Shown here: positions 1 to 64,000 of the stretch, one piece after another
How the letters are laid out: every line of letters begins with the position of its first letter
Numbering within the stretch: the stretch's first letter is position 1
Assembly (NCBI GenBank): GCA_035084275.1
Contig: CM068757.1
Span: 12,214,001 to 12,278,000, forward strand
Length of the DNA stretch: 64,000 bases
Source: Hydrolagus colliei
Lineage: Eukaryota
Reading direction: 5' to 3'
Notes under the pieces: model-generated
Told to the model about the DNA's origin: nothing
Databases searched by the model: none
What the model saw: only the letters and a program-made list of their open reading frames with translations
Made by a program: the position numbers and the translations under genes

Positions 1-750
1 TGACCATTGAATAGAAGCCATTCATTTTATGTTATAGTGCCTTGAATTGTTTCAGTGTGGAGCAAGAGCGCCGTAGCTTTCTGAAGGACTCAATGGAGAA
101 GCTAGCAGGATTCGGTGCTATTTGCAGCTCATTGAGGGATCAGAGACCAGCCTGCAGTAATTCGTATCCACTAATTTTAGATATAATCAGGTTGTCAGGA
201 CTCTTCTGATGGTTGTAAATTAATGCAACTGTACTAATAATAATCCTTGCATTTGACATGGCACTTTTCGTACCTTCTAGATGTCTCAAAGCGCTTCTCA
301 GAATATACTGTAAAGTGAATTGACTGTATATTTTGTGGACAAAACCTGGCAGCCAATTGTGCATAGCAGTGTCCCACAAACATTGCTATGTCGTGGATTG
401 AGCAGCCAAATTCTTATTTATTAATGACTCAAAATTCCACCTTAGTAAGACCGCTTACTAAGATCATATTGACTTAAAATGTCGGTCTCCTAGAATTGCG
501 GAATGTTGTTAAATTCACTTTAAAGTCTTAGACACGCAGAGCACACACATACTGGGTCAGCAGTCCACACTGGTGTTTATATTCCACACTAGTCTCCACC
601 TGCTCCCGCTCAGAGGCTGTTATTTCTTTGCCCGCAGTTCTAAAAAAGTTTCCAAGTTGAGGCTGAATTTAAGAATTTTCCATGATTCTTTTTGCAAACT
701 ATACAGATATACATATATATAGATTGTTAGGAAATATTACCTCGGGATAT

Positions 751-1080
751 GTGGAGTCCTGTAGCTCAGTGGTTAGAGCACTCGCCTCACAAGCGTGAGA
801 CCTGTGTTTCGAATCCAGGCAGGTCAGAGCGAAAACTTGGGCAAGTTTCCTTACTCCACACACCTAATAATAATCCATCCCAAAAAAACACAATAATAAA
901 ATTCATCATTTCACTCTATGACTGTGTGTGCGACACTGCTGTGTGCAGTTGGCTGCCACGTTTCACCCACAAATATACAGTCAATTCACTTTACAGTATA
1001 TTCTGTGAAGCGCTATGAGACATCTAGAAGATGTGAAAAGAGCTATATCAAATGCAAGGATTATTATTATTAGGATTATT
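751..1080 (+). mobile_element. Full-length tRNA-derived SINE, short subfamily. Other copies at 1925-2270(-), 11610-11885(-), 27453-27760(+), 34960-35250(+) and 54065-54350(+)
   Basis: A box TAGCTCAGTGG, B box GTTTCGAATCC, conserved body ...gggacactgctgtgcgcaattggctgcc... and aaatgcaagga(tta)n tail; more than 25 full or partial copies in the window. Confidence 0.92.
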
Positions 1081-1119
1081 ATATAATATATAGTTTGGGA
1101 CATGACATGTGTTTGCCAG

Positions 1120-1183
1120 GATGGTGGAAGGCAAATTGCATGAACTTTGGGCTTCTGTTGCCTTATCGCAAGTTCTTATGTTT
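1120..1183 (+). CDS. Candidate upstream exon of long IRAG1 isoform (MVEGKLHELWASVALSQVLMF)
   Basis: tttgccag acceptor and gtgagt donor; open frame ending in phase 0, compatible with exon 1450. The polypyrimidine tract is weak. Confidence 0.4.
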
Positions 1184-1449
1184 GTGAGTTCATTCTTCGG
1201 CTTGGTGGCAAAATCTTCTCAAAACAGCTGCCGAGGTCAGATGGAAATTTGGGCCACAATAAAGGGCCTGGGCTTTCCAGAAGTCTTTGCAAAGCCACCT
1301 TCTCAGTAGAAAGGAGACTTGCCCATCGCCTTTGCCCATTGCTCAGTAGGCAGTCCTTGAGTACCTGACAACCACAAGTGACTTGGTTTTGAGTTTCAAG
1401 TGGTGAGGTGTATCATGACGTTTACCCTGTTTTGTTTAACCATCTTAAG

Positions 1450-1613
1450 GAGCTGAAGAAGGAGCTCAAGCAGCTGATGCTGAGTGTTGTGCAGAAGCTT
1501 CATCGCTTGTCACCAATTAAAGAATCTTGGCATAAAACAGTCGCTAAACTGGAACAGGCATGTCTGCAATGTCACCAGCAGTACCTCAAAGCCAAGCACA
1601 ACCTGACAAAAAT
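1450..1613 (+). CDS. Coiled-coil coding exon, putative N-terminal extension of IRAG1 (ELKKELKQLMLSVVQKLHRL...KAKHNLTK)
   Basis: Pyrimidine tract plus ttaag acceptor and gtatgt donor; 164 nt ending in phase 2, matching the phase-2 start of exon 2635; heptad-like L/K/E pattern. Confidence 0.65.
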
Positions 1614-2634
1614 GTATGTAAATTCCTACTAATCAATCTAACTGAGTGATGTACTGTAATATACCAGGGACCGACCATATGTGGAGTCCTGTAGACTAGT
1701 GGTCAGAGCGCTCACCTTGCGAGCGAGAGGATCAAGGTTTGAATCCAAGGTGGGGTGAAACCTCAGGCAAGTTTCCCTACTCAACATGCCTCTGTTCACT
1801 CAACAGTAAGTAGGAACCTGATGTCTATTCTGAAATTGCCCCTTTGCAACTCAGCGCTCTTCATCTGCTGCCCTGGAGTGTCTGGATACATTGTTCTGGG
1901 CTTTTTTTTGGCCTATTTCCCATATAATAATAATAACAATAATAATCCTTGCATTTGATATAGCGCTTTCCACATCTTAACAACGTCCCAAAGCGCTTCA
2001 CAGAATATACTGTAAAGTGAATTGACTGTATATTTGTGGGCGAATCGCGGCAGCCAATTGCGCACAGCAGTGTCCCACATACAGTCATGGATTGAAATGA
2101 CCAATTTTATTATTGTGTTTTTTTTTGAGGGATTATTATTAGGCGTGTGGAGTAAGGAAACTTGCCCAAGGTTTTGCCCTGACCTGCCTGGATTCGAACA
2201 CAGGTCTCCCCAGCTTGGCCTCCCCAGCTTGCAAGACAAGTGCTCTAACCACTGAGCCACAGGAGCTCCATATACTGTACTGTAGTATAATATGGGATGA
2301 GATAAAATGGCTGGAGCGGCTTTCATTTTCTCAACTTGTTTAAAATTTCCTAGTGATTCTAGCCCCTTATCCCATCCCCAGCTTCCGCCCTCTGCTCAAT
2401 GAATTCGGGCTTGCTCCATATTATCCCTTCCCCAAAATGTGGCACCAGAAATGGCTGAACTTTCCAATTCTACATTCCTAACTTTGGAGCTCACTCCCTT
2501 GACCCCTCTCTATTTAGCTTCAAGTCCCACCTCTCCAATCACGCTTGTTTTCACCTCTCCGATTCTCCCCTTGCTCCATACCCACTAGCACCACCAATCA
2601 TTATCCTTCTTAACTTGTTGTTCCTGTTGCATAG

Positions 2635-3289
2635 AACCAAAGAACTGGAACTTCAGAAAAGGCTGAAGGAAGAGGCGGAAAATAAAGCTGTCTATGCTCA
2701 GTGCCGGGCAGAGGAGGCAAAAGAGGTTCTCAGAACCAGCCACGACCAACAGGCCAGGAAGAGCATGGAACATGTGAAGGAAGTTAAGGACGAGGCAGGC
2801 ATCTTGGTGATGGAGGAGACGGTCAAGGTGTTGGGCGGGGTAGTGGCCTGTTCGGAGTGCGCGTCGCTGGAGACCAGGCTGAAAGTTGGTGAACCCGAGG
2901 AACGAGAAAAAAGAATGGAGGAGAGTATGGCAGCTGCTCCGGAGAGCTCTGAGGGGAGAGCTCAGTCTGAAGTAGACAGGGCCAATGAGGCAGAGAGACC
3001 AACGGTGGAGGCTTTGCAGGCAGCAGAGGAAGGAAGGGTAGCAGATGGGGTCCTGATAGAAGAAATGGAGAGGGTGAAGGAAGAAGTCAGGCAGAACCTG
3101 TTGGAGACCAGTGGGAAAGTGACAGAAATGGAACACAAAGAGGCTGGGATGGAATGGATGGTCAACGCACCACATTGTATGACAGGCAGAGGTACAGCGG
3201 GGGTGTTGGACGAAAGCTTGTTTGGCCAAGCCGCAAGCTCAAAGAGCGGGAAGAAAACCCCAGCGGGAAATGTGAGGGAAGGAAAGGAG
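2635..3289 (+). CDS. Large Glu-rich/coiled-coil coding exon (TKELELQKRLKEEAENKA...NVREGKE), putative N-terminal extension of IRAG1
   Basis: Lies within the 256-aa ORF 2615-3385; acceptor ttgttcctgttgcatag, donor gag|gtacgt; 655 nt, phase 2 to 0; purine-rich coding composition, not repeat-derived. Confidence 0.75.
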
Positions 3290-6200
3290 GTACGTACCGT
3301 GTTTTTAATGTCTGACAGTGATGGGAGTGGAATAGGGGAAGGAGCCCAACTCCTCTCTTCACAGAGGATCCATGTTCAAGTCTGAACATCACATATCACT
3401 CAAAACCTGTGTCCCTCACTGGCAATGCCAACCTGAGTTTACAGTCCAGACTAACATTCCAGTGCAGTGACATGGGAACATCAAGTATTGGAAGTGCCGT
3501 CCTTCAGATGAAAAATTAAGCTGAGAATTGTCTGACCTCCGATCACATTGTACGACTCAAAAAGAGAAGGGAATTCTCCTGGTGCCTGCCCCAGCCAGCA
3601 ATCCCTCCTCCCCCCACCCCAGCCCCCCACCATCAGATAATAATACTAGAAATTATAGTACTGTAATAATAATAATCCTTATATTTGATAAAGCACCTTA
3701 TCATGTTGTCGAGTCGTCCAAAGTGTTTGGTAAAAAATTGATTGACTATGTACAGTATTTTGTGGGTGAAACATTAGCATCAACGGAGACATTAACCTAT
3801 CCGATCTTCATTCTGTTTGTGAGACCTTGCCCAATGCAAACCGGCTGCCCCGTTTACCACCATGTATGGTCACTGCACGTGACAGAAATTACTGTAGCTG
3901 GGAAGAGCTTTGAAGTCTTTTAGGCGCTACATTCAAATGCAAACTCAACTGCTGTGGCATACATTTAAGTTGGATTACGGATAAATTTTAATTTCCAGTA
4001 AAGAAACACGATGAGGACTGAAATAGACTGTTTCCTAACAGCACACTACAGAATGTCATAGCATGGGACCCTGCCAATACCAAAAGTTATTTGCAACATA
4101 AACTAATGGTAGCAAACAGTAGTTGTGATTTCAATTGAGCATTCAGATTCACTCGTCACAATGCAAACTCTGAACCCAGGTCCATTTCCCCAATAGGTAA
4201 CCAAGAAGTGTGTGTACTATAGGATCCCCATACTGAGCTCCCCACTCCCTGATGTTTATAGTAAGATTAATTATAACCTCTGGTAATAAGTAACATGGAT
4301 TCAATCCATTTTAACGACCTTTTGACATTTAACTCATCAACCAGTCCAGTGGAATCTGAATTAAAAAGAGAAGGAAATTTCTTTCTCTTGGTGTCCTGGC
4401 CAACAAACCCCACAATAAAATTAGTTGTTGACTTCATTGACTGTTTGTGGGACAACATTCCACACACAATTGGCTCAGTTTCTGTATTTTCAGGATTTAT
4501 AGTTAATCCTGTGATGTACTTTGAAGCATCCGCTTGGCATGAAAGGAGCTACGTCAAATGCAAGGGTTATTATTATTGTTTCACAAGCACCAATGAGCAA
4601 TGTGTTTGCTTTCATAACATGAGAAAATTAAATTGACCTTATTTGTATTTGCAGTTGAGTTTAGTCATGGCACCCATTGAAACTATTTTTTATGAATAAC
4701 GTTAAAGCAACTGGGTAGGTCTGGGGAACCAAGATTGGAGGGGACGGAAGAAGGCCGGTGTGTAACTGACGTTATTTGCATCAAAATTTAGTTTTTTTTT
4801 AAATAAAAAATATTAAATGTGTTTTATTCCCTTTTATAAGAAAGGTAAGGCTTTTTTTTTTACTTTTGAAGGCCACATAGACCCGTTGAAGTGAGATTTT
4901 TGTGATGGAGCGAGCACAAAACCCACAGAGTTCATTTAAAAACAAAACATTTACACTTATTATTTGAACGCGGGGATAAATAATCCCCGTTGTCGTTAAT
5001 GTTCATGAAAACATTTACCACATTCTACAAATGTTTGGACGGTCTGGGCAAATGAAGCCTGTGTGTTTTATTACTCATTGCTTCCTGTTTGTTTTTAACA
5101 TTTTAAATATAACCCAAAACTTCATTTGGGAGATTCATCCATGTAAATATTCACAAGTTTTTTTTATTAAGTCATAGATTTTCTTCCCCACTCATATACA
5201 GTCTGTCGTGTAGCCTACCTTAGTGGTTAGAATGCTCGCCTCACAAACGAGAGGACCTGGGTTCGATTTCTGGGCAGGTGTCTTTACTCCACAAGCCTCT
5301 GTTCACCTGGCAGTAAACTGTTTGTTACCATCGCTTTTCCGGGGGTAAAATTCCCTTTTGTTTCAAAATAATAATCTGGTCACTCGATCCACGACTGTTT
5401 GTGGGGCACTGCTGTGCGCAATTGGCTGCTGTATTTCGCCCACAAAATATACAGTCAATTCACTTTAGAGTATATTCTATGAAGCGCTTTGAGACATCTG
5501 GAAGACATGATGAGGCACAAAATCAAATTATATATGTATTTTGCACTAAATTTACATCATAACAGTTTGCGAGTATGCGTGCAAAATCATGGGAAAATAT
5601 CTTTGCACAATACACATGCAAAAAGAAATCTACATCCAGACTTTGAACCTATTCCTGGCAGCTGTGACCTTTTAGTCATTGTGAAATCTTTCTGTGGCCA
5701 AGCCACTGAGGTCAGAAACTGTACCTAGGTTCGCAACCCATGTGGCCATAAAGGTTTAAGATAACAATAACAACTTGCACTTATATATCTCTCATGCAGG
5801 GTAGCGTCTCAGTGCACGTTGCCATAGGATTGCACAAAAACAAAATCCTAAATTTAGTCTTTGAATCTGGAGGCTGGCTTCTTCAAAACCTACTCAAAAA
5901 TAATCCCTCAAGAAAAAAAACAAGAATAAATTGATTATTTCAATCCACGACTGTTTGTGAGATACTGCTGTGCGCAATTGGCTGCCGCATTTCACCCACA
6001 AATAGACAGTATATTCTGTGAAGTGCTTTCAGGCATCCAGAAGACGTGATAAGTGCTATATCAAAAATCTTCCAAAAATCTCTTCAAAATGGAAATGGGT
6101 TAATTTCTTCACGGCTGTGTTGTGGAGCATTGCTATGTGCAAATTGGCTGCCATGTCCTCGGTTCTTCCAAGCAAGATGGGTCAAAGCATCACCAGATAA

Positions 6201-6990
6201 TCGCTCCTTTGCTAAAGTCATCTCCACTGGATCCATTGCCGTTTCATGTACCAGCAATGTACACATTTTGCAGAAAGACGTTGGGTTTGATAATACAGCA
6301 GTTTGGAACCTCAAAAGATGTCAATCGTCATTTCGGAGTACTGTACTGGTAACTTAGCAACGGAGGCAAACCGATCGTTGTAACTAATAACGTTGCTTAG
6401 TTTTACTGCTTGAAATTATGATTGTGTCCATTGGTTAGCCTCCAAGCTGTCCTGTGCTGTTGTGTTGAAAGATTTAGACATTGAAATGCATTGAATCTCG
6501 TCAACAATACTGTAATCCTGGCACTCCATATTGGGCCTTAACATGATGTTGAAACATCTCAAAGTGCTCCACAGGAAATATTGTAGATGTGAATGAAAAG
6601 AATTTGTAGACAAACGCAGCAGCCAATTCGAGCACAGCAATGTCGCATAAACACCCGTTGAGTGAACGAACATATTGAGGATTGTCGGCCAGGACATGGA
6701 AGAGAAAACTCCTTTCTCTTTGCGAATAGGGATCTTTAACCTTCACCTGAAACAAGGACCGGCTCTCCAGCAATGAAGCAGCCCCTTCAATGCTGCGCTG
6801 GAGTGTCCGCCTGGACGGTGAGGTTAAAGCCACAACCTTCTGACTCAACGGCCAGAGCGCGACCGACTGCGCCAAGCTGGCCATAACCAATGGTACAGCC
6901 AAGACCACAGGTCTTCTTGTTTCTTACACTGTGTACACACATGTTCATGCAATGAGCTCTAAATGATCTTCTCTTGGCCCTACATCACAG

Positions 6991-7141
6991 TGTATGGGAG
7001 GTGGTCCGTCCCTGGTGGTCCGCACACAGGGCTCTGCAGAAAGGATTGTCGAAACCCTCCGGGAGGAGATCTCGACCACGCACAAGTGGGACCCACCACT
7101 AACAAACAGCAGCCCACAATCAGAAGACAAGATAACAGACG
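6991..7141 (+). CDS. Coding exon (CMGGGPSLVVRTQGSAERIVETLREEIS...SEDKITD), putative IRAG1 extension
   Basis: cacag acceptor and g|gtgagc donor; 151 nt, phase 0 to 1, fitting both neighbours. Confidence 0.6.
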
Positions 7142-8180
7142 GTGAGCAAAATAGCAACATGTTCCCTCTCTTCCCCCACCCCCACATCTCACCACCCCCG
7201 AACGTGTTGTGGGCTGTGGCAGCCATTGGCCCCAGCTGTTGCTGGAAGGAACCCCATTGAAAATTAAATAGTTCTCTGTTCCTTTGTATACAAGCGTTTA
7301 GGATCGTTGTGAAATATTCCGTGTTTCTATTTGTGTGGAGGAAGAGGGTGGGGAAGGTCGCATCTAGTGTAAATATTTGTAGATCCAAGAAATAAGACAA
7401 AAAACCCATGACCTATTCACTCAGCCATTGGATTCTCTAACCACATCCTTTTGTATCACTTGAGGATAAAGAACCAGTTTCTAAAAATAATTGGTTTCAT
7501 GAGAAAAAAAAAACTTCTGATTTTGATCTCGTCAATCTCTGCTCTCGATTGAAATATTTCTGCTCTGAAATGGGCAGTGACTACAGAGGATTAAGGAATG
7601 CAGGCACAATTTTAGAAACAGCTAAGGAAGTGCGAGAAACCAGACGTCCATCTTAAGTTTTCTGCTCTCGCGAGTTCAAAGTCCCGACACAGGGCTTGAA
7701 CCCACAACCTTCTGACTCAGGGCCGAGATGGTAATGACTGAGCCAGGTTGACACTTATGCATCTTAGCTATTTTATTACATGCGGAATTAAGAACGTAAG
7801 TCAAAATGATGCAGTTCAGGTCAATGGGTGGGATACAGATTGAACATTTTGGGCCTTTACACCGAATTACTCATTATTTTGTGCTCCTTTGCCTATCTGC
7901 CCTGTACAAAGTCGAGAAACGGAGAGACAGAGAGAGGAGATATGATGGGGCCTGGAATACAATCCACCCTACACGATAATCAAATAAAACAGAAACAAGA
8001 AAAAAAAAGCTGATATAAGAATTGAAAAGAGTGGGAAATGAAGAGAGAAAGGAACAAAACACGAAAAGAAGAAAAATATCAGTCTTGTGAAAGTTAGACT
8101 GAGAATGAGAGAAAAAGAATTAAAGAGTGTCAGCCCTGTAAAAATGATGGAGAATAAGAGTGAGAGAAAGAAAAGAGAAA

Positions 8181-8369
8181 NNNNNNNNNNNNNNNNNNNN
8201 NNNNNNNNNNNNNNNNNNNNNNNNNNNNNNNNNNNNNNNNNNNNNNNNNNNNNNNNNNNNNNNNNNNNNNNNNNNNNNNNNNNNNNNNNNNNNNNNNNNN
8301 NNNNNNNNNNNNNNNNNNNNNNNNNNNNNNNNNNNNNNNNNNNNNNNNNNNNNNNNNNNNNNNNNNNNN
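8181..8369. other. Assembly gap (189 N) next to GA-rich low-complexity sequence
   Basis: Run of n. Confidence 1.
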
Positions 8370-8631
8370 AGGAAGAATCTCTTGTTGGATGTAAATAATT
8401 AGCATCCCTTTGATTGGCCGTATGTGGAGTCGGTTGCCTGGTTATTGTTGCCCTGAGTAATGGGAACAGACAGGTGCAGATGATAAAAAAAATGGTGGCT
8501 GAGAAGTCAGATATTGTCATACAGTGTGGGCCCGTTTCCCCCCCACACACACACATCTCTGCTTTGTGCGTCACGCTTTTGAATTTTACTCCACTGCCCA
8601 GGCTGCTGCAGTGTTTTGCTAAATGAATCTG

Positions 8632-8735
8632 TGGTGAGTGTGTGTGTGAGTGTGCGTGTGAGTGCGTGCATGCAAGAGTGCGTGCGAGAGTACGTGTGTG
8701 AGTGTGAGAGTGCGTGTGTGTGAAAGTGCATGTGC
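8632..8735. repeat. Imperfect (GT)n microsatellite; a similar (CA)n lies at 50709-50800
   Basis: Direct reading. Confidence 0.85.
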
Positions 8736-8788
8736 GGTGGTTCAACCTTAGCATTGGTGCTGACCTGGAGTTTGCAATTTACTGACAG

Positions 8789-8853
8789 GAAGCACCGAGC
8801 CCAGACAACCGGAGGGGGTCGGTGGAGACAGGAATGACAATAGCAAAGTCAAG
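8789..8853 (+). CDS. Coding exon (GSTEPRQPEGVGGDRNDNSKVK), putative IRAG1 extension
   Basis: tgacag acceptor and aag|gtatgg donor; 65 nt, phase 1 to 0, bridging 7141 to 30794 in frame. Confidence 0.55.
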
Positions 8854-11800
8854 GTATGGAAGAAAAAAATGCATGGAAATATAACGACATCTCCTGATTT
8901 CAGTAGCTCAAATTTGCGGAGTCATTCTTCTGCCTTGCTCTCATGAGCGCAGTGACTTGTGTGTGTGTATGTGTGGTCCACACACAGGGAAGTTAGCACT
9001 CCACCAAATAACTGTAGGCCCTGGGATCAGAGTGTATTATTGGCAGTGGCTATTATTGGCTATGATTGACCATTGACTGCAGTTTTATAGTCCAAAGCTA
9101 ATAAAGAGCTGGATTGCGTCTTGACTCTGTGTTGTGGGTGAGTGGTATGTGCAGTTTTGGCCACCTTACTATCTAACAGACATTGAAGGTTGGAGTGGGT
9201 TCAGAGAGAAGAAGATTTGTGAATCGGAGACCAGTGGTGAACATTTTGAAAGAATTGAAATTCCTTCGCAAATTCTTCCATTTCCAATAGAGAAATGATT
9301 GAGGGACCAAGTTGCCTCGCTCTGCTTCATGCTTTCATCTGTTCTTAATGTTTAAATTGTACAGAGAGTAAGCGAGGTTTGGCAGTGATTTACTCGCCCA
9401 GTGGTTCAAATGGATTATAGACAGAGTTAGGCATATGTGGGAGACATTTGGATGCAGCAATCTGATTGAAAGGTTTAGATAGATTAGAGAGCACCATGCA
9501 TATATGGGAGTAATTACAAGGTTGTAATCTGATCGCAGGACTCAGATGGTGTATAAACTACAAGTGTGTGCTCAAGAAGTTTAGACAATTTATCTCAACC
9601 CAGAGATTAGATTAACGTCTTGAAATCAATCCACAGTGTCTGCTGTTTACGATATGTGATGCTCTCAGATTCACGTAGGAAGCGTCTTCTGTTTCTGGTA
9701 GCAATTGGCTGCGGTAAGGGAGAAAAATGGAGTGGATACAACAACTTGCATTTATATAGTACCCTTTACAAGCTGTAGCATCTCAGCACACTAAACAGTG
9801 GTGCAATTTGACCTTGAGAGAAGGGATCTAGCACAAGGCACAGTCAAAGAGTATTCAGGTACGATCTGAAGTTGGGCGCAAGTCAGAGGGATTGAGGCAG
9901 AGAGGTTCAGTGTCTCGAACCACAGTGAATGCTCAGAGAAGAATGAGATCAAATGGGTTGAAGAGACTTCTTTATCTGAACCTCTCCTCTGATCTCTTGG
10001 GATCTAGTGGTCTGGATTTCTTTATTGCTCCCAGTGGCATTTTGTCTTCTGAAAATACTGAATACATTCACACAAGCACAGTAATATTTCCCATGGCTTC
10101 GGTTCTGGTTCTTTGATGATTTTTCTTTTGTTTGCGGGGGGAGGGAGAGGGAATGATTAGCCATTTTGCTTCGAGTGGTTCGAGTGGCAGCAAAGGAAAG
10201 CAAGCTGGCTGTGTGTTTCGGTCTCAGGCTACATTGGGCTCAGCTGATTGAAGCCCCCACTACACATGGCCTGGATCTTATAGGTTTGGCAGCAGCTTTC
10301 AGCAATTTGATCATCATCGTGATCCCTCCCATGACCTTCCAGCTTGGAGCTTTGAAAAGTTAAAGTGTGTGCACAGCTTCCTGCTCAGCTCTGTTAACTG
10401 AGTACTGTACATATCCAGGGAGAGAGCGTTCGTCATGTCTTATGAATGTTGCTTCATTGATTCTTTTTGTTTTAGTGACTGGTAACCACCGCTATGCAAT
10501 TCAAGGGGGATAACAGAGACTTGTTGCAATAAATAGTAATAATCCTTACATTTGATATGCGACCTTATCCCGTCGTTGAGGCATCTCAAATTGTTTCACA
10601 GAATATATTGTAAAGTGGATTGATCGTGCGTTTTGTGGGTAGAATCATGGAACATGTTACAGATTGGATGACATGCGTGTTCGGGCGTGTGTTACTGGTA
10701 TGACAGAGCATGGTTCACCACCGCTTGCGCATACTTGTGCAATTGCAGCGAAAGTAAAAGCGATTAAAAAGCATCTGAAATCATTTTACCTTCTGGGAAA
10801 ATAGTCTTCTCCATTACAGTCCGAGGTACACAAGAACTGTGCGGTAGAAAAGTTTAATAAATATTTTAGGCTGGATTCCCAAACAGCAGATTTTCCTGAT
10901 AAATTAATGACTTTGCAGTGATCAGAAACGGTGTGACAAGCCCTCTAACAACTCCATTAAAATCAAGCACCTAACTCAGCCTGGCTCAGTTGGTGGTACT
11001 GTTGCCTCTGAGTCAAAAGGTTCACATGGAGGACTTTGAATTTATAGTGCACTCTGTAGATGGTGGATTCCTGTAGCTTTTTGGTTAGAGTACTCGCCTT
11101 GCAAGCGAAAGGACCTGGGTTCAATTCCCATACAGGGCAAAACATTGGACAACTTTCCTTACTCCACACCCTCTGCAGTAAATAGAAACACTGATGTTAG
11201 TCGATTGGCGGATGGTTCTCCAAAGTTAAAAATCCCTTTAAAAAACTATATTTTAATTCACGATTCCGGATACTGCTGTACACCATTCACTGCCGCATTT
11301 CGCATACAGAATATAGAGTCAATTAACTTTACACTATATTTTGCAAAGTGATTTAAGGCATCTCGAAGAAGGAATAAGGCACTATATCAAATGCAAGTAT
11401 TATTATTCTCATTATTGTCTGTCTTATTATTTGGCTGATGTTCTAATGTTTGGGATGAGCTGCTTTGTTGGAGGTGGCATCCTTTGGGTGAGACATTAAA
11501 CTGTTCAGGTGGGCGTTAACAAACCCTCGGAGTTATTTAAAAAGAGAACAGAGATTCTGGCGGTGTCCTGGCAACAATCAAGCAAATAAAAATATTTCAT
11601 AACTGTTTGTGTGACATTTGTCAAATTCAGGATGCTCTGAAGAATGCTGCATAAATAGAGTGAATTGTACATTTGTGGGTGAAACGCGGCAGCCAATTGC
11701 GCACTGTAGTATCCCACAAACAGTCGTGGATTGAAATGACCAATTTAATATTGTTTTTTTTCTTAAGGGATTATTATCAAGCATGTGGGGTAAAGAAACT

Positions 11801-12939
11801 TGCCCAAGGTTAAATTCTGCCAGGAATTGAACCCACGTCTCTCGCTTGCGAGGTGTGTACTCTAACCACTGAGCTACAGGACTCCCGAGTATACTCACCT
11901 CTATGATATCTGAAAGCCTGAGCTATGTTGTCTTACTAACTCTTCGCTTCTTATAATTCCCTAGATTGAAATTTAAAAAGAAAGGATGGTTAACGAATGT
12001 TAAAGAGGCATTGTGTGGAACTGGCCGATAATGCAGGCAGCCATGATTTGAGTTGCTTTAGAGTGATGTGATTTGCGTAGGTATATGGCAGTGTTGCGTT
12101 GTGCACACACTTGGTAGTGTACAGCTCACTGCTCAGGCATCTGTGGCAGGCTGGCCATCCAGTACTCTGAGGCTGATAACAATCAGAGCACATGTTGGAA
12201 TTCAGCAGCATGATTTCATCAAAGATTGCGTGTTGCTGAGAGAGAGGGAGAGAGGGAGTGGGGAGCGAACCCAAGAGCAAGAGAATTTTAATGAAGAGTT
12301 ACAATCCTTAATGACGTTCGATGCAGAGCACCTATAATGTTCTGGACTCTGCAAGTGCTTCGCTTGTAATTGCTGAGAACTGGAGTGACTGCATATTAGT
12401 AAGTGAGTGCAGCAGGCAATTAGCGCACAGCAATGTCCCGCAAACTGCAATGAAACGAATGATCAATCAATCTGAGAGATTTTGTGGCAAGACTGGGAGT
12501 TAACAGTTACCAGGCAATCTTCTGTTTTGGACGTTGATTCGCCAATGACTTGCAGATAAGATCTAGGCATTCGTTGACTTGCATCTAAATATAATGCCAG
12601 TTTTCTGACTAGTTACCCTTTCAATAGCTGGGATTGCTATGACCCTGGATGTATCCACACTTTCACAAGAGAGATGTGCAGCTTGTTGGAGCCCTGATTC
12701 TCTCAACCATTATTATTCCCAAAATGTTCCCAACAACAAAATTATATTTATATAGCGCCTTTCACATCAGGAGGACGTCCCAAGGCGCTGGACAGTTACC
12801 GCTTCAGACCCGAGCTGAGGACAGGGGTGCGTGGGGGAAGTGGGGGGATAAGGAGTTGCTGATGGGTCCATCGAAGAGGAGAGTCTTGAGACGAGACTTG
12901 AAAGAGGTCAGGGAGGGGGCAAGGCGGAGGCACTTGGGC

Positions 12940-13031
12940 GGTGGGATTGAGTTGCTCTTTTCAAAGAACCGGCACAGACTAGATGGGCCGAATGGCCTCC
13001 TTTTGTGCTGTAAGATTCTATGATTCTATGA
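12940..13031 (+). mobile_element. CR1 3' end fragment (same family as 33301), adjoining an antisense L2 tail at about 12730-12940
   Basis: Near identity to 34301-34390, including the gattctatgattctatga tail. Confidence 0.85.
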
Positions 13032-16000
13032 CTTTGGCTTATCAAACCTGTGTTGGTGTGAACTTCCCCACTGGTGCTATCTATTCTAATCCTTATTCCC
13101 CTGCTCTATACCTTTTCATTTTTTCATCAAGTCGTTATGTGGAGTCTGTTTAGTGTAGTGGATAGAGCAGTCGCCTCACAAGCGAGAAGACCCAGGTTTG
13201 CCTCCCAGGGCAAAATGTGAGACAAGTTTCCTTACTCTACACTCCTCTCTGGTTATCTAGCAGTAAGTAGGATGCCAGTTTGGGGTAATAATCCCTTTTT
13301 AAAATAATAAATAAACTGTTTTAAAAAAAATTCACAACTCTTTGTGAGACTCTCTGTGCACAATTGGCTGCCACATTACGTCCACAAAATACCCAGTCAA
13401 TTCACTTTATAGTACAATATATTCTGTGTAGTTCTTGGGGTGTCTCAATGATGTGTTAAGACTCTATATTAAATGCAAGGAGTATTATTATTATAATTCT
13501 CTGTTTTGTGCTGCTCATTAAACATTTGTGGTACTTGTTACTTTCTAGTTACCCAATATCTTTGTGTGTTTGTGTGTGTGCGTGCATGCATGTGTGTGTG
13601 ACTTTCCCCGTGAGGCATGTTTCCAAGTATGGGTTGAGACATCAAGAGAGAACCTGACTGCAGACCCACCAGTTTCCTCTACGGTGGGGGAGGAAAATCA
13701 GAGAAGGAAATCTTGCAAGGAAATACCACAAAATTAACCTCTAGTGTCTCTTATTGAAAATGACTCGAACTGTCAGTGTGATGAGCCTCTAACTGTGCTT
13801 TCAAATAACTTTCGAAGGGGGAGCAGCAGCAACAAAAAATTGTTTTTGCATTAGCGACTTATTACCCGATTACACCTTGTGCGGTCTCTCCTAGTGCTTC
13901 TTATTTACTCCCCATCAACCAATGTTGGGGGAATCTCTAGTTGACAGGCTAGTTTATCTAGAGCGATGTGCTTGGTTATGAGAAAAATCTATTCCAAGGC
14001 CATTCCTGAAGTAAATTTAATTAAATGTTATTAGATCTGCCATTTGCAGGTCATGTAGACCCATTGCTGTTTGACTGACTCTCTGTCTGGACAGACATGA
14101 GAGCACAGGCCTCCTCGCCAACCAGTCCTTTCACTCGAACCCAAATGGTTCCTTCTGCAAACAACAACAATAACACAAAATGATGTGTGTGGTCACAGTT
14201 TTGTCGAGCTTTGCAATCACATATAAATACATATTTATTAACTGAAGTTAGCAGAGGCTGTTGACGATGAAGATAATGGTATAAAAATGCAGAGTTGGTG
14301 TCATGAATTACAGTGCTATCATGTGCTAATAAGAACTGTTAATGGGAATGTGGTGGGGTTGGGTTAGGAAGAATTCTACCCAGGTCTGGATTTACTCCAT
14401 TCATGTCTGGGGGCATTCTGGCCAATTTGTCGAATTCATTGTTCGAAGTGTATTTATAACAAATTCACAGAGTTTAAAATTAAAACTAAATTCATCATTC
14501 ATCAGAATTTGACAAATTCTGTACACTCAGAAATCTTAAAGCAACAGAGTACATGGGGACCCAACTGGAATTCCTATCCCCATTCGCACCGTCTGTATAT
14601 ATTACTATAATTATTACAAATTTTGCCCACTAAATACACAGTCAATCCACTTTGCAATATATCCTGTGAAGTGCTTTGAGATGTCTCAGTGACCTGATAA
14701 GGCACCATATTGAATGCAAGGAATATTATTGTTGTTACTTATTTTTGATCTAGCTCTCGTCACATCATTAGGACTTCTCAAACTGCTTGACAGAATTTTA
14801 CTGTAAAGCACAGTAGGCGGATACGGGCACAGCAATGTTCAAAGGGTTTTGCTGTTCAAAGCAGCCTCTGAAGTTTGTGGAGAGCATCAAGTGACACAGG
14901 TAGAGGCAGCTGTTTAAAAAAAACCACGCCTGACGGCTCTGAAACTGACCATGTTATTTTCTGGGTGATGGCGTTTCCTGGAAACGCAGGAAGACAAGAG
15001 GAATTGTATTTGGGCATCAATAATAACAAACAGAATTCCCATATTTCCAATTATAGGGTGACCAAAAAGTCCTGATAACCTCCCTATTATCTTAAAACCC
15101 CCCACAAAAATCATCATTTCATGAAGGCTTCTTGGACATTGTAACTGTATCCAGGCCTTTTTGATCTATATCTGTAGAATTGAGGAGCCCTGATTCACCA
15201 AGCAGACTGTGACTCCAAACTTATGCTCATATCAAAAGGTTTTTGAAACTGGCTTTTTTTTCCCGAATTGTGAAAGTAAGAGGAAAATTGGCGACTGGAG
15301 CAGGGTTGCCATGAAGCGTAGTTGAGGCTAGGGCACTGAGACTCATTTAAAAAGCAGTTTGATGCTGTGATGCGAGTGGTGGGAAGTGGAGAGACTTCCC
15401 ACTTCTTGAAGGATGAGATCGGATGGGCCAAAGGGCCTGCTTTATCCCATCCGATCTTGTGAAACATTAGAGTTATGGGCTTGACAGTGACACAGTTGGT
15501 CAGGCTGCACTTCGAATCTCCACTCCAACAGGCAGAGAGGACCTCGATTTTTAACATCTCATCCGAAGCACGGCACCTCTGACAATGCAGCACTGCACTG
15601 GAATGTCAGCCTAGATTGCGCGAGTTCCAAGACCTGACGTAGAGCTTGAACTTGCAATCTCCTGACTCTCAGTTGCCAGTGCTACTGACTGAGCCAGGTT
15701 GACATGAGTTACTTGCATGTGCAAATTGCTGGCCAATGTTTTGCCCTGTGGACAACTGGTCACTTTGCCCTGCTAATATTTCCATTCCATTAGTACAACA
15801 GCCATCCCTGTGGGAAATTAGCAGGATGAAGTGACCAATTGTCCAGTGGGAACATTAGGAGGACGAAGGGTCTGAGTGAGACAGCCGAGATAGTGCATAG
15901 AATTGTGGTCACTTTGTTCTGTCTGCCTATGTTCACTAGGAACGTCCAAATTCACATTCCACAGTAGCCATTTTGCCATCAGAAAGACTCAGGATTCAAA

Positions 16001-18122
16001 CTGGATCCCGAGAGGTGATATGACAGTGTGTTCACTATCTGAGTCCTCAATTGAAAACTTATATAGAGGATCGGTGTGAGAAAGCACCATCATTTTCACA
16101 GCAAATAATGATCCATCGCCATGTTCAGTGCCACATCTTCCAGGAAACTGATGGAGTCAGTGAGGAGGACTGGTATCAGACATAGTTCTGCTCAATTCAT
16201 CTACAACAGAAAATAAAAATTTATTGTAAGCACACAGTGGGGAGAGGCGAGGGGGATGGATGGGAACAGGACTTTGTGAACACCCTGTACTTGTCTCCAT
16301 TGAGATCCAAGCCAACTCCATTAAACTGTTTCCCTGAAACAGATACACCGTTAAAAACATCATCATTTGTGAACACTCACAAAATAACCTTGACCCTCTA
16401 ATAAAAACTGATAGAGAGCAAAACTATTTGGTAAACTGGGGGGGAATGTGGAGAAAGCATGGTGAAAAATGATTGAGATAAAGTCTCTCACTATCTTCAT
16501 AACTTGTCATCAATTTTTTCAGAACTTTAAGTAATAATAATCCTTGCATTTGATATAGCGCTTTTCACATCTTATTGATGTCTCAAACCAGTTCACTTAC
16601 TATAGTGTAAAGTAAATTGACTGTATATTTGTGGGTGAAATGTGGCAGCCAATTGCGTACAGCAGGGTCCCACAAACATGGTCGTGGACTAAAATGACCA
16701 ATTTTTATGATTGTGTTAAAGCACGAACGTGGCTTTTAAATCTTATGCCGAACATTTACTATTACAAAGAATTGATGTGATGGAACAGCCATTCAGTGTT
16801 AAAACAGGAGGTGCGTCACACAGATTTGAGGGTACAAGTCCTCACCCAGTCTTTCCCACGCTGTAATTCATGCACTTGCGAAAAATCCACTTGATATCTA
16901 TCAGTAATTCATTCTGTTTTGCTATTAACATTGTCAAGTTTGTTGCTGTTGCTATCTTGTTTTTAAAGACCTCGGGTCGAACACAATCTATTTCACAAAT
17001 ATTACAATTTAGACAACCGCTCTCCCCCCCTCATGATTTTCCCCCTCCATTGAACTCTCACGACCTTTCCTTTCATCCTTCAGAATCACCAGCCTTAAGT
17101 CCTAGTGCTCGCTCAGTTGTGAGAGATGTTAACTAACAGCCCTAGATGATCAAGTTCTGGCCCATCCACTGAGTGTCTGTCATTTCCTTTATGTTACTCA
17201 TTTCATAATCCCTGTATTTGTTACAGCGATTTTATTATGTTATTGAGACGCCTCAAGGTGCTTCAAGAATATCCCGTTAAGCAAATTGACTATATTTTGT
17301 GGGCAAAATGCGGCTGCCAATTGTGCACAGCAGTGTACCACAAACAGTCGTATACTAAGTGCCCCCAACCACCCCCTGTAAAGTGTGTCAATCAACTCAC
17401 AACTGGTTTTCTACTTATTACTAGGTAACCAGGTATGTGGAGTAAGGAAACTTGCCTAAGGTTTTGCCCTGTCTGGGAATCGAACCCTCTCAGGTCCTCT
17501 CACTTGCCGGGCGAGCGCACTGACCACTATTCTACGGGACTCCATATTAATACTGTAATAATAATATTCCTACATTAAATCGTATTTCTCCGGTTTCTGA
17601 ATACTCACATGGCTGATCCTCTCTCCTCGCCCAGTGTACCAGGTTCCCAAACCAGATATAGCAAAAGGTAAAGCAAGCACAAGAAATATGTGGAGTTGGC
17701 CTGTAGGATGGTGCATTCCTCACATGGCCTTTTCCCTCACTGTTTATTTATCTAAATGTGATTCATGCATTTGCAAACTTGGGGATGTAAAAATCCGCTT
17801 CATATTTATCAGTAATTCATTAGATTTTGCAAATAGCATTGTCAAATTGTGCTTTATTGTTGCTGTTTTGTTTTTGGAGACATTTTATCTTTTTATTGTC
17901 TTTTTTTTGTCTGCGAGAGGTAGCGGGGTAAGGCCCTTACTTTATATGAAAACAAGTAAAGTGAAGATGAAATTTTTTCTCCTTGTCCATGCCCTTTACT
18001 TCAAAGGGAGATCAGTCCAGGATCCACCTTAAACATTACATGCCTTTTACAGATCACAGCTTAACTTTCATCAACTCAGAGACAGAGCAGGGGTACCTCA
18101 CAGGCAAAATGTACAGCAAACG

Positions 18123-18663
18123 CTAAATATAGGCTGTGCTAATCTAAACTATTAGCAAATTCTTTGCTAAACTTAATTCTTTTTTCCAAGAGAAATAAGA
18201 TAAGAGGATGTGGAGGAATTTCATTTATGGGAGCTTATTTGTCGTTCAAATTGAAGGTGGTGGTGGTGAAGTGTTGGGGGGGGGGGGTTGTGGGGGTAGG
18301 TGGGGGGGGGGGGGGGGGGGAGTCTGTGTGTGTGTGTGTGTGTGTTGGGGAGGGAAGTGGGGAGAGAGCGAGAGAGAAGCAGATGCTTGTTATATAAAGT
18401 TTAACAATTTTTTTTTCTTCTTCTTAGACGTTTTGTTTGTGTCGCTTCACTGAGCCAAAAGTTTCAGATGGAACAATGACCTTAAATGGTAAAAGCTCCC
18501 AGGAGTGAGAGAGAGGCTGCTTCTCAGAATAGCAGGAATTAAGTCAGTCGGTTGTAGGTAGAGGTTTTGATGTGAATAAGCAGGGATCCATCCTAGTGTT
18601 TGATCTGCCGATGGGGGCTGCTTGGGGACACGGCTCTTCCTAAAACGTTGGCTCCTATAAAGG
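18123..18663 (+). promoter_or_regulatory. Candidate internal muscle-type promoter: MEF2 site CTAAATATAG (18123-18132), TATATAAA (18391-18398), CArG boxes CCTTAAATGG (18480-18489) and CCTATAAAGG (18654-18663)
   Basis: Exact consensus matches read directly. IRAG1 is a smooth-muscle/platelet gene. ATG GTA AAA GCT CCC (MVKAP) at 18486. Confidence 0.65.
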
Positions 18664-21600
18664 TACAGTACTGTTTTCAAGGTCAGTGCAAGGAAACTTG
18701 TAGAGGCGAGAGAGACTTACTGATTGCAAATCAACCAGCTTGCCTCAACAACTAGTAAACAATGCATAAAGTGTAGCAACAAAATCAAAATGTTGTTTTG
18801 CTTCTCGTTCAGTTGCTGCTTGTATTAGGAAGTCAGTTCTGTGGTTTTCTCTCTCTCTCTCTCTCTCTCAACCCCCGACTTTCACTACCCTCCTGTTCCC
18901 TGGAGGGATATGCCTCGACCTAACTGGAAGTTAGTTGTATGCATGCCTGTGTTTTTTTTAAACAGAGAGAAAGCATTGAGATATAAAGCAAGGAAGATTG
19001 TGCTTTAAGAGGAGTTTTTTTCCCCAAGCCCTGCTGCCTGCCTGCCGCAAACATCTGAATATTGAAATGCAACGGGGGGGGTGTCATGTCCCCTGGCAGG
19101 GATGGCAATAGGTACGGTCACCATATGTCCCATATTTCCGGGGACAGTCCCTAGGCTGTTTCCCTGGGACCAAAGAGTGCGCTGCCTTGTGTTCAACAGC
19201 AAACTTGAGCAAGGAGCCATACAATTCTAAAATAGACACAATCATGAGAGAAACCCAGCCATTAATCCAAGTTTCCTATTAATCTCCAGTGACTGCCAGC
19301 ATCAAAACTTGTGGTGAGTTCAATTTTCTTTCATTCATGTGCGTTCCTGGATTTGATGTACAAAATACTGTAAGGAAGACACACCGTTTGGGTTCCAGAA
19401 TCTGTAAACTTCAAGACCGGATAATCTGCTTTCCCTTTTCAGATCCTTGTAGCATAGTGGTTAGCGCACTTACCTTGCAATCTGGAGGACCTGGGTTCAA
19501 TTCCTGGGCAGTGTGAGATCTTAGACACGTTTCCTTAATCCACATGCTCCTGTTTCCTAGCAGTAAATAGGAACCCGTTTGTTAGCTAATTAATGGATTG
19601 GTAATAATCCCTCAATCTACAAGTGTTTGTGGGACACTGCTGTGCACAATTGACTGACAAGTCTCTCCCACAAAAAGATTAGTTAATCCGCTTTACAGTA
19701 TAGTCTGGAAAACATTTTGTGACCTCACAGCAATGTGATAAGGTGCTATATCAAATGCAGATGCATAAATTAATGCTGTCTGTTTTACTGTCATCTTAAT
19801 TCAGTGCAATATTGACTGCCAGGTACCCTAGCAGGGAAACTGGTAGAATACATCTGTTATGGCTATCATGCCAGTGAGGGACTTTGTATTTAGTAATAAT
19901 TTAACATGTCAAATTAATTATTTCAGATGTGGATGTTTTTCAGTGCGAAGGGTGTTTTTTACTTGGAATAACTGCTTAAAAATAGACATGGACAGTATCC
20001 ATCTCTTTAGACTCATTTCATTCATGTTTCCGGCACAAGCAGAAAACTGCCAGTGTTTAAAGACGAGTAGAGCAGCAGGTTTAACCCTGGTTCAGCGTGT
20101 GATTCAATGCCTGCTATTGTTGGAACTACAATAACAACAATAACAAAATTAATTTGTATAGTGCCTTTCACGTCGAGACGTTGCACAGTCAGTGTTTCAG
20201 ACCCGAGCTGGGAGAGGTCGTGAATGGCGAGGGTGGAGGGCAGGGGGGCAAAGCTGGGTGATCAAAAGCATGGTCAAAGAGGAGGCTGTTGAAGGAGGCA
20301 AGGGAGGGTGGCGAGGTGGAGGGAGGCGAGGTGGAGGGACTGTGGGATGGAGTTCTGGAGGTGGGAGCAGAGAGACAGAAGGCCCACACGCCAGTGGTGG
20401 GACATACAGTTTTGTTAAATACAACAGAGTCACGTAGGGCATTCTTAGAGGGAGTTTCTCATTCCCAGTGTCCTGACAGTCAATGCCCCCGGGTAAAATC
20501 ATTCATTCACTTCCTGGCTGTTTCTCGGATTTTGCTCTGCACAAATTGGCAGCTAAATTGGCATACAAAATAGTCACTGCATTTTAGAGTAAATCCTGTG
20601 AAGTGCTTTGAGGTGTCCTTCTAAACACTGAGCTACAGGACTCCACTTTATCCTGAGTTCCTGACCTGGTTCATAAAATCCTAGGGAGTAGAGGCTTCCA
20701 TTTGGGACTCAGGACCTTTTATTGCTCTTTCCAGACTAAATGCGTGTGTTTGTAGAGCACAGATGGGGCGGGGAAGGGATGTGGTCGCTGTCACCACCAC
20801 AAGAAATGACTTGTGTGTAGCACCCACCCTCCCCCCCCCAATAGATATAAAATAATCTATTTCAGACAGTCGCTCCAATATCAAAATATCATGGATATTT
20901 CAATACAATGCATCCATTATCTGCGTCCAACAAGCCGACTTGTTAAGTGTCAGCTAACTAGTGAGTAGCTGTTAATGTATCATATATACCCGATATGCCC
21001 ATGGGTTGGCCAATCACAAGGTAGGCTCCAAAAGACCTGTAGAGCTGCTGTCAACAGGAACATGTCTGCAGACTGAGCTTTACTGCAGAGAAGCTGTGGA
21101 ATGCTCCCGAGTACAGCAGCAATCCTTGAAATGTATACAAACCGTAAAAATATTAGTCTTCCTCGCTGCAGATTTATAATAACAGCAAACAGGGGAGTTA
21201 TAATAGCAGGAGAGTGAGTTGTGTTGCCAGCCATGATGGTTGAACCTAAAGTGCTGGGGTTTTGGTGAGAGACTTGGTGGTTTGAATCCCACAGAAAGTT
21301 GTTGCCCTGTGCCTCGCTCCTTGGTAACCCTTACTAAAGGGGTTACATTTAGAAAGGTTTGAACAGTTTAGTGAAGTAAGTCTAGAATGAAATCAGACTC
21401 CCAGCAAATACAATCAATGCAGCGTTTAATTCAACCTATTCAATAGGAGGTGAATAAATGTTTGGGTTGAAGGGTATTGAAGGGTACAGAGCTCAGGTTG
21501 ATATGATACAGCCTCCACAACAGACGGTAGTTCCACTGGTCGGAAGGAGATGGGTGGGCATTATAACAACAGGTCGACTTGCTATAATATACTTTGCATT

Positions 21601-21679
21601 TTATGGTTCGCCTATTGTTGTTGTGACATCTCAAAGAGCTTCCCAGGATATACTGCAAGGTAACTGTGTGCTCTATAAG

Positions 21680-21812
21680 TCGGGTATTAAGGGATACGGG
21701 GAGAAGGTGGGAAATTGGAATTGAAAGGATTTGTAGAGGTGCAGATCAGCCAAGATCTAATTAAATGGTCGAACCGGCTCAAAAGGCTAAATAGTGTACT
21801 ATGTTCCTATGT
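21680..21812 (+). mobile_element. 3' end of a second CR1-type family (ctatgttcctatg tail)
   Basis: aagggatacggggagaagg...gatcagcc...ggctcaaaaggctaaat..., typical of shark CR1 3' UTRs. Confidence 0.6.
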
Positions 21813-23470
21813 AGGCGAATGTGACAGACAATTTGCACTCAGCAATGCCTATCAAACAGCCATGGAGAATTAACCAATTTTATCTGGGGCACTATTGTTC
21901 AGGACATCTGGATAGACTCCCTTTTCCTTGACGAAAATCTTTATGGTTAACCAAATGGAACAAAATGCCGGTATCTTCGTGTTAATATTAATTGCACCGC
22001 CAGCTGTAAAATATGCTCTAATAGACCTACAGAGAATGGGGGCAGAGAATCTGGGTTGAATCGTGGAGTCTAGATGTGGGGATTTTCTCTCAGTGTAAAA
22101 TTACACCAACACGGACTGGTTGGGCCTAACGTCCTGTTTCCATATTGTACAGTTTGTGTAAATCTATGAATATTCTGGTGCTTTTTGCTTTGGAAAGCTG
22201 AGGGAAAATGGTCTTGAAGGGTCTTCTATATTTGAAACTTCCTTTGATCGTCTTGGTCAATCAGAGAACATGTGTGAGTTACCATTTCCTAGGAGACTGG
22301 GAGTGTGCGTGTGCATGTGTGCCATGTGTGTGTGTGTGGAATGGACTATAAAAAGGATTCTGTGCAGTCTTTGTGATAAGATACAATGTTCTTTTTTTGC
22401 TCTGTACCTCCTCATGTTCTTAAAGGAAATATGACCGAAGAGATAGAGAGTACAGGCAGGAAGCGAAACAATCTGTTTACAACCCATTTTCTAGTCTTAC
22501 AGGAAGGGACTCCTCTCTCAGAAATACTAAGATAGAGACTTATATTGTTAGTAAGCATTGTTGAGTTCTGTCGAAGGGTCGTGGACCCAAAGGTTGACTC
22601 ACTTTTCCTTACTCCATAGATGCTGTCTGACCTGCTGATTGTTCCCAGCTACTTCTGTTGAAGCACTGTTAATGATAATGATGATGACAATAATTTGTGT
22701 ATTTGATTCAGCATTGTTCAGGTCAGGAGGACATTTCAAAGCCCTGCACCTGATTTGACTATAAGGTGTAGCGTCTGTGTAGTTTGGAGACAAAAATAAT
22801 TACCGTGAATTGCCCATTTGCAGAAATGAAACTGCCTATCTGTCTGTCTTTCTGTCTGTCCATCTATCATATATTAGCAGAGTTGCTACCCTGTTGTTAT
22901 ACATACATAGTACTGTAGTAGGGTTTATACCAACAACAACATAGTTACATTTGTGTAGCACATTTCATGGCGGCAGGATGACCCAAAGCATTGGCCATAC
23001 AGTATTCTGGACCCAAGCTGGGCATTGGGGAGGTGGGAGGGTGGAGGACATGGTGTGCTGGGGGAGGAGGTTGATCAATAGCACGGTCAAAGAGGAGGGC
23101 CTTGTCGTGGGTCTTGAAGGGGGTGAGGGATGTATGTTACTATACATCTATTACGTATAAAGCAGCTAATCCGTGCTTGTGATGGATCTTAAACAACAAT
23201 ACGACAAGTTGCAAATTAATCTGAATCTGCCACCAGCTGAATCGCAAGGCAGACAGAGCCCAAATAAATTAACACTGGAAATAAATAAGTGACTTGTGCT
23301 CAATAGTGTGAGACAAACAGAGGCATAAATCAAGAGTGACTAGGGTAGGGGATGGGGTGGGACACACACACACATATTGTCTTGTATACCATACCCTGCG
23401 TTCACATTGTTGATGCTGTGTTCGCTTACAATGTCATCGGTTCACGAGGCAAAACAAAACCAGAATGGGG

Positions 23471-23545
23471 GTCGCCACGGCAACGGTCTTAGCGTAGCTT
23501 GTCCCAATCAGTCACCGCTCTAATCGGGAGGGCGCTGCATTGGCA
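23471..23545. promoter_or_regulatory. RFX X-box (GTCGCCACGGCAAC) plus CCAAT (23504-23508), a GC-box-like GGGAGGGCG and ATTGG
   Basis: Motif cluster in a locally CpG-richer, non-repeat patch. Confidence 0.45.
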
Positions 23546-26500
23546 ATACACTAGCACACTGGGCTCTGTGTGGGTGCCCGTCCCTCGACCCCATCCCCTT
23601 CCCCAGTACCGCTATCCAGAGGTCAGGGTTGTTTAATCCAAAACTCCTTCTCCCCGTGATTTTGTTTTCTCGGGGTTGGGTTGGGTGGTGGAGGGGGAGC
23701 AGGTGGTGGATGGGGGGATGGAACCGATAACGTAATCGCAATTTTCTTTTCAAATGTAACCTTCGGTTTGAGAAAGACCCGGGTTCGATTCCTGGGCAGG
23801 ATGAAACCTTCGGCAAGTTTCCGTACTCCACACGCCTCAGTTTACCTAGTAGTAATTAAGAACCCCAGTTGTTAGTGGACTGGTGGATTGCTCTTCTGAG
23901 GGAAATGATCACTCAAAAAAAAATGTGTTTACTCAACCGATGACTGTGTCTGCTAGGCTTTTACCACAAAGCACAGTTAGTCCTCTTCACAATATATAAC
24001 AACAACAACAAAATTACACTTGTATGGCGCCTTTCACGTCAGGAGGATGTCCCAACTTATTATTATTAATATATAACCTCAAGGATTAACCGGAGAAAGG
24101 AGCGGCCATGGAGGGAGGTTACAGGAGATGAGGAGAGAGAGCTCATCGGAGAATAGGGTGAGAGATGAGGAAGAGGTTAGAGCAGAGGGAGATCACTGGA
24201 AAACCACAGTGAATTGCATTTATATATTGCCTTTCATGCACTTCATGCTGAGCTGTGCTGCTTGCAGGGAGTTCCTGATATCTGACAACCATGTAGTGAG
24301 GGCTCAAACTCACACTTGTCGGCTATCTAATGACCGATACCATGAAGCACTTTGAGGATTATTGATGATTATTCCTTAACAAAATAACACGTAGATGAAG
24401 CTGAGGATGAGACATCTGCGTGGCAATGGAAGAGGGTCAATAGAAACTTTACAGCATAATGTCCCCCCCTCTGACCAGAACTTGGTCAAAACAGAATTTG
24501 ACCAGAACACTCCCAGTTCAAATGACTCCTCGCGGAATTTTGCAAATGGCCTGCTGCCTTTTCCTACAATAACAAGATGCCATCTTGAGATGTATGCAGA
24601 GACAGGCAAAATAATTTTTTTAAGTGAGATTGAAAAAGTAAATCAAGATTCTGTTAGGTATGGTTTCCAGACACCATTAATAATAATGCCTCAAAAAAAA
24701 CAATAATAATTTGTGGGACACTGCTGTGCGCAATTGGCTACTGTTTTGCCCACAAATATAGTCAATTCACTTTACAATATATTCTGTGAAGGCCTTTGAG
24801 ACGTCTAGAAGACATGAAAAGTGCTGTAGCACATGCAAGGATTATTATTATTATTTTGTGAAGCACTTTGTGACTTCCTTTCGGGTGAGCTTCCCTTCAC
24901 ACTGTAAACTGGTTGGCAGAACTACATGGAGGGGAGAGTTAGAAGATCTGAGCCATTTTGCAGGATAAGAAGGGCATTTGCCATGTTGTTGAAGACTGAC
25001 TCCCTAATAATACTATAACAAACAAAAATAATCTCAATTTTATTTGAGCATGAGCATGCCCCAAGGCAGGACCGTTTGTTTTCTTTTCTGCCCTGATTGG
25101 GAAAGATATGGAACAGACAGTATAAACCAGGCTCTCCTCTCCCCACCACATCCCTGCCGGCAACCTGGTCTAATGGATCCAGTATAATGTCATATGGTAT
25201 CTGCCATGTGCGATACTCTCCTTGATTGTTAGTGCACCATGATTGAGGGTTCCCAAACACAGCAGCAATGAGCTTTGCAAATATTGTATACAAGTTGTTG
25301 TTGTTATTGCAAATCCCTTGCCTCCTCAAGACCTTCCTCTTCGACCGCGCCTTGTGAAGGTCAAAACATCTCAAAGCTACTTTGTAGGTATTTGCTGTCG
25401 AGTGAAGTGACTATATATATATATATATGCAAATTCAGCAGCCAATGTGCGCACAAGAAACCTCCACAAACAAACATGAGGTGAACAACCCAATTTATCT
25501 GGAGGACTGTTGACCTGGGCAGGGTAATGGAGCAAGGTGGTTGTGTTTGAAGACATTGGACTTATTTAACAAATAGCTTGGGTCAATTGTGGTGAGAAAA
25601 AGAGACCTTTTTGTTTGTGTTTACAATGAGAAATCCCACTGATCTGCATACGCGCTGTCAGATTTCAGTCTGCGTCTTTACATTTGCCCATTGTGCACCG
25701 CCTGTGGTTCGAAATGTATTCGTTGTATCACCAAACCTCTCCTTCCATCGCCCACTGCTTGTTGTAAGTGCTAAACTGGGACGAGTGGAGGGAGAGAGCA
25801 CTGCAGCGATTATCAACAGCGCTCGAGGCAGCAAACCTGTTCTGGGATATTATCCAACAGTGTCGGCCGGCCGGCTTCTCTCTGATCCCCTCTTTGTAAG
25901 TGTCTCTCTACATGTACAGCGCGATTAAACAGTCCAGGGCTCTTCAGTCTTGAGAGAAGGCGCTTTAGCAGGTGAACCCTACAGAGGTGTGTATTGCCAT
26001 TTTAAATGGAGTTGGGGAAAAAAACAGAACATTAATTTAGCATACACCAAGACTAGATAACAAGAGGACACGGGTTTAGAGTTGGAATGGGGGCAATTTC
26101 AAGATACACAAGATAGGCAAAGGAAGCTTTTCTTTACCTGGAAGGCAATTAACAACTGGAGCAGCTTGCCCAGAAAGAGGCCTGGACGTTGGGACTCATT
26201 TTTTAAAAAGCAGCTCGATGCTGTGTTGGAATGATGGTAGTGTGGTTATTTTGAGATCAAATGAGCTGAACCAACTTTCTCATCCATTTCTGACCTTGTG
26301 AACCCGAGGAAGTGATTGTTAGTTCAGTAGTTTAGCTACTCTGCACATTGGCTCTATGCAAACCGAAAAGCTGGCTTTATTATGTAATCTGTTTAATTCT
26401 GGTCATGTTACATGTCGTCTGTGTCAAAACTATTGTACAAAACGTTTAAAAAAGATATTTTAGAAATAATAATAAATTGGTCGTTTCAATCCATGATCGG

Positions 26501-28196
26501 TTGTGGGACAATGCTGTGCATAATTGGCTGCCCGTTTTTCCCACAAAATATAGTCAATTCACTTTACAGTATATTCTGTGAAGCGCCTTGAGATGTCTCG
26601 AAGACATGGTAAGGCGCTATATCAAATGCAAGGATAACATTATTATTATTACGTCTTTGAAACTTCTCAAAGTGCTTCACAGAATAGGCTGTAAAGTATT
26701 GTGACAGTGTGTTTTGTGGGCAAAATACAACAGCCAACTTTGCACAGTAGTATCCCACAAGTAGTCGTGGGTTCGAATGATCCAATTTTCGTTTTTGGAG
26801 GGATTCCTAACCCTGGAAAGTGATCCGCCAATTGACTAACAACCAGGTTCCTACTCACTGCTGGGTGAGTATGCAACTTACTTGCATTTATATAGTGCCG
26901 TTCTTGCAGGATAGTGTCTCAGAGCTCTATGAATTTGATCTGCTAATGTAGTGCAATAATTCTTGCTGATAAATCACAAGAATAAAAGGAAGTGATTTGT
27001 GCTATTGTTCCGTAGCAGTGCTGGCCCAGTCCATCAGAGCTAACAAGCCGTCAAATTTATGACATGTCTATAGCCAGGTTTATTATAATATCCTCTTCAT
27101 TGGGCTAACTGCACATAAATAAAGGCACCTGCATGCATTTGAGGATTCTCTACATAGAAATTCCCTTAATACAGTATTCCGATCCCTAACAGAGCTATTC
27201 CTAGAGTACTGTAACAATAATAATCCTTTCATTTAATATAGCGCTTTTCACGTCTTCTAGACGTCTCAAAGCGCTTCACAGAATGTACTGTAAAGTGAAT
27301 TACAGGTGAAAAGCAGCAGCCAATTGTGCACAGCAGTGTCCCACAAACAGTCATGGATTGAAATGACCAATTTTATTAAGATGTGTTTTTTGGAGGGATT
27401 ATTATTAGGCATGTGGATTAAGGAAATTTGCCCATGGTTTCACCCTGACTTGCCTGTAGCTCAGGGGTTAGAGCACTCGATTCTCAAGTAAGAGGCCTGG
27501 GTTCAATTCCAGGCAGGATGAAACCGTGGGCAAGTTTCCTTATTCCACACATCTGATAATAATCCCTCAAGAAAAAAAAAATAATTTGGTCACTTCAATC
27601 CACAACTATTTGTGGGAGGGTCACTGCTGTCCGCAATTGGTTGCCGCGTACGCCCACATATATGCAGTCAATTCACTTTACAGTATATTCTGTGAAGCAC
27701 TTTGATCCGTCTAGAGGACGTGAAAAGCGCTACATCAAAAGCAAAGATTATTATTATTATCCCAAATCAGATGACGCATTCTCACGTATTGCATGATCAT
27801 TGCGGACTGCAAATGGCTTAGGAAAAAACATTTTCTACAGATATTTTCTGTGGTTATAGCAACCGCACACCACGTTTCACGATGCGTTGGATCCTGCCAA
27901 GAAAACGCTTTGCTACAGCTCGTGATTAAAGAGTGGGCTTTAGAGTGGCGACTGAATTGTGCTACAAAAATAAAGACAATCCCAGGTTGTGTAGCCGAGC
28001 GGGATTTTATGAGGTGCAGATGAGATTGTACATTTACGACACTAATCCACAGTTATTGCGATGACTTGAGAGACGCTCATTGTCTATGAATGTAAGAAAT
28101 CCGCACAAAAACAAAACTTGCATTGATATAGTGCCTACATGTAAGGGAATCTCTCACTTCACAGGGAGGAGGGGAGAGGACTGTTTGCTCGTGTGG

Positions 28197-28284
28197 TCCC
28201 CTTCCTCCTCCTCTTCCATCTCGCCCCACTCCATCTTTAAAGACAAATGGAGTGGGGCGAGATGGAAGAGGAGGAGGAAGGGGA
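28197..28284. repeat. Perfect 38-bp inverted repeat with a 12-nt loop
   Basis: 28197-28234 is the exact reverse complement of 28247-28284. Confidence 0.95.
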
Positions 28285-30793
28285 GTTCCAGGGATTAGGA
28301 GTGTAATTGCTGAAGGTTTGGTCACCAATGGGTGGGATGGGGACATGGGATGCACGCACAATAGGCTCGCATTTGCTGATCGGGGCCATCAGTGGCAGGG
28401 TGGGGGTAGGGGTTGAGCAGAAGAGTAGAATTCTGTAGGTGATGACAAAAGTGGGTAAAAGTGAAGATCTTGATATTGATCGGAAGACAATAGGGGCTGG
28501 CGGGGACACTTAAAACAGTTTATAAAATGTACCGGAAGTCTTGAACAGTCCAGACTATATATACGCACACAGTACATCTTTACACAACCCCCAAATACAA
28601 ACCTCTAGCCAAGTGGAATTCCACCCACTTCTTTGCCATGCTAAATATATGGCAAAGAATTGCAAAATGGTATGACTCAACAGGCAGTTCAGAATTTGAG
28701 AATGAATGGCATTCTGCCCTGAGAAGATAGGGTGATATTTGTTTGAGTCTGAAACCCGCTTTAATTAGTCTTGGCTGACTTCTAACCCTTTGGAAAGAGT
28801 TTACAATCCTTTATTTATGGCAGCACTCAAACCACGATCATGGCAACAGGGGAGTGTCTCAATGCTTTTCTTCCCTCCCTCCCGTCTCTCAATTCTACTT
28901 TTATTTGTCCACCCAGCTGCGCTCACTTCCTGTTCCATGCATCCTTACTGCTTTGACATTAAAGCAACGTTGTATAATCTCCTAATCTAACCCAGTTAAA
29001 GACCCTCTTGGCACTATTCAAAAAGAGAAGGGAGTTTCTCCCGGTATCCTAGCCAACATTCCCCTGAATAAAATTGGTCATTGCATTTCCCCTGCTGTCT
29101 CCCATCACTCACTTTGTGTGACTGTTAATTGCTAGAACAAGTGAGAAATCAACAAGTAACTGCACTCAACAAAAACAACAACAAAATTACATTTGAATAG
29201 CGCCTTTCATGTCAGTAGGACGTCCCTGCATAATAATAACACAAGGGAAACCCTCCACCGATCGGTTCTCTATAGCATTGCCTCCCTTAAAGAACAGGTC
29301 TACTGTGGACCCTTGCATACACCTGGATTCCGAGACTGAGTAACTGGTTACACATGTTAAACAATGGGTGATCAGGACTTCACTTCCTGCGCTTTGCATT
29401 CTATGTGTAAGGAGTATCGCTCATGTCACTTTTTGCGCTCTATGCGCTAGAAGTGCTGCCAACATCATCTCACAAAGGAAGCGACATCAGCAGTGCTTCT
29501 GGCTCGCAGGGCGCATATATGCAATGGGCAGGATGTGATGTGGAGCGTGGAGTCCTGTAGCTTAGTGCTTAGAGCACTTGCTCACCACCGAGAGGACCTA
29601 GGTTTGATTCCTCGTCAGGGAGAAACTTCAGACGAGTTTCCTTATCCACACTCCTCTGTTTACGTAGCAGTAATTAGGAATCTGGTTGTTAGTTGATTGG
29701 CGGATTGATTTCCTGAGTAAACTAACGCCTTCAAAAAAATTATTATTTGGTCACTCAATTCATGACAGTTTATGGCACACTGTGCTGGGTGCCATGTTTT
29801 GAACTCCACCTCTCATTTCTCACTAGACCTGTTCTTCAAGGGAGGCAGTGCTGTGGAGAAGGGAATGGTAGACGATTTCTACTGCGTTATTATTGTGACT
29901 GAGTGCAGTTAATTGTTGTTGCACTCAGCTGACCACAGTAAAGATAAATATCGCGCAGTCTTTACCAAACACAACGAATATGAAGTGCAGTGAATGTTAT
30001 TACGTAGGCCAACGGGACAGTTAATCTGCGCCAGCACTGTCTTAAGCAAATGACATCTTAAGTATCCTGGCTCAGCGGTGCGGTAATGTAATTTGAATCC
30101 TGCTCAATACCTTGGCACAACTTCTGCGCATTCGTCAAAGTGACATTTTATTGGTCATAAGTGTCTTATTGGCACATCCCCTTGGAATCACTGGTGAACT
30201 ATTCACGTCCGGGGAATGTTTGTTTCAGACTCCAAAGACGTAAGGACGTGAACTGTAAGCATTGGATTAGACCGACCGAGACTTGTGCAGAGGCTGTGGC
30301 TATGAATTCTGTCTATGTGATAGCAGGGAAGGAGAGAAACGTAATAGGTGCATAAGCCCAGAGCGCAGACAGGATCCTCGAATTGGAGCATTAAACAACT
30401 GTTCTCCATTGAAATTCTCATCCAAGTGATAAAGCAAACTTTGCAGTTGTCCAACAGATTAGTGGGGAATGGGAGATCTGTTGCTGTGGGAGTGGGCTTG
30501 TTGAAGGCGTTGGTGATATTAAAGACATACAAGATCCACAAATATACCTCTGGCTATTAAACCAAACAGCAATACCAGTCATACCTCCAGATGTGCCTAT
30601 ATATTTTTGTTAAAATCCTTATTAGCTGACTTCCATCCAAATGGAGGTTGATAGTCAGTTAAGGAGTGAAATGTTAGCCGTTGTTTTAGGATACGTGCCT
30701 TTGTTTGACAAGTTTCACTGGCGCGGGAGGCTTCCCTGACTGAATGGTTCTCCTAAACATTCCTAATCCATTGTTTTTCCTCTTTGGATCCAG

Positions 30794-30905
30794 AAACCAG
30801 AGACTGATGTCCGGACTTCACCCCAGGAGAGCTTTGGGAGAGCACTAGAGGTCCAGGCTGGCCAGTCATTGGGCCATGGCCACTCAACACAGCAGGCTCT
30901 TCTAG
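30794..30905 (+). CDS. Coding exon (KPETDVRTSPQESFGRALEVQAGQ...QQALL), IRAG1 N-terminal region
   Basis: Branch-like cctaat, pyrimidine tract and ccag acceptor; tag|gtaacc donor; 112 nt, phase 0 to 1, open. Confidence 0.65.
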
Positions 30906-31402
30906 GTAACCAAAGGCAATACTGACCTAGCCTTAATAATAATAATCTTTACATTTGAGAAAGCTCCTTATCACGTCTTCGAGACATCTCAAAGCGCTTC
31001 ACAGAACATACTATGAGTATAGGTTGTGGGCAAAACTCGGCAGCTGATAGATAGATAGATAGATTGATTGCTCACAGCGGTTGTTGGGAGGTAGTGGGTC
31101 TCAAACCGCTTCACAGGATTTAAAAGTAAAGTTTAGATTCTATATACTGTATTTAGTAGGTACCAAACATCCCACAAATGGCCATGAAGTGAATAACCAA
31201 TTTTTTTTATATTGTGGAGTGGACTGCGCAGGGGTTGTTGGTCAGAATATCAAGGAACTACCCGTCTCTTTTTGATGTTTAACATCCACCCACATAGATG
31301 ATGGGAATGACATGCACAAATCTCTTGCTTTAAGTCTCGATCTTGTTGCCCTCGAGTGAGCAGACCGCAGGGCTTAATGTCTCTTGCGCTGCCCCTTACC
31401 AG

Positions 31403-31538
31403 ATGCCTTTACTCTTGAACCTTCTGAGACTCATCAGCCGTCGGGAGGCCAAGGAGATCTGAGACCATCGTCGCTGGGCCACAAGGCGACTGTAGCAAGA
31501 TCTTTTCTTGCAGAGAACCACACACAGATCCCAAACAG
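31403..31538 (+). CDS. Coding exon (DAFTLEPSETHQPSGG...HTQIPNR), IRAG1 N-terminal region
   Basis: cttaccag acceptor and cag|gtgaat donor; 136 nt, phase 1 to 2, open. Confidence 0.65.
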
Positions 31539-32197
31539 GTGAATTGACATTGTAATGCCTTTCAGTGATACAAACCTTGCATTTGACAGAACACCCTTCA
31601 TCCTGAGAGGTTTTGAAACATACAGGAATTATATACTAATCGAGGTGGTGCCACACAATGATTTTGTGATTGGTCACCGAATGTTCTCTCTCTGCTTGGT
31701 TACAAAAGTAACAAAGTTGTATTTACACAACGCTTTGCACTTCGGGAGGACGTCCCAAAGCGCTGGACCTTCAAGGTTTAAGGTTTGCACCAGAGCTATG
31801 GACTGGAGTTAAGAGGGCAATGGGAGAGGAGGGTGGGAAAGGGATATGAGAAGGAAGTCACTTTTGCAGCTCTCTCATGCCTCCTGGTGGCTGGCTACCA
31901 GAAGTATTCAAAGGGCTTGGGGTGGTGGGAGGGGGCTTTCTTTACTTTCCGCCCTTGCAGAGGAGGGACAACATGCAAAATGGAGTGCGGTGGGGGAGAT
32001 GGGAGGTGGTGGGAGGTGGGGCAAATGGAGGCCAGAAAAGAAGGGAGACCAATATACTTCAAAGCGCTTTGTCACAAAGCGATGAATAGCAATCAAATTG
32101 TCTGGCCATTTGATTTTGTGCCAATATCATTGAGAATGTCTTGAAGCCTGCAGTCTGTGTCTAGTGTAGTGACTGTGTTTTTGGAAGCAGACTGTCT

Positions 32198-32403
32198 TTT
32201 TTTTTGTTGAGGAGCGGGAGCAGATTCACAGCAAATAGCCACAAAACGAGTGTCCGATTCATATGTTCTTGGAAGGTGGTTGTGAGTGCGAAGGTGAGGG
32301 TGCGGAGGTTAATTTGTGAGGACCACAGTTTGGTTTGGACAATCTAAAGCATGTGTAAGACAGACACCCAGTTGAATCTGCTCCCGCTCCTCAACAAAAA
32401 AAA
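32198..32403. repeat. Perfect 31-bp inverted repeat with a 144-nt spacer
   Basis: T8GTTGAGGAGCGGGAGCAGATTCA (32198-32228) versus TGAATCTGCTCCCGCTCCTCAACA8 (32373-32403). Confidence 0.95.
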
Positions 32404-32524
32404 TTGGATCTTTAACAATCTGAGATGAGTCATGTTGTGTCTTCATTTAGAACTTGGCAAAGACAATTTATCAAATTGTTCAAATTACTTTCATTTAGAA
32501 TTTTTCTCTTTGTGTTTATCAAAG

Positions 32525-32636
32525 AAATAACTCAGCCGTGAGCATCTCTGAGTCGCAGTCCGAGGAACGGGCATCAGAGGGACTCAACCCCATAGCCAGG
32601 AACGCACAATCCAGAGAACCCCCAGCATCAGACGAA
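32525..32636 (+). CDS. Coding exon (NNSAVSISESQSEERASEGLNPIARNAQSREPPASDE), IRAG1 N-terminal region
   Basis: Long T tract plus aaag acceptor and gaa|gtaagt donor; 112 nt, phase 2 to 0. Confidence 0.65.
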
Positions 32637-33300
32637 GTAAGTCTGGAATCGCCTCATTTTCCTGCTCGCAGAGTGTGGATCCATAAGATGGTACCAGATA
32701 ACTGTGGAACCAGCATCGTTCAAATGCTTTATCCAAGTATGGAAAACGTCTCTGAGGGATGATCACTTCCTGGAGTGTGTGTGTGTGTTGTCTGTGTGTG
32801 TGTAAGCAACAATAATAAATTGGTCACCCAATCCACGATTGTTTGTGGGACACTACTGTGTGCAATTGACTGTTGCGTTCTATCTACAAAATCCACTGTT
32901 ACTCCACTTTACAGTATATTCTGAGAAGCACTTTGGGATGCCTTATGACGACATAAGGCACTATATCAAATGCAAGGTTGAATATTGTTATTATGTGTGT
33001 GTGTGTGTTTTTTTTACTGTGCAGAATTCTGTAAGGGTTGGGAAACGACCCGTTTCATTTTACTCTGCTGAATTCAGTTCCCAGCTGATAGCTTAGAGCA
33101 ACACATCAATCCCCTCCAGAAAATCCGACTGACACATTTACATGTAACGACAGCAGCATTCATTGAGATAATGCCCTTCATGTCAGGGCTAGTGTCTCAC
33201 AGTTTACGAGGTGGTGAGGTTGGAAAGCGGGTGAGGGTGAAAGGGAGAAGCTGACCTTAGATGTGGTCAAAGAGGTAGGTCTTCAATTGGGATTTGAAGA

Positions 33301-34397
33301 TAGATTAAGTGGATAATTAGACAGAAAGCAGAGAGTTGTAGTGAGCGGCTGTTTTTCAGATTGGAGGGAAGTGAGCAGTGGTGTGCCACAGGGATCAGTT
33401 TTGGGACCATTGCTGTTTGCAATCTACATCAATGATCTGGACTTGGGTGTACGGAGTACAGTTTCCAAGTTTGCAGATGACACTAAGTTAGGGAGAATAG
33501 TAAATAGTGAGGAGGATAGTAGCCATCTGCAAGAGGATATAGACAAATTGGTAAAGTGGGCAGACACATGGCAGATGAAGTTTAATGCAGAGAAGTGTGA
33601 GGTGATGCATTTTGGGAGAAGAAATGAAGGGAGGCAATATAGGCTAGATAGTAAAATTTTAAATGGTGTGAAGGAACAGAGAGACCTGGGGATTTGTGTT
33701 AGTGACTCGTTGAAGGTGGCAGGACAGGTAGACAAGTCTGTTAAAAAGGCATATGGGATACTAGGCTTTATAAATAGGGGTATAGAGTACAAAAGTCAGG
33801 AAGTGCTGACTAACCTCTATAAGACTTTGGTGAGGCCTCAGCTGGAATACTGTGTTCAATTCTGGTCACCACACTACAGAAAGGATGTGAAGGCATTGGA
33901 AAGGGTACAACGAAGATTTACTAGGATGGTGCCAGGATTGAGGGACTTCAGCTATGAGGAGAGGCTAGATAGGCTAGGGTTATTCTCTCTGGAGCAGAGA
34001 AGATTGAGGGGAGATCTAATAGAGGTTTATAAGATCATGAGGGGTTTCGACAGGGCAAATAGAGAAAAACTATTTCCACTCATGGGTGAATCTGTGACTC
34101 GTGGTCACAGATTTAAAATAGTTTCAAGGCGAAGTAGAGGGGAGCTGAGGAGAATTTTTTTCACTCAGCGAGTTGTTCGAATCTGGAATGCATTGCCTGA
34201 AAAGGTGGTGGAGGATGATTCGATAACAACTTTTAAAAGGGAATTAGATCTTAATTTAGGGAGAACAGGTCTATTAGGCTATGGGGAGCGGGCAGGGCAG
34301 TGGGATTGAATCGCTCTTTTCAAAGAGCCGGCACAGACTAGATGGACCGAATGGCCTCCTTTTGTGCCGTAAAATTCTATGAATCTATGAATCTATG
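33301..34397 (+). mobile_element. 5'-truncated CR1-clade LINE with an uninterrupted 322-codon RT/C-terminal ORF2 fragment (33341-34309) and 3' UTR
   Basis: GVPQGSVLGPLLFAIYINDL, FADD and LVRPQLEYCVQFWSP motifs; (AATCTATG/ATTCTATG)n tail; nested in an older antisense L2 fragment. Confidence 0.95.
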
Positions 34398-35564
34398 AAA
34401 AGTGAAGGCAAAGTGGAGGGTATTGAAGAAGGTTGCATCAGAGGTTAGGAGTGTAGTGAAGGATGGTGGTGCGGAAGGGTTACATAACATAAGGGTAAAA
34501 TAACAACAATAAAATTACTCTTATTGAGCGCCTTTACATCGGGAGGACATCCCAAAGCGCTGGGGACACATAGCAGGCTTGAATTAGCCTTTTGGCTGTT
34601 AGGGACATTACCCTATGCAAATCAGCTACCACTTTCTCCACACAAAATATATACGGTAGTCACCACACCTTGCAATAAATCCTTTGAAGACTTTGAGATG
34701 TCTTGCTGATGTGAAAGGCATAATATCAAAGGCAACTATTCTAAGGATTATCATTAAAGTCCCCACATTGTTTAAATTCCTCAACATAGCTTTGTGGTAC
34801 TTGCTGTTAAGCGCAGTGACTGGGTTATCTGTGGGCCTATGAGGATCTGAACCGGGACCTGATAAGATAATTACTGCTTTTCCAACTCTCTGCACTTCTG
34901 CTCTGGTACTAGTTTTACAGCACTCCCACCAGAACAGGCACAGAACATCTCAAGATGGCTAGAGTCCTGTGCCTCACAAGCAAAAGATCTGGGTTTGATT
35001 CCCGGCAGGGCAAAACATAGATCAAGTTTGCTTACTCCACAAGCCTGATAATAATCCCTAAGAAAAAAGCAATAATAATTTGGTCACTGAAATCCATGAC
35101 TGTTTATGGGATGCTGTTGTGTGCAATTGGCTGCCGCATTTCGCCCACAAATATACAGTCAATTCACTTTACAGTGTATTTTGTGAAGTGTTTTGGGATG
35201 TGAAAATCCCAAAGTGGACGTGAAAAGGTCTATATCAAATGCAAGGATTGTTATATTATATTTATATTATGGATGCTTGTTGCCGTTGAATAGCACAGAA
35301 TTCGTCAGGCAGTCAGTTGCCTTGCATTTTGCATTTGATACAGCACAATCCCACGTCATTGAGATGTCTCAGACTAAACCGTAAAATTGATTGACTGTAT
35401 TTCATGGGTGAAACACAGCAGCCAGTTGCGCTCAGCAGTGTCCTGCAAACAACCATAAACCAATGACCAATTTTTGCCAAGTGGGTCAGGGAATTTGAGC
35501 GGTTTATGTATTTGTTATAAGTTCAATCCTAATTGACGTCTGTCTCCTTTGTGCTCCGCTGCAG

Positions 35565-35774
35565 CTCCCGGAGGAAGAAGAGTCAACTCTGGGCCCGTCG
35601 CTTCGATCCTTGTTGACTAGTTTGCCCTTGCTGCAGATCGGCTCCTTCAGCCCACTTGGTGGCAGCCGTGCCCAGTCTCCGCACTGCATCACACCCCCTG
35701 CGATGCCGACCTTGCCCGAGGAGGAGGAGGGTGGAGAGGGACGAGGAATGAGCGAGCAGAGCCCCCTGACTGGG
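35565..35774 (+). CDS. IRAG1: IRAG1 exon containing AMPTLPEEEE (cf. mammalian AMPHIPEDEE; candidate short-isoform start Met at 35703)
   Basis: ctgcag acceptor and ggg|gtaaga donor; 210 nt, phase 0 to 0; motif similarity to the IRAG1 N-terminus. Confidence 0.82.
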
Positions 35775-36822
35775 GTAAGATACCAATGGAGCTTCTCGTT
35801 TTTTCTCTCAACATCTGGAGGGGGGAGGGGGGGGATGTGGTATCTGGTTGACAGAGGTTTGCAGAAGGAGTGATGTTGACAGATGTGTTGGGAAACTTGA
35901 GAAACGCCCACCCGACCTCCGGTTTAACCTTTGGAAAAATTGACTTCTGAAAGGATATCCCGAGGTTTTAGCTCCGCTTGTTTACTGTTTTTGCCGTGGG
36001 GCAGGTTCTCTTTGTCTCTGTTTCTCATTGTCTTTCCCTCTCTCTCTCTCTCTTCGCGCTCGAGGAGAAAGTTTCAGTGTTGAAGCTTGAATTTCAGTCG
36101 TGAGCATCGTTCAATCACAGTGAGTGAGCTGTTCCTAAATCCCAGCGGGAGCCTCCAGGCTGATTTCTCTGCGATAGGAAGCCTCCATCTCAGCTTGGGA
36201 GCTTTGTGTGGGGAAGGGAGGGAGTGATACTGGAGCAGGAGGAGGACAAAGCAGCAGGAACGGGTCCTGTCTGGCAGACGATATCCTCCTGTTGCACGGT
36301 GATGGATGGGCCTTGGCTTCTATTGGAGGCCATCTCAAGCCTTGCTCCCCTCCCCACAACATATTAAATTTGTATAGAGCCTTTTACGTTGGTGGACGGT
36401 CAAGGATTTGCTCCTGAGCTGGAAGTTGGGAACAGAAGGGGTGGGGGGTCAGGGAGGATAGAGGGTGTGAGGGTGACAGAAGGCAACGTGGAAGAGAAGG
36501 GCAGAAAAGATGAAGGGCTGATGGTGGGGTGGGACATGGAGCAGGCCAGAGCCCACTGAGCGGAGTCCGAGGACGTAAAACAGATAAAACAAAGTCAGCA
36601 TTGTTTTGTTGCTTTTAAGTACTGTATATTAAAGTGCCAGTTTGCTCCACTTTAAATTACCAAACTTAACTTCGAAAGAGAGATGTGTGGGTGTGGGTAT
36701 ATGAGTGTGGGTGTGTGTGTTTGTATGAGTGTGTGTGGGTGGGTGGGGAGGAGGGGGGAGTGTGGGACATTGCACCTTTTCCATTCTGTTCTATTTGCAC
36801 ATGAAACATGATGTACTTGCAG

Positions 36823-36923
36823 ATTACAGCAGTTGAAGCCAGAACAAGCAGTACACCCACAATCATCCTCCCAGAGGCTGCCATCACAACAATCCCAGAG
36901 CTTGATCCATCCACACTGCTAAG
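36823..36923 (+). CDS. IRAG1: IRAG1 exon (ITAVEARTSSTPTIILPE...TLLR)
   Basis: ttgcag acceptor and ag|gtaagt donor; TPTIIL matches IRAG1 TPTIVL; phase 0 to 2. Confidence 0.85.
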
Positions 36924-38862
36924 GTAAGTGCCACTTATGCTTAAAGTGGAAATAGAATGTGGAAAATATGTCCGTATAAAGAAAGCTCTTCGGTATCTCC
37001 AGAACTCAGAATAATTAACATTGTTGTGCGCAATTGGCTGCCATGTTTCACCCACATGATATACAATAATCCACTTTACAATATATTCTGTCAAGCACTT
37101 TAAAATGTCTCAACAACATGATAAGGCGCTATATCAAATGCAAGGATTCTTATTTTTTATTATTTAATACCCACCCAAATGCCTTCCCATCAAAGCATCA
37201 AGATTTCTTTTTAAAGTGTGCTTAACTGTCCAGTTCCTTGGGACATCCTTCTCATTTGAAAAGTGCTGTGTAATTGTGGCATTGTAGTTGTTGTTATCCT
37301 TGCCTCAGCCACTTTTCCTGGTGACCCTTTCTCCTCGTTCATTACCTATGTCCTGAAATTGCATCTCTAAACCTGTACCCTCTTTCTAAAACTACATCAG
37401 TTCGATACCCAGCACAAATCCTCTTGTGATTTGGAAATTCCCTCGACAGTGGCTTTCAGGTTCTGTTCTGTTTTACCTGCTGGAGGCAGTATCTTATTAA
37501 ACAACACTGTGGTCATTTGGTCATTTAGAGGGTGTACCGAATGCAAGGAACTCTTGAACCGTTGACATCGTCTAGTATAGATACCATCTTATCTCCCTGA
37601 TGTAATCAGGAAGTTGCCACCCAGTTAGTTACCACCGCAACAAATTGCCAATGACAGTGCATTCCTGTCTGGCTCCAAAACTAGTCGACATAGATCTCCT
37701 GTGTCTGTGTGGACCAGTTTGCCTTCAGAAAGGACGTCCCTCGCAGATTTATTGCTGTATCTCACACGTGCTGTTTTACAAGACGTTGATCGGTTGCTTC
37801 CAGAGCGGAGAGCGAGTCTTAAAACCTTCTCCACGCTCAAAGAGGAAAACTCTTTAAAGCTCTATAAAATAAAATGTTTTAATTTGAAACCCAACAGCCC
37901 CACAGTAATTATCTTGTTAGAACGATGGGTGGGAGATGAGGCAGTTAAATCCATGATAAGGAACTCATGTTCAGATCGGTTTCTCTGTTGTGCAATGGCT
38001 TTGCATCATCAGATGCTTTTATTGCTCTGTTTTTTTTTGCAAATGGATGAATTATTGTGCAGTAAAAATAAGCAGATAGCCTTTCGCAGTGAAGATCTGG
38101 GTTGCTGTCCAAACAACCTTTCCCCGCCAACCGCAAAGGAGAGAGACTGGACTGAATGAATTTGATGCAGTTTGCATCTCTGTTTCTGGGGGCATGAGTC
38201 CATGAGAGAAAGTGCCAGGAAATTGGGCACAATTACTGCAGGGGAGAGATTCCAAGCGGCTAATATTCATGTAGCGTCTCGGAAAGACAAGAATTTGGCA
38301 AATTGCTGTATTCGGCCTTAGCTTTGAAGTCAGTTTTCTGCTGTTCTTATCTAGAAAAAGGCTGGGATATTAAGTGCTGTAGTTAAGTGCAAATTCTGGA
38401 TGAGCAAAAAATGCTACATCAATAAAGTAGATCTAAACCCACTTTGCAGCCTCCATCAAAGAGTGAACGAGGGTGATTAATGTACCAACACTGGGGATTA
38501 ATCATAGGTTGTGTTCAAAGAGAGCTTCCATCTGCCTTTATATCTGATGTGCGAAAGTGCTCAATGTACTCAAGTAATGGACTGACTCCGCAAACTGTAA
38601 TAATCCCTCCGAAAAAAAGAAAATGGTCATGCAATCCGCAGCTATTTGTGGGACACTTCTGTCTGCAATTGGCTGCCACTCTTCACCCATAAAATATACA
38701 ATCAATCCACTTTACAATATATTTGGTGAAGCGCTGTTTGAGAAGTCTCAACGATGTACTAATGCACTATATCAACTGTAAGAATTATTATTACTATTCT
38801 AATTATATCGTTGTGGTTTTACAGGAAGTGTAAATTTTTCCCTGTCTCACTGTTCCCTGCAG

Positions 38863-38942
38863 ATCACACAGCCCTGTTCAGAGCAGGTCCAGCCGGAATT
38901 CCAGAGTATCCTCGTCCTCAGCAAGTTCCCTGACATCTGTCG
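38863..38942 (+). CDS. IRAG1: IRAG1 exon (SHSPVQSRSSRNSRVSSSSASSLTSV)
   Basis: ccctgcag acceptor and g|gtaaga donor; matches IRAG1 HSP...ASLTSVD; phase 2 to 1. Confidence 0.88.
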
Positions 38943-39484
38943 GTAAGAGAACAGCTTCAAATTAAGAGAAGACAGTTTCTCCCTTGCGATTCTCACGCCC
39001 GACAATCCCCAAAGTTAAAAAAAATTGGCCATTCAATCATCGCTGTTTATGGGATATTGCTGCATCCAGTCTGCCCCAAAAATACACAGTCACACCACTT
39101 TACAAGTGTGAAGCACTTTGAGATATCTCGACGTCGTGGTAAGACAATGTTCAAATGCCCTCCGTTCGACTGGTGCTGTCCTGCTCCATGTCCCTTTTCC
39201 CTTCAGAATTTCTGCCCCCACAACCTTTGTAACTCCAATCCCAGAGCCCCTCTGCCTCACGCCCCCTCCCTTGCCTCCTTCAAGGCCCCTCTCAAGACCC
39301 TCCTCTTTGATCATGCCTTCAGCCACTCTCCCCCCTCACCTCTAATGACCTCTTGATCCCAACCACTAGATTGCGTGCAAACCCTTAACTGTCCAGAGCC
39401 TTGGGACGTCCTCCCGAACTGAATGGCATTGTATAAACGTAACTTGTTCTTGTTGATGTTGATGTGGGTTTTCCTTGGCAGCAG

Positions 39485-39658
39485 ATGGCGATGGCCACGT
39501 GTATGATCTATTGAATGACGAGCTCCCAGATGTGGATCTGTCGGATGATGACAAAAAGAAAAACACAGAGCTGCTGGAGGAGGCCAAGAAGGTCAGCGAG
39601 AGGTTCCTGTCCCGCCGGAGCCGCCGGTCCAGACCCAGCCTGCCCGAGTCACCGACAG
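39485..39658 (+). CDS. IRAG1: IRAG1 exon with the PKG-Ibeta-interaction segment ([58 protein letters not shown])
   Basis: Strong similarity to IRAG1 [49 protein letters not shown]; tandem cag|cag acceptor (alternative start 39482); g|gtaggc donor. Confidence 0.95.
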
Positions 39659-40189
39659 GTAGGCAGAGAGTGGATTGCTTGGTGCCGGAAAAACCCTCAC
39701 CTCTGAGCCAGGAGGTTACGTGGGTTCAAGCCCCACAGAGTCAGGACTTTGAGAACACGAAGTGTTTGGTTTGGGGAGAGCCGCGTTGTGATTGTCTGTC
39801 TCAGCGCCTTCTCCGGTGGGGGGGTTTCATTGGCTCGTGAACCGGTGCCATGACAGGCGTGGGCAAAATGTGTTCATTAACGTGTCTGTTTAAGAAAATA
39901 TCGTGATCTGCAAAGCGGAGGGTATTTCAAAGCTTTTTTTTAGCTTGTGTGTGGGATGTTGCTGTGCGCAATTGGCTGCTGTGTTTCACCCTCCAAAATG
40001 CACGCTTTACACTATATTCTGTGAAGTGCTTTGGGACATCTCAACGACGTGATAAGGCTGCATATCAAATGCAAGCATTATTATTAAAGCATGCTTGAAT
40101 AACGAATGGGAACACATAATAATAATCCTTGCATGTAAGAATCCTGCACATTGGGCCTCTATGTGATCATCTCCTTTGGCTTGTTATAG

Positions 40190-40267
40190 CACTCACCCCA
40201 TCACTGAGCCCAAGATCTTCCTTGGACACATCACAGAGCCATTCAGTGACAGCACAGCACCAAACTG
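40190..40267 (+). CDS. IRAG1: IRAG1 exon (ALTPSLSPRSSLDTSQSHSVTAQHQT)
   Basis: ttatag acceptor and g|gtacgt donor; 78 nt, phase 1 to 1; resembles IRAG1 [21 protein letters not shown]. Confidence 0.85.
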
Positions 40268-41500
40268 GTACGTGAACAACAACCTCAGCACCCCTTGTGG
40301 TGTTGTATAAACGTAACTTGTTCTTGTTGATGTTGATGTGGGTTTTCCTTGGCAGGACACTACCCCATATGAGGGATGTTATATAAGTCATTGTTGTTGT
40401 GAGTGAGACTTCAGTAATGCGGTGGGGGAAACTAGTTCAGTCATGTCGTTCTGACAAGTTTCAGAGCTAGAGGGATTCTGATGGATATTCACTGCCCACG
40501 TGGCTTAACCACTCGTGCAGACACTGAGAAAGGTTTGCCAAGGTCCCAGCCTCGCTACAAGCAGCTTTAATTTCCAAGGAGCTTTTAAAGTAGTTATTGA
40601 CTCAACAAGGCGGCACTTCCATAGTATTTGACAAAGGTTCAGCAGAAAGATACAACCTACTTTGCATCACATGTAAGCACTTGCTATGTTATGAGCCGTG
40701 TGTGCACAGAGAGAATTGCAAGGGGGGGACCTTAATTGTGCAATTTACAGCCAATTAAACTTATTATAAATTATATAGCGTTATTTATGCAGATATTATG
40801 CAGATCCTGACTAAAGATTCCCCCGGCCCTCTCTCCCTTTCCTCCTCACTCAACTTCCGACCCTCGTACAGTACTGTGAAGCACTCCAAGACATTATCCT
40901 CACTGAAGGAGGTCATTTGAGTACAAATTGTAATTATTGATTTTGCAGGTGAGAAGGCCATGGTTTTACATGGTATAAATGAAGTGTGGAAGTGCTCAAG
41001 CACTTTGAGACAATGATCCACCCGACTTGAGAGGTGCTATCTCAATCACAATTATGTTGAATTGTGTTCATGGCGCACGTGCTTTCAACAGTTCTCCCTT
41101 TAGTAACGGAACGCAATTCATAAATACGTGGAGTCCTTAGCTCAGTGTTTAGAGCGCTCAACCTCGCAAGCGGGAGGACCTGGGTTCCCTGGCAGGAAGA
41201 AATGTTGGGCAAGTTTCCTTACCCCACACGCCTCTGTTTACCTAGCATTAAGTAGGAACCCATTTGTAAATCAATTGGCGGATCGCTTTCCCGGGATAAT
41301 AATCCCTTGATAAAAATTTGCTCAGTCAATCCACGACTGTTTGTGAGACACTGCTATCCACAATTGCCTGCCATGTTTAGCCCACAATATATACAATCAA
41401 TTCACTATACAGTCCATAAATTCAATGAAGCACTTTGGGATGTCTTGAACACATGAAGCATTACATCAACTGCAAGGATTATTATTATTATCATATTTAG

Positions 41501-41601
41501 GTTCTGAAGCATCGGCAGTGAACGGGACAGGTGTGTCCTTACCTTTGGGACAGGTGGGGGAGAAACCATTGCTGTCACCCAACCGAGACCAAGACATGAA
41601 G
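41501..41601 (+). CDS. IRAG1: IRAG1 exon (GSEASAVNGTGVSLPLGQVGEKPLLSPNRDQDMK)
   Basis: tttag acceptor and aag|gtaaag donor; phase 1 to 0, needed to join 40267 to 43105; sequence poorly conserved. Confidence 0.72.
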
Positions 41602-43104
41602 GTAAAGCAGCCTTGCGCTCGCGCCTGACCCTGTGCATAATCTCACCATGCGCGGGAAGGGCCAGAGTGTCGTTAGTATTGCGGAGGTGGTGGTTGTCAA
41701 AACAGCGTGGGTCCTACATTTGCGAATCCACCGATTTACTTCAGTTCAGTCCAGTCTGACGTCGAGTGGAAAGATTATGTTTTAGATGATGAGTGTGGAT
41801 CAGATAGGAGCTTTGGCAGGTACACTGTGGCCCTTTGATGGTGGGAAGCCTGTGGAACTGAAATGGCTCAGTTTCAAAGAGAGAAGAAGAACGAAACTCC
41901 AGTACAAAGACATTGGGTTCAGCATTGGAATGCGATCCCAAGCAGGTCCCACTATCAGGGAGAAAGTCCCCCTGACTCTAGATGTAGCTAGCTCCCATTT
42001 ACGTGGTCTCTCAAGAATGTCCAGAATTCCCAAGCTGGTTTCCTTCGGGAACTCGCAAGAGAAAAAAAATCAAACTTAAAGATAGGAATGCTTTCAACAA
42101 TTTGTGGACATTCTGGACGCTTTGAAACCCTTACATAAATAGAACGAGTCTCCAGTAATTAACGATTCGAAAAGGTTGCCAAGTTGCGGCCAGAATAGCG
42201 GGACTCAGTCTTTTTTTTTTAAAGTAGATAAATGACTGTGATGGCGGGATGATTGGGCGGATAAGATGAGACAAGCCAAAGAGGTCTTGCTGGTCCATAC
42301 CAATCTTGCGATCTTATGAAATCCATTTTGACTGATGATTTCCTTACTGGTTCTATTTCTGTGTGAAGTTGGTGACTTGGAAAGCTTAGTGCTAACGGGG
42401 CCCACTGATTTCTGTTGCTAGTTTGACTGCGCCGCCTCCTGTTGGTTGAATCATCTCCGCCTTCCACTTCCATCGATTGAGCAGCGAGCTTCACCCACTC
42501 ACAGACACACATGCACCAGGTTCCTCTGTTATCTGGTTCCCTGGCGGTGCCAGGAGATGACATTCCCACCCTCCTCCTACTTCCCTGATATCAACTGCGG
42601 TCAACTCTCGCTTCTCTCTCACTAGGCTCCCAACTCGGTCACTTTGCAGCGCTCTGAGACACTATTTCTGCTTGAAAGACGCCGTCTAAAAGTCCCAAGT
42701 TGTTGCTATTTTTGTCATCATTTTGTCAAAGTTCCTTTGTGACAAGTGAGGTTTTTGAGTCCTGTCGCGCTGTCCTCCTGAGTTCAGGGAAAATACATTT
42801 TCCTGGGTTTAGCTTGTACGGAATTTACTGCGCTCGCTCAGAAGTGACGCTGTCTTAATGAGGGTTTGTCGGCCGGAGCACTGCTAGCCGGAGTGATGAT
42901 GAGCAAGTGTTGGTGGAGCATTATCTTGAGGTGAGATGCCGTTCATTGATAGCGTTTGGAAGTTCCTTGGCAGAATGGAGGACAAAAAGCTAAATTTCCC
43001 AGCTAAGGTAGTGGTTTCTTGTTGCTTTTATTATCCTCCCGCTGTGAGTGTCGATGAACTGCAAGCTCCTTGAACGATTTTTTTTCTTTTGAACCGTTTA
43101 CTAG

Positions 43105-43638
43105 AAGCACCTCAGGAAACTCTCCCCAGCCAGAAACGTGCACGAAGCCAGGGAGGTGTCACCAGCTGCAAAGGTTTCCCTTCTGACAAAGCTAGTTCCC
43201 CTCGATCACAGAGAGATTCCTCAGCTTGTACCTGCTGCCCACAGTGATCCCACACCATTGAAAAACACCAGTGACCGGCTCAGAACAAACCTCGGCAGGG
43301 ATGCTAACGTGGCAGCGGACTTACCTTCGAGCAGGCCTGTCCAGCAGAAGGCAGTGGCGGTGGAGTGCAAAGTGCCCCAAGCCGCTCAGACCCCCTCCCG
43401 CTCCAAGACCCCCTGCAAAGCCGAGATCAAGTCGTTCAGCTCGCAGCCTCCTCTCCTGCGCGCTGTGTCGTGGGAGTGCGTGGAGCTCGACGACGGGCCC
43501 CCCTCACCGCCTGAGATGACCAAGGAAGCGTTTACGTTCGGTGAGGCGTCCATAGGAGGCTGCCCCGCGCCCCCCGCCTGCAGGGGACCCTCCCCGCAGC
43601 CCCATGGGAAGCTGCACAAACTGGCCAAGCTGCGAGAG
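43105..43638 (+). CDS. IRAG1: IRAG1 large central exon (KHLRKLSP...QPPLLRAVSWE...KLHKLAKLRE)
   Basis: Overlaps ORF 43138-43803; PPLLRAVSW and KLAKLRE match IRAG1 PPLLRGLSW and KLTKLRE; ctag acceptor, gag|gtacgt donor; 534 nt. Confidence 0.92.
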
Positions 43639-44879
43639 GTACGTGAGGCGTGTCGTCACAGGATGAGGCTGGGAGGAGGTGCACGGCGAGCACGGAGGTG
43701 CAGGGCTGTGGGGCGGATGTCAAGGTGTGGGGGGTGGCCGTCACCCAAATCTAACGCTCGGCACAGCTACGGGATGCGCAGAGCAAAGACTGGGCAGCGA
43801 TAAGCATGAGATTGTTTTTGGCTGATCCATGTCACCGGGCAGGCAAGGATATGGCATGTATAACCAACGCTGACACACCATCACATAACCCTGGATTGCT
43901 TCATTCGCTGTCGGCTTCAAAAAGAATAAAGGGGACGGGGTGGGGTTAAGTGTGGAGGGTGTGTGTAGGGGTGGATACGGGGCATAGTAAAAACCGAGGT
44001 TTTCCCACTCTGTTTCGCAGAAGCTCACAGAGGCTCACAGAGGAGAGAATGACGAGGGCATGCTTTTAACACCGCAGCTCTGAATGCTCACGCTTGATTG
44101 CTTCTATTTCCTTCTGCCATCGATGAATGTCTGTGGGAATCACCCTGGGATCTGCAGGGGATTGTAGTTGTGATGGAGCATGCTTGCTTGTTTGGGGGTT
44201 TTGCATGGAAACCTGCAATGAGATTATTTCGCTGCATTAACCGTCCGTTAGGAACGATGGATGGGATTGATCAGAAAACTGCTCTTCACCCGGGAAAGGG
44301 GTAACATAACAAAATGCATCATGGCTCAGAACTTAACAATTGACTTTGGTCACTGTTTATGGAACTCTCCTCCTCGATCCCTCCGCCTCAGCCCCTCTTT
44401 GTCCATCTTCGTATCGAAAGTGAAGACTTTCTTCTTCAACTGTATCCGCGGTCACCTCCTCTCTCTCCTGAGCTCAGCAACAAACTATACAATCTTGAAG
44501 CAGTCCGAGATGCTATGCCTCGCGAAGAGCGCTATATAAACGCAAATTGTTATTGTTGCTGTAAACTAGCCATCCAGCTGAAAACAGGTCTGATCTCCAG
44601 CTCACCAGTGTTGTGTGATCAGACTGACTTCCCATTCAATAAACCCACTGCTCCCGGTGTTATTCGGGCTTTGGCGAATGAGTTGTTACCTAGCCGGCCA
44701 AGCAACTGGAACAGTTGCCAGTGGCTTACATACCATGGGAATGATGGTTTGCTGCCTTTACAGTATTCCCTTCACTGTCCCACTTGACTGGGTGATTTGG
44801 TTCAGTCACTGCTTGCTCTTGCGCTTCGTCCACTGTGTTATTGAGATCAGTATAAAAGGCTCTGCTTCACTTCAACCAG

Positions 44880-44958
44880 GAGAACAAACTGATGCGGAAC
44901 CAGAACCTGTCTGGATTAAGGTTGCCGGATCTCAGCGAGTCAGCTGAACAAGAGAAAG
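44880..44958 (+). CDS. IRAG1: IRAG1 exon ([26 protein letters not shown])
   Basis: Near identity to IRAG1 [27 protein letters not shown]; ccag acceptor, g|gtgaga donor. Confidence 0.95.
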
Positions 44959-45353
44959 GTGAGAGGGCGTGAGGCACGGTTATTGTTTCTATACCACTCA
45001 GCCCTGCTCCATCCACTACCCTGCCCACCATACCTTCATCGCTCTGGCCTTCAGCCTCTCTGTCCCAACCTTTTGGAACTCCATCGGGGTGCCCTTCTCC
45101 CTGGCTTTCTTCAAGTCCTGTGTCAAGACCCTCTTCAAGTGCACCGTGTCACACTCGTACTCCCTGCGCTCCACCTCTCCTGATTCCAAACCCTCTCAGG
45201 TGCAAATCCTTAACAGTCCAGCGCTTACAGCCAATCCGCTGTACAGTCAAGCACTTTGAGACATGCTCCCGATGTGAAAAGCACTGTATCATGTCCAATC
45301 ATTATTATTATTATTTTTGATCTGTGAAAGTTAAAATGGTCTGTATTTTGAAG

Positions 45354-45474
45354 GTCCATCCCCTGCCCCCGGGACAGCAGCCAACAAGGAGAGCAAAGGT
45401 GATACGGACATCATGCCTAATATCCCTGACTCCCTGCTGCGGAAGCTGAAGGTTCACAGAACCCTGCCTGGAGG
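45354..45474 (+). CDS. IRAG1: IRAG1 exon (GPSPAPG...[22 protein letters not shown])
   Basis: Matches [22 protein letters not shown]; gaag acceptor, gg|gtaagg donor; phase 1 to 2. Confidence 0.95.
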
Positions 45475-45605
45475 GTAAGGAATTCCAGCTGTTCATTCTG
45501 CCGGCTCGCCACTTCCCATAACCTTTCAGCTGGGAGGGCCGTGAGTGGAAAAGGCCACAGTTTTGAGCCTTAGTGTTTATTTGTGTAGTTATTGAGTTCT
45601 GAAGT

Positions 45606-45945
45606 TCTCCTGACTCCCCCCTCTCCACTCCTCTCTCTTCTCCTCTGCTGTCTTCTCCTCTGCTCTCACTGATCTCCTCTCCTCTGCTCTCCTCTCTTCT
45701 CTCTTCTGCTCTCCCCACTCGCCTTCCCTGCTGCTCCTCACCTCTCCACTATATTCCTCTCCTCTATTCTCCTCTACTCTCTCCTCCACTATCTTCTCCC
45801 CCTCTCCTCCATCTTCCTTGGGACGTCTTCCCGACGTGAAAGGCGCTCTATAAATGTAATTATGTTGTTGTTGTTGCGTTCCTCTCCTCTACCATCCTCT
45901 CCTCTGACTTCCTCTCCTCTCCCTTTCCTCTATCCTCCTCTCTAC
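45606..45945. repeat. Degenerate (CTCCT/CTCTT)n polypyrimidine minisatellite, interrupted by an L2 tail
   Basis: Near-pure C/T composition read directly. Confidence 0.85.
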
Positions 45946-46473
45946 ATTCGGGGGATCCCAGTCTCCCAAACTGTCTGATTGGGCTCTCATCATGTTCCAG
46001 CCCATTATGCTGATTGTTGGAAAAGTAGACTATTGGAGATGGAAATGGGATCAACATACCAATGGATTTGTAACTCCTCAGGACACAGTCAAATTACACA
46101 CAATGCAGTACATTCACATTTACACAGCGCCTTTCACGTTCACATCTCACAGCTCCTCACACAGATGGTGGGGTGGGGGTGGGAGTGGGGGGAGGTGGGA
46201 GTGAGGGGAGAAATTGCCTTAAGGTAAACTTTGAAAGTGTGGAAGGAGAAAACCAAATAAAACAAAATCAAAATGACAAGTGTGGAAGGGGTGAGGAACA
46301 ATGGTTGCATGAAATTGGTCTTTTATTTTAATATCAAATAATTCCCTCTTGGGGGCAATGTAAGTTGCCACAGTTGCATAAGGAGGGAATTGTTGTTAGA
46401 ATGTACAAAGGGCTTGACTGTACAGTGTTCACAGGCACAGCTTGTCACAGTTTGTCTCTGCTTGTGTTTGCAG

Positions 46474-46504
46474 CGTTCCTCCTCTCACAGAGAAAGAGGT
46501 CGAG
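46474..46504 (+). CDS. IRAG1: IRAG1 31-nt exon (VPPLTEKEVE)
   Basis: Matches APPLTEKEVE; ttgcag acceptor, gag|gtgagt donor. Confidence 0.95.
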
Positions 46505-46637
46505 GTGAGTGTCTTTTGGTTCCAATTCAATCATCATACTTTCTCTGTGCGGCAAATTTGCTCTCTGTACTGTCTTTTCGATTTGATCTCTGTTCTGCAC
46601 TGTGGATTTGCTCTCTGTCCTTTACTGTACTGTACTA

Positions 46638-47012
46638 AAGTCCTGTAGTGTAGTGATTAGAGCTCTCACCTCACAAGTAAGGGGACCTGGCTTCGCTCTC
46701 TGGGCAGGATGAAACTTTAGTCAAGTTTCCTTACTCCACACGCCTCTGTTTATCTAACAGCAAATAGGAATCCGGTTGTTAGTTGATTGGCGAATCGCTT
46801 TCCTGGGGTAATTATACCTTCAAAAATAAAGTGGTCATTCACTCCATGGCTGTTTGTGGGACACTGCTGCGCGCAATTAACAGCCACGTTTTGCCCACAA
46901 AATATATGATCCCTCCACTTCACGCTATATCATGTGAAGTGCTTTGAGATGTCTCAATGACACGTGATCAGGTGCAATTGTAAATGCAAGGATGATGTTT
47001 GACATTATTATT
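46638..47012 (+). mobile_element. Full-length tRNA-derived SINE, long subfamily with an extra central block (cctctgtttacctagcagtaagtagg...). Other copies at about 5200-5530, 11062-11410, 13137-13495, 17230-17545(-), 19440-19760, 29547-29800 and 41127-41490
   Basis: Same head and tail as the short subfamily, plus about 60 nt of central insert. Confidence 0.9.
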
Positions 47013-48555
47013 AGGTTTGTTCTCTGCGCTGCACTAGGCTGGTAAGGGTTAACAAAAACCTCCACCAGAAATACAGGCGAAGTGAGTCCAAATATCTTGA
47101 GGCTGCATCAAAGGCGGCCTCGATGTCTCATGTGGGACAGTGGTGATGTGTGCATGTTTGGCCGCTGGTCAGAGCACACATTCCCAGCCTCAGCAAGGCC
47201 TGGCAGGGCATCTGACACCAGAACGCTTTCCGATCCCACAACAACCTTCGAACAAGCTCCAGGTTCCGAGCCGAAAGAAGCACATTTAATTCATACACAA
47301 TAAACCAGAAGTGGCTGGGAACACTCAGGAGGCAGGCAGGCAGGCAGCAGCGTCTATAGAGAGAGGGAAGTGAGTTAACGTTTCAGGTCGATGACTTATC
47401 GTCATCGAATTTCAGCTCTCATGTGCGCCCTCCAATCTCCACCACCCGCGATCCCCTCCCACCCACCACCCGGTGTGGAATAAAGCTCCAGTTTCAGCCC
47501 CTAAGGGAATCCCTCAACATCAGCCCATGTGACTGATAGCCTCCAACTCAGATACTTGTAGGAAAACTAGTCCCGTCCATATAATTGTTTTCCAAAGGAA
47601 AGTCTCCCGAGCTCTTGTAATGTTTTTTTAAAAATAATAATAACTAACAGTAATAATCCTTACATTTGATATATGTCTTCTAGACGTCTGAAACGCTTCA
47701 CAGTATATACTGTAAAGTGTATTGACTGTATACCTGTAGGCAAAACGCGGCAGCCAATTGCATACAGCAGTGTCTGCATAAATTTATTTTAAAAAGGTTT
47801 TAGACAGAATGCTCAATCAACCCTTCGTCTAACTTTCGGTTTGAAACCCATGGAAACCCATTACTGAACCAAACTGCGGGGAGTTACACAACCGGATTCC
47901 ATCGGGAACTTCTGTTTGGCTGGAACGGAAGCACTTCGTTGGATCAATGGATCGTCCACGTCACGACTGTTTGTGGAGCATCGCTGGCTGCATCTTGGCT
48001 GCTGCCGGACTTGCCGACAAAACGCACAGTCACTGATAACCCACAGTAACACATCCTGTCCGACTATTTTGGAGACGTCTTGAGGATGCAATTGAGAGTG
48101 TGTGTCAACTGCGAGAATTAATGTGTCGAAATTGGATTGGTTTCGCCCACAAATATACAGTCAATTTTTCTACTGTCCTTCCCCCTACCCCGACTACTCC
48201 CCACCTGCTCTAGTCCCCACCTGACTGTTCAGCGCCATGGGACGTCCTCCCAATGTGAAACGCGCTATATAAATGTAATTTTGTTTGATTGATTGGTTTG
48301 GGTTTGCTTCACCGGGTTTTGTGGTGGTGGAGGGTGGGGGAGGAAGGGGGCAGGAGAATAGAGGGAGGGTTTTCCGGGAGGAAACAGCAGATAGTCATGA
48401 AGCAGAGGGAATTAATCGGGGCCTGATTTTAACCGTGACTCTTGCCTTACAGGGATGTGAAGGGAACTATATAATGCAAGTTGTTGTTGTTACCCACTTA
48501 CGGCCTGTTCTGTTGACACCCCTCCCAACGTTGTTTTGTTTCTGTTGATCCACAG

Positions 48556-48696
48556 AACACGTTTATTCAGTTGTCGCTGGCGTTCAAGAATGACAGCTAC
48601 ACACTGGAGGCTCGGCTCCACCTGGCAGAGAGGGAGAGAAACCTGACTGAGGACAATACTGAGAAGGAGCTGGAGAACTTCTCCACTGAGCTGAAG
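48556..48696 (+). CDS. IRAG1: IRAG1 coiled-coil exon ([47 protein letters not shown])
   Basis: Hallmark MRVI1-family domain sequence; cacag acceptor, aag|gtgagg donor. Confidence 0.97.
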
Positions 48697-49470
48697 GTGA
48701 GGGGATTACAAAGAGGAGCTCATGGGGCTTGGGGGGTTGGGGGGGCAAATGCTTTGAGATGTTCTTCCAATGTTAAGGATTGTTAAATACAATATTAAAA
48801 GTAAGGACTATATTATTATCATTATTGCTTCATTCTCTGGCACCTCCCTTCCTTTCCATCAGTACTCACGCTTTCAGCCACTATGCCCTGAAGCTTTGGC
48901 ACTCCCTCCCCCATTCCCCCCACTTTGCCCCCTCCTTCCTCTCTTTCAAATCACAACTGAAGACCTTCCTCTTCAATCATGCTTACGAGCACCTCCTCCC
49001 TCCCCCGACCTCAGTGTCACTGGTAAGCGCTCCGAGACTCTGACCTGCAGGGGGCACAAGTTGTTGTTGTGTTAGATGAAGCGTTGTGGTGGTGAGATGA
49101 ATGGAATAGAGGGAGTCAGAAGAAGAGGTTATAAAGGTGCAGTTGCTGTGAACACCAGTTCCTTTTGCCTGAGAAAGATGATTGACTTCCCTTGTTTTAT
49201 TCTCAGATGTTGGTTTCCTTGTATCAAATGCAAGGATTTCTAGATTCCAGCAATCTATCTCTGGGATTTCCCTGCGTAGGTAGGATACATGGCATTCTCA
49301 GTTTAGTTTGGATACTCTTAAGCACAGTGACGAGTTTACACACGTCAGACACATGTCCCCTTATCCCTCATTCCCCCACCACCCCCCTGCCGCTGCTCTC
49401 ACTAACATTATTATTTCTATTAGTATTGTTAAATTCCCTTTTTTCTCTTTTTTATTGATGTATATTCCAG

Positions 49471-49602
49471 TCTTCCACCACTCTCTGGCAACGGCCTGAT
49501 CACCGGGACGCTTACCAGCGGCTGCTGGAGACCATCTCTGTGCTGCACCGCTTGGCTGAGAGGCTCTCGAGCCGAGCTGAAATGGTCGGAGCCGTGCGTC
49601 AG
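49471..49602 (+). CDS. IRAG1: IRAG1 coiled-coil exon ([44 protein letters not shown])
   Basis: Matches [44 protein letters not shown]; ccag acceptor, cag|gtgaga donor. Confidence 0.97.
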
Positions 49603-49689
49603 GTGAGAACCATTCCACCCTGAGGTTTTACTTGGTGAGGATCGAGGTCAGCGGTGTCCAGCTTGCAAAGCTCATTTGATAATCCACTA

Positions 49690-50110
49690 GTCAGCCTGAC
49701 TCAGTTACTAGCCCTGCTACCTCTGGGACAGATAGTCGTGCGTTCAAGCCTTACTTTCGGTCTAGTTGTTGGGTACTGAGGGAGCGCTGCATTGTCGGAG
49801 GTGCTGTCCTTCGAGTGAGGTGTTCATCCGAGGACCCGTCCACACATTCGGGTCAATGTTTAATGATCCCACAGCTCAAATCGAAAGCAGAACCATTTTT
49901 TCTCTCTCTCCTGATCTCCCCTGGCCAACAGTCCTCTAAATAAAATCGATAATTTTTGGTCTGTAGCTGTTTGTGGGACTTCGCTGCATTTCAATTGGCT
50001 GCCGGGTTCACCCACAAAACACAGTCGTTCTGCTTTACGGGAACGTTCTGCCTCACGCTTCGGGATGTCCTCCCAGCGACGCGAGAGACACTGTAGCAGG
50101 CGCCAAGATT
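49690..50110 (+). mobile_element. Old DeuSINE-like (SacSINE1/AmnSINE1-type) element. Fragments also at about 3440-3600, 6720-6880(-), 11460-11600, 15520-15710(-) and 28990-29080
   Basis: tRNA-like head, then gagcgctgcattgtcggaggtgctgtccttcg...ccgagg...gatccca (Deu-domain-like, recognised from memory), and a 3' region shared with the abundant SINE. Confidence 0.7.
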
Positions 50111-50142
50111 GTTACTGTGGGGATTATGGTTTCCCATTGCAG

Positions 50143-50296
50143 GAAAAGCGCATGTCCAAGGCCACGGAGGTGATGATGCAGTACGTGGAGAACCTCAAGA
50201 GGACGTACGAGAAAGATCACGCAGAGCTAACCGAGTATAAAAAACTGGCCAATCAGAACTCAAACCGCACCTATGGCTCGTATGGAGAGAACGGCG
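50143..50296 (+). CDS. IRAG1: IRAG1 exon ([51 protein letters not shown])
   Basis: Near identity to mammalian IRAG1, which distinguishes it from IRAG2/LRMP; ttgcag acceptor, g|gtaggg donor. Confidence 0.97.
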
Positions 50297-50943
50297 GTAG
50301 GGTCCGTGCCCCCTCTGGCTCACTTTACCATTTGCGAGGGTGGTTGGGGGATGGTTAGAGGGGCTGTGTGGTGGGGCAGGTGGGGGAGAGCAGTGAGAGA
50401 GGGGGAGAGAGAGAGATGATTTCAAATTTAATAGCTGATTTCAAATTGAATGCAAAAGCAGCGCTGTGTCCAGATGTGGGCCAACAATGTTAGGTAGTTC
50501 CCCAAAGCACCGTGGCTCAAGCTCTCCAGGGTACTAGCCCAGGGGGAAGGCGCTGTATCAATACAATGTTGTCGCTGTTGTGATAGTTCACACAGAATCT
50601 GATTGCTGAGCCATGTTGGTGAATCTCAAGTGTGGTCATGCCTTCTTGCTGGCTTTTATACATGATGTGCCAAGAGTTTGTCACAGTCATATAGCCCCAT
50701 TGCACTTGAACACACACACACGCGCGCACACACACAAACAACACACACACATACAAACAATACACACACATACAAGCAACACACACACACAGACAACACA
50801 CATTATTAGATAGAAGAGGGGAGAGGGAGTAAGACGCATGAGATCGAGGGAGTGAGATCAAGAGGTTACAAAGGCACAGCTACTGTTAACACCAGTTTCA
50901 TTACTTGAGAGAGATGCAATTGACTCTCCCAATTTTTTCTCAG

Positions 50944-50993
50944 ATGACGGCATCCCGAGGACAGCCCGATCCATGTCTCTGACTCTGGGAAAG
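50944..50993 (+). CDS. IRAG1: IRAG1 exon with the first PKG site (DDGIPRTARSMSLTLGK)
   Basis: Matches EDGVPRTARSMSLTLGK; ttctcag acceptor, aag|gtaaga donor. Confidence 0.96.
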
Positions 50994-51149
50994 GTAAGAG
51001 CAGGTTTTAGCTGCGTTCAGTTAGAGAGATCGATTCAGCTTCAGCAAACACTATTTGTTTCTGGTGTTTGCTGTGTGTTTGTGGTGCATGCTGTGTGCTG
51101 ATTATCCTCTGTGTTAATTGTGTTCCTTGTGCTATTTATTTGTCCACAA

Positions 51150-51630
51150 GATGCAGATTATTAAGAACTCTGCAGCTCTTGTCCTCTCCCACATCAGGTT
51201 CTGGGAATCTATCATCCATGTTCTTGCCCGGCTCCCCTGGCTCCACATCACTCAGAGAATCGAGTGCAAAACCCTTGTTCGTACATTCAAGGCCCTCCAT
51301 GGTCTTGCTCACCAACCTTATAACCCCATATTGGCCTGTCTACCCTCAGCTCGGCAGACACTAAGTCCCCTGCACTTCCCGTCCCGCCATTGGAGGTTGG
51401 GCATTCAGCATTTCTGCCCCCACACTTTGGATCTCTATCTGTCTCACCCCTTCTTTTGCTTCTTTCAAGTCCCATCTGAAGACCTTCCTCTTTGGCCACC
51501 CTCCCACACCTCACGGCCTCTTCTCCTTCTGACCCCAACTTGGGTCCAAAGCCCTGATTATTCAGTGCTTTGGGAAGTCTTTCTAACATGAGGGAGCTAT
51601 ACAAATGTAATTTGTTGATTGGTTGTTGTG
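51150..51630 (+). mobile_element. Degenerate L2 3' fragment. Similar short L2 pieces at about 2340-2600, 20130-20400, 22930-23130, 28105-28510, 39170-39460, 44990-45315, 48840-49070, 55850-56205 and 63370-63590
   Basis: QIIKNSAALVL...LARLPWLHITQRIECKTLVRTFKALHGLA and the shared ggacgtcctcc...gtgaaaggcgctatataaatgtaatt(ttg)n tail. Confidence 0.8.
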
Positions 51631-51678
51631 TTCATTGTGTGTCCTGTGGATGTTCACACTGTGTTATCTCCCTGACAG

Positions 51679-51780
51679 ACGGTGCCTCGACGAAGGGTCA
51701 GCGTAGCTGTGGTCCCAAAGTTCATCAATTTCCCCGGTCATCCTCCCAGCACTTCAGGTCCCCTGGCCACACTAACCATG
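51679..51780 (+). CDS. IRAG1: IRAG1 exon with the main PKG site RRRVS (TVPRRRVSVAVVPKFINFPG...)
   Basis: Matches MPRRRVSVAVVPKF; gacag acceptor, atg|gtaagt donor. Confidence 0.96.
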
Positions 51781-52558
51781 GTAAGTCAGGTTTCACCCCC
51801 CCACCCCATCCCCTCCGGGCTGCCTGATGAAGATTGGTCCCTATGGGTGAATGGCTATAGGGGAGCAGTGAGAGTCAAACTGTTTAGGAGCGGAGATGAG
51901 GAAACTGATGTTGGGAGATGGGCGGAAGCAAAAAGATTAAAGATCTCTCCCCGGAGGCTCCCACTATAAGTCCAGAGCATAATCCAGTGCAGGTGGGCAA
52001 GAGCGAAGGCTTGGGAGAGTGGTTTGGGATAACTGCTGGAGTACCAGCTGAAACTGCACAGCTTGCTATTGAGAGCACTGCCCTGGCAAGTTAAGCTTTC
52101 CGTTCTCCTTGTCCAGCTAGGACCAGTCTGCACCATTAGGGCTTTGGCTTGCAGGGTTGATGGGAGTCGAGTGGGAAGGAAACCTTCCCTCTCCCCCCCC
52201 CCCCCCCCCCCCAATAATAACTGGGTCATTTCAATCCACAACTGTTTGTGGGACACTACTGTTTACAACTGGCTGCCGCGTTTCACCCTCAAATATACAA
52301 TCAGTTCACTTTACAGTATATTCTGTGAAGCGCTTTGAGACGTTTAGAAGATGTGAAAAGCGCTATATCAAATGCAAGGATTATTACTATCACTGCGGAC
52401 CTCAGGAGTCGGACAACCTCAGGAGACAGCCATATGGCGTGTGTGAGCTCTGCTGCCCTCTGCCCCAGCCAATCTGTGTATGTGTGTGTGTGGGGGGGTA
52501 TGTGTGTGTATTTGTGTGTGATTTTCTCGTGATCGGCTCATTGTGTTTTTGCTTCTAG

Positions 52559-52710
52559 CCAGAGTCAACTAACCCACCAGCCGCCAGCACAACCACCAGC
52601 AGCCCCAGCAGCACTGGTCCCAGCAACCCCAGCAGCCCCAGCAATCCCAGCAGCCCCATCAGCCGGATGGGGGTGCAGTTCGGCCCCCCACTCACCCCTC
52701 ACGTGGAGAA
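52559..52710 (+). CDS. IRAG1: IRAG1 Ser/Pro-rich exon (PESTNPPAAS...PSNPSSPSNPSSPISR...PHVEN)
   Basis: ttctag acceptor and aa|gtaaga donor; 152 nt, phase 0 to 2; ends ...VEN|GK like IRAG1 LLENGK. Confidence 0.85.
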
Positions 52711-53468
52711 GTAAGACACCCCATCACATAAACACTTTCAAAGTTTATTGATGGTCTTTTGTTTTCCATTCGCCCAACACGCAGTCACTGCGCTTCACAG
52801 TACATCCTGTGAAGTACATCCTACTCATGTAAAAGTCACTGTAACAGATGCAAAAATTATTATTATTACTCTACTATTATATTACTGTATTGTACAAACT
52901 AAACTGCCCCACTTCCCCACTCCAAAAATACACTTTCCAGCACTTCAAAAATTAAGCCTTATTTAAAGAAATATTCAGTACTAAGACACTGTGATTATTA
53001 AGATCATCTCAAAAACAACCACTGGTAATCCCCCTATTTGATAATCCTATGGCTGTTTGTGGGACACTGCTATGTGCAATTGGCTGACGCTTTTCGCCCA
53101 CAAATATACAGTCAGTTCACTTTACAGTATATTCTGTGAAGTAATTTGAAGCATTTTGAAGACATGATAAGGAGTTATATTAAATGCAAGCATCATTACT
53201 ATTATTATTATACATTTCAACTGGTGTTTATTTTTATGTGGAGTTTCAAGATCATCCGGAATAAGGCAAATCATCAAATTTAGTAATCCGCTAATCGAAT
53301 AACATCCGGGTTTCTACTTGCTGCTGGGTAAACAGAGGTGTACGGAGTAAGGAAACTTGCCCAGGATTCCACCCTGCCTGGGAAATGAACCCAGGTTCTC
53401 TCTCTTGCGAGGCGAGCACGCTATTTGTAACTTCTCTGGAATCTTTTTTCCCCCCGCAAACTTGAAAG

Positions 53469-53591
53469 TGGGAAGCAGAACGGAGCGGGAACCAGCGGCA
53501 GCAACACGCCTGCTGAAGGACAAGCCAAGCTGGATGAGATAAGCAAGTCTGAGACAAAGGCCAAGATTGAAGAGGAAGCCTACAATAAAGG
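53469..53591 (+). CDS. IRAG1: IRAG1 exon (GKQNGAG...SETKAKIEEEAYNKG)
   Basis: Matches QETKARMEEEAYSKG; gaaag acceptor, gg|gtgaga donor; phase 2 to 2. Confidence 0.93.
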
Positions 53592-55621
53592 GTGAGACGG
53601 TCACAGGAAAAAGGATCACTGCAAGGAATTGAAGGATGTCCCTAATATAGAATGGATACTCATCCAAGCCTCCAAGCACACACATACACGCACACACGCG
53701 TGCAATGTAAACTACTCTCACTTGACATTTTGCGACCAGGTACTTTTGATGCTTTCGCCTGTCATCACTGGGCTCTGACCTCAACTTGCTCACGTAGTAT
53801 CACAGCAAACCCTGTGCTCACAATGGGCTTCTTGTTAAACTGCGCTAACAAGCTGACAACGCTGATCTCTGTAATGTTGCGACAGTTTAAAGTGTCCGCA
53901 AGATCGCGGCAACCAGTTTGCAACATAGCAATGTCCCACAAACAGCCATGGAGTGAGTGATCGATTTTATACGGGAGATTGTTAGCCAGGACTGAGAGAG
54001 AGAAACTTCCATTGTTATTTTTAAGGATCTCTAACGTCCACTTGAACAGGCAGATGTCTCATCCAGTTAGAGCACTCGCCTTACAAGTGAGAAACCTGGT
54101 TTCAATTCCTGGCAGGGTGAAACCTTGGGCAAGTTTCCTTACTCTACAAGCCTAATAATAATCCCTAAAAAAAAACAATAATAAATTGGTCACTCAATCC
54201 ACGACTGTTGGTGGGACACTGCTGTCCGCAATTGACAGCCACGTTTCGCCCACAAATATACAGTCAATTCACTTTACAGAATATTCTGTGAGGCGCTTTG
54301 AGACATCTAGCTGATGTGAAAACCACTATATCAAATGCAAAGATTATTATCAAAGCTGGTTGAGCAGCCTTGGCCAGAGGTGTCATAGGACATCACTGCC
54401 TCAGAACAGTTGAAGCCGTGGTTAAGCGATGCTGAACATGTGGGAAAAAATCTTTGAAACTAATTTTGTAACTGTTTCACACTTTTTCACCCCAGCTCAG
54501 CTGCAAACCCTTGGCTATCCTCCCAACATAAAAAGCGCTGTATAAAAACAATTGGGGACGTTGCTGCATGCAAATTGGCTGCATCATTCACCTGCGAAAC
54601 AGCCAGTTACACTTTAAGGAAGATCCTGTCAAACGCTTTGAGATGTCCTCTTAATGTGAAAGGAGCTGTATCAATGGCAAGGATTATTATTTCGTAACAC
54701 AAGAATAAAATTGGAATCTTTCCCTGCTTTTTTTTTTAGCTTGTGTACCTTCTGACAGTAAAAAAGAAGATGCTTAAAGCATAATCAGTTGCTCGGAGGA
54801 GGTGGGGGATGGTGGGTAGGGAGGGGGGCTGAGGGTGGGGGGGTGCTGCAGAAAGTATTATTTGGATCTGATCAGATTTTTCGATGTCCTGTTACATGCT
54901 CCGTTATCTCACTGAGGCTCCTTTCCTGAAGATACCGTGTGATAGCTCATCCTCATTCCTGTAAATGCCTGACTCTTTTCCCTCACATGTTTACAACAAA
55001 ACCTCTTGGTATTCCACACCCATCAGAGCGCTTGACTGAATTCCTGCGAAGCATAGTGACTATTTATTTCATAGACCAACGCGGCAGACAATTCGCGAAC
55101 ACAGCAATGTCCCTACAAACAGAAATGAAGTGAATGTCCAATTTTATATGGGTGGGGGGGTGATCCACAGGATATTGGAGAGAAATTTCCTTCACTGTTG
55201 CCTTAGTGACATTATAAGCGCTCTGAGACGCCGTCCAGCGTGGACGGTGCTATGTAAATCAAAGTTGTTGTTGTTGTATAACATCATTATGAAGGGGAGC
55301 AGGGAATGGGTGGCCTTTTGGTGCTTTCACCTGTTATCATTGGACATATAATGAGAGTGAAATCTTCTCTCAAGCTAACTTTGTGCTGCTAAATGGCTGG
55401 GAAGGGGTTAGAATCCATTGACACTTACACTCTTAGTTCAACACTTAAAAACCAACTTGGTTCGGAGATTAAAGCATGAAAGCATGTCTGCCGATGGTGG
55501 AATGAAGGAGACAAGGGACAAACAAGCGCAAGGCAAACAGCCCTGAGGCCTTCATCCACTCAGAACAAACCGTTCAATTGCTGGCAAAACTGAATATTTT
55601 TTTTTTTGAATTGTTTCAAAG

Positions 55622-55762
55622 TTACCAAGAAGGCTTGAAGGCCCAGCTGAAGAAGGAGCTGAAAGAGTTGCCAGAGGAAGAGGAGGATGAGGAGGGGAAG
55701 GGTGAGGAAGCGAGTGTGGACGAGATCCCAGATCCCAGCCTCAAAGAGGAAAGAAAGAGCAG
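55622..55762 (+). CDS. IRAG1: IRAG1 acidic exon (YQEGLKAQLKKELKELPEEEEDEE...EERKS)
   Basis: Matches [20 protein letters not shown]; caaag acceptor, ag|gtgggt donor. Confidence 0.92.
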
Positions 55763-56387
55763 GTGGGTCCTTCCTTAACCTCCTGTTAGTTACCCTGAGC
55801 TCAGAGCATGTGCCATTCAGTGCAGTCTATTCTCCCTCAATCTTTCCAACTTACCTCGTCCTCACATTCAAAGCCCTCCACATCCTTGCTCCTTCCTACC
55901 TCTATGACCTGTTAATACCATATCAACCTGTTCCCTCCGCTGAGCAGGCTCCAGCCATCCTGCCCACCCCACCATTGGCAGTGAGCCTTCAGCCCCCACC
56001 CTCCGGAACTCCATCTCACAGTCCCTTTACCTCACTCCCTCACCCCTTGCTTCTTTCAACATGTCTCAAGACCCTCTGATCAAGCCTTCAGCCACCCTCC
56101 ACCCCTCCTGATCCTAGTTCCCTGCACGGGACCAAATGCCTGACCGTCCAGAGCCTTGGAACTTGCTCCCAATGTGAAAGGCTCTGTATAAATGTAATTT
56201 ATTGTTAGTGCACTTGGCAAGACCTCTGTATTAACAATTAGCTCTGCAAACTATTGCTGATTGTTGAATGTCCAGTGCACAGAGTGTTTTGCTCGACACA
56301 CAATGTTGTTTTGAAAGGAAATTGTATCGAAAATCATCTCCAGCTGCAGATTGTGAGCTGATTTTGAACAGATCCTTTTCCTCTCAG

Positions 56388-56411
56388 AATTCATAGAACA
56401 GGTTTCAGAAG
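56388..56411 (+). CDS. IRAG1: Candidate 24-nt in-frame cassette microexon (RIHRTGFR)
   Basis: tccttttcctctcag acceptor and aag|gtgaga donor; symmetric phase 2 to 2, no stop. Confidence 0.5.
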
Positions 56412-56831
56412 GTGAGAGATTTCCGTTTAAATTCACACCATATTTTAATTCAAAGAGACTACAATTGGCAGCTATAATCTAAAAAAAATACCAAGTTGTT
56501 GCCCTGTGGGACTTTGCGTTCTAACTGGTAACAGAGCTATTTGGGGGACATTGCTATATGAAAACTGGGAGCCAGGTTTTGCCTACAAATTGCCCAGCCA
56601 CTCACTTTCCAGTGATTTCTGAGAAGCTTTTTGAGAAGTTTCAAAGACTGTGTTTCAAAAACAAGTACTGTAATATTTAATTATCTTATTTGAGTATAGA
56701 GTTTGGATTTTTTTTAATCTTTCAAATTGTGTCAGATATTTTAGTTTCTTATTCAGAATCTCAGCTCTTGCCTGAGAAACCTTTAGCTGGGTACAACTCA
56801 TTCTGAACTGGTATACGATCATAAAGCAGTC

Positions 56832-57305
56832 ATCAACAACAACAAAATTACATTTTCACGACAGGAGGACGTCCCAAGGCGCTGAACAGTCAGGGGTCAG
56901 GATCAGAGCTATGGGCAGTGGCAGGGTGGGGGAAGGGGAGGGAGAGAGTTGAGAGGGCGACAGAAGGCACAATCAAAGAGGAGGGTCTTGAGACCGGCCT
57001 TGAAGGAGGCGAGGGAGGAAGCAAGGCAAAGGTATTGTGGGATGGAGTTCCAGAGTGTGGGGGCAGAGAGGCTGAACACCAGTCCACCAATGGTAGGGAG
57101 CATGTGCGCAGAATGGAGCCCGCTGAACGAAGGGGTCGGGCAGGCTCACCAATCAGGAGGACCTCAGTCTTGCTGACATTGATCTGAAGAAACTTGTTCC
57201 TCATCCGGGATTCGATGTCAGACAGGCAGGCTGTCAGGTTGCCGGCAGTCCTAGAGTTGAGGGTAGAAGCGGAGAGATAGAGTTGAATGTCATCTGAGTA
57301 CATCT
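56832..57305 (-). mobile_element. Internally deleted L2 3' fragment
   Basis: MYSDDIQLYLS...FLQINVSKTE joined directly to the PTIGG...APTLWNSIP 3' region. Confidence 0.85.
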
Positions 57306-57390
57306 GGGTCATCACTTTTTTGTCCACTGCTTTGCAACATCCTCCTGACGTGAAATAAATGCAAAAATGAAATTTGTTGTTGGCAATAAA

Positions 57391-58535
57391 TAACAACAAC
57401 AAAATTGCACTTATATAGCACCTTTCACGTCAGGAGGACATCCCAAAGCGCCGAACAGTCTGGTTGGGACCTGAACGGGGGGGGGGGGGAAAGCGGGTGG
57501 GAGGGTGGGGGAAGGTTGAAGAAGAGGGAAGGGGAAGGAGAGTGGGAGAGGGGGAAGAGTTAATGGGGCAGCTGAAGGCGCGGTCGAAGAGGAAGGTCTT
57601 GAGACCAACCTTGAAGCAGGAAAGGGAGGAACCAAGGCGGAGGGACTGCGGGATGGAGTTCCACAGTGTGGGAGCAGAGAGGCTGAAAGCCCGGCCGCCG
57701 ATGGTGGGGCGGTTAGGGGGGTGGACGCGGAACAGGCCTGAGTCTGCTGAACAGAGGGTGCGGGTAGGCTGATAGGGAGACAGTAGGTCAGAGAGTTAGG
57801 CGGGGCAAGGCCGTGAATGGCCTTGAAAGTGAGGACAAGGATCTTGAATTCGATCCTCTGGGTGACAGGGAGTCAGTGGAGACGGGCGAGGGTGGGAGTC
57901 ATGTGGTCGCGGAGCCTGGTACGGGAGAGAACACAAGCTACAGAGTTCTGAATGACCTGCAGCCTGTGAAGGGAGGAGCTGGGGAGGCCAATGAGGAGAG
58001 AGTTCCCGTAGTTGAGCCTGAAAGTGATAAAGGCGTGGATGAGGGTTTTGGCAGCATGGGGGGGTTGAGGTAGTGGCAGAGTCTGGCAATATTGCAGAGG
58101 TGATGGAAGGCTGTGCCCGTCATGGAGCGGATGTGGGGGAGGAAGGATAGCTCTGGGTTGAACAAGACGCCCAGATTCCTGATTGGCTTTGAGTAGCCTT
58201 GAAGCAGGAAAGGGAGGAGCCTTGAACGCTGATGTTGTCAGCGCCTGAGATGCAGAGGCGCTGACGTGAGTCAATCAGGAGGGCTTCCGTCTTGTTGACG
58301 TTGAGTTGCAGGAAATTTGCCCTCGTCCAGGACTCGATGTCGGACAGACATGCAATCCGCGTCAACCCTGGAATCGAGGGTTGACGATAGGTAGAGTTGG
58401 GTGTCGTCCGCATACATGTGGAAACTTACCCCATGTCTACGGATGATGTCGCCCAGGGGGAGAGTGTAGAGGGTGAAGAGCAGGAGGCCAAGGACAGAGT
58501 CCTGGGGAACGCCGCATGTGACTGTGCGGAGGCTG
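57391..58535 (-). mobile_element. L2-clade LINE 3' fragment with frameshifted RT
   Basis: Minus strand encodes [50 protein letters not shown] and AKTLIHAFITFRLNYGNSLLIGLP; (TTG)n tail. Confidence 0.92.
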
Positions 58536-59329
58536 GAGGAGAAATAATATAAATTCTAGATTCTCAACTTGTGATAATAACCTTAAATAATAATATTTTT
58601 TACGCTGGTATTGAGTCAGGAGGATATCCCATAGGATAATACACCGTAGATGGCAATGATTGTGTGTTTTGTTTCGCAACAGTTTGCCCCTAGCAACGTC
58701 TCACAAACAGCGGAAGCAGATTTGCAGTTGGTTTGCAAATGACTGTTGAACTTCTGCTTTCATCCCTTTCTGAATGGAAACCAGAGGCATTGGTTACCAT
58801 CGTCTATAATTTGGGGGCTTTCTTGTATAATAACATGAGACTTGTGGAATGAGATGATTAATTTTTTCCTTGATGGTGGCTCAGTGACACTGGCTGAAGT
58901 CATAGTCTGGTGGACAATTATAGTGCTTTCACTTCTTGTGTAAAAAATCAAATCTGGCTGAAGTCTAACTGTAACTTCATTATATAAATTTTTTCATTAC
59001 GGTGTTGCAAGGCGAAGAATTCAATATAAAAAAGGGGTGGGTGGTGGGGAGGAGGGAGGATGGGTGTTCAAAAGTGAGGAAGGGATGCAATCTTCTATGG
59101 GGGAGGTGGATTGAGTATCGGAATGGGATTCCTTATTGCGGAATTCCATTAAGGAACATTACATTTCTACGTCTATTGCGAAAGGGCCTCTTCCCCCTCC
59201 ACGCCCCCACCCCACCACACACACACCACCACCCCTACCAAACTCAATCATTGCGGGAAAAGGGTGCCTATATCTTATGGCCAGAATGTGAATAACAGAA
59301 CTTTTGCCCTCACTCTTTCTCTCTCGTAG

Positions 59330-59576
59330 CAAGCTGGAAGAAGTCTCGGACCTGGTCGACAGACTGTGCCCGAAATGCTTGAAGCATCGGAACGTGGTGT
59401 GGATTCTGGCGGTGGCAGTGATCCTCTTGGCAGTTGTGATCAGCATATTCACGTCTCTCCGTTATCCCTGTGATGACCCGACGAACCCGCCAAATGGCAA
59501 GAGCACGTGCTCGGCCGTGCAGCAGTACCTGTGGGCTTACTCAGGAACCCGACACAAGAACCGCGCACCTGTGTGA
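59330..59576 (+). CDS. IRAG1: IRAG1 terminal coding exon: TM helix (VVWILAVAVILLAVVISIFTSL) plus luminal tail ending YLWAYSGTRHKNRAPV*
   Basis: Pyrimidine tract plus cgtag acceptor; SKLEE...STCSA matches IRAG1; TGA at 59574-59576. Confidence 0.96.
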
Positions 59577-60365
59577 ACGGGGACCGTCCTTTGCTCTGGG
59601 ATTGGGATGTGGGGAGAGGGAGGGTGGGATGAGGTGGATGGGGAGGCCTGAAACACTGTTGACATATCATTCAGACAAAACCCTCACGGACAAATTGAGT
59701 GATAGCAACTTCACAGGTGTTTCCGAAGGAATGTGTTCGCTGGTGTGCGGAGAAAATGGGGATGTTTTACGCCTGAAACAGGGCACGTTCGCACCAACAA
59801 CAACAACTTGCATTTATACAGCGCCCCTCACATAGGGCAACGATTCGTAGCGCTTAACTGTGGCGGAGCCTGACACCAAACCAGGGCCGGGGGTGACCGG
59901 AAGCAACGAGTGTGGAGTCGGTCGCTCAGGTGTTCGACAGGTCCCGAATGAGGCCATTCCTGTGTTAGTTTGTTTTACAGCAGCTTCTCACGTGCTGAAA
60001 CGGGAGTTGTAAAAAGTAATTAACACTTGGAACAGTGTCGTTTAAACCCAACCTTTTACTGTCAGTCCGCAAATGGATCATTTCCAATTGAATTCCATCG
60101 CACCACCCACCCACTCCCCCCCCCCCACAAACGACCAAGACCTTTTAACCTCATAAATGTTCAATTTTAACCCCCGAACTGCTAGCGATGGACAAACCAC
60201 ATCCTTGAGTTATTGCTTTGTCATAGCTTTCAACTGTTTACTAAGCTCAACCCCTTTCACCCAAGCCACTCTCCTTCTACCCCCATCACAGATTTTGTTG
60301 GAAGATATGTAGAATGCAAACAGAGAAGGAAAAAAATACGAGTGAGTGAGTGCGTGTGTGTATAT

Positions 60366-60858
60366 ATAGAATCGTAGAAATCATAGAATATTACAGCACA
60401 GAATATTACAGCTCATTGTACCTGTGCCAGCTCTTTGGAAGAGCTGCTTAATCAGTCCCACTTCCCTGCTCCTTCTCCATACCCTTGCAAATGTTTCTAT
60501 TTTAAGTACCTATCCAGTTCCCTTTTGAAAGTTGTTATTGAATCTGTTTCCACCACCCTTTCAAACAGTGCATTCCAGACCGTAACAACATGTGTGTAAA
60601 AAAAAAATTATTTCATCGTCTCCCCTCTGGTTCTTTTGACATTTATCTTAAATCTATATTTCCTGGTTACTGACTCACCTGCCAGTGGAAACAATTTCTC
60701 CCTATCCACTTTATCAAAACCACTCATAATTTTTGAATCTCACATCTATTACATTTCCCCTTAATTTCCCCCTATTCTTAAGGAAAACAATCCCAGCTTC
60801 TCGTCCCTCTACATAACTAAAGTCCCTCATTCCTGGTATAATTCTGGTAAATCTTCTC
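60366..60858 (-). mobile_element. Degenerate CR1 3' fragment in the putative 3' UTR
   Basis: Minus-strand RRFTRIIPGMRDFSY and a catagaat tail; similar to the 33.9-34.4 kb copy. Confidence 0.85.
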
Positions 60859-61042
60859 CACAACAATGACAAATTACACTTGTATAGCGCCTTTCCTAGC
60901 GCCTTGGTACGTGTATGCATGTGGGATAATTTCCCAACACATTAGCAGCCCAAACAAGCAGCCTGTGGACTGCATCTGTCCCACCAGTTGATTTTATTGC
61001 ACTGGATGCAGCCCGCAGACCTTTCTCAAACAGGGCCGTAAA

Positions 61043-61348
61043 CAGGCCCTCTCAGAGGTTCAGAGAGGCCCGGGCCACTTTCAACTTTTGCGGCCCCTGG
61101 CCATAAAAAAAATAACGGTTAAGTTCCAAATCACAGCCTCACCATATTTGATAAGTACAATATTAGGAAATTATAATTCAAACTTTGATTTTTTAAACAA
61201 ATCTAATAAAAACTTGTAAAAATGTTCGCAACAAGTCGCAAAACTTAACAAATGACAAAAAAATTAACAAGTGTCTAAATTTGAGGCCCCCTTTGAGTTT
61301 GAGGCCCAGGCCAAATGGCCCTCCTTGCCTCCCCTCTGATTGGCCCTG
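61043..61348. mobile_element. 306-bp non-autonomous hAT-type MITE
   Basis: Perfect 8-bp TSD GCCGTAAA (61035-61042 and 61349-61356); imperfect 16-bp TIRs CAGGCCCTCTCAGAGG / CCTCTGATTGGCCCTG (13/16); GGCCC subterminal repeats; AT-rich core. Confidence 0.88.
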
Positions 61349-61591
61349 GCCGTAAAACCTACTGGGCTAAAATTCTGCTCGTTTGGCGATTAGTGATTAG
61401 AATGGTGGAGATCCCTTCAACGAGAGACAAAAACAAAGGTGCCTAATGCTGAACGGAATTTCATCCCAGGTGGCACAGAATATTTTTGTCCTTCAATTGA
61501 TTGTTAATTTGGGAGCAACTCTCCACTCCTCTAGCTACCGCTCCCCCCCCCCCCCCCCCGCACCACACAAGCCCCCAGCCAAGCCCCCGCC

Positions 61592-62022
61592 ACAACAACA
61601 ACAACAACAACAATTTAAACTTATAAAGCGCCTTTCACGTCGGGAGGACGTCCCAAGGCGCTGCACAGGATGCGTGTGACCCGAGCTGGGATGGGAGTGT
61701 ACAGGAACAGGTGAAACACGAAGGGGAGGTCGAAAAGTTCGGGGGGGAACAAAAGGCACGGTCGAAGAGGAAAGTCTTCAAACCGGCCTTGAAAGAGGAA
61801 AGGGAGGAAACAAGGCGGAGGGATTGGGGGATGGAATTCCACAGGGTGGGAGTGGAGAAACTGAAGGCCCGGCCTCCGATGGTGGGGCGGTTCGGGCGGG
61901 GGGCTTGGAGCAGGCCAAATCCTGCTGAACGGAGGGTGGGCTTATAGGGGGAGAGTAAATCAGTTAAATAGGGAGGGGCAAGGCCGTGTAAGGCCTTGAA
62001 GGTGAGGATGAGGATCTTGAAC
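61592..62022 (-). mobile_element. Young L2 3' fragment
   Basis: FKILILTFKALHGLAPPYLTDLL...TLWNSIP...FKAGLKTFLF; (TTG)n tail. Confidence 0.9.
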
Positions 62023-63297
62023 ACACCCTCAGATCCTGTATTTAAGGATTTTCCAAATAATTCTGTCCAATTTTACATTTTAAGGCAGGTAATGATCTCA
62101 AATTTGAGACAGGGAGATATTCCATTTCTCTTCCTCTCCGAGCTGCTTGTATTACACTGTCGTCAGCCGCCAGCTAAGTTGGACTCATGCCCATCCTATG
62201 CTGGTTGTGCTGCTCTAATATGGGTAAAGCTACCTCGAGCCTGTCGGCCCTATCATAACCTACTGCTATGATTGTGTGTCTTACACAAGGGAGAGCATTA
62301 AACATCCACGTGTCAACTTTCTAAATACTATACAGTAAAACTCACATAGCTCACTCGTATCACTTGAGGCCATAACATTTAATACAACAGTATTTTGTTT
62401 GGGAAATGACATATGCATGTGACTGGTTAGATGGTCGATGGCAAACTGGATGTACCTTGGGCTTTATCTGGCAAATTCTTCTGTACTTAACTCAACATAA
62501 CTGACAAAAGGACCTCACCCTCTCTCTTCCGATCATCCTTTTCACCCTACCAACCTGGTTCAGATCAATAGAACAATAGATATTTACCCCCTTTCTGCAA
62601 TAGGTAAACCAGGAAACAAGCGTTTGTTCAGCCAGTCGTGGTGTTGGCCACTTGGAAATGAACACTTCATTTACAGGTGGATACTGAAGCTCATCTCGAT
62701 CTTAAGAGTGTAAGTTCAACCAGGGTTGGTAAAAGTACCAGGGAGGGGTGAGGTGGCTTAAGCTTTTTGGTGAAGCCGAAACGGGAATCAGACAGACCAT
62801 GGCTTCGGTACCTCTCCTTGGGCTTGAAACTAGGTGACATTCGTTACAATGGTGCCCTTTGGACAGGACAAGTTGGACCATTTCTCATCGTGGCTTTAAC
62901 ACGATCGAAAACTCAATTGAATGACTCTTTTTGTTTTGAAAGGTTGGCAATTCCCGAATTGATGCCCTTTGCCCCAGAGTGAAATGCGCACCCCACAACT
63001 GACCGCAGGCTTGTTAGTTTGATAGTGGACACCTGTTCGAAAGAAACCAGTTATTACACTCTATATATATTTGTTTTAAGTGCAATATTTTCTCGTCAGT
63101 ATTATTTGATCACTGTAGTTTATTTTCCTCTGCCCGCCCCTCCTCCCAAAGCACTGATAGTATTGATAGCTTTTCGAAAGTAAGTGTTCCATTTTTCCTT
63201 TGTGTCGTAATATTTGTCTTTTATATCGTGTAAAGGTTTTCAACTTTTAAAAGCTAAATATTGTACTGTATAGTGCCCACCTACTTGATTTTGTTAA

Positions 63298-63303
63298 AAT
63301 AAA
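63298..63303 (+). terminator. Probable IRAG1 polyadenylation signal AATAAA (3' UTR about 59577-63320)
   Basis: AATAAA ends a unique AU/U-rich block (63060-63300) typical of distal 3' UTRs. Another AATAAA at 61205 lies inside a MITE. Confidence 0.55.
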
Positions 63304-63711
63304 ACTGTCTGAATACGTGCGGCTAGCCTGTCTCTTATAAGTGTACAACGCAATTACAAATGTACATGAATCTGCCCCTGCCCTTTGGAACTCCAAACCC
63401 AGTCCTCTCGCCTTGTTCCCTCCCTTGCCTCATTCAAAGCCCATCTCAAGACCATCCTCTTCGACCACGCTTTTGGCCACCTCAGTGCCCTCCAAACCTC
63501 CCACCAGATCAGGTCCAAATCACTGTCCACTGCCTTTGGGATGTCGTCCTGATGTGAAAGGTGCAATGTGAATGTAAATTGTTGTTGTTAGTCTAAACAG
63601 TTCCTTTCACAAAAGGAGGATGTCCCAAAGCACTTAACAGTACTGGCTGGGCATTTGAGTCTGGGTGTGGAAAATGGAGGGGGAGGGAAAGGTTGACTGA
63701 AAGTATGGTCA

Positions 63712-64000
63712 CCGAGGTCCCACCCTCGCCCGTCTCCACTGGCTCCCCATCCTCCAGAGGATCGAGTTCAAGATCCTCGTCCTCACCTTCAAGGCCTTAC
63801 ACGGCCTTGCCCTGCCCTACTTAACCGATTTACTCTCCCCCTATAAGCCCACCCGGACCCTCCGTTCAGCAGGACTTGGCCTGCACCAAGTCCCCCGCCC
63901 AAACCACCCCACCATCGGAGGCCGGGCCGTCAGTTTCTCCGCTCCCACCCTGTGGAATTCCATCCACCAATCCCTCCGCCTTGTTTCTTCCCTTTCCTCT
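63712..64000 (+). mobile_element. L2 3' fragment running off the window end, inverted relative to 61592-62022
   Basis: LARLHWLPILQRIEFKILVLTFKALHGLA; highly similar to the 61.6-62.0 kb copy. Confidence 0.9.

What the first reader, a model, noticed from the sequence alone, without database searches (positions are those of the whole stretch)
1450..32636. A 'giant' IRAG1: about 465 extra N-terminal residues, including coiled coil, spliced in frame upstream of the conventional protein
Seen in sequence: seven exons (1450-1613, 2635-3289, 6991-7141, 8789-8853, 30794-30905, 31403-31538, 32525-32636) have canonical splice sites and no stops. Their phases chain without a break (0-2, 2-0, 0-1, 1-0, 0-1, 1-2, 2-0) into the IRAG1 exon at 35565, giving at least 1381 aa from 1450 with no start codon fixed yet. 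The first two exons are coiled-coil-like (ELKKELKQL..., KELELQKRLKEEAE). Established: mammalian IRAG1 is about 900 aa, and the paralog IRAG2/LRMP has a long N-terminally extended form in zebrafish (futile cycle) that links the nucleus to the centrosome. Inference: this lineage keeps an ancestral long IRAG1 with a cytoskeletal-adaptor-like N-terminus.
Basis: partly seen in the sequence, partly recalled or inferred. Interest (0 to 1): 0.85.

Follow-up and report, generated by a model that had tools for sequence, protein, structure and literature searches.

The report
KASH5-like module upstream of chimaera IRAG1
Four of the seven proposed exons are real coding exons of a dynein-adaptor-like (KASH5/futile-cycle type) module lying just upstream of IRAG1 on the same strand and in a compatible frame, but nothing available here shows that they are spliced onto IRAG1.

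Summary
All seven intervals are stop-free in the stated frames, have AG/GT sites and chain in phase.

- **Exons 1-4 (1450-8853) are real.** Exon 2 matches one protein among 1.84 billion representatives: Callorhinchus XP_042197492.1, "IRAG2-like", 706 aa. That protein covers exons 1-4 without a break and has a KASH_CCD domain upstream.
- **Shark and ray homologues add EF-hand_9.** None of the 12 public models, from 11 species, contains MRVI1. Each ends at a different exon.
- **The module is a third paralogue.** It is about 30-32% identical to both long IRAG2 and KASH5. Identity within each group is 50-60%.
- **It has no membrane anchor of its own in the window**. The direct splice 8853 to 35565 is in frame.
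- **Exons 5-7 are unverified.** Their phase chain is one of 12 equally good three-exon chains.
- **No RNA data exist for this organism.** The only run is DNA.
- **A good AATAAA lies 154 nt after the read-through stop of exon 4**, which supports a rival reading.

Verdict: an ancestral long IRAG1 is plausible (about 0.55) but unproven.

The parts
1450..1613 (+). Coding exon 1 of the window. It is not the gene's first exon. It corresponds to P0001 residues 322-376.
   Evidence: AG/GT sites and open frame. 50/53 identical to P0001. Also matched by P0002-P0005.
2635..3289 (+). Coding exon 2. Helical, coiled-coil-like, with a disordered tail.
   Evidence: Sole hit P0001, E 3.4e-71. 157/227 identical with 3 in-frame gaps. 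Matched by P0003-P0005. AlphaFold helices at 2-67 and 105-176.
6991..7141 (+). Coding exon 3.
   Evidence: 35/49 identical to P0001 residues 604-652. AG/GT sites.
8181..8369 (.). Assembly gap (189 N) inside the intron between exons 3 and 4.
   Evidence: P0001 is continuous from exon 3 to exon 4. The gap was not read or filled.
8789..8853 (+). Coding exon 4. It ends in phase 0.
   Evidence: 17/19 identical to P0001 residues 656-674. Donor AAG|gtatgg.
8854..9105 (+). Read-through of the exon 4 donor: 30 codons, TGA at 8944-8946, then AATAAA at 9100 followed by GT-rich sequence. This could be an alternative 3' end.
   Evidence: P0001 ends in this read-through, 21/29 identical. The AATAAA has a GT fraction of 0.82, the 98th percentile of the 42 AATAAA in the window.
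30794..30905 (+). Proposed exon 5, unverified.
   Evidence: Open frame and AG/GT only. Weak donor (1.4). No homologue. Composition percentile 0.92.
31403..31538 (+). Proposed exon 6, unverified.
   Evidence: Open frame and AG/GT only. Composition percentile 0.68.
32525..32636 (+). Proposed exon 7, unverified.
   Evidence: Open frame and AG/GT only. Composition percentile 0.985.
35565..35774 (+). First recognisable IRAG1 exon. It is open in phase 0 from its acceptor, 46 codons before the in-frame ATG.
Evidence: No Pfam family.
48556..50295 (+). Three MRVI1-domain exons: 48556-48696, 49471-49602 and about 50143-50295.
   Evidence: Pfam PF05781 at 69.3, 45.2 and 87.5 bits, cut-off 27. tblastn of long IRAG2 proteins.
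59330..59576 (+). Last IRAG1 exon: transmembrane segment and KASH-like luminal tail ending in APV, then the stop codon.
   Evidence: PF05781 at 53.6 bits, profile positions 454-533. It is the only strong TM-plus-tail open frame on the + strand, hydropathy 3.22.

Best explanation
**Shown.** Exons 1-4 are the 3' part of an EF-hand/coiled-coil module of the KASH5/futile-cycle type. In KASH5 this kind of module recruits and activates dynein. Here the module is a third paralogue, distinct from KASH5 and from the N-terminus of long IRAG2. It lies directly upstream of IRAG1 on the same strand.

**Inferred.** The module is most likely the ancestral 5' half of IRAG1. An upstream promoter would drive a long isoform in which exon 4 (phase 0) is spliced in frame to IRAG1 exons. 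The splice could go directly to 35565 or pass through small bridging exons such as 5-7. The product would be a protein anchored in the ER or nuclear envelope, of perhaps 1,800-2,000 aa. Its N-terminus would bind dynein. Its IRAG1 body would carry the MRVI1 coiled coil, the membrane anchor and a KASH-like tail. The conventional short IRAG1 would come from an internal promoter.
For: - **Exons 1-4 are real.** They are orthologous to XP_042197492.1, which carries KASH_CCD (E 1.1e-44).
- **Shark and ray orthologues carry EF-hand_9 plus KASH_CCD**.
- **Collinear with long IRAG2.** P0001 residues 1-473 align with P0025 residues 354-774. P0025 has the N-module, MRVI1 and a KASH tail in one chain.
- **Third paralogue.** The tree gives three starred clades. 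Over EF-hand plus coiled coil the module is 31-32% identical to long IRAG2 and 30% to KASH5. Bird versus teleost IRAG2 is 50-51%, and ray versus shark or chimaera is 54-60%.
- **The public models look 3'-truncated.** All 12 models lack MRVI1. The five longest stop after different exons with unrelated tails, three of them by read-through of a donor.
- **No TM/KASH-like terminal frame precedes IRAG1 in the window.** The only one is the IRAG1 last exon.
- **Frames are compatible.** Exon 4 ends in phase 0 and the 35565 exon is open in phase 0 from its acceptor.
- **A soluble form may be costly.** Cytosolic KASH5 lacking its anchor inhibits dynein's interphase functions (PMC10071310, passages).
Against: - **No RNA data.** The only run holding the locus is DNA, with depth of about 50 over introns and no splice joints.
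- **Annotation splits the two.** Public annotation in 11 species treats the module as a gene apart from IRAG1. None of the 12 models has MRVI1.
- **A possible separate 3' end.** A well-formed AATAAA follows the read-through stop of exon 4, and the Callorhinchus model ends in that read-through.
- **Exons 5-7 are no better than chance**.
- **The open frame at 35565 has another possible explanation.** An ATG|gtaaaa in the CArG/MEF2 region near 18486 could start translation in phase 0.
- **Gaps in what I could check.** I could not retrieve any cartilaginous-fish IRAG1 protein. Orthology of the body to IRAG1 rather than IRAG2 was not formally tested.
Confidence: 0.55

Rival explanations
1. Gene fission. 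The module is now an independent gene or isoform. Its transcripts ignore the donor at 8853, read 30 codons to TGA at 8944-8946, and are polyadenylated after AATAAA at 9100. The product would be a soluble EF-hand/coiled-coil protein without a membrane anchor. IRAG1 would be transcribed separately from an internal promoter.
For: - The RefSeq model P0001 ends in exactly this read-through, and the window is 21/29 identical there.
- AATAAA lies 154 nt after the stop. The GT fraction after it is 0.82, the 98th percentile of the 42 AATAAA in the window.
- None of the 12 public models joins MRVI1.
- A CArG/MEF2/TATA region lies in the 22-kb interval.
Against: - Models from other species end after exon 1 (Heptranchias), exon 2 (Rhincodon, S. 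torazame) or exon 3 (Hemitrygon). They share no C-terminus, which looks like model truncation.
- The 72% identity in the read-through equals that of the weakly constrained exons 2 and 3, so it does not show coding constraint.
- Anchorless KASH5 sequesters dynein (PMC10071310, passages).
- An AATAAA within 300 nt is expected about one time in five by spacing alone.
Confidence: 0.3
2. Relic. The module is a decaying remnant of the ancestral 5' half. It no longer makes a functional product in this lineage, and the open frames are left over.
For: - Exons 2 and 3 are only 69-71% identical between two chimaeras.
- The middle of exon 2 is less coiled-coil-like than in sharks.
- The Callorhinchus model lacks the EF-hand part.
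Against: - 218 codons of exon 2 stay open in both chimaeras, with only in-frame gaps.
- Exons 1 and 4 are 94% and 89% identical.
- EF-hand_9 and KASH_CCD score well above the Pfam cut-offs across sharks, rays and a chimaera.
Confidence: 0.07

Closest known systems
Zebrafish Futile cycle/Lrmp and the long IRAG2 of birds and teleosts (for example P0025 Coturnix, 1454 aa; P0022 Phycodurus, 1461 aa)
   Same: The order of parts is the same: EF-hand_9, KASH_CCD, a second coiled coil, a disordered linker, MRVI1, a TM segment and a KASH-like tail. The N-halves of cartilaginous fishes are collinear with it as far as window exon 2. Horn 2013 (PMC3787381, passages) describes the KASH5-like N-terminal extension of Fue/Lrmp and its dynein role.
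   Different: It is a different paralogue, only 31-32% identical over EF-hand plus coiled coil. The downstream body here is IRAG1-like, not IRAG2. Exon 48556-48696 is 20-21/47 identical to long IRAG2, against 29/47 between teleost and bird IRAG2. One continuous transcript is documented for IRAG2 models but not here.
KASH5 (CCDC155)
   Same: It has EF-hand_9 plus KASH_CCD, the dynein LIC-binding activating-adaptor module (PMC10071310, passages). The Atlas puts KASH5 and LRMP-fragment clusters nearest to P0003.
   Different: It forms a separate starred clade at 30% identity. KASH5 has its own TM/KASH and no MRVI1. The module here has no anchor of its own in the window.
Mammalian IRAG1/MRVI1 (IRAG1a 911 aa and IRAG1b 859 aa, per PMC10298018, passages)
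   Same: MRVI1 domain exons and a C-terminal membrane anchor.
   Different: No KASH5-like N-terminus is described for IRAG1 in the passages read, and none turned up in searches. The tail here is KASH-like (ending in APV). By my recall, not by any search, mammalian IRAG1 lacks such a tail.
RefSeq XP_042197492.1, 'inositol 1,4,5-triphosphate receptor associated 2-like' [Callorhinchus milii]
   Same: It is the orthologue of window exons 1-4, at 69-94% identity per exon.
   Different: It is annotated as a 706-aa stand-alone protein that ends in the read-through of exon 4. It lacks EF-hand_9.

Membership tests
IRAG/MRVI1 family (Pfam PF05781) | MRVI1 domain | tested here: met
   Four window exon peptides score above the 27-bit cut-off, at 69.3, 45.2, 87.5 and 53.6 bits. 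A fifth scores 16.9, below it.
IRAG/MRVI1 family (Pfam PF05781) | C-terminal transmembrane anchor (type II membrane protein) | tested here: met
   The frame 59292-59573 has a 19-aa window of mean hydropathy 3.22 followed by a 41-aa tail.
IRAG1 rather than IRAG2 (orthology of the body) | Groups with IRAG1 proteins and carries the PKG-Ibeta-binding region | tested here: inconclusive
   No IRAG1 protein could be retrieved. All 120 listed hits were IRAG2. Exon 48556-48696 is 43-45% identical to long IRAG2, against 62% between bird and teleost IRAG2, which is paralogue level. The match to the IRAG1-specific region at 39484-39657 rests on recall only.
Long Fue/Lrmp-type architecture in one polypeptide | EF-hand_9 and KASH_CCD at the N-terminus | tested here: inconclusive
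   They are present in orthologues: KASH_CCD in P0001, and both domains in 9 of the other 11 cartilaginous-fish models (P0005 has no Pfam domain on record, P0027 has EF-hand_9 only). The corresponding exons lie upstream of this window and were not seen in this genome.
Long Fue/Lrmp-type architecture in one polypeptide | Second coiled coil collinear with long IRAG2 | tested here: met
   P0001 residues 1-473 align with P0025 residues 354-774, which covers window exon 1 and about 97 aa of exon 2.
Long Fue/Lrmp-type architecture in one polypeptide | N-module and MRVI1 body on one mRNA | not testable with these tools
Only same strand, order and frame compatibility are shown.
Long Fue/Lrmp-type architecture in one polypeptide | KASH-like luminal tail | tested here: met
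   The tail ends in APV and aligns with the long IRAG2 tail over conserved Q, L, W, Y, G, H and the final PV (alignment A2). PF05781 profile positions 454-533 are matched.
KASH5 orthologue | Groups with KASH5 and has its own TM/KASH after the coiled coil | tested here: not met
   It forms a separate starred clade at 30% identity. There is no private TM/KASH frame before IRAG1.

The most novel reading that the evidence does not exclude
In cartilaginous fishes IRAG1 would still be made as one giant LINC-type protein. It would join an EF-hand dynein-activating adaptor to the MRVI1 (IP3-receptor/PKG-associated) body and a KASH-like tail. KASH5, IRAG1 and IRAG2 would then be three descendants of a single Fue-like ancestor. 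At exon 4, a choice between the 8853 donor and the AATAAA at 9100 would switch between a membrane-anchored adaptor and a soluble form that sequesters dynein. This would resemble the membrane/secreted switch of IgM heavy chains.
Probability: 0.15. Interest if true: 0.7.

Novelty: new member of a known kind. Interest (0 to 1): 0.42.

Why it matters
Horn et al. 2013 proposed that KASH5 and LRMP arose from a Fue-like gene through loss of 5' or 3' exons (PMC3787381, passages). A third KASH5-like module sitting in front of IRAG1 would extend that picture to the whole family. It would imply that IRAG1, known as a smooth-muscle and platelet cGMP-kinase substrate, descends from a nuclear-envelope dynein adaptor. 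It also suggests that the "IRAG2-like" genes annotated in at least 11 cartilaginous-fish genomes may be misnamed and 3'-truncated. The claim can be tested with one RT-PCR or one long-read data set.

Tried and rejected
**Steps that led nowhere**

- **RNA junctions.** The single run found (X1) holds 100% of the exon 2 words. It proved to be DNA contigs, with depth of about 50-70 in unique bins and contigs running through introns. None of the 15 listed joints is at a proposed junction, and 517 more were not shown. It therefore gives no expression or splice evidence.
- **Pfam on the seven exon peptides and the 35565 exon.** None of the 8 had a family above its cut-off.
- **Atlas search with the 232-aa IRAG1 exon.** No usable hit.
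- **PDB sequence searches with two IRAG1 exon peptides.** Only chance-level hits.
- **Alignment A2.** Eleven exon rows aligned with two long IRAG2 proteins came out shredded. I replaced it with A3.
- **Search with A3.** The listing was flooded by long IRAG2: 810 hits, of which the best 120 were listed, all carrying PF05781, PF14658 and PF14662. No IRAG1 protein was obtained, so I could not inspect the N-termini of cartilaginous-fish IRAG1 models.
- **Earlier findings, genome-wide by words.** Nothing on the upstream part of this gene.
- **Literature.** Searches found no paper describing an IRAG1 with a KASH5-like N-terminus. Only search listings were seen, except for three papers read as passages: PMC3787381, PMC10298018 and PMC10071310. 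Supplements were not opened.

**Readings rejected**

- **Orthology of the module to IRAG2.** Rejected.
- **A hidden private KASH exon.** Rejected.
- **The phase chain of exons 5-7 as evidence.** Rejected.


Full report
**What is in the sequence.** All seven intervals are flanked by AG and GT and have no stop in the stated frame. Their phases chain 0-2, 2-0, 0-1, 1-0, 0-1, 1-2, 2-0, for a total of 1395 nt or 465 codons. The bases printed at the four split codons cannot form stops. The only N run is 8181-8369 (189 N), inside the intron between exons 3 and 4. Downstream on the same strand lie the recognisable IRAG1 exons, from 35565 to the stop at 59576. Four of these exon peptides exceed the Pfam cut-off for MRVI1. 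I neither built nor searched the joined spliced protein. Every exon was handled on its own.

**RNA evidence is not available.** The run search with exon 2 listed one run, X1, not on record as RNA. I laid it on 30300-36200. It proved to be genomic contigs, with depth of about 50-70 in all unique bins and contigs running straight through the introns. None of the 15 listed joints is at a proposed junction, and 517 more were not shown.

**Exons 1-4 are real coding exons.**
- Exon 2 (218 aa) has exactly one match with E at most 0.001 among 1.84 billion representative proteins. This is P0001: E 3.4e-71, 72% identity, query residues 1-218 on residues 377-602 of a 706-aa protein.
- P0001 is XP_042197492.1, 'inositol 1,4,5-triphosphate receptor associated 2-like' of Callorhinchus milii.
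- tblastn places P0001 on 1426-1614, 2636-3289, 6970-7143 and 8776-8901.
- Per exon the window is 50/53, 157/227 (three in-frame gaps), 35/49 and 17/19 identical to it.
- P0001 passes from exon 3 to exon 4 without a missing residue, so no exon is hidden in the N gap relative to that model. I did not test physical continuity across the gap.
- P0001 residues 1-321 have no match in the window. The gene therefore starts upstream of the window, and the extension is larger than 465 aa.
- I infer that the window comes from a chimaera other than Callorhinchus.

**What the module is.**
- P0001 carries Pfam KASH_CCD at residues 1-178 (E 1.1e-44, 153 bits, cut-off 43.3).
- Searches with P0001 and with a profile gave 12 cartilaginous-fish proteins from 11 species. 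Nine of the other 11 models carry EF-hand_9 plus KASH_CCD (P0005 has no Pfam domain on record, P0027 has EF-hand_9 only). None of the 12 has MRVI1.
- The same searches found mammalian KASH5. They also found bird and teleost IRAG2 or LRMP of about 1,440-1,490 aa that carry EF-hand_9, KASH_CCD and MRVI1 in one chain. In one search, all 120 listed hits had this architecture.
- The N-halves of cartilaginous fishes are collinear with long IRAG2 well beyond the Pfam domains. P0001 residues 1-473 align with quail P0025 residues 354-774, which covers window exon 1 and the first 97 or so residues of exon 2. Ray P0003 residues 136-694 align with P0025 residues 214-775.
- A single-sequence AlphaFold model of exon 2 shows helices at 2-67 and 105-176 and a disordered tail (mean pLDDT 68.8).
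- The Atlas places P0003 nearest to LRMP-fragment and KASH5 clusters, followed by ninein-like and Rab11-FIP3-type EF-hand proteins.
- KASH5 is an EF-hand-type activating adaptor for dynein. Zebrafish Fue/Lrmp has a KASH5-like N-terminal extension (PMC10071310 and PMC3787381, passages only).

**It is a third paralogue.**
- A maximum-likelihood tree of 26 N-modules gives three starred clades: 9 cartilaginous-fish N-halves, 12 long IRAG2 and 5 KASH5. Their stems are long, about 1.2, 0.66 and 1.67. The tool warns that long branches meet.
- Pairwise, over EF-hand_9 plus KASH_CCD, the ray protein is 31-32% identical to long IRAG2 and 30% to KASH5. Quail IRAG2 is 30-31% identical to KASH5.
- Quail versus teleost IRAG2 is 50-51%. 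Ray versus shark or chimaera is 54-60%.
- An IRAG2 orthologue would be expected near 50%. The public name 'IRAG2-like' is therefore probably a best-hit name.
- The module is as old as the KASH5/IRAG2 split, and it lies at the IRAG1 locus.

**Is it joined to IRAG1? Arguments for.**
- The order, strand and distance fit.
- Exon 4 ends in phase 0. The 35565 exon is open in phase 0 from its strong acceptor, 46 codons before its in-frame ATG. The direct splice 8853 to 35565 is therefore in frame without exons 5-7.
- The module has no membrane anchor of its own. The only strong TM-plus-tail frame on the + strand is the IRAG1 last exon.
- The public models have no common C-terminus. Heptranchias stops after exon 1. 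Rhincodon and S. torazame stop after exon 2. Hemitrygon stops after exon 3, and Callorhinchus after exon 4. Three of these stop by read-through of a donor. This is what truncated models look like.
- Anchorless KASH5 disturbs dynein function.

**Is it joined to IRAG1? Arguments against.**
- There is no RNA evidence.
- None of the 12 public models joins MRVI1.
- The read-through after 8853 stops at 8944-8946. It is followed at 9100 by an AATAAA whose downstream 40 nt are 82% G+T, the 98th percentile of the 42 AATAAA in the window.

**Exons 5-7.**
- They have no homologue and no Pfam family.
- With thresholds set at their own weakest sites, 8854-35564 holds 19 open candidate exons. These give 12 three-exon, 7 two-exon and 2 one-exon in-phase chains. 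The scores use my rough matrices. These matrices also rate the homology-proven exon 4 acceptor poorly, at -0.4.
- Their amino-acid make-up lies at the 92nd, 68th and 98.5th percentile of 202 non-coding open intervals. This is suggestive only.
- They lie in single-copy DNA.
- They remain hypotheses.

**Identity of the body.** The MRVI1 membership is tested. That the body is IRAG1 rather than IRAG2 rests on three things. The first is paralogue-level identity to long IRAG2: 20-21/47 in exon 48556-48696, against 29/47 between teleost and bird IRAG2. The third is my recall of the human protein. No IRAG1 sequence was available for a formal test.

**Verdict.** The module is of the KASH5/Fue type and plausibly the ancestral 5' half of IRAG1, but the join is inferred, not shown. 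I put the long isoform at about 0.55, a separate or fissioned gene at about 0.30, and a relic at about 0.07. I found no paper describing an IRAG1 with such an N-terminus. The architecture itself is known for IRAG2, so this would be a new member of a known kind.

Noticed in passing
window 59292-59576: The IRAG1 last exon encodes a strong transmembrane segment and a 41-aa luminal tail ending in APV. Both ends of a LINC-type protein are therefore present at this locus.
   Followed up: partly
window 18123-18663: This region holds a MEF2-like CTAAATATAG, a TATAAAG and two CArG-like boxes (CCTTAAATGG, CCTATAAAGG). It is a candidate internal promoter and phase-0 start for a short IRAG1.
   Followed up: partly
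window 9100-9170: AATAAA followed by a very GT-rich stretch, 154 nt after the stop of the exon 4 read-through. It looks like a poly(A) site.
   Followed up: partly
window 33317-34306: A 330-codon open frame with a reverse-transcriptase domain (RVT_1, E 2.1e-14) lies in the intron before the 35565 exon. Contig depth in X1 there reaches the millions, so it is a very high-copy retroelement.
   Followed up: partly
window 30985-31077, 32772-33022, 35028-35420 and many other places: Very high-copy short repeats, apparently tRNA-derived SINE-like elements, whose translations recur throughout the open-frame lists on both strands.
   Followed up: no
window 30341, 31088, 31554, 34941, 35537, 35781: Single-copy contigs of run X1 differ from the window by single bases at full depth. 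X1 is therefore probably another individual or haplotype, and it independently supports the assembly of this stretch.
   Followed up: no
window 18280-18350: A long G run followed by (GT)n low-complexity sequence, just upstream of the TATA-like element.
   Followed up: no

Follow-up and report, generated by a model that had tools for sequence, protein, structure and literature searches.

The IRAG1 locus and its long intron

The stretch of DNA analysed here, referred to as the window, comprises 64 kb of the 1.0-Gb genome of the chimaera Hydrolagus colliei (C24:12214001-12278000). A tblastn comparison with a 1619-aa model from Callorhinchus milii (P0018) placed exons of IRAG1 (MRVI1) on the + strand from position 1426 to position 59573. 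The gene was recognised as IRAG1/MRVI1 by the PF05781 exons on C24, by the chain of exons and by the C-terminal anchor, and the exon at 39484-39657 is 90% identical to C. milii IRAG1 and 76-84% identical to the genes of rays and sharks. The last coding exon (59330-59576, + strand), which carries the IRAG1 membrane anchor, was assigned by tblastn with P0018 together with a domain search. At the other end of the gene, the same model matched long-form exons at about 1426-1613, 2635-3289 and 6970-7141, all on the + strand, and a final long-form exon at 8789-8853 that ends in a phase 0 donor, as judged from the tblastn match and its flanks. Next comes an intron of about 22 kb (8854-30793), which is an exon-free gap in the P0018 comparison. 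Past this intron, comparison with P0018 gave + strand exons at 30794-30905, 31403-31538 and 32525-32636, the acceptor at 32525 being placed by reading the window sequence against the model. The + strand exon at 35565-35774 carries the conserved short-form start MPTLPEEE (ATG at 35703), and 155 of the 451 proteins fetched for this study (described below) begin there.

The region of interest, 18123-18663, lies inside the 22-kb intron, as the initial annotation of this DNA had stated. A contig from sequencing run X1 is identical to the window over 18358-18836, with no base differing, and the sequence is therefore not an assembly error. Run X1 behaves as DNA, its depth being spread across introns and repeats, and a sequencing-run search with the last IRAG1 exon listed no RNA run. 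Elsewhere in the window, positions 33300-34400 hold a high-copy repeat with very high depth that resembles, by eye, the 3' part of a CR1-type LINE, and many SINE-like copies are scattered across the window.

A cluster of motifs within the intron

Direct reading confirmed each of the motifs that had been reported in this region. These are a MEF2-type motif CTAAATATAG at 18123-18132 (strand-neutral), G-runs followed by GT and GA microsatellites on the + strand at 18276-18320, a candidate TATA box TATATAAA at 18391-18398 on the + strand, and two perfect, strand-neutral CArG boxes 174 bp apart, CCTTAAATGG at 18480-18489 (CArG1) and CCTATAAAGG at 18654-18663 (CArG2), which are the only two in the whole 64 kb. 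CArG1 includes the ATG at 18486 as well as an in-frame TAA; this ATG opens an 18-codon ORF, MVKAPRSEREAASQNSRN*, at 18486-18542 on the + strand. The GT sites at 18505 and 18543 are likewise present. CArG2 contains a TATAAA (18656) located 29 nt upstream of an initiator-like TCAGT and overlaps a donor-like AAG/GT; 14 of the 71 TATAWA sites in the window carry such an initiator by chance.

To judge these counts we used windows simulated with an order-3 Markov model (300 runs) as the null. Perfect CArG boxes were expected 5.4 times per 64 kb, and a pair no more than 200 bp apart occurred in 22 of the 300 simulated windows (0.07). Strict MEF2 sites were expected 1.0 times and seen three times, and TATAWAWR on the + strand was expected 19 times and seen 28 times. 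The motif cluster taken alone is therefore weak evidence, no more than chance would give. The proposal that MEF2, TATA and twin CArG boxes act as one module did not hold, as these counts are at chance level and the orthologous teleost DNA described below has CArG1 only.

Conservation of CArG1 and the overlapping start codon

A scan of a metagenome collection with a pattern combining the CArG box and the MVKAP codons led to one teleost locus, L006 (contig MDSQ01001500.1), which is teleost genomic irag1 DNA filed in that collection. It was identified as teleost irag1 because its translation contains the N-termini of the models from Mastacembelus and plaice (tblastn matches to P0228 and P0236, E 1e-19 and 2e-27); its synteny was judged from 3 kb, and it is the sole non-chimaera DNA ortholog compared here. 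By blastn, L006 aligned to the window over 58 columns with 88% identity (E 2e-13). The most conserved part is a 42-nt core on the + strand (18480-18521), consisting of CArG1 and a purine-rich tail, in which 40 of the 42 bases are identical: all 12 bases outside the search pattern agree, as do 13 of the 15 at the degenerate columns of the pattern. CArG1 itself is identical in L006, and a perfect CC(A/T)6GG is thus conserved in one outgroup sequence, whereas L006 has no second CArG box, no TATA box and no MEF2 site at the matching places. The conserved unit is therefore CArG1 plus about 30-45 bases behind it.

At the wobble positions, 10 of 12 bases are the same in chimaera and teleost. This exceeds what the peptide would need, so that the constraint looks regulatory, with the ATG being retained within the CArG box. 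Moreover, the frame behind MVKAP is not conserved, which argues that the constraint acts mainly on the DNA and that the ORF is likely to be an upstream ORF (uORF) in this species. Judged by this alignment, the CArG1/MVKAP core can be taken as real and ancient, unlike the wider MEF2/TATA/twin-CArG module.

The combined CArG and MVKAP pattern has four matches in the chimaera genome itself. One other match (L002) is similar to the core over 22 bases only, and L003 and L004 showed matches to repeats among the matches listed. Scans of the genome_contigs and viral_contigs collections returned six short microbial or viral loci matching over at most 20-21 bases, which were taken as chance. A bacterial promoter scan of the element, a method not applicable to such DNA, gave nothing, and Rfam returned a single sub-threshold lncRNA match (13.5 bits vs 55). 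The predicted RNA structure of the core is weak (-6.7 kcal/mol), and with 1 of 13 pairs compensatory across two sequences it gives no support for a structured RNA.

Orthology to the mammalian MVKAP exon

The 451 proteins came from searches with a platypus query (best 120 of 757 hits) and a bowfin query (best 120 of 770 hits) and from cluster look-ups. This set includes four LYVE1 proteins and fragments, its ortholog entries are automated gene models, and it is a sample without lamprey, lungfish, coelacanth or invertebrate forms. A start at MVKAP was found in 54 of the 451 proteins (49 eutherian-type, 2 marsupial and 3 teleost), and these models continue into the exon that carries the conserved MP..PE start. 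The eutherian-type models have 22 codons ending in NSVL, followed by the exon with MPHIPE; the two marsupial models read MVKAPQSGREAG; and in the three teleost models, from Mastacembelus and Channa, the first 12 residues equal the MVKAPRSEREAA of the window. The initial annotation had cited a human isoform beginning MVKAPQSEERL. This wording applies to non-primate eutherians but not to apes and monkeys, which read MVKAPQSEGRL; the human MVKAP isoform itself is not among the 451 proteins.

A profile of the 22 eutherian residues ranked 18486-18537 first over both strands, 128 kb in all (39.1 vs 36.3). For residues 6-12, the window DNA fitted the eutherian peptide better than 397 of 400 random intron sites and the marsupial peptide better than 400 of 400. 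With a back-translated eutherian DNA profile the site was again the top one, but its score of 25.6 compares with null maxima of 22.3 +/- 1.8 in 25 simulations, the highest being 26.8, and the portion of this profile after SE alone failed to find the site. The DNA profile being marginal, it is the teleost and marsupial links that make the orthology firm: the element is placed upstream of the MP..PE exon, its sequence is homologous, and the teleost and marsupial models bridge it to the eutherian ones. The suggestion that this is the ortholog of the mammalian first exon was thus borne out, and by protein models rather than by mammalian DNA the element is best regarded as orthologous to the mammalian IRAG1a start exon.

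SRF binding, 5' ends and function in mammals

Mrvi1 is said to be among the validated SRF targets of a 2006 CArGome paper, and we take the human bins at chr11:10,693,553-10,693,614 to be the MVKAP exon. According to the supplementary tables of a human smooth-muscle myocardin study, these three adjacent bins are shared, in the 5' direction, by 8, 7 and 6 transcripts, and the decrease in their relative use is larger the nearer a bin is to the 5' side, with log2 values of -0.74, -0.88 and -1.15 (PMC9343278). The 8/7/6 pattern fits staggered starts, being what such starts would produce. In mouse MEF, Tables S1 and S3 of PMC5179500 list an SRF ChIP-seq peak whose summit falls within Mrvi1, 332 bp from its RefSeq 5' end, a position given relative to that 5' end and not to the orthologous CArG box; this peak has 42 reads vs 12 in the vehicle line and is DNase-positive. 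Mrvi1 appears in mouse gut smooth-muscle tables with 61-118 FPKM (PMC4524680 supplement). The accessible part of PMC8818726 yielded no exon coordinates. No paper naming both Mrvi1 and CArG was found in the literature searched, and that search, with most subscription journals outside it, turned up no account of the conserved CArG/ATG element and none of a long IRAG1. The element is real and apparently undescribed.

The two mammalian proteins IRAG1a (911 aa) and IRAG1b (859 aa) differ in their N-termini, according to the text available of a review (PMC10298018), and the 52-residue extension of the 911-aa eutherian models agrees with this difference. In mouse, the extension ahead of the conserved Met was reported to potentiate HCN4, the active peptide being the MG-type extension that ends just before the conserved Met 44 (PMC13131473, available text). 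The segment of about 30 residues ahead of that Met is also present in the eutherian MVKAP models. Species with a closed MVKAP frame would, by this reasoning, lack the HCN4-linked segment from the MVKAP exon.

A putative internal promoter and first exon

Taken together, the element is the chimaera ortholog of the IRAG1a 5' exon, and we consider it probable that it combines an SRF-type internal promoter with a first exon, carrying a uORF, of the short IRAG1 transcript. In this species, SRF, probably together with myocardin or MRTF, would bind CArG1, and transcription would begin tens to a few hundred bases upstream of it. With its 3' end at 18662 or 18681, the exon would be spliced to the MPTLPEEE exon at 35565, either directly or via the exons between 30794 and 32636. 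The initial annotation is on the whole partly supported in its interpretation.

The predicted 3' end of this exon was derived with a donor position weight matrix (PWM) built from 30 mapped donors of the IRAG1 gene, which have a leave-one-out median of 4.1 bits. The GT sites scored 4.6 bits (18682), 3.3 (18663), 3.1 (18489), 1.1 (18558), -1.2 (18505) and -2.0 (18543). The best candidates are AAG/GTACAG (intron from 18663) and AAG/GTCAGT (intron from 18682), which lie on the + strand at 18660-18687 and fall within the top 2% and 1% of intronic GT sites, respectively. The donor previously proposed at 18543, with -2.0 bits vs the median of 4.1, is not supported.

The 5' side can be read in two ways. 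The place near 18420, where transcription had been expected to start, is also the top-scoring splice acceptor of the intron: at 18401-18427 on the + strand a branch-like TTAAC and a pyrimidine tract precede an AG at 18426-27 that scores 11.1 bits, the best of 1482 intronic AG sites, compared to a median of 3.7 for 31 mapped acceptors. This stretch could be an initiator region or the acceptor of an exon starting at 18428. If it is an acceptor, the element would be an internal exon running from 18428 to 18662 or 18681, serving either within the 5' UTR of a short transcript, as its second exon behind a start further up the intron, or as a stop-carrying cassette that silences the long transcript; the TATA-like word would then be AT-rich intron before the branch point, and CArG1 an exonic enhancer. 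Joined to the phase 0 donor at 8853, such an exon reads 26 codons to a stop. L006 also has an acceptor of 5.9 bits, 118 nt upstream of its CArG box, and no TATA near the core. An internal exon is the main rival reading, though we regard it as clearly the less likely one. No fetched long model matched it when the 260 residues before MP..PE were compared, and the models that hold this exon have their start codon in it. Furthermore, the human bins resemble staggered 5' ends, the mouse SRF peak lies at an annotated 5' end, and a T-rich tract before any AG scores high in a small PWM.

A longer gene around the element

Open exons matching the long models of rays reach about 16.5 kb upstream of the window, and EF-hand_9 and KASH_CCD hits upstream of the window are in frame with MRVI1. 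The EF-hand exon scored 33.5 bits, under the cut-off of 37, because the domain is split over two exons. In a Pfam analysis of 16 queries, EF-hand_9, KASH_CCD and MRVI1 were found together in eight long models, from skate, sawfish, halibut, tilapia, salmon, sturgeon and two alligators. The chimaera genome also holds a paralog at C13:9320007-9366528 (L018, L022 and L023) in which EF-hand, KASH_CCD and MRVI1 follow in order within 47 kb, with a membrane anchor and the C-terminus PPV. This locus is IRAG2/LRMP-like and represents a long gene of the type of zebrafish Fue; no copy of the CArG core was present in the 20 kb examined of its approximately 47 kb. EF-hand and KASH_CCD are encoded not only here but also in the models of rays, teleosts and alligators and by the IRAG2-like paralog, so that the long form is probably ancestral, and two paralogs with one layout point the same way by parsimony, rather than by a tree. 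The view that short IRAG1 starts within a longer ancestral gene is thus supported by the long-form exons, the eight long models and the C13 paralog. No mammalian long form was among the fetched proteins, the two broad searches covering proteins under 1500 aa.

These data bear on whether the locus might instead comprise two genes, a KASH5-like EF-hand/coiled-coil gene and IRAG1, joined only by model read-through, in which case the element would be an ordinary IRAG1 promoter. Some RefSeq annotations do split the locus at the 22-kb intron (P0408 and P0293), the upstream halves of these alligator and cichlid models ending where long models cross it. Against this, the 8853-30794 joint is phase-matched, and the same junction peptide occurs in all five cartilaginous-fish long models checked. 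The split models are without the membrane anchor and run into the intron. The C13 paralog and zebrafish Fue, moreover, share the long layout, the latter as far as described in the accessible text of PMC3787381. Two separate genes are therefore an improbable arrangement. RefSeq calls the upstream half of the split locus 'IRAG2-like' in the cichlid and the alligator (P0293 and P0408), which hides the long IRAG1. In five further models (P0016, P0245, P0406, P0413 and P0414) IRAG1 is fused to a protein that has a Link domain or bears the name LYVE1, probably a neighbouring gene merged by annotation.

The reading frame behind the conserved ATG

In the window the MVKAP frame closes after 18 codons with a stop at 18540. 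It is closed at 35 codons in L006 and continues without a stop in Mastacembelus and Channa; in the plaice model the exon is translated in the +1 frame. The eutherian EERL corresponds to the +1 frame of the window, with the best fit obtained by one extra base in the fish DNA (an indel cost of 6 vs 8 mismatches), and the marsupial models stay in the fish frame (REA) and arrive at NSVLG after equally many residues. From this we infer that two single-base indels in eutherians offset each other. Indels together with donor choice would have put the ATG in frame in therians and some teleosts, giving an N-terminal extension. In the chimaera the MVKAP frame does not run on into the main ORF as it does in a coding first exon of the IRAG1a type; the stop at 18540 leaves the MVKAP codons in frame with downstream exons only via the donors at 18489 or 18505.

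The earlier proposal of a uORF fared well, as the good downstream donors leave the MVKAP ORF closed at 18 codons. The ATG, which has T at -3 and G at +4, would survive largely because it is part of the CArG box and, opening a frame of just 18 codons, would serve as a leaky uORF, with the protein starting at 35703. Two further short uORFs (3 and 10 codons, 18468-18508) start just upstream of the MVKAP ATG, and their ATGs are absent from L006. A transcription start at the TATAAA/TCAGT of CArG2 (18654-18690) would bypass the uORF.

The other option that had been put forward, splicing from 18505 in phase 1 to the exon at 31403, would have MVKAP translated here too, as would splicing from 18489 to 30794 or 35565. 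These joins are in frame and reach MPTLPE, 18489 scores 3.1 bits, and both L006 differences within the first 12 codons are synonymous, but the search pattern itself forced differences into wobble positions. The donor at 18505 scores -1.2 bits here and -3.5 in L006, where 18489 falls to -0.7, and ortholog models read through both sites, the 18505 region being read through in teleost, marsupial and eutherian models alike. Nor is 31403 supported as the next exon, since the ortholog models that begin in the MVKAP exon join the MP..PE exon (here 35565). The exon at 30794-30905, which precedes 31403, had been left out of the initial annotation. Finally, the annotated short forms of C. milii, white shark, basking shark, smooth-hound and Mobula hypostoma start with MPTLPEE. 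Translation of MVKAP in the chimaera is accordingly improbable. Common motifs might also have come together by chance and the peptide match be fortuitous; the motif counts near chance and the four occurrences of the pattern in the genome would allow this, but the identity with L006 extends past the pattern and IRAG1 models of three vertebrate groups start with the peptide, so that chance, whose probability we regard as negligible for the whole, is refuted for the core and holds for MEF2, the G-runs and CArG2.

Relation to known systems

Internal promoters of smooth-muscle genes driven by SRF/myocardin through CArG boxes are exemplified by telokin inside MYLK. As in promoters of this type, a CArG box lies here within the intron of a longer gene and likely drives a short product. 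Unlike them, the conserved CArG box lies inside the transcribed exon and holds the start codon, and the second CArG box is not conserved. CArG control of smooth-muscle genes is textbook knowledge, and long models already exist in RefSeq as automated predictions, so the degree of surprise is moderate.

With respect to mammalian IRAG1a/IRAG1b (MRVI1), the chimaera has the same gene and the same MVKAP exon, but there the MVKAP codons meet a stop after the eighteenth, and the exon is embedded in a longer gene that is intact. The EF-hand/coiled-coil extension is known for zebrafish futile cycle (Fue)/Lrmp and has been likened to KASH5 (Horn et al., PMC3787381, accessible text): in fish, EF-hand and coiled-coil precede the MRVI1 protein, whereas mammalian LRMP (IRAG2) is short. 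The C13 paralog shares this layout; IRAG2 ends with the KASH-like PPV, and IRAG1 in this genome ends with RAPV. The EF-hand_9 and KASH_CCD N-terminus is likewise common to long IRAG1 and the adaptor KASH5/CCDC155, whose EF-hands, according to the part available of PMC10071310, bind dynein LIC and recruit dynein. KASH5 is without the PKG-binding region of IRAG1, and dynein binding by long IRAG1 is putative. The short IRAG1 and IRAG2 proteins each look derived from a long EF-hand/coiled-coil gene with KASH5 as a relative, and fish, rays and crocodilians may therefore make an unstudied dynein adaptor from IRAG1.

A wider scenario, which we offer tentatively and as more doubtful than the promoter itself, is that long IRAG1 was ancestral in jawed vertebrates as a KASH5/Fue-like, ER-anchored dynein adaptor, and that the smooth-muscle PKG substrate of mammals is its internal-promoter product. 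The switch would be a CArG box more than 400 million years old holding an ATG that was first a uORF and later the IRAG1a N-terminus. Given that in mouse HCN4 is potentiated by the residues preceding the conserved Met, whether a lineage or tissue makes HCN4-modulating IRAG1 would then depend on the frame of the MVKAP exon and on which start site, before or after the CArG box, is used. Apart from this scenario, the element provides IRAG1, which is central to NO/cGMP signalling in smooth muscle and platelets as an effector, with a candidate core regulatory element shared by chimaeras and bony fish, and it offers an origin for the two mammalian N-termini. It also illustrates how a binding site for a transcription factor can preserve a start codon that later became coding in some lineages.

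Outside the IRAG1 and IRAG2-like loci, a third EF-hand/KASH_CCD locus that is KASH5-like was found at C43:51251-53152 (L019 and L021); with the C29 locus named next it may form one gene divided by the assembly, or the two may be separate paralogs. Two MRVI1-like coiled-coil exons of a third locus lie at C29:3261265-3263017 (L024), on a contig different from C43.

Follow-up and report, generated by a model that had tools for sequence, protein, structure and literature searches.

Hydrolagus colliei IRAG1 carries a degenerate KASH6-like luminal tail, probably the relic of a KASH-type ancestor

The window analysed here, a stretch of 64,000 nucleotides of the Hydrolagus colliei genome, contains exons that correspond to Callorhinchus milii IRAG1 from about 36 kb to 59.6 kb (tblastn), as well as two exons near its 5' end that close a chain beginning outside it (Table 1). 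The gene had been named IRAG1 in an earlier note made from the letters alone, and the name is borne out both by the MRVI1 core and by the neighbouring gene. In a tree of 41 core domains the window gene groups with IRAG1 (100/100) as sister to C. milii, whose core is 99% identical, in a clade with tetrapod IRAG1 (100/100); minus-strand exons of CTR9 (L020, G000:C24:12174001-12184000) lie head-to-head with the predicted start of a long IRAG1 form, and we take CTR9 to adjoin IRAG1 in the human gene order too. An LYVE1-like neighbour downstream was not confirmed, the candidate being merely a Thr/Ser-rich open reading frame with no Pfam match. The genome has three MRVI1 loci: the window gene, one on C13 that groups with LRMP in the same tree, and a third (G000:C29:3250000-3267000; L011, L012, L014) that falls with short proteins in a clade of its own (99/98). 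The tail of this third paralogue was sought and not located; the short proteins of its clade, from shark, bichir, snake and duck, end 5-13 residues past the transmembrane (TM) helix without a KASH-like motif, and carry mixed labels, IRAG1-like or IRAG2-like.

Among the IRAG1 exons, the one carrying the MPTLP start of the annotated short form has a frame that stays open upstream of that Met, and the one matching the conserved N-terminal segment is presumably the PKG-I-beta docking region. The three-exon coiled-coil core corresponds to the region that binds IP3R in mammals (PMC10298018 and PMC8707672, in the parts of the text available). A run of 189 Ns (8181-8369) falls in the long interval separating the upstream exons from those of IRAG1, and high-copy repeats occupy 56700-58570 in the last intron. 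There is also a 330-codon open frame at 33317-34306, which to our eye resembles a LINE reverse transcriptase.

Table 1. Features of the H. colliei IRAG1 locus, in window positions unless a contig is named
Feature	Position	Strand	Evidence
EF-hand exon, outside the window	G000:C24:12198719-12198899	+	EF-hand_9 E 5e-5 (under the cut-off)
KASH_CCD exon, outside the window	from 12203531 (G000:C24)	+	KASH_CCD E 3e-11
Coiled-coil exon of predicted long N-terminus	1450..1613	+	51% to sawfish long IRAG1 P0254, E 2e-12; in frame with neighbours
Large coiled-coil exon of predicted long N-terminus	2635..3289	+	E 1e-9 to P0254; exon start similar to sturgeon P0015
Exon with start of annotated short IRAG1 form (MPTLP, C. 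milii P0001)	35565..35774	+	
Exon matching conserved IRAG1 N-terminal segment	39481..39658	+	88% to C. milii, 72% to gharial
MRVI1 coiled-coil core, three exons (48556-48696, 49471-49602, 50143 to about 50295)	48556..50295	+	
Penultimate exon, acidic, helical; 5' edge approximate	55617..55762	+	tblastn C. milii IRAG1 87.5%; donor GT after 55762
Last coding exon of IRAG1 (juxtamembrane segment, TM helix, luminal tail, stop)	59330..59576	+	AG acceptor and phase match
Predicted tail-anchor TM helix	59394..59456	+	best 21-residue hydropathy window, mean 2.84
Luminal tail, 39 residues	59457..59573	+	
Cys-34 and Cys-21 pair, likely an intrachain disulfide loop	59469..59510	+	
Degenerate KASH6-like peptide, positions -14 to 0 (LWAYSGTRHKNRAPV)	59529..59573	+	register with PDB KASH6 chain; profile score
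Candidate polyA signal, first AATAAA 3' of the stop	61205..61210	+	

A pyrimidine tract with AG directly precedes the last coding exon, whose phase agrees with that of the donor at 55762; the 55762/59330 junction reads KSSKLEEV where C. milii has KSSKLGEV. The plus-strand frame of the exon (59331-59573) passes through a basic juxtamembrane segment and a hydrophobic helix and ends QQYLWAYSGTRHKNRAPV, followed by TGA at 59574-59576, the extreme C-terminus being RHKNRAPV-stop. The exon is 90% identical to C. milii IRAG1 and matches the last 80 of the 533 positions of the Pfam MRVI1 model (454-533, E 2e-14). With the final residue numbered 0 and earlier residues negative, the helix, the Cys at -21 and the RHKNRAPV end are as the earlier note described them, and the luminal tail that it put at about 38 residues comes to 39. 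A single TM helix with a luminal C-terminus of this length lies within the 9-40 residues given as a criterion for KASH proteins (PMC4050730, in the text available). One contig of run X1 spans 58501-59823 with a single letter differing, and its only listed difference there is at 59777, which is non-coding; this agreement is not independent, because X1 may be the assembled sample. The X1 contigs cover introns and exons alike, and no splice joint was found among the X1 matches listed.

Leu-14, Trp-13, an aromatic residue at -11, Arg-7, His-6, Pro-1 and Val0 of the tail stand in ungapped register with crystallised human KASH6, the KASH peptide of LRMP (PDB 7z8y and 8b46), and the seven-position register with LRMP that had been put forward beforehand is thus matched at 7/7 positions of the crystallised chain. 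Ten of the last 22 residues are identical to the LRMP tail of the same genome. Scored against a profile of 24 distinct LRMP and hemichordate tails, the IRAG1 tail gains 17.3 bits, a value reached by 0 of 100,000 shuffles, and it ranks first among the 2,012 open reading frame ends of the window, the next best scoring -6.7. A likeness arising by chance, or a non-coding frame, might be argued from the Pfam KASH model (PF10541), which does not match the last exon, and from phmmer, which with the last exon as query had no PDB KASH6 chain among its matches at E up to 10. The Pfam model, the score against which had been proposed as a check, also misses the LRMP exon of this genome, an LRMP protein and coelacanth KASH5, and because LRMP and KASH5 fail as well it is uninformative for membership. 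Set against the shuffles, the ranking and the orthologous tails across jawed vertebrates, the chance or non-coding reading appears effectively refuted, with only the slightest probability left to it; judged from sequence, the tail is homologous to the KASH6 peptide of LRMP.

The total profile score argues for homology and not for function, because it is far below those of the training tails (leave-one-out minimum 36.5, median 79) and inside the range of KASH5-type tails (-21.7 to 27.5). The last four residues contribute 2.6 bits, against 15.6 for the LRMP of the same genome. The orca IRAG1 tail scores -9.7 and those of other tetrapods -30 to -44, being mostly one residue shorter; the human IRAG1 end that the earlier note gave agrees with orca protein P0251, an orca rather than a human sequence having served for the comparison. 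That note was right that the terminal Pro-Val is kept and a full PPPX absent, the end being RAPV, but it left out the mismatches to LRMP at -12 (Ala), -8 (Thr), -3 (Arg) and -2 (Ala).

To place these residues we compared IRAG1 rows (the best 120 of 764 matches, mostly birds and with isoforms counted separately, plus 15 further IRAG1-type rows) with 44 other tails picked by hand from 150 rows: 21 distinct LRMP, 10 KASH5-type and 13 invertebrate. Left out of the 44 were rows without a TM helix or tail, the atypical-end P0349, short-tailed proteins such as P0299, P0314, P0325, P0333, P0340, P0341, P0344, P0371, P0381 and P0384, and the frog LRMP P0373, whose tail extends beyond the motif and has no PP (with it, LRMP would stand at 21/22). 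Pro-2 is present in all 44 picked tails (LRMP 21/21, KASH5-type 10/10, invertebrate 13/13), a count that is partly by construction because the set was chosen after the tails had been viewed, and in 0/135 IRAG1 rows (0/120 of the best 120 of 764 matches and 0/15 of the further rows); Pro-1 is present in 43/44 of the picked tails. At -12 H. colliei has lost the Pro that C. milii retains and that stands in 21/21 LRMP tails. Position -8, which would correspond to the buried Leu-9 of nesprins, is hydrophobic in 21/21 LRMP and 10/10 KASH5 tails, is Ser or Pro in sharks, and is Thr in H. colliei. His-6 is in register with H549 of KASH6, the equivalent of the Tyr-7 anchor. The end RAPV falls outside both the animal pattern [PATHQL]PP[QTVFILM] and the plant pattern; the animal pattern fits 21/21 LRMP and 10/10 KASH5 tails and 0/120 IRAG1 rows (best 120 of 764 matches). 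The same published survey, in its available text, allows Ala at -2 in plant KASH peptides and records rare animal ends without proline at -1 or -2 (PMC4050730).

The cysteines of the tail lie at -21 and, as a second luminal Cys, at -34. Cys-21 was considered as the SUN-bonding Cys-23 of nesprin-1/2 type and rejected on register, since it aligns with Trp-21, present in 21/21 LRMP tails; a nesprin-type disulfide, which LRMP and KASH5 lack, is in any case not required for SUN binding (PMC6527376, text in part). Cys-34 and Cys-21 occur together in 113/117 anchorable IRAG1 rows (among the best 120 of 764 matches, 3 of the 120 being without an anchor), and this co-occurrence suggests an intrachain loop.

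A KASH motif is expected to be common to most members of its family. Among the relatives compared, a PV end is known in two holocephalans only, H. colliei and C. milii, the latter being the single case in the best 120 of 764 IRAG1 matches (1/120), and Gln stands at -1 in 9/9 elasmobranch species (sharks and rays) having the last exon, P0098 and P0254 not being counted as both models end before it. The earlier note had staked its reading on conservation of the terminal PV in related species; in part that conservation fails, although Pro-1 itself is kept in coelacanth, sturgeon, eel and several teleosts, with residue 0 there mostly Glu, and in 9/15 of the further IRAG1-type rows. Because it recurs in these fishes, Pro-1 is probably ancestral in IRAG1 and merely retained in H. 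colliei. Tetrapod tails have neither Pro-1 nor Val0 and share a conserved, proline-free version of the tail.

Between holocephalans and sharks the tail is more conserved (0.67-0.73) than the TM helix (0.51) or the linker (0.57), with 73% identity over -14 to -5; the tail ends at the identical position in 8/8 species compared, and Trp-13, His-6, Lys-5 and Arg-3 are invariant in 8/8 chondrichthyans compared. Conservation and fixed length are the best argument for some function of the tail, and that function does not need Pro-1, because sharks carry Gln-1 yet keep the rest. One way of accounting for this is a second use of a former KASH peptide: its disulfide loop and W-x(6)-H stretch would bind a luminal partner other than SUN, such as a factor for insertion or processing or a luminal face of IP3R, and that binding would keep the tail conserved. 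The widespread Cys pair, with no Cys at -21 in LRMP, the invariant chondrichthyan residues and the conserved proline-free tetrapod tail are consistent with such re-use, as is the finding that the luminal domain of LRMP controls ER targeting and is cleaved (PMC10298018, as far as its available text goes). Yet several teleosts have shortened or lost the tail, the partner is putative, and much of the conservation may reflect the slow evolution of chondrichthyans; we regard re-use as unlikely.

The structural demands of SUN binding bear more directly on the tail. According to the available text of two structural studies (PMC6527376, PMC3585024), the SUN pocket accepts a terminal PPPX with its carboxylate, positions -7 and -9 are buried, and binding in vitro is abolished by a one-residue extension or by mutation at -7 or -9; in KASH6, H549 (-6) takes the place of the Tyr anchor and W534 (-21) organises a higher-order complex (PMC10827754, likewise in part). 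The IRAG1 tail retains the end position, Val0, Pro-1, His-6 and Trp-13, and is without Pro-2, a hydrophobic -8, Pro-12 and Trp-21, with Arg at -3. A model with a SUN trimer, the other check proposed in the earlier note, was predicted from three copies of the last 38 residues and three SUN1 domains of C. milii. The 3:3 complex scored 0.54 against 0.27 for the best of three controls, which weakly supports an interaction; the runs share at least 31% of contacts, and partner pLDDT is at least 33. In calibration the mark was reached by 51/78 solved and 2/108 mismatched pairs, and the range at 0.60 or under held 5/78 solved pairs and all 4 passing mismatches. The calibration included no peptides, our own alignments did not enter the prediction, and the SUN1 was that of a related species. 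Memory of known structures may account for the pass, because SUN1-KASH6 is a solved structure and close cousins of true partners passed in 10/12 cases; the prediction indicates likeness and moved the odds little.

The tail could on these grounds still be a live, non-canonical KASH peptide, with Pro-Val in the SUN pocket and His-6 anchoring the strand under the KASH lid, and holocephalan IRAG1, above all its long EF-hand isoform, would then belong to the LINC complex and bring dynein, PKG and IP3R together at the nuclear envelope. The exact terminal register and the C. milii SUN1 prediction speak for this, and the lack of Pro-2, Pro-12 and a hydrophobic -8, the Arg at -3, the Gln-1 of all nine elasmobranchs and the possible memory in the prediction speak against it. 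We think it quite unlikely, and the earlier suggestion of an undescribed LINC-complex component is not upheld at more than that level. The accompanying suggestion that the tail may bind SUN proteins fares similarly: Pro-1 in fishes and the weak prediction pass lend it something, but with Pro-2 and the -8 anchor missing a working site is not supported, and SUN binding by H. colliei IRAG1 today appears doubtful. SUN1 and SUN2 are absent from the main text of a proximity-labelling paper on mammalian MRVI1.

Instead, H. colliei IRAG1 is probably an ER-anchored protein with a decayed relic KASH peptide and no load-bearing LINC link. It would be tail-anchored in bulk ER/SR like mammalian IRAG1, which is ER/SR-located and binds PKG-I-beta and IP3R (PMC10298018, available text), its cytosolic part coupling PKG to IP3R; the IRAG1 segments related to PKG-I-beta and IP3R are conserved in H. 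colliei (tblastn with C. milii IRAG1). The luminal tail may fold as a small disulfide-closed loop that SUN proteins do not hold at the outer nuclear membrane. What tells against decay is tail conservation above that of the TM helix and linker, the H549-equivalent His-6, the persistence of Pro-1, the Ala-2 of plant KASH peptides and the deviating animal ends, and the prediction pass; so does the fixed tail length, because a SUN ligand, tolerating no one-residue extension, would show just that.

The long coiled-coil N-terminus mentioned in the earlier note turns out to be more than its reader could see. At least 13 exons on the same strand as IRAG1 form a chain (G000:C24:12197500-12214000, L017 and L018, continued by window 1450-3289) that matches the sawfish long IRAG1 model, has AG/GT exon ends, includes two runs that splice in frame and stop-free, and ends within the window with the exons at 1.45 kb and 2.6 kb. 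For the latter exon the 3' end is uncertain, with donors at 3271 or 3289 and a stop in frame at about 3385, and no convincing linking exon was found between 3.4 and 30.8 kb of the window. The EF-hand and first coiled-coil exon group with the long IRAG1 N-termini of sawfish, sturgeons and four teleosts (100/98), apart from the LRMP (C13) and KASH5 (C43) of this genome, in a tree that gave a long-branch warning on its echinoderm row. For sawfish, sturgeon, Paramormyrops, Hoplias and medaka, automatic database models contain an EF-hand/KASH_CCD head and IRAG1 in one protein; C. milii has a short model. The sawfish protein (Pristis pectinata P0254) is labelled IRAG2 at source and has its core in the IRAG1 clade, and the long N-terminus is a possible cause of this labelling. 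We rejected a distinct KASH5-like gene upstream: the window has no second KASH-like open reading frame end, and the exons group with IRAG1 N-termini. The long isoform is likely made in H. colliei. Elsewhere in the genome, a KASH5-type gene on C43 (52 kb) and a long LRMP on C13 both carry EF-hand and KASH_CCD exons of their own, C43 has a SUN-domain exon as well, and four nesprin-type KASH exons (L027-L030; C3, C17 twice, C99) end PPPI, PPPT, PPPT and PPPF.

An EF-hand pair followed by a long coiled coil is what characterises dynein adaptors of KASH5/Fue type, and the open, phase-compatible exon chain of H. colliei shows this arrangement. KASH5 needs a Leu, a Phe and a Met to bind the light intermediate chain (LIC) of dynein (PMC9242646, seen in part), and by spacing these appear to be kept in the upstream EF-hand, a mapping that would also favour the live KASH reading. 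Taken at its strongest, that reading makes chimaera IRAG1 a seventh vertebrate KASH protein in its final functional form, with a long isoform whose KASH5-like head would activate dynein, whose middle would regulate PKG/IP3R and whose non-canonical xAPV tail would still dock on SUN. If so, cGMP and calcium signalling would be wired directly into a motor-loaded LINC complex, and sharks, teleosts and tetrapods would display stepwise loss of the SUN link; we hold this to be a long shot. SUN anchoring does not follow from an adaptor-like head, because in the medaka and Paramormyrops models the head is present and a KASH-like end is missing. Under the relic reading, any long isoform that is produced would place a KASH5-like dynein-adaptor head on a protein anchored in the ER and not by SUN. 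Three database models, medaka IRAG1 P0249, Paramormyrops IRAG1 P0243 and frog LRMP P0373, have lost the KASH-like end and kept the N-terminal module, through real loss or model error.

That IRAG1 descends from a KASH protein, as had been proposed from the tail, is well supported. Two hemichordate proteins, P0303 and P0332, unite in one gene the EF-hand, KASH_CCD, an IRAG1-like N-terminal segment, MRVI1, a TM helix and a tail in the same register ending PPPQ (both are annotated as leucine-rich-repeat proteins), and in the core tree the invertebrates separate as outgroup with a 98/94 split, under midpoint rooting and without a formal clade test. On the simplest reading, the PP-x tail would be ancestral and Pro-2 lost on the IRAG1 stem; the motif suggests SUN binding by the invertebrate proteins. 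We envisage a single pre-vertebrate gene with EF-hand, KASH5-type coiled coil, IRAG1-type N-terminal segment, MRVI1 coiled coil, TM helix and PP-x tail, whose duplication would have given LRMP (KASH kept), KASH5 (N-terminal half and KASH kept), a short tail-less paralogue, and IRAG1, in which loss of Pro-2 on the stem would have been followed by tail erosion lineage by lineage, slowest in cartilaginous fishes. KASH5 and LRMP have been proposed as split products of a fish fue/lrmp gene, MRVI1/IRAG going unmentioned in the available text of that paper (PMC3787381). The present locus extends the proposal: one cartilaginous fish has KASH5, a long LRMP and an IRAG1 locus that includes long-form exons, and hemichordates have an all-in-one gene of the family. 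IRAG1, known as an ER calcium regulator, is thereby placed in a single family together with LRMP, Futile cycle and KASH5. The tails of chimaera, shark, sturgeon, coelacanth and tetrapods make up a natural series in which to ask what prolines are needed by the SUN pocket. Irrespective of its tail, the long IRAG1 predicted in fish is a candidate for a dynein adaptor anchored in the ER.

Part of this is already known: tail homology is implicit in the Pfam MRVI1 model, and long forms are present in automatic annotations. The full-text literature searched contained, in its available parts, no description of a KASH-like tail or an EF-hand/KASH_CCD isoform for IRAG1, although Lindeman and Pelegri 2012, Sosa 2012 and Kozono 2018/2023 may already compare the IRAG1 tail. 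A review of the IRAG proteins treats, in the text available, only IRAG2 as a KASH protein and speculates on further locations of IRAG1 (PMC10298018).

Among known systems, mammalian IRAG1/MRVI1 is the orthologue, sharing the adjoining CTR9 and a TM helix with a luminal tail bearing the Cys pair; the H. colliei tail differs in being much closer to KASH6 (17.3 bits against -9.7 in orca), and the upstream EF-hand/KASH_CCD chain is not among the mammalian isoforms described in the accessible text of PMC10298018. Nesprin-1/2 KASH proteins (PF10541) are likewise tail-anchored, with a short luminal peptide and a terminal P-x, whereas the H. colliei tail has no Pfam match, Cys-23, Pro-11 kink, Leu-9/Tyr-7 pair or PPPX. 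IRAG2/LRMP/Jaw1, a demonstrated SUN binder (PMC3787381, PMC10827754, each in part), is the paralogue with equal tail length and register and the same His-6, Trp-13, Leu-14, Pro-1 and Val0; where all or nearly all of 21 LRMP tails have Trp-21, Pro-12, Leu-8 and Pro-2, H. colliei IRAG1 has Cys, Ala, Thr and Ala. Zebrafish Futile cycle, a long Lrmp that joins the EF-hand/KASH_CCD N-terminus to an MRVI1 domain (PMC3787381, available text), and KASH5/CCDC155 share that N-terminus with the H. colliei locus; its upstream exons, unlike theirs, cluster with the N-termini of long IRAG1 (100/98) and are predicted to splice to the IRAG1 exons, and the tail has no intact PPPX-type end. H. colliei IRAG1 is probably not a new LINC component; the long, Futile-cycle-like IRAG1 locus is a better-supported side result.
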